The notes under the pieces were generated by a model. That model was given only the letters and a program-made list of their open reading frames with translations, ran no database searches and was not told the DNA's origin. Below are positions 1 to 64,000 of a stretch of DNA of 64,000 bases, in pieces. The DNA comes from Chiloscyllium plagiosum. Taxonomy: Eukaryota. The DNA is taken from assembly GCF_004010195.1 (NCBI RefSeq), contig NC_057721.1, forward strand, positions 79,324,286 to 79,388,285, in the 5' to 3' direction. Numbering within the stretch: the stretch's first letter is position 1; each line of letters opens with the position of its first letter. The position numbers were made by a program, and so were the translations under genes.

Positions 1-1756
1 GTAACACAGAATTTATAGCAAAAATTTGCAGTGTGATGTAACTGAAATTATACATTGAAAAATTGATTGTCTGTAAGCCTTTCATCTGTTAGAATACAGT
101 GATAGTTTCACTTCTTTCATGTGTAAATCACAAAATCTTTTTTTAAAAAGTTGCATTCTCGGGTTAGCTGTTAACAATGGTGATAGCTCGACAATGTGTT
201 GAAGGTGTTAGCCCCCTGTGTTCTCTGTCTATGACCTGATGTTTAGATTGATTCTAATCTAAAAAGTGAGATAACAGAGTTTTACATAAATTCATGCAGT
301 TTTTGAGCTCAGAGTTCGACATGAATGTATGCAGTTTTTGAACTAAGTACAATGTAACCCTGCAAGTACAAATTCACCCCACAAACTATATGTGTGCATG
401 TGGGTCTTTGTCTGTCTGTGTGTGTCTGTCTGCCTGGGGTGGGGATTGTGAGTGTGAGAAAGTGTGTGTGTGTGTGTAGTGAGTGCAGAGTGTCTTAGGT
501 CTGTGAGGGAGTGCATGTGTGAGTGTGGGAGTGTGTGTGTCCATAAGGGTGTGTGTGGGTGTCTGTGTGCGCATCTGTGTGCACTTGTGTCCGTGTGTAT
601 GTGAGAGTGTGTGTGTAGGAATATCTGTGTGTGTGTGTAGTGCAATGGTGATCACCTGTAATATAACATGAACCCAAGGTCCCGGTTGAGGCCCTCCCTA
701 TGGGTACCGAACTGAGCTATCAGCCTCTGCTCGGCCACTTTTCTCTGCTGCCTGTCCCGAAATCCACCTTGGAGGATGGTCACCCGAAGGTCCGAGGCTG
801 AATGTCCTGGACCACTGAAGTGTTCCCCAACTGGGAGGGAACCCTCCTGTCTGTTGATTGTTGTACGGTGCCCATTCATCCGTTGTCGTAGCCTTTGCTC
901 GGTTTCCCCAATGTACCATGCCTCCAGGCATCCCTGCCTGCAACGTATAAGATAGACAACGTAGGCTGAGTCACATGAATATCTGCCATGTACAAGGTGG
1001 GAGGTGTTCCCACGCATAATGGTGGTATCTATGTCCACACTCCGCTGAAGCTCCTCGACTGCTGCCTGAACTGCTGTGCTCTTCCAGCACCATTGATCCA
1101 CATCTTGCAGCGTCCACCGTGACAGGGTTGTATGGAATTGTCCTGAGAGCCGGACAGTTTGCTACGAACAATGATCTGTTTGAGGTTTGGCGGTTGTTTA
1201 AAGGCAAGTAGTGGAGATGTGTGGAAGGTCTTGGTGAGGTGCTCATCCTCATTGATAATGTGTTGCAGGTCACAAAGAACATGGCATAGTTTTTCAGCCC
1301 CTGGGAAATACTGAACAATGAAGGGTACCCTGTCAGTTGCAGCCCGTGTCTGTCTCCTGAGGAGGTCATTACGGTTCCTTGCTGTGGCACGTCGGAACTG
1401 GCATTCGATGAGTTGAGCATTATATCCCGTTCTGCAAGTACAAATTCACCTCATAAAATATATGTATGCATGTGGGTCTTTGTCTGTCTGTGTGTGTCTG
1501 TCTGGGGTGGGGGTTGTAAGTGTGTAAGTGTGTGTGTGTAGGAATATCTGTGTGTGTGTGTAGTGCAATGGTGATCACCTGTAATGTGACATGAACCCAG
1601 TGGTCCAGGACATTCAGCCTCAGACCTTCGGGTGACCATCCTCCAAGGTGGATTTCGGGACAGGCAGCAGAGAAAAGTGGCCGAGCAGAGGCTGATAGCT
1701 CAGTTCGGTACCCATAGGGCGGGCCTCAACCGGGTCCTTGGGTTCATGTCACATTA

Positions 1757-1878
1757 NNNNNNNNNNNNNNNNNNNNNNNNNNNNNNNNNNNNNNNNNNNN
1801 NNNNNNNNNNNNNNNNNNNNNNNNNNNNNNNNNNNNNNNNNNNNNNNNNNNNNNNNNNNNNNNNNNNNNNNNNNNNNN
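1757..1878. other. assembly gap (122 N)
   Basis: Run of n. Confidence 1.
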
Positions 1879-2226
1879 CATTCATGTAGAACTCTGAGCT
1901 CAGAAACTGCATGAATTTATGTAAAACTCTGTTATTTCACTTTTTAGATTAGAATCAATCTAAACATCAGGTCATAGACAGAGAACACAGGGGGCTAACA
2001 CCTTCAACATATTGTCTAGCTATCACCATTGTTAACAGCTAACCCGAGAATGCAACTTTTTAAAAAAAGGTTTTGTGATTTACACATGAAAGAAGTGAAA
2101 CTATCACTGTATTCTAACAGATGAAAGGCTTAACAGACAATCAATTTTTCAATGTATAATTTCAGTTACATCGCACTGTAAACTTTTGCTATAAATTCTG
2201 TGCCTTACAATTGTGCCCTCCACAAT

Positions 2227-2261
2227 CACCTGATGAAGGAGCGTCGCTCTGAAAGCTAGTG
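2227..2261 (+). ncRNA. minimal hammerhead ribozyme motif (PLE family B)
   Basis: CAC-CTGATGA-A-GGAGC gtc GCTCT-GAAA-GC-TA-GTG: catalytic core, stem II, palindromic AGCT stem III and 3-bp stem I. Confidence 0.7.
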
Positions 2262-2824
2262 TGCTTCCAATTAAACCTGTTGGACTATAACCTGGTGTTG
2301 TGTGATTTTTAACTTCCTGCCTAGCAGTAGTTCCCCAAGTAATTGTCAGTGTGTTTTTCGTAATAATATAGAATAGGCAGTGAACTGCAGAATGTAGGCG
2401 GTCACATTTTCTGCTCGAAATGTTGGTAAAGTTACAAATTATTTTTCAGCGTCCGTTATAAATATTCAAGAGCTCAGAAACTGGATAGTCAGTCAAACAG
2501 TTCCCTGATGGTGTTTATGCTAGTTCTGATTCGGAGATGCCGATGTTGGACTGGGGGTGGACAAAGTTAAAAAGACATCCACAAGTGTCTCAGCCTTGAA
2601 TATACTGAATAACCCAGCCTCAATGACTCTGCAGGAAATAATAGCTCAAATTCACAACACCCTGAGAGAAATAATTCCCCCTCATCTCTGTCAGGAATGG
2701 GCAGACCCCAGTTCTGAGATGCTGCCCTCTGGTCCTAAACCAGAGGTGAAAGAGGGGTCTCAGACCCAGTGAGGCAACTTGAAAGCATTGTCTTTGTTTA
2801 CAACATGGAAACAGTGAAACTCAC

Positions 2825-2954
2825 AGTCTCCCAGGTTATATCCTAAATATCCATCCAATCCATTTTCCTTGAAAATCTTGCCAACTTCACATTTCTCAAA
2901 GATAACGGCACCCGTGGCAGTGAGCAGCAGACTGAGAGCAACAAATGTCTTCAT
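2825..2954 (-). CDS. c-type lysozyme family gene A, first coding exon (remaining exons not in window)
   Basis: Encodes MKTFVALSLLLTATGA|VIFEKCEVGKIFKENGLDGYLGYNLGD+T: signal peptide, C6 and the GLDGY motif. 130-nt phase-1 exon ends at a GTGAGT donor, same length and phase as genes B and C. Confidence 0.9.
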
Positions 2955-5034
2955 CGTCTGAGGCTAAAATATTCAGTTCCACTCACAATCTTCCCCAAAC
3001 TGGAGTCTGCATTACAAGAGGAGGAAGAAAAATTACTTTTTAAATTGTTAAATATCCCAGTGAGTTAACAATAACCAGAGGGTGGTTGTTACAAACAGAC
3101 TGTGATTGAGGTTCCCCATTTCATTCCGCTCCCACACCAGTAACCCCCCCAACTGTCACATTCCCGGGTGTGAGGGGATGGACTGGTTCCCCTCTTTCTC
3201 CACCCAGCCCCTCGGTTGGTTAGACACTTGTGGATGTCTTTCTCCCAAACCACATGAACCGATACCTTCAAAGGAACAATTTAAACAGGCTTTCTGGTAT
3301 TAGCCAGAAGTTCTGAGTTTTTTAATGCCTAAAAATAGGCAAATTAATAACACAATATACATACACATGGATTAGAAATTAGAGGCTATTCCAAAAACAC
3401 TACAATGTAAAAAGAACAAGATGTATTCCTGAACAGATTCAGAGTTGTACGCAAAGTGCAGACAGTTGAACGTTACAGGCGTTTCCGTGGAAATTACTGA
3501 TAGCCTTGGTGCTGCAAGTTGAACAGTCAGATTCACAATCCTCTGATTTACAACTTTGTGAAGATTCTGTAGTTCTGATTTCTTTTAACAGTGACTGAAT
3601 TCCAGTATTCAGGATCAGCAAAAATCCATTTATTGCTCTGTTTCTTTCTGTCAGGTTTGCAGTACTTGGAGAGATTGTCATCTTTACCTGTAACACAGGG
3701 GTCCTTCTCATTATTTGACTGTGATGTGTCTGACATAGTAGGGTTTGGTTGGTACATACAGGAATGTTCAGTCCCACAATGACACTGGGGGACTAGCAAG
3801 TGATGCTGGTCTGGACAGGTGTGCTCACACCTCATGAAAGATTATTTACAAAATCCTTTCTCCCATAGGCAACACAATCTGTGAATATAGTCTTGCAATT
3901 TTCAATGGACCCTGGTTGCAATCGCAGCAGTATGATGAAAATCTACAGACCCTCAGAGTCAGCAGGATCCCCCAAATTCTTGACCTTTCAATCACAACCC
4001 ACCAAAAGTGGAAGAGACTGCAGATCACACTTTGAACTCCTCTGTCATTTCAGAACCCACCAAAACGGACAGGAAGTAAGTGATCCATCATGGACCATGG
4101 TTAAGTCCTTACTGACTGACCCGGTAGAGCAATGGGAACCGCGGTTGCAAGTTTCACTGGAACGTTTGTCCCTCTGACTGTACACAGTCCCTCAGTACTG
4201 CACAGAGTTCACCCACCTGGATTATGGGCCCAAGCTGGGGGTGTGTGAATTGAGCTGGAACTGTAAGTGCCTCCCCCGATCTGGTTGCACTTGACCCTGG
4301 TCGGCTCATTCCACAAGGACACCTTTCCAGATACACAGAGTGGGAGAGACAGCTACCCACCTCACAGGGATGGAGTTGGAACACTCTTCACTCACGGCAC
4401 TGTATTCTGATCATGCAAAGTAATTACACTGTGAGATGTGGGTTTCTTTAAGCCACCTCCTGAAGCTGCATCGATTTACAGATTTCCTTTCCTAAGCTAT
4501 TGCCCAGTTACACATCGGAATAATTGTACAGACTTACTGTGTGTTAGAAGGAAACGGGCTGGGTGAACAGGCTGTCCCTCAGACCCCTCTGGCAAATAGA
4601 GACAGATATCCCCACCTTAAATCCAGTGGGCAGAATGAGATCACTGTCCTTTCTAATCCCATCCGCCCCTTCATAACTGAAAACAACATGTTCCTCTCTC
4701 ACTGCCAACAGGAGCTAATGTGACATTTCCAATTATTGAACTCTGGTTTTGGCAACTCTCCCCTTCCTGGAAGCTGGGGCTGAGAGACAGAAGGAGGGAC
4801 GGTGGATTGGGGTGTGTAAAGGCTGGGTGGGTTAATGAGCTGGAGACATATTCAACAGGACTCAGTGTCCAACAGTTTTTCAAAGCACCGAGTGAGACAT
4901 GGTGTCCATGCCCAATGTGGTCAACACCTTGTCATTAACCCCAATGTCCTGCTTGGGATAGAACATCATGTCCTTGCGCTAACAGCTTGATGTTTAAATA
5001 TTACAGCAGCACAAAATATCACTAACCAGTGATT

Positions 5035-5348
5035 AGATTCACTACAGTATCGAATCAGGCCCTTCGGCCCAACAAGTCCACACCATCCCTCCAAAGACTC
5101 ACCTACCGATGTCCATTCTCTGATCCTGTATTTACTTCTGACTAATACACCTAACACTGTGGGGTAGTTTAGCTTGGCCAATTCACCTGACCTGCACATC
5201 ATTGGATTGTGGGAGGAAACCGGAGCACCCGGAGGAATCCCACGGAGACACGGGGAGAATGTGCAAACTCCACACAGTCAGTCGCCCGAGGTGGGAATCG
5301 AACCTGATGCTGTGAGGCAGCAGTGCTAACCACTGAGCTACCATGCCA
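5035..5348 (-). mobile_element. tRNA-derived HE1-like SINE
   Basis: Reverse complement has the ...gctcagtggttagcactgctgcctcacagc...ggttcgattcc head, conserved core and a LINE-like tail. Confidence 0.85.
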
Positions 5349-5471
5349 TTCCAATGCGATAATAAAGATTGTTGATGCTATTTCCTTTACTGCATTTTCT
5401 TATGCAGAAACATCTCCAACTTGGGACCTCTAGCATCTTCATGTATTCGAGGTCTGTTACATAAAAAAAGA

Positions 5472-5740
5472 TAAAAATCATACACCAGGTAACAGTCCAA
5501 CAGGTTTATTTGGAAGCACTAGCTTTCAGAGCGCTGCTCCTTCACCAGGTGGTTGTGGAGTGTAAAATCATAAGACACGGAAATTATAGCAAAATTTATA
5601 TGATCGCCTACTCCACAATCACCTGATGAAGGAGCAGTGCTATGAAAGTGAGTGCTTCCAGTTAAACCTGTTGGACTATAACCTGGTGTTGTGTGATTTT
5701 TAACTTTGTCCACCCCAGTCCAGCAACAGCTCCATCACAG
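5472..5740. mobile_element. fold-back derivative of PLE family B
   Basis: About 80-bp inverted arms, each with a degenerate hammerhead core; flanked by cataaaaaa(a)ga duplication. Confidence 0.75.
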
Positions 5741-8383
5741 CATAAAAAAGAAAGATTTACAAAGATGAGCAGGTTATAGAACTTGTCTGGGTGGATTTGT
5801 GAAGTAAAGAGGGATAGAGGTTATTAATGGCTACTGTCACAGCAGATAATGAGGCAGGATACACAGAAATCAATGAAGCTTATTGGGGAGAATATATAAT
5901 CAGAGATGTTAATTTTCACTCAGGCAATGGGAAGTCAAGCAGCATGAATTCCAGAGGCAAAATCTTGAGTTAATTCAAATCTGCTTTTTGGAACAATAAA
6001 GAAAACTTGAACAATTTTTGAACAAACCAGAAAGCTGGCCACAATTAATTTAATACAAATTACCTTTAAGTGATGAAGCACTGAACTAATAGTTACCATA
6101 CTATAATACTTTAATATTTATGACAGAAAAGAGTGATTCACAGAATAATGTTTAAAGTTTAGGTCAGACGGACATTGGAGGGATTTGGGTGAGGCAGGGT
6201 TTAACCACAAGTGATTCCACTTCACAGAATCATCCTGTGATCTCTGTTTATTTCAAAATGACAGGCTGGAATGTAGGGAATTGGGAAGATCTTCCATTAC
6301 TCTAGCAAAAGAAAGAGAGATACAGCAAAGACCTAGGAGTGAAAGTAATTTGAAACAAATCTGATAAATGGATGTTGCAAAGGGATAAATTTGGATCAAG
6401 CTGCTGATACGGTGACATTAGATCTGTTCAAGGTCTTCTTGTGTCAGTAGAGTTGAGGTCTTAAAGTCTTGAGTTTCGACTGAATGAATAATCTCCTGTT
6501 CCAATGTTTCTTTCCTTATCTTTCTGATAGCTAAGGAGTGGCAATGTGTTCTTTCCGAGAACAACAGATGGTACATTTCCTTGAGAAAGGGGAACACTAT
6601 TTCTTAAAAATAACTTTAACTCCGGAAATTCCTTTTCAAGTTAGAGTAAAAAGAAAACTACAAAACATACTTGAGCAAGATAAAGATCATGGTGTCACTT
6701 TAATATAGAGTTTTTCTTAACAAGGGGGTTGAGATTAAACTATAGCTCCTTGATTTATATGGAGTGCTTTGCAGAAGGGTTAAAGTGAAGACATTTACTT
6801 TAATTCCTTCATGTGCTATCACTAGGTTGCAGTGGAAACTTGCAGTTGATGGTGTTTCCACTTGTATGCCTTACTTGCTTTCCTCCCTGAGTTTCAAAGC
6901 TGTTGTCGCGAGAGCTTTTGTCAAAGTTATTTCAATGCCTCTTGTGAATAAGACACACTACTGCCACCATTCACAATCGATGAGGGAGTGAGTAGATAAG
7001 GTGATGATCGACATGCAAGTCAAACGGGGTGCTTGGTCCTGGATGGTGTCAAGCTTCTTGAGTATTGTCAGAGCTGTGCTCATCCAGATAAGTGCAGAAT
7101 ATTCCATCACATTCCTGCCACGTGTCTTGTAGAAGGTGGAAAGCCTTTGGAGAATCAGGAGGTGAGTTATGCACTGCAGAATTCCCAGCATCTGATACAT
7201 AAGGGCAAGTTGTCACATTGTCTATATTGACTGCTGGTCCATTAAATCTCAATTATTAAACTATTTCGCTTGTGTAAAAACCTCTCCAGTGATTCAACAC
7301 CTCCTCAACTCTGTAGTCTCCTCAAGACCAGGAACTGTGTGTTCCTCCAATTTCCTTCAGCACAACACTATTGGCCCTGCCTTCAGCTTACTATGCTCTA
7401 ATCTGAGTAATTTCCACTCCAAAGCTCAATGTCTCTCTATCACACTCAGCTCTCGCCCTTAAAATGCACCATAAAGACACATCTTTATACTTCTTACTAC
7501 TCATTCATGGATGTGAATGGCGAGATCCATTCTCTGCTTGCCTAGAGTCAATCTCATTGCTGTCAGATTTCCCTCTCTCGTGGAGACCAGTGAGCCCAGC
7601 AGCTTTCTAAACAACAGTTGATCGCAGTCAACATTGGGCCAACTCCTGTTAAAGTTTTGCGCAAATCAAACGTCACCATCTGTGATGCTGCGATTCAAAC
7701 CTGTCACTGGTACATTGGCCTCGGGTTACTGGATTACTAAGCCAATAATACAACCACCACGACACCATTACCTCCCCTTTTGTACAGTGATACAGCACGA
7801 AAACAGACCCTTTGGTTCAACCAGTCCATGCCGAACATAATCCCAAACCAAACAAGTCCCATTTGCCTGCTCCAGGTCCATATCCCTCCAAACTTTTCCT
7901 ATTCATGTGTCAAGATATTTTACTAAATTATAGGTGTTATGTAAATGCAGGTTGCTTTAGCAGCCAATTTGCCATGACGAGAAATATTTGATTCAGACAT
8001 AGTTCAGATGGTTGACTCTTGGAGAAGTGTATGATTTAACTTATTGTATAAAAACAAGGAATTTCCCATCGACCAAATAATCTTCTGAAAACTAAATGTT
8101 CACCTTCGAAGAAAGAAGGATTGTTGTGCTCCCTGGAAAAGGCTTTTCTTAAAAAAGTAATGTTCTTGGAAATCTCATCATCTTGATGAGTTGAAGCCAA
8201 AACTTATCGACTGTTCAGAGATTGGTTATGTTTTACAAGATTGTTTTGATACGTGTGTAACAATGGTGTAGTAAAGAGTAGGTGGGGGAGGGGCGGACAA
8301 CAGACTCCTACCCGATTACAAAGGGAATAACTCTAATTCATATTTCTAGTTCAATAACTGCTTCTTGTGCCATGATCAGGAAA

Positions 8384-8513
8384 ATGAAGACCTTTCTCAT
8401 TCTCAGTGTTCTGCTCACAGGGGCAAGGCCTTATGTCTATCAGAAATGTGAACTTGCTCAACTATTGCGCAGGAATGGTTTGGATGGATATCGTGGGTAC
8501 AGTCTGGAAAACT
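8384..8513 (+). CDS. lysozyme gene B exon 1 (signal peptide + helix A)
   Basis: ATG at 8384 (an in-frame upstream ATG also at 8372); donor GTGAGT at 8514. Confidence 0.92.
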
Positions 8514-9230
8514 GTGAGTCTCACATTCTCTGTACAAGTCGGGTCAGCTGAAGATCCTCAACTCTAGTCGAACATTGTTTTTGCACTAAATAATTAAGTT
8601 CACATTCAGTTTTAAGTGCATTGCTTATGGCTTTTGTCGACTTACTTGTTTTGGTTACTGGACAGAGCAGTATGCTCAATTGTTCTAAGTCTGATTATGC
8701 GAGTCTGATTCCTGTTGACACTCCCTGTACTTGATGAGTTAAGCCTGGATGTGGATTGAGAGAAAAGGGTAAAAACCAACTATGGAAGTTTCTGGAAGCA
8801 AAAGGTTGGCACGGTGGCTCAGTGGTTAGCACTGCTGCCTCATCAGCACCAAGAACCCGGGTTTGATTCCACCCTGGGGTGACTGTGTGGAGTTTGCACA
8901 TTCTCCCCATTTCTGTTTGGGTTTCCTCCAGGTGCTTTGTTTTCATCCCACAATCCAAAGATGTGCAGGTCAGGTGGATTAACCATGTTAAATTGCCCAT
9001 AGAGGCCAGGGATGTGCAGGCTAGGAGGGTTAGCCATGGGAATGCATGGTTACAGAGATGGGGTTGTTACAGGATATTCTCCAGAGGGTCGGTGTGGACT
9101 CGATGGGCCAAATGGTCTGCTTCCACAATGTAGGGATTCTTTTCATAGAATAGAATCAAAGAGCTGTAAACATGAATTGTTTTTCAAAAAAATTGTAAAG
9201 AAAGACCTCCCCTCCCTTCCCCCCCCCCCC

Positions 9231-9261
<31 letters not shown>

Positions 9262-12200
9262 ATGCAGGTTTGTCATCTCTCCATATAGTTCTGGAATATA
9301 AAATATACAGTAATCAAACCACTCTAGCCTCAGAACAGAGGAAACACCCAGTTGATCTCAGCTCATGACACACTAAGTCTGGGCTGGAGATGGAAGACTA
9401 GGATATGGAGGATGGATGACTCCAAGAGGCCTTTGATAGTAAGGCATCCTGAGAGGAAGACTACCGATGGCAATTGAGCACCAGCCAGTGATCAGACTTT
9501 ATCTCTAAATGTTTCCTGAGATTGGGAACTGAAAGCTGGAAACTGAAAACTGAAATCCTCCATTTCTGGGTGAGAAATGGGTTTCCCGAGAACATGCAAA
9601 TTCAATACATCATGTGGTTTCCATTGCTATGGAATAGATTCTTTACAATTCAGCTCCGTTTTGTCATCTACATTCAAACAAGGAACAAGACCAGGCCATT
9701 CAGCCCTTCAGCCTGCTTCGCCATTCAATAAGATTATGGCTGACCCTGATTTTAACCTGACTGGCTGTGCTTTTCCAGCACCACACTCTTGACTCTGATC
9801 TTCAGCATTGGAGTGCTCACTTTCTTCCTGCAGCATGGCATGAGCTGGGAAGCCCTGCGTTGGACACTCTCAGGGGCGGCATATTGTAGCAGCAGAGGAG
9901 GGAAAGATGGGCTCTCTCTAAGTTATCTTCTTTAATTTTATTTCAAGTTAATGTGGATGCCACCTATGGATGGTGATGGTACACACTTTTCACTATACTT
10001 TGTATTGAATACACATGGTAATAAAAGGATATGCTATATTCTATTCTATTCTAAATGTCTGGTTAACTGGTCACCCAATTCTAATGAAAGTTGATAGCGG
10101 TGTGGCCATTTCGGTGACCACTGAACCAATGTTTAACAAACGTCTCTCCAAAATCCGACCCAAGGCCTCAGCTGGACTAAGAACCTACACCAGGGAACCT
10201 TTACAGGCTAAAGGTTGGACTTCGGTTCTGGTGTCTTATGAGAAGGAGCTGGTTCAGTTACCACTGATTGGGCCCAATTTTGCTGGCGTGAAATTGGCTG
10301 AGAAAGATTCACTGAGATTGGCTTATCATTTTTCGATTTGAAAACGGATGTCTGAGCGATGTCCTAATTAACCAAGCGCAAGATTTTCAGGAAGGTCCAG
10401 AGACTGTCCGAGGAGCCAAGGCCACCTTGCATGTTGACCAGGAAGTAATTCCACGAGTCCGTAAGGCCCACTTGGTGCCATTTACTTACGGGTAAAACAG
10501 AAAAACTGAGGACTGCAGATGCTGGAGAGTCAGAGTTAAAAAGTGCAGTGCCAGAAAAGTGCAGCAGGTCAGGCAGCATACAAGGAGCAGGAGAATCGAC
10601 GTTTCGGACATACACCCTTCATCAAGAATGTTGTGGGGGGGCAGTGCTGAGAGATAAACAAGAGGAGGTGTAGAGCTGGGGAAAAGGTAGCTGAGAAGGT
10701 GATAGGTAAATGCAGGTGGGAGGTGATGGCAACAGATCAGTGGAGAGGGTGGAGCAGGAAAATGGACAGGCGGAACACGTCAAGAGGGCAGGGCATAGTT
10801 GGAGGGTTGGAACTGGGATGAGGTGGGGAGGCAAGGGAGATAAGGAAACTGGTGAAATCAACATTGATTCCGTGTAGTTGGAGGGTCCCAAGGCGGAAGA
10901 TAATGTGTTCTTCCTCCAGACGTCAGGTGGCTAGGATTTGGTGATGGAGGAGGCCCAGGTAGAGGCAGAAATCAGGAGGCTGGAAAGTGAAAGAATCATC
11001 AAACCAGTGAATGCTTGTGGAATGAAAAATGTGTTACTGGAAAAGCGCAGCAGGTCAGGCAGCATCAAAGGAGCAGGAGAATCGACGTTTCGGGCATAAG
11101 CCCTTCTTCAGGAAGCCCTTCTTCAGTCTTGGGACCTTCTTGAAGAAGGGCTTATGCCCAAAACGTCGATTCTCCTGCTCCTTTGATGCTGCCTGACCTG
11201 CTGCGCTTTTCCAGCAACACATTTTCAGCTCTGATCTCCAGCATCTGCAGTCCTCACTTTCTCCATGTTTGTGGAATGGGCAGCGGCGAGCGCCCTGATT
11301 GTGAAGCCTGATGGGTCAGTTCACCTTTGTGGAGATTTTAAACAAACAATAAACCACTTCTCATAGCTGGATAAATCCACAATCCCTCTCATAGAGAGGG
11401 GATTTATACGCAAAGCTGGCAGGGAGACTGTACTTCATGAAGCTGGACATGTTCCTTGCATACCTGCAATTGCCGCTAGATGAGGATTTCCAGGAGTACA
11501 CTAAAATTAATACCATTAAGGTACGTGACTGCCTTTTTGGGTTCCGTCATCCTGTGCAATTTTTCAGCAGACAATGGGGAACATTTTACAAGGTCTACCC
11601 TAGGTCACCATTTATTTAAATGACATGCTAATAACAGGGAAGGCCAAGGAGGAGCACCTCATTATTTCTACCTGGTGGGTGTATGCCTTAGAAGAGAAAG
11701 ATGTGTTTTCCAGGCACCCCAAGTGATCTATTTAGATTACAGATTCAACAAGACTGGGTTACATCCATTGGAAGATAAAGTGAGAGTGATCACTTAAGAT
11801 GAAAGTCCCAAGTCTGTACCAGAGCTCAGTTCTTTCCTTGGGCTGGTGAATTATTAGGGAAAGTTCATACAGAACCTGGCCCCCATCCTGCCATCTTTGT
11901 GTCAACTCCTAAAAAAGGGTCAGCCTTGGAAATGGTCTTGTCGTCAAGTCATAGCTTTCAGGGAATTGACTAAATAGCTATCATCCTCTAAGGCTGGCAC
12001 ACTACGATCCCAAGTGAGATTTGATGATGACAATTGGTGCCTGTCCTTATGGCATCGGTGTGGTACCAGTCCATAAAGTGGGCCAATGGAGAGGAATGCC
12101 CCAACAGCTTATGCATTCAGCATTTTAGCTAATGCAGAACGTAAATACACTCAGATAGAGAAGGAAGGCTTGGCAGCCACATTTGGACTCAGGAAGTTTC

Positions 12201-15200
12201 ACCAATACCTTTGTGGACATAACTTTGTAATAATAATGGACCACAAATTCCTGCTGGGTCCACTTAAAAAGGACAAGGCAGTGCCACCCACAGATTCAGA
12301 CCAAATTCAGCAATGGGCTTTCATACTAATTGCATACAATTACAAGTTGGATCTCCATCCAGGAGGCCAAGTAGCGAAAGTGGATGCATTGAACTGCCTC
12401 CTGCTGCCAGATACACCCCTGATGGGGCAGGCACTGGAAGAGCTTTCCTGATAAAGTTTTTGACTGAAACGTTGATTTTCCTGCTCCTCGGACGCCGCCT
12501 GACCTGCTGTGTCTTTCCAGCACCACTCTAATCTCGACTCTAATCTCCAGCATCTGCAGTACCCACTTCTGCCTAGGCACTCAAAGAGTCTGTAATGGTT
12601 TTATATTTTCTGAACACACTTAAAGTCAGAGTCGTAGGGTCATGCAGCACAAAAACAGACCCACCGGTCCAACCAGTTCATACCAAACACAATCCCAAAC
12701 TAAATCATTCCCACCTGCCTGCTCCTGGCCTATATCCCTCCAAATCTTTCCTGTTCATGTACTTATCTAAGTGTCTTTTAAATGTTGTAATTGTACCAAC
12801 ATCCACCACTTCCTCAGGAAGTTCATTCCACACATGAACCACCCTCTGTGTAAAAGATTTGCCCTTCATGTCTTTTTAAAATTGTTCCCCTCTCACCTTA
12901 AAGTGAGTCCCCGAGTCTTGAAATCCCCCATGCTAGGGAAAAGACAACCACCATTAACTCTATCTACGCCTCTCATTATTTTATAAACCTCTATCAGGTC
13001 GCTTTCAACCTCCAACACTCCAATGAAAAATGTCCCAGCCAATCCAGCCTTTCTTTATAACTCAAACCTTCCATATCTATCAACGTTCTGATAAATCTCT
13101 TCTGAACGCTCTCTCTCATCACAGCTGACAATATCAGATTTTGGATGTAGAAAGATCCGGTCCTGGGAGAAGTGAAACAGCTGGTGGTGATGGGGGAAAC
13201 GAGAGGGCTGTCGCACCCAGAATTGAAACCTTTTTGGACACAGAGAAACCCGATCACAGAAGAAGATGGTATATTATTATGGGGAACAACAACGATTGTC
13301 CTGAGCAATGATCACTGCCAGATACTGGCTGAACTCCACCAGGGTCACCCAAGGGTTTCTAAAATGAAGGTATTGGCGAGAAGTTATGTCTGGTGACCAG
13401 GATTGGATGTCGACATAGCTATGTTGGTGGGGCGGCACCCAGAGGACGAAAATTACTGACAGCTCCTCCCCTACATTTTTTCGTACAGTTTGGAAACAGG
13501 CCCTTCGGCCCAACAAGTCCACACTGACCAACCCAGACCCATTCCCCTACCCTAAATTTACTCCTGACTAATGCACCTAACACTATGACCAATTTAGCAT
13601 GGCCAGTTCACCTGTCCTGCACATCTTTGTGTTTGTGAGAGGAAACAGGAGCACCCAGAAGAAACTCACACAGACACAGGGAGAATATGCAAATTCCACA
13701 CAGACAATCGCCCAAGGCGGGAATCAAACCTGGGTCCCTGGTGCTGTGAGGCAGCAGTGCTAACCACTGTGACACCGTGCTGCTCCATTCCTGGGAATGG
13801 CAGAGTAAACCCTGGACTCAGTTACACATCGACTACACGGGTCCTATCATAGGCTCAATGTTCTTAGCCATTGTGGACGCTGACTCAAAATGGCTGGAGA
13901 TCCATAGAATTCATTCACCAAATATGGGAACAATGACAGAAAAGCCATGAGCATCTTTTGCAATGCACGGACTCCTAGAAGTGTTGGTCAAATACAACGG
14001 TCCATCATTTACCAGCAGGTAATTTGAGAATTTCTGAAAGACAAATGGTATTTTGCATGTCAGGGTAGCTCCATGCCATCCATCATCCAGTGGTCTGGCA
14101 GAAAGTGCAGACCAAACTTTGAAGGCAGGCTGAAAGAAACTGCCTACAGTATCATTCGATACCAAACTGTCCTGCTAGCTGTTTGATTATAGGAAAACCC
14201 CTCATGCAACAACAGGGACAGCACCAGCAGAGTTGCCAACAGGGGAAGTCTGATCTTCCTGGACACAAGAGTCCACTAAAGCGAGAGACGCTGTTTACTT
14301 CAGGGAACAAAGTTTGGTGTAAGAACCACAGGAATGGCCCTGACTGGGTGAGGGGTATGGTTGCCGTGAGGTCAGGTTCAGTGACATAGAAAGTTCCACT
14401 CGGTGTGATAGTCCTGAAGAAGCACTGCAAACTCACAAACGGTGCGGGAGCTAAACCTGCTCAGCTCCTCGACAGCCTTTCGGACTGTTCCAGAACCTGT
14501 GGGTGCTCCCTCTCCATCAGGTGTTGAAAATACCTCGGAATCTGAGATGGACACAGCGGATGTCATCACCTCAATGCCTTTCCCGCCTGAAAAACAGAAT
14601 GAATTTCTTTTGAGATGCTCCAGTTGCAAGAGACGAGCTACTGTGTGTTACACACTGCCCATATCAGAGGCAGACCTGGAGGAACCTGAGCTGGTGCTAA
14701 AATGCCTCAGGAGGAACTACAAAAAGAAAAGAACCAGCCAATGTCCTCGGACTCAGAGAGAGAGGGATGTAGTAATTGTAATGAAGTCAGTCAGGTGGAC
14801 CTCATAGAAAATGAGTTCCGTGATTGGGGCTGTTCATCTGGTCCAATCAGGGAGCCCTGGCTCACAGATAAAAACAGGAGTGACAGAGGTTCTGCTCACT
14901 CTGAGAGCTGGCTCTGAGGGAGCTGGACCAGTGTCAAGGACTCTCCCTGTGTAAATAAAGGGTGATGTGGTGACTGGACACCAGCCTCTGTGGAATTATT
15001 TCAGTTATCCTTATGCCACCACCTCCCCTTGCACTTGAGGAAGGGGCATCAAAGGAAATACCGAACACAAGGCTGTGATCTGTTTGTTCTCATTTTAGGG
15101 ATTTGTCTGGTTCAATATGAAAGCAACTACAACACAAGAATAGTTGGACTTAACAAGAGGGCTGGAAGGACTTTATCATCAGATTACGGGATCTTTCAGA

Positions 15201-18200
15201 TCAACAGCGTCAGGTGGTGTGAAGATGGTCAGACACAGCACCCAAAGAGAAGGAAAGGATGTGGGAAGAGGTGCAATGGTAAGCAATTCATCACATCAGG
15301 ACAGGTCAGAAATTATCTCTTCCCTTAGGCTATGATTTTGGTGTACAGCAGTAATTTCTCAACTCCCATTTGTTAAGTGAAAGAATTAAATCATAAAAAT
15401 TCCAATTTAAGCGAAATAGAATACTGTGCAAGAATTAAAGAAAGCAAGTTAGTGCCTTAGAGGATGAGGCTGGGGAGCTAACAATGTGGGAGATTCTTGG
15501 AGCAGAGGGCACAGTCTCAGAATAAAGGGACACCAATTTCAGACTGATTTGAGGGGGGATTTCTCCTCTCAGAGGGTTGAGAGACTTTGGAACTCCTTGT
15601 CACAGAGAGCTGTGGGGGCAGAATCCTTGTGTATACTGAAGGCTGAGATGGAGAGATTCTTGATCAGTCGGGGAATCAATGGTTAAGGGGAAAGGGCAGG
15701 GAGGTGGATGTGAGGAGTGTTGGATGAGCCATGATCTTATTGAATAGCAGAAGGCTCAAGGGACTAAGTGGCCTACTCCTGCTCCTAATTCTCATGGTCT
15801 TTGACGCTTATATGGCAGACACAAATCAATATTCTGCCTCAGTTTCATGGTGGGAGATACTGAAACTATACCAATAGGAACGACAGATGCAGAGATTATA
15901 GAAAAAGAGGAACTTAAATCAATTGCTTTCACTAAGGAAAAGTACTGAGGAAACTATTGGGATGAAAAGCAGACAAACTCCTGTGTCCTGATGGTCTACA
16001 TAATCGGGTATTAAAGGAAGGGGCAGCAGAGACAGTGGATGCATTGTGGGCGCAGTGTATCTGAACTTCCAAAAGGCATCTGGTAAGATGTTGCAAGAAA
16101 GCTTAATACACAATTCTAGATTAGAGTGGTGCTGGTAAAGCACAGCAGTTCAGGCAGCCCTTGAAGGGCTTTTGCCCGAAACGTTGATTTTCCTACTCCT
16201 CGGATGTTGTGCTTTACCAGCACCACTCTAATCTAGAATCTGGTTTCCAACGTCTGCAGTCCTTGTTTTTACCTAGTTAATACACAAGGCAAGCATAGAA
16301 GATTGACTAACCAACAGAAAACAGAGTTGGGATAAATGGATATTTTTATAGAAACCAGTGGCCCAATGGTATTATCATTAGCCTACTAATCACATAAATC
16401 AGGTCGTGTTTTATGGAAACCACAAGACCAGGTACAAATCATGCCGTAGTAAATGGTGGGATTTGAATTCAATCAGAATTTAGCTGCTGTGCTTTCTCTC
16501 CCTTTCTGCAAGTTATTTATGTAAATTGTTAGCAGCAATAACTCCCATGAAACACCACTTGCTCCATCTTACCAACAAGAATGAGTCCCATTTTTGCTTA
16601 TTTTGTTTCCGATAAGCAAGTCAATCATCTATCTATGCCAATATATGACCCCCATCCCATGAACCTTTAGTTGTTGCACTAATCCTTGATGTGATACCTC
16701 AATAAGTACCTTGAGAGTCCATCCACAAATTTCCTTTTATCCACAGCACATGTTACTTCTTCAGAGGAGTTTAACAAGTTAGTTAAACGTGATTTCCCTT
16801 TCACAAGACCATGCTTGATACTGCCTGATTAGCTAGAATATTTCTATGTACTATAACGTCTTTAAAAATTTATTCTAACGTTTTCTCTGTAGCAGCTGTT
16901 AAGCTCTCTGGCCAGACTCCTGCTTCAGCAAACCTTCCCCCCACCCCCTTAACACTTTCTGATTGATATTGAATTTAATTCGTTCAATTAATTTAATAGG
17001 ATATTTTCTAAATCTTCACTAGAATGCACCTCTTCAAACAATGTCAGAATATTGGCATCACCATCCATGGCTCCATCTTCTCCCATCAGTGGGATGGACT
17101 TCAGAGATGCCACACAGTGCTATATCATTGAGAGGAGTTAGCCTGGAAATCCTCAACATTGATTGTAGACCTTCTAAAGTCTTATGGCTCCTGGTCAAAC
17201 ATGGGCAAGGAAACCTCACACTGATGCGTACTTACCACACCCCTTCAGCTGATGAACCAGAGCACCTACATGTTGACCAACAATTAGAAAATGCGCTTGT
17301 TATGGACTAGGCCAGACCCCCTCAAAACATTTACAGAAAGTAGCTCAGACCTTAAATTTGCTAATTGTTTTAAGCGGGTGTGACGTGGATATTCCAGGAC
17401 AAATGCAGCTGGTCAAACCACTTAGTTTTAAACAAAACAGAATTTATTTACAAGATTACCGAATGAAACACAAACAAAAGAGAAGAGAATACAGAATAAG
17501 CTAACCTATCCGAGAACCTTAAAGATTATCCCAACTTAAGGATGCCATTCCCAATACTTGCAACAACCCCCATAAACACCCCTTGGCACAAAAGGAAAAG
17601 ATCAAACAGGAGAAAAGTCAGAGACAGAGTACCAGCCTTTTGTCTAAGGCAGTATCTGTTAGCTATAATCAAACTGGCCCTAAAACCCTTCAGCCCCAGA
17701 CTTTTTGGAGTCTGTCTGAAAAAAAACCAAGGACAACATAACCTTGTTAAAGGAGCAACATCATCACACACAGAGAATAGGAAGGGTGCAGAATGTCCTC
17801 TGGGAGATGGACTCCACTGTCCATGACCAAGGCAGCACAACTGATTGAGTTGGCCAAGTCTTAAGAGATGTAGCTGCTGGAATAGGAAACCGACATGAGG
17901 GAAAAGCTGACTTGACCTCATCCAAATGCATCAGTGACAGACAAATGGGAACCTGGGGGGAAACAAGGGAAAAGAAAACCCTTTTCTAAATTTACGTAAT
18001 AGATTCAAAATAACCACCAGTATGAAAGATAAGGTGATCTCTGCTGGTCAGTTTGTGACAGATAACACTGCAAGCAATTCTCTTTACTGGACTGGTAGAG
18101 AAGTTTTATACCTTTGAAACTGTAATGCCCTAGTGAAATGGAGCTGATAAAACAAAATCTTATCTGGGATTAACTATTTAGTGAACTCTGGGATTTTGTT

Positions 18201-21200
18201 TTAAAAAGACAGGGTCATCTTTTTCAAACCAGAAGCAACGTAGATCATGGACATTTCACACATGAACATTCAAAGGATTATTCTAATACAGTATTGTCTT
18301 TTTCTTGTAGATTTTATCAATGACAACATCATAGATGACATTCAGTGTGTGAAAAGGATAGTGACACCTCAAGGGATGAATGCCTGGTATGTTAATAACT
18401 TTTTAACTTTCTTGTTTCTAGCTGTCTCTAAATATCATTCCCATTTCAGAGGAGTGGAGTCTGCTATTGTTGGTGTGGTTCCAAAATTAATCCTCACCAC
18501 TGTACATCGTGACACAAGTTCTAACTCGTTGATATGCTGCAAGATCCTCTTTCTCGGTTGAGATTTCCAGGGCACTGCTCTTGGTCCAGTGTGGTAAAGG
18601 AAAACCACCAGGTAGTCTAACAACAAGAGATTCCCCTAATTGCTAGAATGCAATGCCATTGGAGTAATAAGCCAAGTGAATGTCTGATGGACTATGGCTT
18701 CAAATCTGAAACTGCTGGAAATTAAAATCAATTAATTTTACTGGAACTGAACGCTCATGTCAGTAATGCTAACCGTGAAACTGTTGTGAATTGCTGTAAA
18801 AAACCTATCCAGTTCCAGAAAAGAACTCCATTCTCCTTACACCGTGTGGTCTACAAATGACTCCAGACTCACTATGATGTGGTTAGCTCTTTTCTGTCCT
18901 CAGAAATGCCTTAGCAAACCAATTAATTCAAGGACAGTAATGGCCAGACAACAAACTATCGTTGTGGTAGACCTTGTTACAGTTAATGTGTGTTAGAACA
19001 GATATCGGGGTCTTTCACCTTCTGAGTTCTTCATGTCCCTCATGTCAAACCATTGTGTTAGGCCATGCTTAGTGCACCACTCAGCATTGATCCTTTCAGA
19101 ATCCTTAATGTCTCAAAGGTCCATGATCTTGGTCTATGACTGTCTATAAGTGCCACCGGGGTATACAATGCATGGGAAGTATAATACACCTCTTCCCATT
19201 AGATGCTCTGAAAATACTCTAGAGTGAAGGATAGTTTGATTGGCTCATTCATTGATCAATAGCTGTCCCTAGCCCGAATGTTAAATATGGCTTTAAAAAG
19301 TTGGTTTCCATTCCTAACTTAAACTCGACAGCTCTGATTTCGGGGTACACGCCAAACAAAGTCAGGGAGGCGAAACAAGATGGTGGCTGTTCTTACTCAT
19401 ATTTGGCATTCTTAGATTACAAAATTGAGACTTAGCACATCCTACCCTACATGAGATTACACATGAATGTAAAAATTGTTTCTTTTTAGTTCATTTATGG
19501 GAGAAGGGAATCACTGGTTCGGCCAGCATTTATTGCCCATCCCTTATGGCCCAGAAGGCAGTCAAGAATCAACCACATTGCTGTGGATCTGGAGTCACAT
19601 CTCGGCCAGACCAGGTAAGGATGGCAGTTTCCACCCCTAAAGGACATTAGTGAACCAGATGGGTTTTTCCTGGCAATGGTTTCATGGTCTTTAGAACTCT
19701 CAATTCCAGTTCTTTACTGAATCACCGAGACAGGATTCGGCCCAGATCCCCAGAACATTACCTGTGTCTCTGGATGAACAATCCAGCAATTGCCTCCCAT
19801 GGTAACGGGAGTACATTATTTGGCCCATTGAACTTTCTTCACACTTCAACTTCTATCTCAACATCGTGTTCCTCCACTCTCCTCATGCCCATTGAAACCC
19901 CGGTCTGGAGAAATCTGTCAGTCAATCTCTTTCTAAATTTACATTCAATGACTTGGCCTCTCCAGCTCTCTGTGGAGTCAAGTTCCACAGGTTCACCATC
20001 CTCTGAGTGAAGAAATTTCTTCTCAGCTGAGTCCAAAAAGGCTGACTGCACATGCTGAGTCCATGACCCCTTTGTGCAGATAGCCCTGCCAAAATGAAAC
20101 ATCAATCAAGCCCTGTCTTTACCTTCCAATAAAATTCCAAATTATTCTTTTAAATACAGGCTAAGAGGTCCCTCAAACAAAAACTCTGCCAGCTCAGGAA
20201 TCTGTCTGATTAATCTGAGTTGTACTTCTTCAGCACCCCCTTCCCCCCTTCCCTTGCAAGGACACATGTATACTTCCTGAAGTAAGAAATCAGAACTGGA
20301 CACAACGTCCCAGGTATGGTCTTAACAAAGCTTTGTACAGCTGTGATAAAACTTTCGATTTTTTTAATCTATTCATTCATGGGACACAGACATCATTGGC
20401 TAGGCCCAGCATTTATTGTCTTTCATAATTTTGTAAAACTCTATAAGGTCACCCCTCAGCCTCCGACGCTCCAGGAAAAACAGCCCCAGCCTGTTCAGCC
20501 TCTCCCTACAGCTCAAATCCCCCAACCCTGGCAACATCTGGGGTGACAACGCTGAGGATGGCCTACCTGCCTTCCAGCTCTCTCCCTGCCCCTACGTATC
20601 ATCACTGATGAAAAATGTGTTGCTGGAAAAGCACAGCAGGTCAGGCAGCATCCAAGGAGCAGGAGAATCGACGTTTCAGGGAGACAGGCCGCCTACTTGC
20701 GGAACGTTTCAGAGAACACCTCTGGGACATGCAGGTCCTTGGCCTCCTCCATCGCCAGACCATGGCAACACGGCGCCTGGAGGAAGAGCGCCTCATCTTT
20801 CGCCTAGGAACCCTCCAACCACAAGGGATGAATGCAGATTTCTCCAGCTTCCTCATTTCCCCTCCCCCCACCTTGTCTCAGTCCCAACCCTCAGACTCAG
20901 CACAGCCTTCTTGACCTGCAATCTTCTTCCCGACCTCTCCGCCCCCACCCCATCACTCTCACCTATCGCATTCCCAATGCCCCTCCCCCAAGTCCCTCCT
21001 CCCTACCTTTTATCTTAGCCTGCTTGGCACACCCTCCTCATTCCTGAAGAAGGGCTTATGCCCGAAACGTCGATTCTCCTGCTCCTTGGATGCTGCCTGA
21101 CCTGCTGCGCTTTTCCAGCAACACATTTTTCAGCTCTGATCTCCAGCATCTGCAGTCCTCACTTTCTCGTACGTATCATCAGGCTCTCACCCACCCTGAC

Positions 21201-24200
21201 ACGTCATCCGACCTGTGGACTGCCCTGACACACCTTACAGCCACCTCTAGGACAGCCCATCCCATTCCCTGGGATGACAGCACGCAGGGCAGCCCACAAG
21301 CCTTCCAGATCTCGGTCTGCCTCTACACATCTTCTGGCTCTCAGCCACTCTGACACACCTCCCAGCTGCCTCTAGGACAGCCCGTCCCGATTACCTCTTC
21401 TCAGGACGACAGCACTCAGAACGGCCTACCCATCTCCGGCTCTCAGGACAACCGACATCAGGGTGGCCTACGCACCCTCCAGCTTTCAGGGTGTCAGCTT
21501 TCGTGATGACCTGTGAGTCTCCAGCTCACAGTAAGGCCTGACAGACCCAGGGACACACAAGACAGTGCAGGTGGTAAACCCAACAAGCAACAAGACAGAG
21601 TCAATCATCAACAAATAGAGTCCTTTCTGGCACAGAGTCCACGACCATGAACAGTTATCTTCAAAATGTAGAGTGCATTCCCAGGAACACAGTCCACTCC
21701 AATACACAAAGTGCACTGTCAGAAATAGAGTCCACTCTAAACTGCAGAGACCATTGCCAAAAACAGTGTCCACAACCGTGGGCAGAATCCACTCCTGAAC
21801 ACCGCAAATGCACACCCCACAGCACACAGGTGTTCAGTCTCCATCCATGGTGAACCAGGCCCACTCACAAGAATACAGTACATTGTACTGTACTGTAGGG
21901 CAGCACGGTGGCTCAGTGGTTAGCACTGCTGCCTCACAGCACCAGGGTCCCAGGTTCAATTCCAGCCTCGGGCGACTGTCTGTGTGGTGTTTGCACATTC
22001 TCCCCATGTCTGCGTGCGTTTCCTCTGGGTGCTCCGGTTTCCACCCAAAGTCAAAAGATGTGCAGATCAGGTGATTTGGCCACGCTAAATTGCCCCATAA
22101 TATTAGGTGCATTAGTCAGAGGAAAATGGGCCTGTGTGGGTTACTCTTCGGAGAGTCGGTGTGGACTGGTTGGGCCAAAGGGCCTGTTTCCACAAAGTAG
22201 GGAATCTAAAGGTGTAGCTAACTCACAGGGGCTTAGTCCACTCCCAAACACCAGCATACAGCAGATGTTCACCTCCTAGTGCACACACAGGTGTTCAGTC
22301 TTTACAGAGGCCTAGTCCACTGACAAAGGACCAGGCCTACTCACAGGAGCAGCCCATCTGGAAAGATGTATTTTCTTACAAGGACTCAGTCCAAACACCA
22401 AATAAAAAGTGAAAACGCAATTCAAAAAGAGAAAACCAAATTTCAAGGGCTAAGTGCTGCCACAAAATCAACATTATCCTTTTCTGAAAGTAAAAGAGAA
22501 AAGAGTAACACACAGGCTGTACCCAGCCAGTGAAATAACAGTTTCCTAATGTGGGCTGAATTACACCTGAAACACGTTGAGGGGATAGATATTGAGGGGA
22601 TAGATCAGGCAGTTTAGGAGTCAGTCCTCAATAAAAAAGGAATACCAGTTAACAAACTGGGTATATAGTCCAGCCAGATCAAGAATCAGGTTTCTCACCC
22701 CCACACAAAAACAAAGCAGAAACCAACAGCAGCAGTAACACACTGACTGTGACCCAGCCAGCATGGAGTCAGTGCCCTAAACTGAGGAGATTCTAAATCC
22801 CTGTTTATATTTTTTTTCTTTTGAAAAAGGAGGGAGCAAGAAAAAGAAAACTCCCATCCTCCAAACCACAAGAGAGTATTAGCAGTAACACACTGACCAT
22901 GGCCTAGCCAGCACAGAATCATTCACCTACACTGAGGAGATTCTAAATCACCTGTTTATATTGGTCAGCCAGGGCTTCCTGATTTTCCCAGCTTAACAAT
23001 CCCATTCAAGGATCTCGTAGGCAATGAGATCCACCTGGTTTCCAAACACCACAGGGACGAATAAACCAGAGGTACTTCACTGTGTCTCACATCTGCACAC
23101 ACACACCATGGGTGCTGGGGAAAAAAATAAGCACTACCGCACTTAGGCGGTAGTGTGGGGGTTAAATTTTTTAAAAAAGAAAAAAAAAGATAAAATATAT
23201 ATATATAACCAGGAGAAGTGGGCGCCGCAGGGAAAAAAAAAGAAAAAAATATATATATAAAAAATAAACCAGAGGCACCATCCTGTGAACCTGAAGGTTG
23301 GTAGGCTGTCCCGAAAGCCGGAGGGTGGGTAGGCCACCCTGATGCCAGTCGCCCTGAGAGCCAGATGGTGGGTAGGCTGTTCTGAGCACTGTCCTAGAGG
23401 TGGTCGAAAGGTGTCAGAGCAGCCGAGAGCCAGAAGGCGGGTAGGGGCGGGCTGAGATCCGGAATGCTTGTGGGCTACCCTACACGCTGTCGTCCCAGGG
23501 AAGGGGACGGGCTGTCCTAGAGGTGGCCGAAAGGTGTGCCAGGATAGCCCACTGCTCGGAGGTGCAACAGGGTGGGTGAGAGCCCAATGGTACGTAGAGG
23601 CAGACCGAGAGCCAGAAGGCGGGTAGCCGTCCTCAGCACTGTCATCCCGGGCAGGTACCGGGGCGGGCTGCCCCAGAGGTCGTCAAAAGGTGCTGAGGGT
23701 GGTTAGTGAAGCTGGAAGGTGGGTAGATCGTCCTGACTGCTGTCACCCCGGGCGGGTACCGGGGCGGGCTGTCCTAGAGGTGGTCGAAAGGTATGTAACA
23801 GTATTGTCTAATGTACAAATGTCATTGTTGATGTCTCTTTAGATTTTTATGTTAAACTGGAATTTGAGGTTTGTCCTCATGTCCCTGTAAACTGTTTGAA
23901 CGGTAGGGTTTGGGGCCTGGCTTTGCTGCTCCTCTCGCTGCTCCCCTCCCTTGTAAAATTGCTGTCTCTTGTATGCAGCTGTAAATGTAATTGTTTGTTG
24001 TAAACTGTTTTTGTCATTTGTTTAATAAAATAAGAAAAAGCCAGAGGCACAAAATATAACTAGGAGATTAGAAAAAAAAAATAAAACATAACCAGGAGAT
24101 TTAGAAATTCCTCAGAAAAAAAAATATAACCAGGAGGTTTAGAACTTCCTTAGATTAGGAAACTGACTCTGTGCTGGCTGGGCCACAGTCAGGGTGGTGC

Positions 24201-25134
24201 TTCTGCTGCTGGTTTCTGATAAAAAAGAAAATGAAAAAAGAGAAAAAAAAATAAACTAGGGGCACAAAAATGTAAGCACTACCACAGTTAGAAAGTAGTA
24301 TGGGGTAGAAAAAAATATACACATATAACCAGGAGACTTAGAGTCTCAAAAAAAAAAGAAAAAAGTATATAACCGGGGATTTAGAACCTCCTCAGGTCAG
24401 GGGTTTACTCTGTGCTGGCTGGGTCATTGGCAGTGTGTGCCTGCTGCTGTTAGATTCTGGTTTTTGGGGGAAACAAAAAAATCCAGAGGCACAACTCATG
24501 GTCGAGGGACATAGGTTAATCCCAGCTTGGTAGCTGGTGAACTTAAATTCAATTAATGAATCAGGAATTTTAAAACTGTTCTCAGTGATGGTGACCATGA
24601 AAATATCATCAGTTAAAAATGTATCTGGTTCACTGAAGTCCTTTAGGGAAGGAAATCTGCCATTCTTATCCGATCTGTTCAAAATGTGACTCCAGACCCA
24701 CATCAATGCAGGTAACTCTTCACTGCCCTCTGGAGTGACCTAGCAAGCCATGCTGAGAGTATGCAGTAAATTCTGACCTGGGCAGTGATCCCCCATTTCC
24801 TCTGAAAGAACAAAGAAGAGGAGACAACGGACAGATGTTGTACACACTGATAACTTCTGAGACCCAGGAAGAAATCAGAGCCAAGTACAGTTGGTGCTGG
24901 ATACTCTGAGCAGGTCCAGCAGCATCTGTGGAGAGAAGTAAACAGAGTTAACATTTGATGTGAATGTTCCCTGGGGAAAAAAAAACATGAACATTTGTTG
25001 ATTCTTCCATTGGCTGTACCTGGAACACCCTCTTGTTTAACACTATTTATGCTTTTTTCTTTTGCAGGTATAGCTGGAAGAAAAAATGTCAGAGTCGAAA
25101 CCTTGGCAATTTTCTGGATGACTGTAAAATATAA
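8384..25134 (+). CDS. lyz: c-type lysozyme gene B, join(8384..8513,15099..15278,18311..18386,25068..25134), 150 aa
   Basis: Spliced ORF of 453 nt: [150 protein letters not shown]. Has 8 Cys, E35 and D52 equivalents, all GT-AG introns, and phases 1/1/2 as in vertebrate lysozyme c. The symbol is family-level; orthology is untested. Confidence 0.93.
8808..9140 (+). mobile_element. tRNA-derived HE1-like SINE
   Basis: ggcacggtggctcagtggttagcactgctgcctc A/B-box head and shared core. Confidence 0.85.
11025..11264. mobile_element. fold-back PLE family A element
   Basis: Inverted arms; 14-bp TSD atg(c/t)ttgtggaatg at 11011-11024 and 11265-11278. Confidence 0.8.
11084..11111 (-). ncRNA. minimal hammerhead ribozyme motif (PLE family A)
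   Basis: Reverse complement: CTGAAGA-A-GGGC ttat GCCC-GAAA-CG-TC. Confidence 0.65.
12625..13110 (-). mobile_element. CR1-like LINE 3' fragment nested in the Gypsy element
   Basis: [26 protein letters not shown]-terminus plus 3' UTR. Confidence 0.75.
13480..13780 (-). mobile_element. tRNA-derived HE1-like SINE
   Basis: Same family as 8808, reverse orientation. Confidence 0.85.
14768..15003 (+). repeat. 3' LTR of the Gypsy element
   Basis: Polypurine tract agagagagaggga at 14755-14767, then TG...CA ends; CCAAT, TATA-like motif and AATAAA (14954) inside. Confidence 0.7.
15099..15278 (+). CDS. lysozyme gene B exon 2 (catalytic exon)
   Basis: Acceptor cattttag; WICLVQYES...[15 protein letters not shown]...C...C; donor GTAAGC at 15279. 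Confidence 0.95.
17298..17768. repeat. solo LTR related to the LTR at 55213
   Basis: Starts tgttatggact...agacc.ctcaaaac, shares ...gaatgaaacacaaa with the 55213 LTR, and interrupts a LINE fragment. Confidence 0.6.
18311..18386 (+). CDS. lysozyme gene B exon 3
   Basis: Acceptor tttcttgtag; [26 protein letters not shown]; donor GTATGT. Confidence 0.93.
20605..21169 (+). mobile_element. PLE family A element with GIY-YIG C-terminal fragment
   Basis: [14 protein letters not shown]...[24 protein letters not shown]; inverted terminal arms; perfect 12-bp TSD tacgtatcatca (20593-20604 and 21170-21181). Confidence 0.85.
21044..21071 (+). ncRNA. minimal hammerhead ribozyme motif (PLE family A), sense in gene B intron 3
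   Basis: CTGAAGA-A-GGGC ttat GCCC-GAAA-CG-TC; GUC cleavage triplet; stem I only about 2 bp. Confidence 0.65.
21900..22208 (+). mobile_element. tRNA-derived HE1-like SINE
   Basis: Full head, core and tail. Confidence 0.85.
25068..25134 (+). CDS. lysozyme gene B exon 4
   Basis: Acceptor ttttcttttgcag; (W)[24 protein letters not shown] supplies the last two Cys. Confidence 0.92.
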
Positions 25135-25677
25135 TTCATGATATAGTCCACTCATTGGACCCAACACATCACATGTGCTGCATTAACAAGTTAGCTTGAA
25201 TTTGTTAAATGTCTAGTGAAGGTGTGATTGGTTAACCTGCATTTCTAGAGACGCTGCATACATAAGGTTATGTAAACACATTCAGTGCATTTGATTAGTG
25301 AGTGATTACACCACATTTTCATCAGTCACCTTGAAGAAACTAATTCAGTCCAGTAACAGAAATGCTTGCATCCCCGTAAGATAGGATCTACACTTGACAC
25401 CGCTTCAGTGTGGAGATGTAATTCCCAAACAAAATTGAGAAATTTAGGCCAGGAACATCTAAATATCAGCTATTCCAACCTTGCTGCATTAACAGTCTTG
25501 TTTTAGAGAGAGAGAGAGAGTGGGGGGCTAACTGATGTGATGAAAATGAACAAGTGTTAGTACTTTATGTTGCTAAGTTAGCGAGTCTGACGGTTTCCAT
25601 CCCTCCAGCTCTGTTCACCATTCAGTGATTACTAAAATTCCAAATGTGCATGCAAGCATGGGAATTTCCTGAAGGTG

Positions 25678-25882
25678 AAAATGTATTGCTGGAAAAGCCA
25701 GCAGGTCAGGCAGCATCCAAGGAACAGGAGAATCGACGTTTCGGGCATAAGCCCTTCTTCAGGCTTATGCCCGAAACGTCGATTCTCCTGTTCTTTGGAA
25801 GCTGCCTGACCTGCTGCGCTTTTCCAGCAACACATTTTCAGCTCTGATCTCCAGCATCTGCAGCCCTCACTTTCTCCTCGAA
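25678..25882. mobile_element. fold-back PLE family A element
   Basis: Near-perfect inverted arms; perfect 16-bp TSD gaatttcctgaaggtg (25662-25677 and 25883-25898); intact hammerhead core on the - strand at 25735-25762. Confidence 0.85.
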
Positions 25883-25950
25883 GAATTTCCTGAAGGTGTT
25901 TGCCTGTGTGACAGTCATACGTTGGCAGAAGTCTCAGATAAAATCAGGAA

Positions 25951-25956
25951 AATAAA
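25951..25956 (+). promoter_or_regulatory. candidate polyadenylation signal of gene B
   Basis: First canonical AATAAA I found after the stop at 25134. Confidence 0.35.
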
Positions 25957-26442
25957 CTTTCTGCCAGTTTTCAGGGAGAATTTCTCACCTGACCAGGGAT
26001 CCAGTGAGGTTTCCCACAGTCAGGTGTGCTGCTCAATCCCAGTGGATGTGCATTGTAAGCAAGCACAATGGTCACTTCTCCCCTCACATTCGAAAGCAGC
26101 CCATGCCTGTGAACTAACACAAGGTCACAATCTGGAAGACAGGAAAGGATAAAGTTGTTGAAAGGAGAAGAAGCAGCCTCCTTTTGGAAGTGTATTTAAA
26201 ACCCATCTTCATCTGATTCAGAATGAAGAACCAATTCTGTGCAGAAAGAGGTCATTCAGCCCATTGAGTCTGCATGACCCTCCAAAGAACATCCAGACCC
26301 AAGCACTTCAGTCCTCGTACCAATATAGCACAGAGAAGAGGTCACCGAGCGTGTAAAGGCTGTGGTAACATCATCTTGTTGGGGTAAAAATCAACTGCTG
26401 TGAGATTTTCAAGTTAATCAAACACCAATAGCTGAGAGCAAA

Positions 26443-26637
26443 AAGTGAGGACTGCAAATGTTGGAAATCAGAGTCAAGAGTGAGGTGCTGGAAAAGCACA
26501 GCAGGTCACGCAGCATCCGAGGAGCAGGAAAATCGACATCACATTCTTGATGAAGAGCTTCTGCCCGAAATGTCGATTCTCCTGCTCCTCGAATGCTGCC
26601 TGACCCGATGTGCTTTTCCAGCACCACACTCTCGAAG
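26443..26637. mobile_element. fold-back PLE family A element (older)
   Basis: Inverted arms; TSD ccaatagctgaga(a)gcaaa. Confidence 0.75.
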
Positions 26638-27194
26638 CCAATAGCTGAGAAGCAAATGAAGGTGTAGTACATGTTTGTGTAGGACTGGCAGAATAAATGT
26701 GACCTGGTCGACAGAATGGTTGCATTGAAGATAGGAGCAGGAGTAGGCTATTCAGCCCCTCGAGCCTGTATCACCATTCCATGTGATCATGGCTGATCAT
26801 CTGACTCTGCAGCCTGTTCCTGCTTTCTCCACATTGTCTTCCATTAAAGGCCTGAAGCTTACATTGAATTTCCTTCAAGATGATGACATGGACACTGGAT
26901 CTTGTTATAGTGAGAGACTGCTGTGGTAACCATCAACATACCTCAGGCTTGTACTAATGTTTATAATGCACGTAGTCATGCAGTAGACAGTGAATCTAAG
27001 AATAATTTCTGCTCTTTAACATTATTGTGTATTCACTTCAAAAACCACAAGCAGCCAATAAAGAAAAACACAAATGTCAGACCTTGAGCTTTTCATTCCT
27101 CTGAGATGACTAATTGTTATGTTCTCCCAATCACTGATGCTCGTACAATTAGCAATGGCACTTTTTACTGTTGTTGGATCACCAAACCATGGAG

Positions 27195-27560
27195 GGGAAA
27201 GGAGGGACTGCAGATGCTGGAGATCAGAGTCGAAAAGTGTGGCGCTGAAAAAGCACAGCCGGTCAGGCAGCATCTGAGGAGCAGGAGACTCGGGGGCATA
27301 AGACATTCATCAGGAATGTGCCAGTGGAAGGGGGAATGAGAGATAAATGGGGGTTGTTGTGGGGCTGGTGTGGGACTGGGGAGAAGGTAGCTGGGAAGGC
27401 AGTAGGTGGATGCAAGTGGCTGGCAATCGTGATGGGTCGGTGGAGAGGGTGGAGCAGATAGGTGTGAAGGAAGATGAGGTAGGAGAGGTCAAGTCTCTCC
27501 TGCTCCTCAGATGCTGCCTGACCTGCTGTGCTTTTCCAGCAGCACACTTGTCGACTTTCA
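27195..27560 (-). mobile_element. PLE family A element
   Basis: Same terminal repeat and purine-rich body as 10495-10960, 39000-39285 and 62040-62400. Confidence 0.7.
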
Positions 27561-27771
27561 CTACACTGTGTTACAAGATTCATCATAGTTACAACACAGA
27601 AGCTGGCCTTTTGTCATACCTCGTGTTTGAGGGTACGTAAACTCCATGTGAGCCTCGTCCTACCTTTATTTCTTCCTCTCTCCCAATGTGTTTATTGTGG
27701 TTTCTTTTAAGTAGATCGATGCTCATCTCGTCTGCTTCATGTATGATCACAAGAAATTGGTACAGCCCTTC

Positions 27772-28070
27772 AGCTGCACAGTGGCTCAGTGGTTAGCACT
27801 GCTACCTCACAGCACCAGGGACCTGGGTTTGATTCCAGCCACGGGCAACTGTCTGTGTGGAGTTTGCAAATTCTCCTTGTGTCTGCGTGGATTTCATCCC
27901 ACAATCCAAAGATATGCAGGTCAGGTGAATTGGCCATGCTAAATTGCCCATAGTGTCAGAGGTGAATATGGGATAGGGGAATGGGTCTGGGTGAGTTACT
28001 CTTCGCAGGGTCGGTGTGAACTTGTTGGGCCGAAGGGCCTGTGTCCATAGTGTAGGAAATCTAATCTAAT
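27772..28070 (+). mobile_element. tRNA-derived HE1-like SINE
   Basis: Head, core and atcta-repeat tail. Confidence 0.85.
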
Positions 28071-30849
28071 TGTGCCTGCCTTATTATGTGCAAGGGATAG
28101 ATACAACAGAGGCTGACAAATTGTTTCCGCTGGTGGTTGAGACTAGGACTAAGGGATATGGCCTCATGATTAGAGGGAGTAGACTTAGGACAGAGATGAA
28201 GAGGAACTGCTTTACCCAGAGATTATTGAATCTATGAAATTCTCTGCCCAAGAATGCAGAAAAAAACTTCATTAAATATATACATGACACAGTTGAATGG
28301 GTTTTGCAATGGTAGGGGAATTAAGGATTATGGGGATAATGCAGGTAGGAGGAGCTGAGATGATGGATAGATCAGCCATGATCTTAATGAATCGTGGAGC
28401 AGGCTGGACGGGCCAAATAGCCTACTTCTGCTTCTATTACTATGAAACTAATAAACAATCACCTTCTGGTGGTCTCAACTCCATACTCCCGCCAGCCTGC
28501 TATCACCCTCAGCACAGTGCTGATCAAAAATCTATCCAGCTCAGCTTTGGAACGATTCCATGATTCAGCGTCCACTGCTCAATGCGTGGAAAAGAATAGC
28601 AAACATTGAATCACTAGAAGAAATTCCTCCGCATCTGCACTTTGATTGGAAGATGTCTTATTATAAAACTGTGCACCTAGTTCTGATTCCTGTACATTAG
28701 GTAGTATCTTCACATCCAGCCCTCTCAGAATCTTACATGTTTCAATAAGATCACGTTAATTTTCCAAACTTCGATGAGTATTGGTCTAAACTGCACAACA
28801 TTTCCTCACAACGCAAGACCTTCATTCCAGGAGTCAGCCTGGGTGACCTTCTCTTATCCACCTCCAGCACTTTAAGGAGCGGTGAGTGGTGTAATGGCAA
28901 AATCAATGGACTAGGAGTCCTGAGCCTCTTAGCTAAAGGTCTGGAAATATGCTCCAAATTCCAAAATGGGGCAAATGTTAAAATTTCAATTCAATAAAAA
29001 TTTGGAATTAAAAACCAGTCTTGTCATGACCAGATAACCATCATTAAAAATCTATCTTGTTCACTTATGCAATTTAAGGAAGAAAAGATGTTTTTGTTAT
29101 CTGGTTTCGCCTCCACGTGACTCCAGACCCAAAACAATGTAATTGTACTCTTAATTGCCCTTTGGCATGGTCCTGGCAAGGCTTAACTGCCCTCTGATAA
29201 TACAATATAGGTTAACATTCTACTTGTCTACCTGCTGCACCTACATGGTAAACTTTGTACAATTCATGTCGAAAACACCAAGATCTACCTGTCCAGAAGC
29301 ATTGCCTGGTTTCAGCTAAAGAAAAGTCATATTGGACTCGATATGTTAACTCTCTTTCTCTCTCCACAGGTGCGGCCAGACCTGTTGAGTTTTTCCAGCA
29401 TTCTCTTTCAGATTTCCAGCATGCACACTATTTTGCTTTATTTCTTTGCTTTCATCCCTTTATATAATATCTGCTTCTGCATTCTTCCTGACAAAATGTA
29501 TGATAGTTTTGATTCCTTCTGTAAGGAACTGCCTTTCTCTTGGCTTCCACCTCAAATACTTTCACAATCTGTTACCCCTCAATTCTTCCTTCTGAAATGA
29601 AAAGAGCCCTCATTTGGCAAATGCTGGTAAGGTAAAAGTAACTCACTTACACTTCAAAATGGTGTTATCAAATCCTCAAGATAGCCCACGGGTCTCCAAA
29701 AATTAAAACTTAGTCTCCAGGATGATGCAGTAGGAGATTCAAGATGAAATATCCTGTGTTTTTCTTTGCAGGAATGTATGATTTCTTATTGATAAAAATA
29801 TCAGAGACAAAGGGCAAAAAACAGAAATAGAAGTTAGCGATAGGAGTGTCATATAACAGAATTTTCAAGACTTTTAAGTTAGAATTGGCAATTATTAAAA
29901 TCTTGTATATCTTCTGCTCCAGCCTAAAATATGGAGATGAGAAAGTGTCAATATTCACGATAAGTCAACAAATATTCACAGGTAAGATTTTACATCTAAC
30001 ATTTTGAACTCAAAAATTTACAAAGTTTCTAAAATTTTAATAAATTGATGGGTGGGGCTGATAGTCAATTCCAAGATGGAGTGAAGCAAATTACAGGAAG
30101 GTGTTAATGACCCACAATTCGTTAACAAATAAAGTTCAGCACAGGTATATCTGTGACAGTGCCTTCTGGAAAGAAGTGTACAGAGGTTGATTATTAACTG
30201 GGAAGTGCAAGTCTTGGTGGGTTTGAGGACATCTGAGTACAAATACATCAACACTTAAAAGTTGTGTCACAGGTTAGAAATGCCATTTAAAAAAAACCCA
30301 AAGCATTTAGTTCATTTCTTGAGAGACCAAATTATAAAGCAGGAAAGTTATGCTAAAATATATTGAACATTAGAATACACATTATTCTGCTATAATGCCC
30401 ATTTCATCAATGTAAATTCATTGCAATGCTATTGACAAATTAGGGACATTGTTTCTAAAGTGCAGACTTTTAAAACATGTGTTTGCTGTAACGCAATTGT
30501 AGCGTCAACACTTTAAGTGCCGCTAGTAACATGCGATTCTTCTGTAATGCGGGCTTGCACAAGAACACAGTCATCGTTTTATAGAAGAATGGCTGCATTA
30601 GAATATTAGCTGGGCCACACTTAGAGAACTGCATGCAATTCCAATCTCCACAGTATATGAAGGATATAGACGCACTGGGAGCACGCAGAGAAGGTTTCAA
30701 AGGTTGTTACTTTCAAATATTGACAGTCTGGATGTCTCCACTCTTGAAAAGAGAAGACTGCGATCTGACACAATGGAGATTTTATAATTGTGAAAGGTTT
30801 TGAGTGGGGGCAGACAGAGTTTCCTCTTGCATTGTTGGTGGCAATCAAC

Positions 30850-31330
30850 ATCGCCTGATATCCCAAAGCCTGTCCACCATCTACCAGGCACAAGTCAGCA
30901 GTGTGCTGGTATACTCCCATTTGCCTGGATGGGTGCATCTCCAACAACACTCTAGAAATTTAACACCATCCAGGACAAAGCAGCCTGCTTGATTGGCACC
31001 ACATCCACAAGCATCCATTCCCTCCACAACTGATGCTCAGGAGCAGCAGTGTGTACTATCTACGAGATGCACTGCAGGAATTCACCAAAGTTCCTTAGAT
31101 GGCATCTTCCAAATACATGACCACTTCCATCCAGAAGGACAAGGATACCATCCCTGACAAGTTCCCCTCCAATTCACTCCCCATCCTGACTTGGAAATAT
31201 ATTCCGTTTCTTCAGTGTTACTGAATCAAAATCCTGAAATTCCCTCCCAAATGGCATTATACACAGATAGCAAGAAGTCAACTCAATAAAGACAATTAGG
31301 GATGGGCATTAAGTGATGGCAACATGCAAA
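30850..31330 (+). mobile_element. LINE (L2/CR1-group) 3' fragment
   Basis: Same family as 6950-7200(-), 33340-34130(+), 45420-45680(+) and 51050-51380(+); MEYS...W......[10 protein letters not shown] motif. Confidence 0.65.
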
Positions 31331-31596
31331 TAAAAAAAAATTAGTCACCAAGAAATCCAATATGGATTCCTCAATTATTCGGCAAGAAGTGGTTGAACTG
31401 AATAATATAGATGCACCTTATGAGAAACTAAATAACAAATGATGGGGAAGGAAATTATTAGTCACATGGTAGATTTAGATAAGGAGAAATGCGAGACAGT
31501 TTAAGTAGAATACAAACAACCATGGACTGGTTGGGCAGAACAGATTCTTTTAATGTTGTAAGTCCTGTTCAATCATAAGTAATCCACGTATAGAGG

Positions 31597-31905
31597 GCGG
31601 CACGGTGACTCAGTGGTTAACACTGCTGCCTCACAGCATCAAAGACCCGGGTTCAATTCCAGCCTTGGGCAACTGTCTGTGTGGAGTTTGCACACTCTCC
31701 CCGTGTCTGCGTGGGTTTCCTCCAGGTGCTCTGGTTTCCTCCCACAGTCCAAAGATGTGCAGGTTAGGTGAATTGGCTTTCCTAATTGCCTGTAGTGTTA
31801 GGTGCATTAGTCAGGGGTAAACGTAAGGGAATGGGCCTGGGTGGGTTGCTCGTCAGAGGACTTGTTGGGCTGAAGGGCCTGTTTCCACACTGTAGGAAAT
31901 CTAAT
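31597..31905 (+). mobile_element. tRNA-derived HE1-like SINE
   Basis: Head, core and tail. Confidence 0.85.
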
Positions 31906-32109
31906 CTACTTAAAAGTTGCCACAGTGGAAGAGAGCAATTGTTTTCGAAAGTACCTTGAAGCATTTATTTAATTGTTATTTTTCCAAGCACACAGTCAAC
32001 CAAGAGAAAACTGCAGATGCTGGAATTCTGAAATGAACTCAGACCACACTGGTTAAAACTCAGCAAGTCCAACAGCATTTCTGGAGAGAAAAGCAAAATT
32101 AATGACCTG

Positions 32110-32947
32110 AAGTTTGGTAGAGTTGTGGATAATGAGGAAGGTTGTCAAAGAATACAGCAGGATATAAATCAGTTGGAAAGTTGAACGGACAAATGACAAA
32201 TGAAGTTGAATCTGGACAAGTGTAACGTGATGCATTTTGGAAGATCAAATGCAAGAGGAAAGATTACAGTAAATGGAAGAACCCTTAGGAGCATTTAAAT
32301 ACAGAGGGAAGTTGGGATACAAGTCCATAGGTCCCTGAAAGTGGCAACGCAAGTGTATAATGTGGTAAAGAAGGCGTATCGCATATTACCTTTGTTGATT
32401 GGGAGGTAATGTTAAAGTTATATAAAATGTAATTATGTCACAATTGGGTATTGTGTGCTCAGCACACTATAGGAAGGAGGTAGATGCTTTGAGAAAGTTC
32501 AAAAGGGGTTTACCAGGACATTGCCTGGATTGAAGTGTATTAGCTGCAAGGAAAAGTTGGACAAACTTGGATTGGTTTCACTAGAGTGTCAGAGGTTGAG
32601 GGGTGACCTGATAGAAGTATATAAAATGATGAGAGACATGGATAGACTGGAAAAGTCAAATGTGAGGAAACATAGGTTTGACGTGAGACGGGGTAAGTAT
32701 AAAGCAGCTGCCCAATGCAAGTTTTTTACACAGAGGGTGGTGGATGCCTGGAACACGCTGCTAGAGGAGGTATTAGAAGCAGATAAGATAGCAACATTTT
32801 ATACAATGTATGAACAAGCAGGAAATAGCGGGATATGAACCCATGTGCAGGAAGATGGGATTAGTTTTGAATGGCATCATTTTCAGTACAGGCTTGGAGG
32901 GCTGAAGGGGCTGTTCCTGTGCTGTACTGTTCTATGTTTTATGTTCT
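32110..32947 (+). mobile_element. CR1-like LINE 3' fragment
   Basis: [13 protein letters not shown]...FFTQRVV..WN.L; ctatgtt tail. Confidence 0.8.
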
Positions 32948-33339
32948 TAATTTTTAAAGTCCAATGACCCTTCTTCAGAACCTGTGAAAAGTAGGTTCAT
33001 TTCCAAACCTGTTCTTTTCTCAGAGGCTTGTAACTAAATATGGAGGGGATAGAAAGTTAAGAGTCATCAACAAATATTAAAAGGGTAGCAACATTGACAG
33101 GATGTAATGAGGAACAAAATTCGGATCTATGCAAGTTGGCAGAGGGAGCAGACAGGAGAGGAGGACTTTGCATCTGCCTTTCCTGATGAGGAAAACGATG
33201 CCAAAGTCATACTGTAGGGAGAGACAGTAAGATAGGCTAAAGATTTACCCAAAAGAAAGATTTGATTGGCTGTATTTGTTACTCACAATTGGTTCACGTG
33301 TTTGTCTACAAACAGCAATTCCTTCCAAAGATCTGACCA

Positions 33340-34130
33340 ATATCCAGGTTTAGGTTCATAAGCAGCAAGCAACATTCATGCCACACAAGTGCCAGGAACT
33401 GACCACCTTCACCAAGAGAAAATCGATCTATCTCCTTTTGACATTCATGGCATCCTTATCATTAAATTGACATCCTCATTGTTCATATTGATCAGAAACT
33501 GAATTGGACTGGCTTTGTAATTCCTATGGCTACAAAAACATTTTTGAAACTAAGAATCCTGCAATTAGTTATCCCTCTATTGGTGCTCAAAGCCTGCCCA
33601 ACATCTACAAGTCAGGACTGCGATAGAATGCTTCCCACTTACTTCAATAAAAGTAGTTTCAACAATATTCAAAAAGCTTGATTCGACCCAGGCCAAAGCA
33701 GGCTATTTATAGGCAAACTATCGACCATGAGCACCATTCATTCCCTCAACAAGCAGCACACAGGAGCATCAGTGTGTACCATCTCACAAGTTCACTGCAG
33801 AAATTCATCAAAGCTCTTTAGACAGCACCTTCCAAACCCATGACCATTTCCATCGAAAAGACAAGGGCAGTAGGTACACACGATCACCACTGCTCACAAG
33901 TTCCCCTCCAAGCTATTCATCATACTGGTTTGGAAATATATCGCTGTTCCTTCAGTGTCGCTGAGACAAAATCTTGAACTCCCTCCTTAACGACACTGTT
34001 GATGTCATTAAACATCTTGACTGCAATGATTCAAGAAAGCACTTCACCACCAACTTGTCAAAGGCATTTGGAGATGGACAACAAATGCTGGTCGAGAGCT
34101 GACGATGCCGTCATCCCATGAATGAATCTA
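33340..34130 (+). mobile_element. LINE (L2/CR1-group) 3' fragment
   Basis: Degenerate RT C-terminus; (tgaa)n tail at about 34120. Confidence 0.6.
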
Positions 34131-35693
34131 AATGGATTTGTGTAGTAACTACTGCCCAGCAAAGAGGATGCACCTGCATTACTTATCACATACTAACTAC
34201 TGGTTAGCAACATGCTGCGCTATTGTAATATTTAAACAATGAGGTGTTAGGGTGAGAATACAATATTCTATCCTGAGCAGGAAATTGAGTTAATTACTGG
34301 CCAGAGTCAAGAAACAATGATATACAACAGGTCTTCAATTTAAGAAAGTCCTCGAATTTATGAACGTGATCCTCTCCAGGCATATTTTAATTGTAATTTT
34401 AAACATCCGACATACAGACTTCTCCTCATACTTATGAACGGCTATTTTATCTTGTCCTGCATTGTGCTCTGACTTGTGGATAAATTGAATTGCGAACAGA
34501 CTTCAGGACAGAATCTGTTCACAACCCGGGAGTTGACTGTAGTTCCAATCAGGATGATAAGTGGCTTGGAGGGGAACTTGCAAATGGTGCTAAACATTCG
34601 CAATAGTGGTGAATCCTTCCACTTCTAACTTTATGATGGAAAGAAAGTCATTGATGAAGCAGTCAAAGATGATAGTGCCCAGGACATCATCCTGATGAAT
34701 GCTTGGAGAGATGACTTGGGACTGGGATGATTGACCTATAACCTTACAGCCATCTTCCATTATTCCAGATAAGACTCCAGCCAATAGAGATTTTGCCCCC
34801 TGATTCCCTTCCAGTGTTTTTGCAGAGATTCTTGATGCCACACTCAGCCAAATGCACTCGGATATCACAGGCAGTCACTTTCACCTCCTGTTATTCATAT
34901 TTGAACCAAGGCTATAATGAGGCCCAGAATTGAGTGACTTTGGTGGATCCCAAAGTGAGCATCATGAGCAGATCATTGCTGTGTAGATGCCTCTTCCATC
35001 ACTACCCTGGTCATCGAGAGTAGACTGATGAGGTAGAAATCAGCTGAACAGGATTGGTCCTGCTTTTTGTATCCAGATCACATGCAGGCATTTTTCCATG
35101 TTTTTGAGTGAATGTCAGGTCTTTCTAATTTACTTGTTACATTTCTGATGCTACTTGAGTTTAAATGTGAAAATCGTAATTGCAAAACCATCCCTGTGTT
35201 GTACTTTGGTGTGGAAACTGTTTTTTGCTGGCCTGCTTGTTTTTCAGCCAGTTTGGTCAGTCATGATATTGCTCTCGCCTAGCTTGGCCCCTTGTCTTGG
35301 GTGGCCCCTAGCCTGCTAGAACATTCTGTTTTTCCCACATAACTCATGAACTGTTTATCTGCTATCTGCTGTGCAAAAGTGCAACCCAGTCAGATGCTAT
35401 CAATGGGCGAATATAGTATCTAGAGTGTGCATTGACTCAAAGTCTGAGAATGATACCTCGTTATATGCAATATTTGGCAAGGCCGGCCTCTGGACTCTGC
35501 TCATATATGCCATCTAGTGACTATCTTGTGGTTTTGTGTCTGTTTGAGTAACTGTCAGCGCAGCATCTGTGGCGACCTGGAACACTTTGGAGAACCACCA
35601 GACTGTACTAAGGAAACGTGTGCTCCCCATGATATCATGCAATAAAGTTTGTCAATGCTCAAGGTCTGAGTCTGGAGAATTTCTTCAACGTTT

Positions 35694-36450
35694 TGGAGAA
35701 GATTTGTAGCTCGGGTGCTCGTTGTTGTGGTTCTGTTCGCCGAGCTGGTAATTTGTGTTGTAGACGTTTCGTCCCCTGTCTAGGTGTCATCCTCAGTGCT
35801 TGGGAGCTTCCTGTGAAGCGCTTCTGTGATGTTTCCTCCGGCATTTGTAGTGGTTTGTTTCTGCCGTTTCCGGTTGTCAGTTCCAGCTGTCCGCTGCAGT
35901 GGTCGGTGTATTGGGTCCAGGTCGATGTGCTTATTGATTGAATCTGTGGATGAGTGCCATGCCTCTAGGAATTCCCTGGCTGTTCTCTGTTTGGCTTGTC
36001 CTATAATAGTAGTGTTGTCCCAGTCGAATTCATGTTGCTTATCATCTGAGTGTGTGGCTACTAAGGATAGCTGGTCATGTTGTTTTGTGGCTAGTTGGTG
36101 TCCAGCTATCCTTAGTAGCCACACACTCAGATGACAAGCAACATGAGTCCGACTGGGACAACACTACTATTATAGGACAAGCCAAACAGAACAGCCAGGG
36201 AATTCCTAGAGACATGGCATTCATCCATAGATTCAATCAATAAGCACATCGACCTGGACCCAATATATCGGCCACTGCAGCGGACAGCTGGAACTAACAA
36301 CCGGAAGCGGCAGATACAAATCACTATAAATGCCGGAGGAAACGTCACAGAAGTGCTTCACAGGAGGCTCCCAAGCACTGAGGATGTCACCTAGACAGGG
36401 GACAAAATGTCTGCAACACAAATTCCCAGCGCGGCGAGCAGAACCACAAC
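35694..36450. mobile_element. fold-back Penelope-like element (family C)
   Basis: Inverted arms of about 350 bp encoding a GIY-YIG C-terminus (H...KQHEFDWDNTTIIGQAKQRTAREFLEAWHS...IN); 16-bp TSD aatttcttcaa(c/t)gttt at 35678-35693 and 36451-36466. Confidence 0.85.
35760..35799 (-). ncRNA. hammerhead ribozyme motif (PLE family C)
   Basis: Reverse complement: GCA-CTGAGGA-T-GACACCT agac AGGGGAC-GAAA-CG-TC-TAC. Sister copy at 36375-36414(+). The consensus of the two copies restores stems I and II. Confidence 0.6.
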
Positions 36451-37959
36451 AATTTCTTCAATGTTTGATGTCATCACTACTTTTCAATAATTTGATAGCT
36501 GGCATCCTGTTTATTTGGGTTTACATATCTGTTTTATTTTTGATGCTTTGTTGACAATAGTTTCCTTTGATCCTTTTTCTGAATTTCCTTCTAGGTTTTG
36601 ATCGCCTGATTTTTTAACACAATGATGGTTGGACTTTTCTCTCACCCTAACAGAAAGATTGTTTCTCCATTGGCTTTCCAGGTGATTATGGAAAGTTGAG
36701 GCAAGATAGGAACTGTGAACTCTAGAACTCTGCAACAGGTTAAGGAGTTGTCTCTTTGTAGATTGTGCTGCACTTGATGCACTCCAACAGGCCAGAGGTG
36801 CCAAATTGAAGTTTTGTGATAACTTCTGACCACCTATCTTTATCACTTATTATCTTATTACTTATTGACGTGCTGTACTACTGCAATGTTTAACCATCGA
36901 TCTGTTAGGGCAAGGACATGATATTCTATCCTGAGCAGGACATTGAGTTAATTATAATATGCCGATCATAATAACTTTGACATCATATGTCATCCTGGGT
37001 TTTAAAGTGCTGTTATAGGTCTGTACGATTGAATATGAATCGGGCTTGTCTCTACACACACCAGCCCCCTTCCCATGTTCCCTATCATTTCCCCTCCTAC
37101 TCTTCTACTAGTCTCCACCTCCCTCCAGACATGGCAAAACCAGGGTTCTGTCAGTGGACATGTTACATTGGCTCATTGCTGGTAGTGAGGGAGGAGCAGA
37201 ATCTCAGGGGTGTAGATTTGAAAATGAAGAATGAGGCACTATGACACCTCCCACTGTGTTGAAGCTGGAGATATTTGCCAATACTCTTTGCTTCAGTAGC
37301 AAAGTCTGATGGATAGCCTATAAATCCAGCCTGCTTCAATCAAGCACATGGTGAGTTGGTGCAATTATCCCGATCTGTCTCGGTTACTCATGGTATTATT
37401 GCTAAACTATTAATCCAGAGACCCAGGTTCAAATCTCACCATGGCAGATGGTGGAATTTGAATTCAATAACAATCTGGAATTAAGGTGTCCGTGAAATTG
37501 TGGTTGATTGTCGGAAGATAGTATCTGGTTCACTAATTCCTTAAGGGCAAGAACTTGTCATCCTCACCCAGTCTGGTTGACCTGGCTCCAACTGAGGACT
37601 GAAAGCAAACCTCAGCTTGTCATGTTGCTAAGTGCTGACCATATAATAAGGGGTAGGAATCAAGTAGTGAGGGGAATGGAGAAAAGGCTGCAAAGGGAAG
37701 TAAGTCAGTTGGCCAAAATTTGTCGGATGGAGCGTAACTTGGTAAAAAGTGTGTTCACTTGGACAGAAAGCAGAGGGAAGCTAATTCTTTTTACATAGAG
37801 AGAGGCAGAATGCTGGGGAACAGAGAGATCTGGCTGTCCATGAATCAAACATCGTCAGCAGGTAGAACATGTAATCAAGACTAGAAATGGAATGTTGGCC
37901 TTTATTGTAAGGGTGATGGAATATAGTGTTTGGGAACTCTTGTTACATTAGCTCAGGCC

Positions 37960-38635
37960 ATCAGGCCAGTTCCATAGCCCAGCAACGTCTCTACTTTCTG
38001 CACAGGCTGAGGAAAGCCCACCTCCCTCCCACCCCCCCCCACCCCGCCCTCCATCCTCACCACATTCTGCAGAGAGTTCATTGAGAGTACCCTGAGCTGC
38101 TGCATCACTGCCTGGTTCGGGAATTGCACTGTCTCGGATTGTAAGACCCTACTGCAGATAGTGAGGGCAGCTGAGAAGATCATCGGGTCCCTCTTCCCAC
38201 TATTACAGACATTTATTCCCATACGCTGCATCCGAAAGGCGAAGAGCATTGTGGAAGACCCCACACACCCCTCACTCAAACCCTTCTCCCTCCTGCCATC
38301 TGGCAGAAGATACCAGAGCATTCAGTCTCTTACGGTCAGACTGTGCAACAGTTTCTTCCCCCAAGCCAACAGGCTCCTTAACATTGTATAATCAGACTCT
38401 TTCCCATCTGAAATTCTTTTCACAACTTCGAATTGCTGCAAGAGCAATGTCTATTATTCATTATCCTTCTGTTACTCTGTAACTTGTTGTTATTTGCACT
38501 TTTTATGCACTTTATGCCATGTACGATCGTGTAGTTTGTGCTGTCCATGTACCACCCTCAGTCCTGCAGGAATGCTGTCTCGTTTTTACTGTATCGGTTG
38601 TATATGGTAGAAATGACAAATAAAATCTACTCTCT
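37960..38635 (+). mobile_element. Rex1/Babar-type LINE 3' fragment
   Basis: IES.LS.CITAWFGN...RAAEKIIG..LP...RC.RKA.SIV.DPTHPS...LLPSGRRY RT C-terminal motif. Confidence 0.75.
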
Positions 38636-41589
38636 AAAACTCTTTCTCTCTCTCTCTCTAGTGTGACCTCTGCTGAAATACTTTGTGCAGGTTTGTACAT
38701 CTTACTTTCAGAGGGGCACATCTGCATTGTGGGCTGTTCAGAAAATGTTTTAGGGATTGAGGGGTTTGTTTTAAGTGAAGGGATTGGCAGATTAGAGATT
38801 AGAAGAATGAGACTGGATTGTAAAATATGAGGGGCTTGGTAGGGTGGGTTTACCTCATGGGGCTGATCTAGAACCAGGGAGCACAGTTTCAAATAAGGGG
38901 TTTCCCATATAAGACACAGATAATACAAAATCTCAGAGAGTTGCCAGTGTTCAGAATTCTCCCCTCCAATAGCACAATGGGACCATTAAACATAATCAAG
39001 TCCATCTTCCTCCCCACCTATCCACTCCAACCTTCCCCACAGACCTGTCACAATTAACCCCCACCTACTTTCCTAGCTGCTTTCCCAGCTACCTTGCCCC
39101 CAGCTCCAATTCCACTCCTCCATTTATCTTTCTGCCCCTTTCCCACCTCCCACATTCGTGATGAAGGGCTTACACCCAAAATGTCGACCCTCCTGCTCCT
39201 CGGATGCTGCCTGACCTGCAGTGCTTTTCCAGCGCCCCACCTTTCAACTCTGACTCGCTAGCATCTGCAGTCCTCACTTCTTCTTTGGATAGCTTACTGA
39301 TTGACAAGAGGATTGAGGGTGTGAGTGCTGACAGAAATGTAGAGTTAAAAATGGGGGTGTGTGGTGATGGCCCAGTGCTATTATCACTAGACAATCAATC
39401 CAGGTCTCAGGTACTGTTCTGGGGACCTGGGTTTGAATCCCACCACAGCAGATACTAGAATTTCAATTCAATAAAACTTTGGAATTAAGAGTCTCATAGT
39501 GAACATGAATTAATTGTGAATTATCAAGAAAAACCCATCTGGTTCCTTAATGCCTTTCAAGGAATGAAATCTGTCATCCCTACACTGACTGGCCTACAAG
39601 TGACTCCAGACCCACAGCAAAGTGGTTGAATCTTAGCAGCCCTCTGGGCAATTAGAGATGGACAACAAATGTTGGCCTCACCAATGATGTTCACAGCCTG
39701 TGAATGAATGAAAGCATCTTTTTGACTATCAGAGCAAGCTTGAGGGGCCAAATGACCTGCTCCTTCTCCTAATTTCTGTGATCTTACATTAATATCTTTG
39801 CACTGTCTGAGCTGAGTCATTGGGTGGGACTGGTTCCAATTCTATGCATGTCAGGTGGATTGCCATCTGTCACACCCTGTGTATCTTTAAAGGAATGACT
39901 GCCTAGTTAAGGATGATCAAGTTGCCCAGCTCAATGGGGTAAGACTATCCCACCTGGGAGTCAGAAAGTCGTTGGTTCAATTATCACTCCTGGGAACTGA
40001 GCACAAAATCCAAGCTGTCAGCCCTGGAGCAGAACCAAGTGACTCCTCAGCTGTCCCTCAATTCAAGAACGATACCTTCTCAGGATTATGGGTTTCTACC
40101 ATGGACTCAACAGGTTGACTCTCAACTTGCAGATGTCAGAGACATGGGCAGGACATTTCACAAGGTAGTAGAATCTGGACTGTGGGACTTTCTTTTCCTT
40201 CTTCAAGATTGTGACTTTGTAGATTATTGTTCCCCTGCCTGGAGACAGTGGGCAGTCTGCTTTTAGGGCACATTTTGTAGGCCACTCCCCATTTGGGTTC
40301 CTTTTCTAAATTAATGTATGGGATGGGAACATTGCTGCCTGGGCCAGCACGTCCTGCCAAGCTCTCTTTGCCCTTGAACTGAGCGGTTTGCTGGGCTATT
40401 TCAGACAGCAGGTAAGAGTCAACACCATTGCTGTGGGTCTGGAGTCAAATATAAGCTAGGCCCATCTGGAAGACAGATTTTACAATAATTGCCAATGGTT
40501 TGTGGTCATCAGACTTTTGATACCAGATTATTTCAAAAAATAAATTAAAATTCCATCGTTTTCCATTAAACCCAGTTGACCAAAACATTTCCCAGGTCTC
40601 TGGAGTCTTAGTCCATTGACAATAACCATCACCTCAGGTTTAGTACAGATTACTAGCAGAGTAATTAGCAGAGCTGATCAATGGGCAATTGGACATTTTC
40701 GCAGTGATGGGGATGGTGTGTTAGTCATCACCAAATGTGCCTAATCCCACACTTAAATTTAAAAAATGGAAATTTACACACTGAGGAAATCAATGAATGT
40801 AGGGGTAAGTCAGGAAGTTGGGAATGAAGTATACCCCTCATTATGTTATGAACTTTTCCAAGGTTATCTCTCAACCTCCTACGCTCCAGGGAAAAAAGTC
40901 CCAGCCTTTCCTTTTAACTCAAATCTTCCATACCCGGCAACATCCTGGTCAATCTCTTCTGAACCCTTCCTATAACAGGGTGACCAGAATTGGACACAGT
41001 ATTCCAGAAGAATCCTTACCAATGTCCTGTACAATCTCAGGATTCACATGACACCAGGTTATAGTGCAACAGGTTTATTTAAAATCACAAAGCTTTTGGA
41101 GCCCTGCTCCTTCATCAGGTGAAGAGACTTCAGTCACTCATAGAAAATAGGAGTAGGCCATTCAGCCCTATGAGCTGATTATTCAACTCAGTCCCTGTTC
41201 CTGCTTTTACCTCCATGCCCTTTGATCCCTCTCACCCTAAGGTCTATAATTCCTTCTTGAAAACATTCATTGTTTTTGGCCTCAACCACTTTCTGTGGCA
41301 GAGAACCTGTCTAACATATGACAAATGCATCTCTTGGGCAATGAGAAGTAAAGCTGTTGTATCCAGCCTTCAGAAAGATAGAGGGGAGAGATTAGGCAAA
41401 GCTGTCCTGGTCCCCCAGCTGTTTCTCTTCCTTCCCCTTATTCCGATTATCATTAAATCATTGGCACATTTTGTCATTCAAAATGCATTTTCTTTCTCTC
41501 ATTATTTTCCAGGTTTGTCTTTGCGGATCTTTGTGAGCTGAACATAATATTTCCGTGTAAGAGCAGAATCAATTGAGACAGCTGAGCTA

Positions 41590-41719
41590 ATGAGGGCACT
41601 CCTACTTCTCAGTCTCCTGCTTATGTCAATAGGTGCCAAGGTCTATGAGAAATGCGAATTTGCTCGGATTTTGAAGGATAAAGGATTAGATGGATTTCAC
41701 AGGCACAGATTGGCGGACT
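41590..41719 (+). CDS. lysozyme-like gene C exon 1 (absent from the ORF track)
   Basis: Signal peptide ...SIGA|KVYEKCE, GLDGF motif; donor GTGAGT at 41720. Confidence 0.92.
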
Positions 41720-44700
41720 GTGAGTCTCACTGTTTCATTGCTTTTTAACAAAGCCCAGTGCATTTATGTATCCGCACTAGGCCCTCTCTTTCACCTCATT
41801 GCCTGTCACAATAGTGTTCATGTTAGGTTCCTGTCAGTGAGTTAGAGAGTCAATGCACTGTGTGATGTCGGGCTGGGCTTTACAGAGCCCCCAGCTACAG
41901 GGGGCCAGCCGCTACCAGGAAGAGAAAGCATTAGAGGAGAGAAGGGGGAAACAGCTGAAATACGGTTTTACCTTCCTCACGTCGGTGCATCTTCAGGTCT
42001 CAGCAAATAAGAAACTGCAGGTAGGCCAAAAATAAAAACAGAAAGTGGCCGGAGAAACCCAACAGTTCAGTCAGCATCTGAAGGCAGAGAAAGAGATTTA
42101 GGTTGTGACTTTTCATCAGATTTGATGTTAGGTCCTGTAGTGCTCTGTTTGATCTCCATCTCATCTCTATCCCTCCATTTCCAAATCCATTTCATTAAAT
42201 TATGTTGACACTGCTTTGATGGCATTAAGCTTTTCCAAATGTCTTCCTTGATAATGGACTCTAACTCTTTTTCAATGATAGGTGTGATGTGGAGGTGCCA
42301 GTGTTGGACTGGTGTGGACAAAGTCAGAAGTCACATGACACCTGACGAAGGAGCAGTGCTCCGAAAGTTTGTGATTTCAAATAAACATATTGTACGAGAT
42401 CCTGGTGTCATGTGACTTCTGTCAATGTATTACGCTATAGTTTTCTACTTTCTCTGTCCCTCCATTCTTGAACAAGGGTGGCCCATTAGTGATTTTCCAA
42501 TCTGCTGGAACCCTCCAAGTTTCTTGTGAGTTCTAGAATATTACAACCGATGCTTCCTCTACCTCTGAAGCCACTTCCTTTAAAGTTCTTGAATACAAGC
42601 CAGCAGGTCCTGGCAACTACTCAGCTATAAGTTTGTCAAATATTTTATCCCTCCTGATGGTGACTATTGAAGAATTTTGTTCCCATTAGCATTTTGCTTA
42701 CATGTTATCTTTCAGATGCTCATAGCATTCTCACTCAAAGTCCAAAACAAAATATTGTTTTAATTCATTTGCCATTTCCCTTTATTAATTCCCGAGAGTT
42801 GCATCTTCCAAGAGCCTCACATTCACTTTAGCTACTCTCTTTTTGTAAACTTGCAGAAGCTCTTTCTGTTTGTTTTTATGTTTCTTGTCAATTTAGTTTC
42901 ACAGTTTTTTTTTCCTTTTCATTGGCATTTTAGTCATGCATTGCTGGTTCCTTCAAGATTCCCAATCCTTTGGCCTACCAATAATTTTTGTTACTTTGTA
43001 TACCTTGGTTTTTGATTGCATACTCTCCTTGTCTATCTTTGTTAATCACAGGTGGTACATCCTTCTTATTTAATCATGGTTTTAGACCCGAATAAATTTT
43101 GGCTAAGTGTTACAAAATATTGCTGAAACACTGCTTATCTGCTAATTTTCCCCTCAGTCAATTTTTCCTGCTTTAGGCAACTCTTTCTCCATATGTCAGT
43201 AATTGGCCTTGTTTAGGTTGAGGACACTGCTTTGAGACCTGAGGTGCTCTCACTCAAACTGAATTTGAATTTCCACCATCACTACTCCCTAGAGAACACT
43301 TAACTATCAAAGTAAAAGTCAGAGAAAGGCCTGAGGTGCAACGTAACTGAAATCTAAGTGGAGCAAATTTATGACAGAACAACAGAGGGAGCAACAAAAC
43401 AAAATGAAAGATTTCAACTGCAGGAGATTTTGGGGCCATTGAATAATGTAGTGTTCTACATGTACTGAAAATGTTGTCCGGAGATCCTGAAGTAACATTC
43501 CAAAAATTGATCTAAACCTTCCTCGCAATTTGAGCAACAGAGATGGTCGATGAAATGGGATGGTGGATTTAGGTTACGGTGAAAGGGTGGGATGAAGCAA
43601 AGTGGGAGGAGGCTTACATGGAGTAGAAACACCAGCAGAGACCTTCTGGGCATTTCTGAGCTGGTATATGATGAACACAATAGAAGGAATTCACCAATCA
43701 CTTTCCAAACAGTGAAGTTGGTGCCCATTTTAGATGTCACGTGACTCCGTACAGCATGCATTCACTGTTAACACTAACTGAAGTATAAACAAGAACCTGC
43801 AATTATCTGAGAGCTATGGATGGCCAAGCTGTTTGAAACATTTTACAAATGCCAAGTTAACTCGAGTTAAATCTTTGCACAATTTGCTCTTTGTGCTGAA
43901 AACCAACAACACTGCATTCACTGCCAAACCCCAGAATTGGACATTGATTTCTGGTTAGGTTTCCTGGTTACTTTGCATCACCAATCACCTAATTCTGCCA
44001 AATAGGCTTTAATTCTCCATTTCCAGATTCAACAAAACATTGCAAAGTAGGCAAAAAAAAACCTCTCCTGTGAATCTGCTTCTCAGGGCTGCTGCTAGTC
44101 TTCATTGCTCATGGAATTAACTTTCAGTTTCTGGGGATGTCCGAGTAATCATTGATAGTTGGAAAATCTTTCAGCGAGTGCACTTGACCGAATTCTTGTG
44201 ACTGTGAGCAAACCAAAAAAGTAAAGGTTAAAAGTGAGTCAAACTTGTGTTTGTGAAATATTACAGCCAATTGTGTCCTTGTGCTGTTTTAATTTTAGGG
44301 GTGTGTATGGTTGACATTGAAAGTGGATACAACACAACGTTAAAAAGACATTACCGCTATCTTGGAATAATCACATCAACTAACTATGGGATTTTCCAGA
44401 TCAACAACAAGGAGTGGTGCAATGATGGTACACCTACATTCAGCTACAATCTTTGTCAAATCAACTGTAGCAGTAAGTTGACCAACACTACATCAATCTT
44501 GTTTTTGTCTTGTACCTGCTGTGGTTCCATGAATAGCACTCTCAACCTCTGAGCCAGAGGATGTGAGTTTAAAGTGTCCTCCGAAGCATAACTGCCAAGG
44601 CAGCGTTTCTAGCTCCTGCGATATTGATAGAGTGCAGCGCTGTCAGTGGCACAGCCTTATGGACCCTGGTTGCCCTCTCAGGTAGCTGCACTTTTCCAAA

Positions 44701-47700
44701 GATGAGCAGGAGAGTTAATTTCTCACCTTGAACCAACATAATTGAAAGAACAAAGATGATCTGGCCATTAAAATTGCCGTTTGTGGGAGGTTGTGGTTTG
44801 CAATTTGATTACTAAGTTTGCAGCTCCTAAAAACTGAATCAGTCCAAATGTTACAAGACTTGGAAAGTATGCAGGCCTGGGCTGACAAGTGGCAAGCAAC
44901 ATTTGTGCAAGGCAATGACATTCTCAACTACAAGACATCTAACATATAACCACTGTTCCTTGACAGTCAATGGTGTTACCATCACTGTATCCCACACTAT
45001 TTATTTCATGGGGGTTACCATTAACTCGAAACTAAATTGGATTTGCCATATACCGTATATATTCAAGTAATAGTCGAGCTCATGTAAAAGTCAACCCCCT
45101 ATTTTTGGCCAAATAACCTGGGATTTTCCATTTATCTCATGTAAAAGTTGACCCCAGTTCTTCACAGATAACAGATCAACGTTTATGAGTCAGTGTGCAG
45201 GCCGCCACGTTCCGTTCCAGTTTTCCAATCTGCTGGTTGTTCTGCTCTGCTCCCGGTCTTCCAGTCCTCTGGCTGTTAGTTCCACTCCAGGTGTTTGGAA
45301 TTACCATAATTCATTTCTTTCAGCCCCTCAAAAGTAGTATCCATGTAATAGTTGACCCCCAAAATTTTACCTTAAAAAGTAGTCATAAAAATATGACTAT
45401 TACTCGAGTATGTACAGTAAATACAGGAGCTAAAGGTTCAGGTCAGACATTAGGAATATTGCAGCAAGAACTCACCTCCTGACTCACCAAATTCTGTCCA
45501 CCTGATGTCCACAAGACAAACATCAGAAGTGTGATAGAATATTCCCCACTTGCCTGGATGGGTGCAGCTCCAACAACACTCAAGAAGCTTGACACCATCC
45601 AGGACAAAGCAGCCCACTTCATTTACACCAACCCTAACATCAATCACCTCTATCACCAATGTACAGTAGCAGCATCTAGACGATCAGTAATATGAATACA
45701 AAATTAGGCAGGAAGTGGAGAAATTAGATTGGGGGAGTCTGAGGATAAATCTTTCAAAGGCCAGTTGATCAGAGTTCAGGACCAGCACATTCCTGTGAGG
45801 TCTCACAGGTGAGGCCTTCGAAGACTTGAGAAAGGCCAATGTTGGTTGGTTGTTTGTGAAGGACAAGAGGGATAACCCAGGTAATTTTAGGCTGGTGAGC
45901 CTTACATCGTGGTAGGCAAATTATTGGAGAAGACTATTAGGCTCTAGGATTACTCGCATTTGGGAAAGAATGGGCTATACAGAAATAGTCAGCATTTGTG
46001 CAAGGGTGGTCTTGTCTCAGAAACGGGATAGAGTTTTTCGAGGAAGTGACAAAGATGATTGCTGAGGATAGGGATGTCTATATGGACTTTACTAAAGCAT
46101 TTGACAAGGTTTGTCATGGTAGTCTGGTCTAGTGGATTAAATCACTTGGGATCCACATTGATTTGGTAAATTGGATAAAAAAATTGGCTTGGTCACAGGA
46201 GACAGAGGATAGTTGTGAAGGAGTGTTGTTTTGACTGGAGCTCTGTGATTACTAGTGTTATGCAAGGTTCAGAGCTGGGACCTCTGCTGATTGTAAAATG
46301 TATAAATGGTTTCAGTGAAAATGTAAGTGGTCTCATTAGTAAGTTCGTAGCTGACACAAACATTGATGGAGTTGTGGATAGTGAGGACGATCACCAAAGG
46401 ATACAGTAGGATATTGATCAATTGGCAAGTTGGGTATAGAAATGGCAAACAGGGTTTACTCTAGACAAGTATGTGGTGATGCATTTTGGCAGATCAAATC
46501 AATGGAAAATGTACAGTAAATGACAGGACCCTGAGGAGCATTGATACACTGAGGGATCTTGGGGTACAAGTTCAAAGCTCCCTGATAGTAATAACACAAC
46601 TAGATAAGGTGGTAAGGAAGGCACATGGTATGTTGCCTTCATTGGTTATGGCATTGAATATAAAAGTGATATTACAGCTGGATTGCCACATTTTGGAGTA
46701 TGGAGTGCAATTCTGGTTGCAACACTACAGGAAGGATGTGGAGGCTTTGGAGAGGGTGGGAAAGAGGTTTGCCAGGAGGTTGCCTGGATTGGAGTGTATC
46801 AGATATAAAGGGAGGATGGACAAATCTGGATTGTTTTCACTAGAGTGTCAGAGTCTGAGGGGTGACCTGATAGAGAAGTATATAAAATTATGAGAGGCAA
46901 GGGTAGGGTGGATCGTCAGAGACCGGAAATGTCAAATATTAGGAGGATTACGTTTGAAGTGAGGGGGGGAAAGATTAAAGAAAATGTGAGAGGCAGGATT
47001 TTTATGCAGAGGATGGTAGGTTTCTGGAATGCACTGCCAGGGGAGTCAGTAGAAGCAGAGACGATAGCCACATTTAAGAGACATTCAGACAGACATAGGT
47101 AGGGATTTGAGGGGTACAGACCATGTGCAGGCATGTGAGATTAGTTTACAATAATGTTAAGGTCAGCACAGACATGATGGGCCAAAGGGCCTGATCTTGT
47201 GCTGTATTGGTGAGGTCAGTGCAGAACAGATAGAGAGAGAGAGAGAGGGGAAGAGAGAGAGAGAAAGAGAGAGAGAGGGAAACCCACACTGCTCCCCGAC
47301 ACAGCAGTTACTGTCTTTGCTGTTTAATTCATGTATCACTGGACACCGAACTGCATCTGGGAAAATGAACAAACAGTGAAATTCACAACTGAGCATGAGG
47401 AACCTGTTTGGGAGAGGTCAGAGCACAGAGACAGATAAGTGAATAGATTTAAATGTGGCTTTGGGGCCTTGCTCTCAGTCAGCAGTAATGAATATATTGT
47501 GTTCTTTCTTGATTATATGTTTTATTGAGATATGTCTCTTGATTGAACATAAAATATAAGCCATAAGTATTATGTTAGCCTGGAGCAGTGTTTTGTAGAG
47601 GAATAAGACAGTGCTATTTTCTGGGTCTGTCACTTGGAAGTACAAATGGCCTTTCGTAGAGTGATATGCTCTTCTTGTCAGATGTGGCAGTTTAGGGAGA

Positions 47701-50700
47701 GTTTACGTGTTACTGAGGATTATATTTGCAATAAATGCTGTTGGTTGCGAATCCTATCAGATTGAATGGAATAGTTGGAGCAACAGTTTGAGGCAATGGG
47801 GAACTTACAAGAGCAAGGGGCTGTGATGGATGGCAATTATAGGAGGGAGAAAAGTCGCAGACACAGTCATATAGATGGGTTAACTCCAGGAAAGGTAAGA
47901 GAGGTAGGTAGATAGATCAGGGATCTTCTGTGGTTACCCCATTTCAAACAGGTATGCTTTGGAAAATGTAGGGGTAATGGATTGTCAGTGGAATGTAGCA
48001 CGAACAGCCAAGTTTCTGGTATTGAGACTGGTTTTAATGCAAAGGTGGGGGGTGTGACCCAGGGAGATGGTGAGGAAAGAGATCAATCTGAGATTGGTAT
48101 AGTTGAGACGGGTTCCAAGAGATCAATTGTATTAGGGGATTCTGTAGTCAGAGGTACAGACAGACGTTTCTGTGGCCAGCAGCGAAAAATCAGAATGGTG
48201 TGTTGCTTCCCTGGTGCCAGGATCAAGGATGTCTCAGAGAGGGTGCAGAATGTTCTCACGGGGGAAAGGGACCAGCAGGAGGTCATTGTCCACATTGGAA
48301 CCAACAGCATAGGAAGGGAAAAGGTTGAGATTCTGAAGCCAGGGAGATAGTGAGGAAAGAGATCAATCTGAGACTGGTACAGTTGAGAACAGAAGCGAGT
48401 CAAACAGTCAGGGCAGGCAGGGACAAGGTAGGACTAATAAATTAAACTGCATTTACTTCAATATAAGGGGCCGAACAGGGAAGGCAGATGAATTGAGGGC
48501 ATGGTTAGGAACTTGGGACTGGGATATCATAGCAATTACAGAAACATGGCTCAGGGATGGGCAGGACTGGCAGCTTAATGTTCCAGGATACAAATGTTAC
48601 AGGAAGGACATAAAGGAAGGCAAGAGAGGAGGGGAAGTGGCGTTTTTGATAAGGGAGAGCATTACAGCTGGACTGAGGGAGGATATTTTCCTGGAAATAC
48701 ATCCAGGGAAGTTATTTGGGTGGAACTGAGAAATAAGAAAGAGATGATCACCTTATTGGGATTGTATTATAGACCCCCTAATAGTCAGTGGGAATTGAGA
48801 AACAAATTTGTGAGGAGATCTCAGTTATCTGTAAGAATAATAGAGTGGTTATGGTAGGGGATTTTAACTTTCCAAACATTGACAGGGACAGCCGTAGTGT
48901 TAAGGGTTTTGATGGAGAGGAATTTGTTAAGTGTGCACGAGGAAATTTTCTGATTCAGTCTGTGGATGTACCTATGAGAGAAGATGCAAAACTTGGGAAA
49001 TAAGGCAGGGCAGGCGACTGAGGTGTCAGTGGGGGAGCATTTGGGACCAGTGATCATAATTCTATTAGTTTTAAAAGAGTGATGAAAAAAGATAGACCGG
49101 ATATAAAAGTTAAAGTTCTAAATTGGGGGAAGGCTAGTTTTGATGGTAATAGGCAAGAACTTTCAAAAGCTGATTGGGGCAGATGTGTGCAGGTAAAGGG
49201 TCGGCTGGAAAATGGGAAGTCTTCAGAAATGAAATAACGAGAATCTAGAGAAAGTATATTCCTGTTAGGGTGAAAGGAAAGGCTGGTAGGTATAGAGAAT
49301 ACTGCATGTTGAAAGAAATTAAGGGTTTGGTTAAGAAAAAGAAGGAATCATATGTCAGGTATAGACAGGAGAGATCAAGTATATCCTTAGATGAGTATAA
49401 AGGCAGTAGGAGTATACTTAAGAGGTAAATCAGGAGGGCAAAACGGGGACATGATATAGCTTTGGTAAATCAGGACAATCCAAAGGATTTTTACAAATAC
49501 ATTAAGGACAAAAGGGTAACTAGGGAGAAAATAGAACCCCTCAAAATCAGCAAGGCGGCCTTTGTGTGGAGCTGCAGAAAATGGGGGAGATACTAAATGA
49601 GTATTTTGCATCAGTATTTACTGTGGAAAAGGATATGGAAGATTAGACTGTAGGGAAATAGATGGTGATATCTTGAAAAATGTCCATATTACAGAGAAGG
49701 AAGTGCTGGATGTCTTGAAAAACATAAAAGTGGATAAATCCCCAGGACCTGATCAGGTGTACCCAAGAACTCTGTGGGAAGCTAGAGAAGTGATTGCTGG
49801 GCCCCTTGCTAAGATATTTATATCATCGATAGTCACAGGTGAGGTGCCAGAAGACTGGAGGTTGGCTAACGTGATGCCACTGTTGAAGAAGGGTGGTAAG
49901 GACAAGCCAGGGAACTACAGACCAATAAGCCTGACCTCTGTGGTGGGCAACTGGTTGGAGGGAATCCTGAGGGACAGGATGTATATGTATTTGGAAAGGC
50001 AAGGACTGATTAGGGATAGTCAATATGGCTTTGTGAGTGGGAAATCATGTCTCACAAACTTGATTGAGTTTTTTGAGGAAGTAACAAAGAGGATTGATGA
50101 GGGATGACACCAAAATTGGAGGTGTAGTGGACAGCGAAGAGGGTTACCTCAGATTACAACAGGATCTGGACCAGATGGGCCAATGGGCTGAGAAGTGGCA
50201 GATGGAATTTAATTTCAATAAATGCAAGATGCTGTATTTTGGGAAAGCAAACCTTAGCAGGACTTATACACTTAATGGTAAGGTCCTAGGGAGTGTTGCT
50301 GAACAAAGAGACCTTGGAGTGCAGGTTCAGAGCTCCTTGAAAGTAGAGTCACAGGTCGATAGGATAGTGAAGAAGGTGTTTGGGATGCTTTTCTTTATTG
50401 GTCAGAGCATTGAGTACGGGAGTTGCAGCTGTACAGGACGTTGGTTAGGCCGCTGTTGGAATATTGCGTGCAATTCTGGTCTCCTTCCTATTGGAAAGAT
50501 GTTGTGAAACTTGAAAGGGTTCAGAAAAGCTTTGCAAGGACGTTGCCAGGGTTGGAGGATTTGAGCTACAGGGAGAGGCTAAACAGGCTGGGGCTGTTTT
50601 CCCTGGAGCATCGGAGGCTGATGGGTGACCTTATAGAGGCTTATAAAATCATGAGGGGCATGGATAGGGTAAATTGATAAAGTCTTTCCCTGGGGTGGGG

Positions 50701-53700
50701 GAGTCCAGAACTAGGAGGCATAGGTTTAGGGTGAGAGGGGAAAGATATAAAAGAGACCAAATAGGCAACTTTTTCACACAGAGGATGGTGCGTGTATGGA
50801 ATGAGCTGCCAGATGAACTGGTGGAGGCTAGTACAATTGCAACATTTAAAAGGCACCTCGATGGGTATATGAATAGGAAGAGTTTGGAGGGATATGGGCT
50901 GGGTACTGGCAGGTGGGACTAGATTTGTTTGGTATGTCTGGTATGCATGGACAAGATGGACCGAAGGGTCTGTTTCCATGCTGTACATCTGTATGACTCT
51001 GTGACTCTATGACTGTTCAATGTTCCAAGTTCATTGTTCTATGTTCTCAGATTCACTGCAGAAATTCGCCAAAGACCTTTAGATAGCATTTACCAAACTC
51101 ATGACCATGATCATCTAGAAAGACAATGGCAGCGGATACATGGGAACACCATTCCCTGCAAGCTCCCCTCCAAGTCATTCACTATCCTGACTTGGAAATA
51201 TATCGCTGTTCCTTCAGCATCACTCGGTCAAAATCCTGGAACTTACATTTTGGGACTACATACAGCACATGGATTGTGGTGATTTGAGAAGGCAGCTCAC
51301 CACCAGCCTCTCAATGACATAAGAATGGACAATAAATGCTGGTCCTGCCAGGATTGCCCATGTCCCACAAGTGAATAAAACAATTTCCTGCAATGCAAAA
51401 CTGGCACATTTCAAAAATTACTTGATTGGCTGTAAAACAGTTTGAGAGGCCCTGAAAATGTAAAAGGTGCTTTATGAATGTTTCAGTGTTTCAGTTTCCC
51501 GGCCTACAGTGTACGATGGCATGGAGCCTGAAGAGTAGGTTGGGGAAGTGGGCACCTGCCTGGCAGGAACATGGGTCAAGAGGCTCAAAACCAATATTTA
51601 TTCTTCATCCCTAATCATTCTCAAGAAGGTCATGTGAAGGTCCAGGGGAGCAGGGACACCCACAATGTCATTAGAGAGAGAACGTCTCTCCCAGGACGTT
51701 GACCAAACAACACTAGGGGAATGGCAATATATTTGTATGTCAGGATGACGAGTGGTTTGGGGGGGGGGGGTTGGTGCTAGATTTCAAGTGGTGGCATCCC
51801 CATGTATCTGCTGCCCTTGTCCTTCTAGCTAAGGCAGAAGCTGTCAAAGGAGGATTGGTAAGCTGTTGCAGTGAACTTTGTGAATGATACGCCACACTAA
51901 TCGTGGAACAAATGAATATGTGAGAAAGCCCACCACTGAATTAATCTCAGCAACTATGGTGAATGTCAATGTAAGAGTCAAAGCATCTTCGCAGCAGTCA
52001 CCCTGTCAAGAGCTGCAGGTTGTCAGAAAGATCACCTCTCCTTCTTCTGAACGCCAGTGAGTACAATGCCAATGGAAAGCAAGGTACCTTGGATGTTGGA
52101 GACCTGAAATAAAAACAGAAAGCATTGGAGAAACTTAGCAGGTCTGGCAGTATCAATAGAGTTTCTACCAATGTGGAAAATGTAGTGCTCCTCCTTCAAC
52201 TTGCTTTGAGACCTGTAAGAGAAATATGAGCATGAAAGCAAAGCGGCCTATTGGAATGGGGATTTGTTCTCAGAAGAGCTGATCTATTTTCTGCTATTAA
52301 CACCTACTCTTTACCTATATCACTTCATGACTGCTATTATTCCCTTGCTTTTCGCTCCTTGACCATCTATTTTACTTGCTGTTGCTTCTGTCCCTCATCC
52401 CCATCCACAGCATGCCCAGTTTGATTTGAGGAATGCCCAATTCAGAATCCTCTGAACTTGGCTTTTCCTTCTGTGCTATAATCATTAACACCTTCTCTCT
52501 TGCTTTCCTTCCCGATCAAAATAACTTTGGAGCATATTCACATGAGACACTCTGTGAGATTCCTTCCTGTTTGGAATCCTTATCAAGTCGTTCACCTCAC
52601 TTAATTTCTTCTCGATTTGATGAGGTCCACTTAACCTTGTTTTTGAAAGCTCTCCTGTTACTGGAAGTAACACCAATACTTCAGCTTCAAATGCAAAATT
52701 GTGAATTTTTGATTTCTTATCCACTTCCTGTTTCATTGTATACTTTGATACTTTTAAATGCTGTCTAGCCAATTCTCCAGCTCTATTTAGTCATTCTCTA
52801 AAATTTGACAAATACTTCAAATGGGTGATCTCTGAATTCTGACTTATTAATTTCTCCTTAATCAATTTTAACGGTCCTCTTACTTAGTGCCCCAAAATTA
52901 AATCAAATGGACTGAATTTGGTCGATTCATTCAGTGCATCTCTGATCGCAAAAAGTACAAATGTCTGGATAATCCTGACCATAAGCCCTCAACATTGCCT
53001 TTAATGCTTGATGCCATCTCTCTAGTGCTCCCTGCAATTCTGGATGGTATGCGGCAGATTTGAATTGTTTTATTCCCAAGTTATCTATGAATAGTTTGGA
53101 TGTGAAGTTTGATCCTTGATCTGACTGGATTTCTATTGGCAGGCCGTATCGAGTAAAAAATCTAAGTGGTTCTTTGACAACCTTTTTAGCTGTAATGTTG
53201 TGTAATGGGATTGCCTCTGGAAATCTAGTCGACACATCCATTATTGTTAATAAATACTTATTCCCACTTTTTGTTTGAGGTAGGGGAACTACGCAATCAA
53301 TCAAGAATCTGTGAAAGATTCCTCAAATGCTGGAATAGGTATTAAAGGTGCAGGTTTTATTACTGCCTGTGGTTTTCCGATTAGCTGACATGCATGACAT
53401 GTCTGGCAAAATTCAACTACACCTTGCAGTAATTCAATGACAACTTGTACTGTTGAACAGTAAAAATGCATTTGCATTTTAGCCTGTGTTTTCACCCTGA
53501 AACGACTTCCAAGTGATAGCTTGGAAGCTATCAGCATCACTCTCAGCACCTCCTTTTGAGACCCTACTGGCAAAACAATTTGATGAATCTCTGTCCATTT
53601 ATTATCTGCTTAGATATTTGATGGTTTCCATTTCCTCATTAAGACATCATTTGTTCAGTAATAACACACAGGAATGCATTAACTTTCTTTCTCTGAAGAT

Positions 53701-56700
53701 GCCTTTTGATTTAACTGTTTTAACTCCTCATCTTTCTGCTGTAATTCAATCAGTTTAGTAGAGCTAAAGATACTGGCATGTTTAGCTATTTGCTTCTTCT
53801 CTGTTCCACTTATCTGATCAAAAAAGATCTCGGATAATGCTATGTAAGCTTCCTTATCTGTGTCTTTTGATCTCTTCTGCTTCAACTTGTGCCTCCGTGA
53901 TCTTGTGATCACACAATCTGGGAAAATTCCTGGACAAACATTCTTCATGTCTTCAGTTGCCTGCATCTCCACTGGCTTTTCAACTAGAGTAGGCAGCACA
54001 CCTACCGGTGAATCAGCTATATCATTTCCAAGGACAAATTGAATTCCTGAAGCTGAGAGTTTGTCCAGTACTCCAACTACAAATTCTCTACGTTTCTCTG
54101 GATCCTCTAGCCTCATTTTACATAACTAAGCACTCTTTGTCTCACAATGAATTCCTGTTACCAGAACCTTTTCTAGCAATAGTCCCTCATCCTTCAGCTT
54201 TAAGACTGAAAGGATTCCTGTGTTCCTTAATATTGTAACCTCTTTACCTACTACTCCTGGCCTATGTGAATAAACTTTACCCTTGCATGTATATTTTTTA
54301 AGCAGATCTGGCACTTCCTCCTTAATCAACCTCTGATCATCTTGTACGCTCTGAAGCAGTTGTCTAACGTCCCCTGAGCTTTTTGCTACTCATCGGGTTT
54401 TCCGACATCTGGCTTTCTCTGAGCCCACCAACACTGTGTTTTATTACAATGAAAACACCGGAGCTTTTTAACTTCTTTGTCCCCCTCAAAGGTGTTTTTT
54501 TTACCCTGTGGTAGGTTATCCTGATGATCTTCACTGAGATCTACCATTCCCTTTCCAGATGAGGATTTCTCTTTACCCCAATTTCTATCCCTCAGAGACT
54601 GAAATTGATTCTGGAAGCCAAACCATGTTTTATGGACCTGCTCATAGTCATCAGCCCCTTCAGCTGCTGACCTCGCTGTTTTAACTCTCTGCTCTTCCAC
54701 ATGAGTTTTCACTACTTCCTCACTGAGCCTACCCTCAATCTTTATCTCCAGCCTTTTAAGCTGACTTTCCTTTTTAAGTGTCAGTTTTTGAAGTTCAAAC
54801 ACTCTTTTTCCCTCTCTTCTGCTTCTAATTGTAACTCAAACTTTCATTTCTACTGCCTTTTCCTTACCTCTCACCTCTAACTCAAGCTGCTTCATTTGCA
54901 ATTGAATTCTTGCCATCTCTATAGATTCTAATGGTTTCTCCAGCAAGTTTAAATGCTGAGCTATTGCTGTAATCTCATTTCCCCACAGAAGCAAACACTT
55001 CCAATTCCAGCTTCCCTGCTAATTCCTGCAGCTTGGTCTTATTCAATTTTTGCAAAACATCCATAGTCACAGCATCCACATCCAGAAACCTTTTGGTGAC
55101 TGAAAGAGCCATTCCTATCCCAAACTTTGTCTACCCACCCAAACCAACATCCGAAATACAAACACTAACACCGACCACTCGCTGTTTACAATCCTGCCAA
55201 GAGCCCCCAGTCTGTTATGGACTCAGCTAGACCACTCAAAACCTGCTTCAGCAGTCAGCTCAGCCCATAACCTTGCAATTTATTTCAGTAGGTGTAGTGT
55301 AAATTACCCAGATTAAGTTAGCTGGGTTGGCTCCGAGATTTTAAAACAGACAAAAATGTATTCACAAAATTACACAATGAAACACAAAGAACAGAATAAA
55401 GACTATCCAACAAGACTGAGTTCTGTAGGGGTCCTTTTTTCTGTTCCACATATACACAACTGCCCCAATAAGCAAACTCCCTTTAAAAATCAGTTTGAAT
55501 GGATCACATGCTTACAGATTGAAGTTGAAGGGCAGAAAGAGAGAGAGAGTATCCACACAGCTCCCTGTTGAAATTCCAACCCGTTCAAGACTGAACTAAA
55601 ACTGCTCAGTTCAGCTAAAGAACTGACCACTCTCCTCTCTTTATACAGGTCACTTCTAAAACATGACCACTTTGGCCTGAAGTCTCATCTGTTTACACAT
55701 ATAAAAAAGGCCTCTCAAAATCTTTTTCATCTCTGTACCAAACCAGACTGATTCAGAGCCCAGCCTGGTTTATTACCCCTCTGAAACAAATCAAGGTCAG
55801 AGTATCCTTGAACCAAGGAACAGCTTTTAGAAACAAAAAGGGACTAGCTTTGTGATACTATATCCCTGGTCACTGATCCCTCCATCAAGTGGATAAGTTT
55901 CTTCCTGTCTACCCTGTCAATGCCCACATAATTTTATCCATCTCAATCATGCCCTCCCTTCCAGATCCACTGCTCCATGGAAAACAACACCAGTCTATCC
56001 AATCTCTCTTCATAACTCTCCAGCCCAGGCACCAGGAGTAAATCTCCTCTGCACCCTCTCCAGTGCTATCACATCCCTCCTATAATGTGGATTCCAGAAC
56101 TGCATGCAATACTCCAGCTGTGGCCCAACCAACATTTCATACAGTTCCAGCATAATGCCCCCTGCTGTTAAACTCTATGCCTCGACTAATAAAGACAAAT
56201 ATCCCATATGCTTTCTTAACCACTTTATCTACCTGTCCTAATGACCAGTAGTCATACAAGGTCCCTCTGATCCTCAGGACTTCCCAGGGTCATTGATAAT
56301 AGAGTTGCTGTACTTCAAGGTGAGCATCAGAGTGTCTTGGAAGATTTTTCTTTGTCCTTCCCTAGAACATGGGCCATCTTAGATTTCAGAAAACAGGAGA
56401 TTCCCTGGAAGGTGAGATATTGGTCAACTAAACACAGCTCCTCGATTGATGTAATGCTCAGTATGTAACTCTCCTTCAGTCACCATTCCTTCCTGGGGAA
56501 ATCACCTTGTGATTAGAAAGAGATGTCACTGTTGTTTGTGAGGTATCGTTGATGTTGGGGGCAGTTAGTTTAGATGGCTGGCTTGAGATTCATTGATAGT
56601 ACCAACAACATTGGTTCAATCCCCACCATGATGGCCGACCTTCTGAAGCTGCCCCTTTGTCTGAAATGCGGTGACCATCAGGTTAAACTGCCGCTTGTCC

Positions 56701-59226
56701 TCTCTTTCCGTTGACACAGTGGGGCAAGAAAAACTTGCACTTTTTAATGATGTGAACTCTATTTGAGTCTATCAATTGAGTTGTTTGCTGGGATTGTGTG
56801 GCCTACCCTAAATACCCCCTAACTTCAGCTTGGCTCTCTCTAATGGCACAATGGTTTTGTTGTAAAAGAGCAACTAAAAACTAAAGCTAAATTTATTCAT
56901 TTCTTATTGTAGGTTTGCTGGATGATGATATCACTGATGATATTCAATGTGTAAAGTCTGTGGTTGTTACTCAGCTTGGAATGGATATCTGGTATGTTTT
57001 GAGCCCTGCTTTATTATTTAGTTTCTCGCTGCCTCTGTGAACCATGATGACAATTTAATATGACAGAAACCAGACTTAAAGGGAATGCAAGGTGAAGAGC
57101 TAGGGTTCACAGTACAATACATCATCATGGTATGAAGAAAGTCGATTGAATCAGAGAAATGGTGAAATTGAAAGTCAGGGTTGCCTGTTTAGAAGGTGGG
57201 AACTGGACAAGGTGATGGGGATCTGAGACTTTTAGGATATTTAGGATATTTTTGTGGTAGAACATGCCTGAGCTATGAAGGATGTCATTGCCTACCATGA
57301 GTTCTCTCAGGACACCCATGGAACTTGCAGCCAATGTCGTCAATGTTGGTATTCGGCCAACTTTCTGCAGCTGGTGACACCTCAGGCTTTTCTCATGGTC
57401 ATACCAGAGGGTAGAGATTTGAACAGCCGTTCCTGAGAACATGCACCAGCAAGTTCAATGCTTGCCTCACTTTCTTAAAAAGGTAGAAGTTTGTTTTCTC
57501 AAAAGGGAGATCCACAGTGCAGCCATTTCTGAGGCAGCGTGCCCTTATTTCAATTGGGTTGAATGACTTGATGGGATTGGCTCAGCTTTTTGCTGTGAAT
57601 ATTGTCAGCACATACATAAAGATTATTTGTGATTTTACCCTGCCATCAGATTCACCTTTTAGGTCACTCTGTGGTTAGCACTACTGCCTCACTGCGCCAG
57701 GGACCCAGGTTCGATTCTGGCCTTGGGTAACTGTCTGTGTGGAGTTTGCACATTCTCCCAGTGGCTGTGTGGGTTTCCTCCCATAGTCCAAAGATGCGTA
57801 ATTTAGGTGGATTAGAGCTATAGAGATATACAGAAGGGAAACAGACACTTTGGTCCAACTCATCTATGACAACCAGAAACCCTAAATCAGTCAAGTCCCA
57901 TTTGCCAGCATTTGGCCCATGTCCCTCCAAACCCTTCCTATTCATATACCCATCCAGATGCCTTTTAAATGTTGTAGTTGTATCAGACTCCATCACTTCC
58001 TCTGGCAGTACTTTCCAGACATGCACCACCTTCTGTGTGAAAAAGTTACCCCATAGGTCCCTCTTTCCCCTCTCACCGGAAACCTACACCCTCTAGTTTT
58101 GGGCTCCCCTACCCCAAGGAAAAGCCCTTGTCCATTTACTGTATCTCTGCCACTCTACAAGGTCACTCCTCAGTCTAAATTGCCCCGTAGTTTGTAGAGA
58201 TCTGTGGGGCAAGTGACCAGCTATGGTAAATGTGGGATTATAGAGATGAGATGGTGCTGGGTGGGGTGCTCTTCAGAGAGTCAGTGTAGACTGAATGGGC
58301 TGAAGGGCCTCTTTCTGCACTGTAGGGACACTATGAATCCTGGTGGGCCTCAGTGGTGTAAACATAACAGAGATTTGAAGTGACAGCCCCAGTAGAACCA
58401 GGATTCTGCACCATTTGGCAGGGAGGTAAAAAAACAATTGACTGGGGAAGGTTGAATCTGGACTTCACTTTAATACCATGCTGTTTACAAACCATAAGGT
58501 ATAGGAGTAAAAATTAGGTCATTTGGCCCATTGAGTCTAATCTGACATTCAGTCATGACTGATAAGTTTCACAACCCAATTCTCACATATGTTTCCTTGT
58601 AACCTTTGATCCCAGTTGATACTCAAGAACCTATCTATCTCTGTTTTAAATATACTCAATGACCTGGCCTCCACCGCCTTCTGTGGCAGTGAATTCCACA
58701 GATTCACCACTCTCTGGCTGAAGAAGATTCTCCTCATCTCCGTTCTAAAGGGTCTTCCCTTTACTCTAAGGCTGTGGCCTCCAGTCTTAGGGGGTTTCTC
58801 CTGCTAATGGAAATATCTTCCCAAACCCCATTCCATCCAGGCCTTTCAGCACTCTGTAAGTTTCAATTATATCCCCTCTCAGCCTTCTAAACTCTATCAA
58901 GTATAGACCCAGAGTCCTCAAACATTCCTCATATGTTCAGCCTTCATTCTCAGGAGTCTCCTTTGGACTCGCTCCAGGACCAGTGCATCTTTCCTGAGAT
59001 ATGGGGCCCACAATTACTCACAATATTCTAAATGTGAGACCCAAAGGGCTGAATGACCTATTTCTGGACTAGAATGGCATATAGCTGAGTGGAATGAATG
59101 GGACTCTTCTTGTTCAAAGTTCCTGCTTTTTCCAGCTTTAACATTGTTTTCCATTGCAGGTCTGGCTGGAAGAAGAAGTGCATGGGGCAAGATCTCAGTC
59201 ATCTTCTGGATAGTTGCAGAATGTGA
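41590..59226 (+). CDS. calcium-binding lysozyme/alpha-lactalbumin-like gene C, join(41590..41719,44299..44472,56913..56991,59160..59226), 149 aa
   Basis: Spliced ORF of 450 nt: [149 protein letters not shown]. Has 8 Cys, canonical splice sites and phases, and no stops or frameshifts. Confidence 0.93.
42339..42373 (+). ncRNA. minimal hammerhead ribozyme motif (PLE family B variant), sense in gene C intron 1
   Basis: CAC-CTGACGA-A-GGAGC agt GCTCC-GAAA-GT-TT-GTG. Confidence 0.55.
44299..44472 (+). CDS. lysozyme-like gene C exon 2
   Basis: Acceptor aattttag; [13 protein letters not shown]...[15 protein letters not shown]...C...C; donor GTAAGT at 44473. Confidence 0.95.
45053..45417. mobile_element. 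Tc1/mariner-pogo type MITE
   Basis: About 23-bp terminal inverted repeats C(C/T)GTA(T/C)ATA(T/C)TC(A/G)AGTAATAGTC, with a TA duplication on both sides. Confidence 0.75.
45685..47210 (+). mobile_element. CR1-like LINE, decayed RT half
   Basis: YMDF.KAFDKV, QGS.LGP, KFVADT and C-terminal motifs. Confidence 0.85.
47210..51015 (+). mobile_element. near-full-length decayed CR1-like LINE (ORF1 esterase + ORF2 APE/RT)
   Basis: ORF1 SGNH esterase motifs (VLGDS...[10 protein letters not shown]...VHIGTN); APE endonuclease ([16 protein letters not shown]); RT ([16 protein letters not shown]); (tgactc)n-like tail. Frameshifts and an internal RT deletion at about 50101. Confidence 0.9.
52430..55857 (-). 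mobile_element. decayed Gmr1-like Ty3/Gypsy element (gag-PR-IN, RT missing) in gene C intron 2
   Basis: On the - strand: LTR 55857-55213; PBS TGGGGGCTC (tRNA-Pro type) at 55209-55201; gag with CFHC knuckle; protease end (VLGND); integrase Zn finger (CQTCHACQ) and core (IDCV.PLP...[16 protein letters not shown]...SDQGSNF). Confidence 0.85.
55870..56290 (-). mobile_element. CR1-like LINE fragment
   Basis: Reverse complement contains the LEYC.QFW.P.Y..D..ALE RT C-terminal motif. Confidence 0.65.
56913..56991 (+). CDS. lysozyme-like gene C exon 3 (Ca2+-binding loop)
   Basis: Acceptor ttcttattgtag; [27 protein letters not shown]; 79 nt; donor GTATGT. Confidence 0.93.
57663..58335 (+). mobile_element. 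HE1-like SINE interrupted by an antisense CR1 3' end (about 57820-58175)
   Basis: SINE head and core, then a reversed LINE tail, then the SINE resumes. Confidence 0.75.
59160..59226 (+). CDS. lysozyme-like gene C exon 4
   Basis: Acceptor ttttccattgcag; (W)[24 protein letters not shown]; 67 nt, as in gene B. Confidence 0.92.
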
Positions 59227-59524
59227 AGACAGAAGAGCCAATGCTCAGCTTTACACTTTGTACCTCACCTCTCACATCTTCACATTGCCAGCGCATTTAC
59301 ATCTCATTAACCTGGACTTGCAGGAGCTGCTAATTAGTCAGGCCTGGGAATCATTTGCTGTTGACCCCCCCAACCTGATCAGTGTTTGGAAGGCAGTGTA
59401 GGACTGTGAATTTTCATCTGTGGTTCACTGCCATGAAGTTCCTGAATCAGTTCCCCCTTCCTCCTGCTGAGAGAGGGGTGATGGCCTTCAATGAGCTTCA
59501 GTGTCACTGGGCAGTACAGGATGA

Positions 59525-59530
59525 AATAAA
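59525..59530 (+). promoter_or_regulatory. candidate polyadenylation signal of gene C
   Basis: First AATAAA seen after the stop codon, about 300 nt downstream. Confidence 0.5.
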
Positions 59531-59884
59531 ACAGTCGACTGACCCGGAAAGACCATCAGATACAGGAGCAGAAGTAGACCATTCAGCCCATCGAGTGAGC
59601 TCTGCCATTCAATCCCCTTAAACCTTGATTCCCTTCCTCAGCAAAAATCTAACTCAGCCTTGGATATTCTATTTGAGACCAACAACAAAATTTCTCTTCA
59701 AGATGTTGCTATTAATCTCACAATTTCAAATGATGAGAGTGTGATGGTAAGGGACAGAGTCCCTGAGAAGGTCTATTAACATGCTCCAACCTCACACCAA
59801 TTCCCTTCATTGTTTGACTTCTGCTTCTGCAATGCATTGAGCTCCTGTTCTGTTTTGATCTGGCTAATAGAATCACAGAATCAT

Positions 59885-60220
59885 CATAGAATCACTACAG
59901 TGTGGAAATAGGCCATTCGGCCCAGCAAGTCCACACCAACCCTTCAAAGAGTAACTCACCCAGACCCATTCCCCTACCCTATTACTCTACATTTCCCATG
60001 ACTAACGCACCTAGCATACACATCCCTGAACACTATGGGACAATTTATCCAAGGATGCTGCCTGACCTGCTGCGCTTTTCCAGCAACACATTTTCAGCTC
60101 TGATCTCCAGCATCTGCAGTCCTCACTTTCTCCTCGACAATTTAGCACAGCCAATTCACATAACATGGTCATCTTTGGATTGTGGGAGGAAACTGGAGCA
60201 CGCAGAGGAAACCCACGCAT
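59885..60220 (-). mobile_element. HE1-like SINE with a nested PLE family A terminus
   Basis: Insert at 60048-60136 flanked by a gacaattta duplication. Confidence 0.75.
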
Positions 60221-60939
60221 TTTCCAAATGTTCCCACAAGGATTAGGAAATGAATAAATACAAGAACATACTCAAATTGTTAAGTGTCCACGTTATTTTT
60301 CAATAGCTGCCTGACTTTAAATCAAACTTTAGTCATAGTGAGCATCTGAATGCTCCTCGGAATGTTAATCAGGGAATAATCGCTAATCCTAGGATCACAG
60401 TTTATGGACTTCTGGAGAGGTCAGGTCACATAATCACAAAGTTTTACAGAACAAAATGAGGCCATTTGACCCATTGAATGGGTACTAGCTCTCCATAGGA
60501 GCATCATTACCTTGTGCTATTCTCCTGCCTTTTCCTTATGCCTTTGCAACAATTAGCTACTGCACTCTTGACTGACTCAACTGAATCTGATAAAAGCATA
60601 CATCTGTTCCAGATCCAAACCACTCTTGGGAAAATGTTATTTTTTTCTCACATTACACTTTCTTAATTTCCAACCTATGTTCTCTTGTTCTTAGACCATA
60701 AGACATAGGAGCAAAAATTAGGCCATTCAGCCCATCAAGTCTGCTCCGCCATTCAATCATGGCTGACAGGTTTTTCAGCCCCATTTTCCCACTTTCTCCC
60801 CGTAACCTTTAATCCCCTTGGCAATCATGAACTTATCCATCTCTGTTTTAAATGTACTCAATGACCTGGCCTCCATAGCCTTCTGTGGCAATGAATTCCA
60901 CAGATTCTTGATCCTTTTCTGAGCAATTTCTACCTATTC

Positions 60940-63900
60940 TGGTCTCCCTCCTATGGGAAGAATGTTGTGAAACTTGAAAGGGTTCAGAAAAGATTTACAA
61001 GGATGTTGCCAGGGCTGGAGGATTTGAGCTACAGGGAGAGGCTAAACAGGCTAGGGCTGTTTTCCCTGGAGTGCCGGAGGCTGAGGGGATGAGTTTATAC
61101 AGGTTTATAAAATCATGAGGGGCATGGATAGAGTAAACAGATTTTTCTCTGGGTTGGGGGAGTCCAGAACTAGAGGGCATAGGTTTACGGCGAGAGGAGA
61201 AAGATATAAAAGAGATCTAAGGGGCAACTTTTTCACACAGAGGGTGGTACGTGTATGGAATGAGCTGCCAGAGGATGTGGTGGAGGCTGGTACAATGACA
61301 ACATTTAAAAGGCATCTGGATGAGTATATGAATAGGAACAGGTTAGAGGGATATGGGCCCAATGCTGGCAAATGGGACGAGATTAAATAAGGATATGTGG
61401 TAGGCGTGGACAAGTTGGACTGAAGGGTCTGTTTCCAGGCTGTACATCTCTATGACTTAAACCCTAAGGCCTTTTATAGGTATATCAGGAATAGAAGAAT
61501 GACTAGAGTGAGTTTAGGGCCCATCAAAAATAGTAGTAGAAAGTTGTGTGTGGAATCTGAGGCCAGAGGGGACGAGCTCAATGAATACTTTTTGTGAGTA
61601 TTCACATTGGAAAAAGGCAATGTTAGTGAGAATATGGAGATATTAGCTACTGAATTAGATGGGATTGTGGTTGATAAAGAGGAGATTTTAGAAATTTTGG
61701 AAAATCTGAAAATAGATAAGACCCCTGGGCCAGATGGGATTTACGCTTGGATTCTCTGGAAAGCCAGGGAGGAGAATGCAGAGCTTTTGGCTTCGATCTT
61801 TATATCATCATTGTCTACAGGAATAGTGCCAGAAGACTGGAGGATAGCAAATGTTGTTCCCTTGTTTAAGAAGGGGAGTCGGGACAACCCTGGTAATTAT
61901 AGGCCAGTGAGCCTGACTTCCATTGTGGGTAAGGTGTTGGAAAAGGTTCTAAGAGATAAGATTTATAATCATCTGGAAAGGAATAATTTGATTAGAGATA
62001 GTCAACATGGTTTTGTGAAGAGTAGGTCATGCCTAACTTAGCAAAAGTGGGTCATCTTCCGCCTCAGGACCTTCCAACTCCAGGGCATCAATGTGAACTT
62101 CACCAGTTTCCTCATTTCCCCTCCCCCACCTTTCCGTAGTTCCAACCTTGCAGCTCAGCACCATCCTCATGACCTGCCCATCTGTCCATCTTCCTTCCCA
62201 CCTCTCCGCTCCACCCTCCTCTCTGATGTATCACCCTTACCCCCACCTCCATCCACCTATTGCACTCTCAGCTACCTCCTCCCCAGCCCCACCCCCTCCC
62301 ATTTATCTCTTTACCCCCGAGACTCCCAGCCTCATTCCTGATAATGGGCTTTTTTCCTGTCCCTTAGATGCTGCCTGATCTGTTGTGCTTTTCCAGCATT
62401 ATTCTAACCATGCCTAACTAATCCTATTGAGTTCTTCGAGAAGGTGACAAAACAGGTGGATGAGGGTAACACAGTTGATGTAGTGTATATGGACTTCAGT
62501 AAGGCGTTTGATAAGGTTCCACATGGACAAAATATGGAGTTTCGGGATTGGAGGTGATTTAGCGGTTTGGATCAGAAATTGGCGAGCTGAAAGAAGACAG
62601 AGGGTGGTAGTTGATGGGAAATGTTCATCCTGGAGCTCAGTTGCCAGAGGTGTACCGCAAGGATCTGTTTTGGGGCCACTGCTGTTGTCATTTTTATAAA
62701 TGATCTGGATACGGGTGTAAAAGGATGGGTTAGTAATTTTGCGGATAACACAAAGGTAGGCAGAGTTGTCAACAGTGCCAAAGGATGTTGTGGTTTACAT
62801 AGGGAGATAGATGAGATGCAGAGCTGGGCTGAGAAGTAGCAAATGGTGTTTAATCCGGAAAAGTGTGAGGTAGTTCACTTCGGAAGAAGTAATAGGAATT
62901 CAGAGTATTGGGCTAATGGTAAAATTCTTGGCAGTGTAGATGAACAGAGAGATCTCAGTGTCCAGGTGTATAAATCCCAGAAATTTACCACCCAGACGGA
63001 TAGGGTTGTTAAGAAGGCATATGGTGTTTGATTAGATTCCCTACAGTATGGAAACAGGCCCTTCGGTCCAACAAGTCCACACCGACCCTTCGAAGAGTAA
63101 CCCACCCAGACCCATTCCCCTATCTTACATTTACTCCTGACTAATACACCCAACACTATGGGCAATTCAGCATGGCCAATTCACCTGACCTGCACATCTT
63201 TGGATTGTGGGAGAAAACCAAAGCACACCCACGCAGACAAAGAGAGAACGTACAAAATCCACACAGACACTCGCCCGAGGTGGAAATTGAACCCGGGTCC
63301 CTGGCGTTGTGAGGTAGCAGTGCTAACCACCGAGCAAATGCGTGCATTGATATATAATAGTAGGGGGATTGAGTTTCAGAGCCACGTGGTCATGTTTCAG
63401 CCGTACAAGGCACTGGTAAAGTCGCACCTGGAGTATTGTGTGCTGTTCTGGTCACTACGTTATAGGAAGGATGTGGAAGCTTTGGAAAAGGTTCAGAGGA
63501 GATTTACTAGGATGTTGCCTGATATGGAAGGAAGGTCTTATGAGGAAAGGCTGAGGGAACTAAGAGAAGAATGTTGAGTGATGACTTAATTGAGACGTAT
63601 ATGATAATCAGAGGGTTAGACAGGGTGAACAGTGAGAGCCTTTTTCCACAGCTGGTGAAGGCTAACAGAAGGGGACATGGCTTTAAATTGAGGGATGATA
63701 GATCTACGACAGATATGAGGGGTATTTTCTTTACTCAGAGAGTAGTAGGGGTGTGGAACGGCCTGCCTGCAACAGTAGTTACTCATTGGTATTAATGGCA
63801 TTTAATGGGCATTGGACATGCATTTGGATAATAATGGAATGGTGTAGGCTAGATGAGCATCAGATGAATTTCACAGGTCAGCTCAACACCAAGGGCCAAA

Positions 63901-63940
63901 GGGCCTGTACTGCGCTGTAACAATCTATGTTCTATGTTCA
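60940..63940 (+). mobile_element. stacked CR1-like LINE fragments with nested PLE (62040-62400) and SINE (63030-63335, -)
   Basis: KTPGPDGI, GNYRPVSLTS, YMDFSKAFD, PQGSVLGP, FADNTK; ctatgtt tail. Confidence 0.85.
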
Positions 63941-64000
63941 TGAAGCCTCTATCAAATTTCCTCTTAGCCTTCTTCGCCTCAGGGAGAACAGTCCTAAATT

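Follow-up and report, generated by a model that had tools for sequence, protein, structure and literature searches.

A lysozyme gene cluster of the shark Chiloscyllium plagiosum points to an old subfamily of calcium-stabilised lysozymes that may bind rather than cut

Within the c-type lysozyme and alpha-lactalbumin family (GH22, PF00062), active muramidases carry the residue pair Glu35/Asp52. Calcium-binding lysozymes (Lysc1, 'milk isozyme') and alpha-lactalbumin (LALBA) have a calcium loop made of Asp82, Asp84, Asp87 and Asp88. The former retain Asp52 and are bacteriolytic according to the accessible part of PMC3141428, which also calls the origin of lactalbumin and of the lysozyme-like genes an open question and in which we found no mention of sharks. 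In the sperm lysozyme-like proteins (SPACA3/SLLP1, LYZL4, SPACA5), position 52 is taken by a non-catalytic residue, namely Asn in SPACA3 and, with Glu35 kept, Gly in LYZL4. Mammalian LYZL4, which keeps Glu35 and has no Asp, was reported to be non-bacteriolytic (PMC5104373). As for sharks, an active c-type lysozyme of the nurse shark was described by Hinds Vaughan and Smith 2013, as cited in PMC6795676; it resembles the genes studied here at the family level, as another shark c-type lysozyme. No published description of the genes studied here was found in the literature searched, one relevant paper lying beyond the reach of the search.

Three c-type lysozyme genes, A on the minus strand and B and C on the plus strand, lie within the window, that is, the whole stretch of 64,000 nucleotides of C. 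plagiosum DNA that was analysed, and they correspond to RefSeq proteins of this species. An earlier note on this DNA had proposed such a cluster, and it is real: the window holds exon 1 of A and the four exons of B and of C. Coding exon 1 of A (2825..2954, −), which encodes the signal peptide and helix A, agrees at every residue with the N-terminal part of P0009 (XP_043556135.1). Exons 2-4 of A lie beyond the window and the RefSeq model is full length, showing that the cluster runs on leftward, as had been suspected. A and B face each other head to head, with 5,430 bases between their start codons, in line with the 5.4 kb given earlier. Gene B (+) comprises exon 1 (8384..8513, 130 nt), exon 2 (15099..15278, 180 nt), exon 3 (18311..18386, 76 nt) and the coding part of exon 4 including the stop (25068..25134), with an AATAAA at 25951; once spliced, it equals P0008 (XP_043556136.1). 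Gene C (+) comprises exon 1 (41590..41719, 130 nt), exon 2 (44299..44472, 174 nt), exon 3 (56913..56991, 79 nt) and the coding part of exon 4 including the stop (59160..59226), with an AATAAA at 59525, and matches P0005 (XP_043556137.1).

Frames of B (150 aa) and C (149 aa) are open, all introns are GT-AG, and their phases are 1, 1, 2 in both genes. The claim of shared intron phases therefore stands for B and C; in A, phase was checkable at intron 1 only because exons 2-4 are outside the window. The first coding exons had been called identical. They are so in length, 130 nt in all three genes, but not in sequence, with 81-86/130 nucleotides (62-66%) and 18-21/43 amino acids identical. Exon 3 is unequal in length, 76 nt in B versus 79 nt in C. 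Exon 2 of B and of C matched the PF00062 profile with 48.7 and 49.8 bits, respectively (E about 1e-12; the Pfam cut-off is 27 bits), full-length RefSeq A carries the same domain, and eight cysteines are present in B, C and the full RefSeq model of A. Together with the lysozyme fold (see below), this places the genes in the family. Within the window, we found no fourth lysozyme gene or remnant and recognised no non-lysozyme gene; A matched 5780-5910 weakly (E 0.047), which we put down to chance.

From its residues, gene B looks like an ordinary bacteria-killing enzyme. Its mature chain is cationic (22 K/R versus 13 D/E, pI 9.3) and has both Glu35 (codon 15119-15121) and Asp52 (codon 15182-15184), as the earlier note had said; the pI is 8.7-9.6 in 9/9 B members. 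B shares Asn46, Ala107 and Trp108 with LYZ, and differs from it by a hairpin 3 residues longer, an Arg at 62 and the deletion of the Asp101 column. In the calcium loop encoded by exon 3, positions 82 and 84 of B are Asn, but it retains Asp87 and Asp88, the Asp-Asp pair that ends the loop in A, B and C as in calcium-binding lysozymes.

The picture is different for C, whose mature chain shares 58/135 columns with that of B, that is, 43% identity where about 40% had been estimated by hand. C is nearly neutral (16 K/R versus 17 D/E, pI 6.5) and keeps Glu35 (codon 44319-44321) but has Asn at 52 (codon 44382-44384), which bears out what had been noticed earlier. Asn52 was found in 8/8 C ortholog records (P0001-P0007, P0216), from three shark orders. 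The cleft of C also has Tyr46, Thr101 and Ile107 (codon 56987-56989), and among the scorable C rows of our site table Tyr46 was present in 6/6 and Thr101 and Ile107 in 5/5. The calcium loop (56915-56941) is complete, with Asp82, Asp84, Asp87 and Asp88, and matches the alpha-lactalbumin motif. Gene A has all four Asp as well, and Lys at 52 in its RefSeq model, which spans an assembly gap at 1757-1878. C, A and the related record P0038 all retain Glu35, Gln57, Trp63 and Trp108. C and A are thus unlike LYZ in being acidic and devoid of Asp52, and it is this missing Asp52 that sets them apart from calcium-binding lysozymes. The fold appears to be preserved: a predicted model of the basking-shark C ortholog P0004 reached pLDDT 92 and a TM of 0.95 to human lysozyme when alignment-based, the single-sequence fold reaching only pLDDT 40. 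Four coding exons, the signal peptide and eight cysteines are further features in common with LYZ.

We then considered whether C or A might be a decaying or silent duplicate, which the earlier note had named as a case against its reading. RefSeq C models are mostly mis-spliced or incomplete: 7/8 differ from the four-exon structure, two of them carrying a 13-residue extension of exon 2, and the C mRNA structure given here is therefore a predicted one. Also, A is long-branched and was seen in one species only. On the other hand, C has an open frame and canonical splice sites, and in four species pairs the orthologs of C were conserved to the same degree as those of B (92/92, 80/80, 79/78 and 75/75%). 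This indicated that C is not decaying, and its conservation across distant sharks suggests a function different from the cleavage of bacterial walls. As for A, it retains 8 Cys and 29/43 family-conserved columns, against a background identity of 20%. Decay or silence is very unlikely for either gene. Two RNA runs of unspecified tissue were searched for gene C: X5 (about 2% of the run) gave zero depth in the exon 1-3 bins and repeat-derived reads only, and X6 (about 6% of the run) placed zero reads, which speaks neither for nor against expression of C. Runs X1 and X4 behaved as DNA.

Gene trees grouped A, C, P0038 and P0201 in a clade lacking Asp52, with support of 100/99 in one tree and 99/99 in another. 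C, P0038 and P0201 still grouped at 99/97 under a mixture model after removal of 28 cleft and hairpin columns. Under these conditions the position of A, a long branch whose placement depends on the model, was equivocal, although the tree with A inside the clade scored 2.5 log units higher (p 0.62), and an Atlas search with A returned generic lysozyme clusters only. Across the four paralog types of this clade residue 52 is N, N, L and K, position 62 is changed as well as 46, 101 and 107, and the pI is 5.0-6.4 in 5/5 full-length members. The earlier proposal of an old expansion with diverged paralogs holds, with B orthologs present in sharks and rays and C in three shark orders. The scope "chondrichthyan" is too wide, however: the Asp52-less clade was found in galeomorph sharks only, and both chimaera lysozyme records recovered fall outside B and C alike. 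Chondrichthyan monophyly was not rejected (p 0.24), and the spacing from residue 35 to 52 is 21 in 48/55 parsed cartilaginous-fish records versus 16-18 in 86/91 bony-vertebrate records.

Our best reading, drawn from sequence, is that C stands for an ancient group of shark lysozymes that are secreted, stabilised by calcium and used for binding instead of cutting. In full, we propose, with a probability of about 55%, that a tandem c-type lysozyme cluster expanded within cartilaginous fishes, in which B would be a secreted, cationic muramidase acting via Glu35/Asp52, and C, probably with A, would belong to an old galeomorph-shark clade. This clade would have kept the fold, signal peptide, eight cysteines, Glu35, Trp63, Trp108 and full calcium loop while losing Asp52, altering its cleft and turning acidic. 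Muramidase activity would most likely be weak or absent in C and A, and their acidic charge would leave them unable to kill by cationic action as well. Both would probably be secreted binders of a GlcNAc glycan or of a protein partner, acting in a restricted secretory tissue. The division of labour among A, B and C that had been suggested earlier would follow from residues and charge.

Against this binder reading, the fact that Glu35 is kept in every scored member of the clade fits a residual catalytic role. C and A could still be glycosidases that are slow or of altered specificity, possibly for chitin or host glycans, with Glu35 as the sole catalytic residue and help from the substrate or from an activated water. 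In favour of this, C, A and P0038 retain Gln57, Trp63 and Trp108 alongside Glu35, and hen lysozyme D52N retains a few percent of activity. There are also enzymes of the lysozyme fold that rely on one catalytic Glu, such as goose-type lysozymes and the phage AP3 endolysin (PMC5674055). Yet N, K and L are all tolerated at position 52, the changes extend to 46, 62, 101 and 107 with Ile107 sitting in the cleft, and we identified no acid that might replace Asp52. We hold this alternative to be possible, if tentative.

The resemblance of C to LALBA raised other possibilities. Both have a complete calcium loop, acidic charge, no Asp52 and a bulky side chain at 107, which is Tyr in LALBA and Ile in C; LALBA differs in that C keeps Glu35. 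With SPACA3/SLLP1, C has Asn52 in common, but Glu35 is replaced in the mammalian protein, and the calcium loop is missing from those rows of our site table that are SPACA3-like or LYZL4-like. The clade might have come down from the ancestor of jawed vertebrates, as the shark ortholog or sister of LALBA or of one of the sperm lysozyme-like genes (SPACA3, LYZL4). AU tests did not reject LALBA with A/C (p 0.41), with C alone (p 0.16), with A alone (p 0.34) or, without cleft columns, with the C clade (p 0.44), nor the whole A/C clade with the SPACA3-like row (p 0.13). That row is unnamed and was labelled by its Thr35/Asn52 pattern; row P0248 was taken as LYZL4 by Glu35/Gly52/Arg60, and LYZL6 was not knowingly included. 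In contrast, C alone with the SPACA3-like row was rejected (p 0.003), C joined B, D and ray paralogs at 93/92 (mixture model, cleft and hairpin columns removed), it has the longer cartilaginous-fish hairpin, and it is nearer rat LYZ (48%) than opossum LALBA (40%). LALBA itself is one row in these trees, a long branch that shifts between them. Such a relation is improbable, and so is, in our view, the wider idea of a shark counterpart of LALBA, whether a true sister lineage or a parallel invention as a regulatory or nutritive protein of reproductive-tract secretions. The one-to-one orthology that the earlier note had allowed for is discarded for B with LYZ (p 0.0003), for B with cat milk lysozyme (p 0.04) and for C with the SPACA3-like row, and is not rejected for LALBA with C or the A/C clade. 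That C acts like LALBA, as a partner of beta-1,4-galactosyltransferase that switches the acceptor of this enzyme, is hardly credible, even if LALBA resembles it in calcium loop, acidic charge and a changed cleft. C lacks the Phe31/His32/Gln117/Trp118 patch for B4GALT1, and Trp is absent at the position that we take to be equivalent to Trp118, the C-terminal correspondence (Gln117, Trp118) being presumed in the shark chains. The Phe31/His32 part (PMC7565966) is Asp/Ile in C and Asp/Asn in A.

If C and its relatives are indeed binders, a conserved shark clade with the calcium loop and without Asp52 would be a separate case of an enzyme turned binder, or an early relative of the known ones, and it falls in a species kept in the laboratory. 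Were the clade truly sister to alpha-lactalbumin, a non-enzymatic calcium-binding branch would predate the split between sharks and bony vertebrates. In other species, four or five lysozyme paralogs were found on one chromosome. At least five distinct groups of paralogs go by the label "lysozyme C-like" in shark genomes, and this matters for the reading of shark immune expression data.

Three c-type lysozyme genes lie in the window, as the earlier note had claimed, A being represented by its first exon only. Gene B (plus strand; coding exons 8384-8513, 15099-15278, 18311-18386 and 25068-25134) encodes 150 aa and gene C (plus strand; 41590-41719, 44299-44472, 56913-56991 and 59160-59226) 149 aa. 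Every intron of both is GT-AG and the frames are open; the claim of common intron phases holds for B and C (phases 1, 1, 2), whereas A shows exon 1 only (minus strand, 2954-2825). Neither tblastn with 21 homologs nor a six-frame profile search found additional lysozyme exons in the window. The three first exons, described as identical, are equal in length but share only 81-86 of 130 nt. The other figures of that reading proved accurate: B and C are 43% identical (58/135; about 40% had been estimated), B is cationic (22 K/R versus 13 D/E), C is neutral (16 K/R versus 17 D/E), and 5,430 bases separate the start codons of the head-to-head genes A and B (5.4 kb). A pyrimidine tract followed by AG stands 34-77 bases 5' of each ATG (8349 and 41512 on the plus strand, 3007 on the minus strand), which suggests an additional first exon upstream of each gene. 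The catshark B model starts earlier, and its extra N-terminal residues match the frame preceding the ATG of B. The true A and B promoters may be less than 5.4 kb apart, or common to both.

Spliced B equals protein record P0008 (XP_043556136.1, Chiloscyllium plagiosum), A exon 1 equals the N-terminus of P0009 (XP_043556135.1), and C equals P0005 (XP_043556137.1) except for a 13-residue exon 2 extension in the RefSeq model; all three records bear only the automatic name 'lysozyme C-like'. In both Chiloscyllium species, this extension (44473-44511) runs 13 codons beyond a canonical GTAAGT donor, and the whale shark and epaulette shark C models run into the same intron; it is either an alternative donor or an annotation error. 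A synonymous change in the same exon (44402) was seen in one DNA run (X4). A good part of C intron 2 (12.4 kb; repeats at 45500-51400) and of the sequence 3' of the gene (59800-62400) consists of high-copy LINE-like and SINE-like repeats. The RefSeq model of A (150 aa, eight Cys) pairs Glu35 with Lys52, but it spans an assembly gap within intron 1, which makes the joining of exon 1 to the Lys52 exon presumptive. The gap (1757-1878) lies between inverted near-copies (5-327 versus 2202-1879 and 659-817 versus 1756-1598, both 97%), and the region 5-2202 looks like a scaffolding artefact.

In the main tree (76 rows, 130 columns, LG+G4; isoforms, near-duplicates and multi-domain hits omitted, 11 tails trimmed), A and C formed one clade (support 100/99) with two further Asp52-less paralogs, P0038 (basking shark, Asn52) and P0201 (catshark, Leu52), and B grouped with other shark and ray enzymes on an unresolved backbone. 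Support for the A/C clade was 99/99 in a 37-row subset. When 28 cleft and hairpin columns were dropped and a mixture model was applied, C, P0038 and P0201 held together (99/97) and joined the B/D/ray group (93/92), A being unplaced; likelihood was 2.5 higher with A held in the clade (p 0.62). Subfamily labels of unnamed representatives, one of them LYZL4-like, are presumptive, assigned from characteristic motifs. One-to-one orthology with described vertebrate subfamilies, which the earlier note had set against a chondrichthyan expansion, was rejected by AU tests for B with LYZ (p 0.0003), B with cat milk lysozyme (p 0.04) and C with SPACA3-like (p 0.003), but not for alpha-lactalbumin (LALBA) with A/C (p 0.41), C (p 0.16) or A (p 0.34); A/C with SPACA3-like (p 0.13) and monophyly of all cartilaginous-fish rows (p 0.24) were not rejected either. 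We examined 58 chondrichthyan records, a redundant set that includes one unnamed entry assigned by similarity; 55 could be parsed, and 48 of these have 21 as the distance from Glu35 to position 52. Among 91 named records from bony vertebrates, 86 show 16-18, and the five exceptions appear to be parsing errors. This hairpin-length indel favors a lineage-specific radiation.

Four matched species pairs show the same level of conservation for C as for B, three of the C comparisons resting on partial models: identities for C and B are 92 and 92% in whale shark, 80 and 80% in basking shark, 79 and 78% in Mustelus, and 75 and 75% in catshark. In hen numbering, Tyr46 (6/6 rows), Thr101 and Ile107 (both 5/5 scorable rows) are fixed in C, Trp62 is substituted, and Glu35, Trp63 and Trp108 are kept. 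The pI is 5.0-6.4 in the five full-length members of the Asp52-less group and 8.7-9.6 in the nine B members examined. The calcium loop of alpha-lactalbumin has four aspartates, each of them present in C and A; B has Asn at two of these positions. An alignment-based model predicts that the basking-shark C ortholog folds as a normal lysozyme (pLDDT 92; TM 0.95 versus human lysozyme). By the established Glu35/Asp52 mechanism, applied here from sequence, B would cleave peptidoglycan, aided by its positive charge. B carries a basic insertion after its WCEDG motif (15185-15278), and Trp62 and Asp101 are missing in all B orthologs scored; its cleft may be altered, both catalytic residues notwithstanding.

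For C, hydrolysis and membrane attack both appear improbable, since the nucleophile and Asn46 are lost, residue 107 is bulky and the charge is not cationic. As C is constrained as tightly as B, its surface would be bound by something, and we favor a secreted, calcium-stabilized binder (probability roughly 0.55). The retained Glu35 would leave room for a single-Glu enzyme of changed specificity, a possible reading that we regard as doubtful. Deep orthology to LALBA or to a sperm lysozyme-like gene seems unlikely; the LALBA groupings survived the AU tests, and the hairpin spacing points to a separate radiation. Decay of C or A is very improbable, C matching B in conservation. Of the eight RefSeq models of C, seven show mis-splicing or are incomplete, which hints, we infer, at restricted expression. 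True lactose-synthase regulation, which the calcium loop might recall, is the least likely of all because the Phe31/His32/Trp118 patch is absent.

Among the matches listed, B orthologs occur in skates, stingrays and carpet, mackerel, ground, bullhead, cow and saw sharks, and A in one species. C orthologs comprise at least eight records from eight species in three galeomorph orders, all with Glu35/Asn52. No Asp52-less paralog of this group appeared in squalomorph sharks, Heterodontus, rays or chimaera among the best 120 of 455 and 150 of 1,491 matches. Val52 in P0200 and P0284 (Heptranchias, a long-branch B-related sevengill paralog) and Gly52 in P0049 (Callorhinchus, a low-quality chimaera model) are Asp52 losses separate from the A/C clade. 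Basking shark has five paralogs and catshark four, in each species on a single chromosome-sized contig, their adjacency being inferred from neighboring accession numbers.

A study of lysozymes in fish (Li et al. 2021) may include cartilaginous-fish sequences. Neither a shark lysozyme cluster nor an Asp52-less shark clade was found described in the literature surveyed, mostly open-access and available in part. The available passages of PMC3141428 contain neither 'shark' nor 'cartilaginous', those of PMC6795676 cite one nurse shark enzyme and state that elephant shark yielded no g-type, and excerpts of PMC4243810, PMC5104373, PMC7565966, PMC5674055 and PMC11496042 were also drawn on; by term search, lysozyme is nowhere mentioned in the main text of the bamboo shark genome paper (PMC7677710) or in those of PMC11979771 and PMC10707392. 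The cluster and the Asp52-less clade are thus probably new in print; the cluster is genuine and ancient, and as a variant within a well-known family it seems to have gone undescribed. Catalysis has been lost several times among c-type lysozymes, so such loss is not itself new; what appears to be new is a conserved shark clade combining it with a full calcium loop. Two other chondrichthyan clades common to sharks and rays, P0037/P0041/P0046 and P0187/P0266, keep Glu35/Asp52 and lie outside the window, and many unnamed proteins (P0137-P0186) carry 3-10 tandem c-type lysozyme domains in up to about 2,350 aa.
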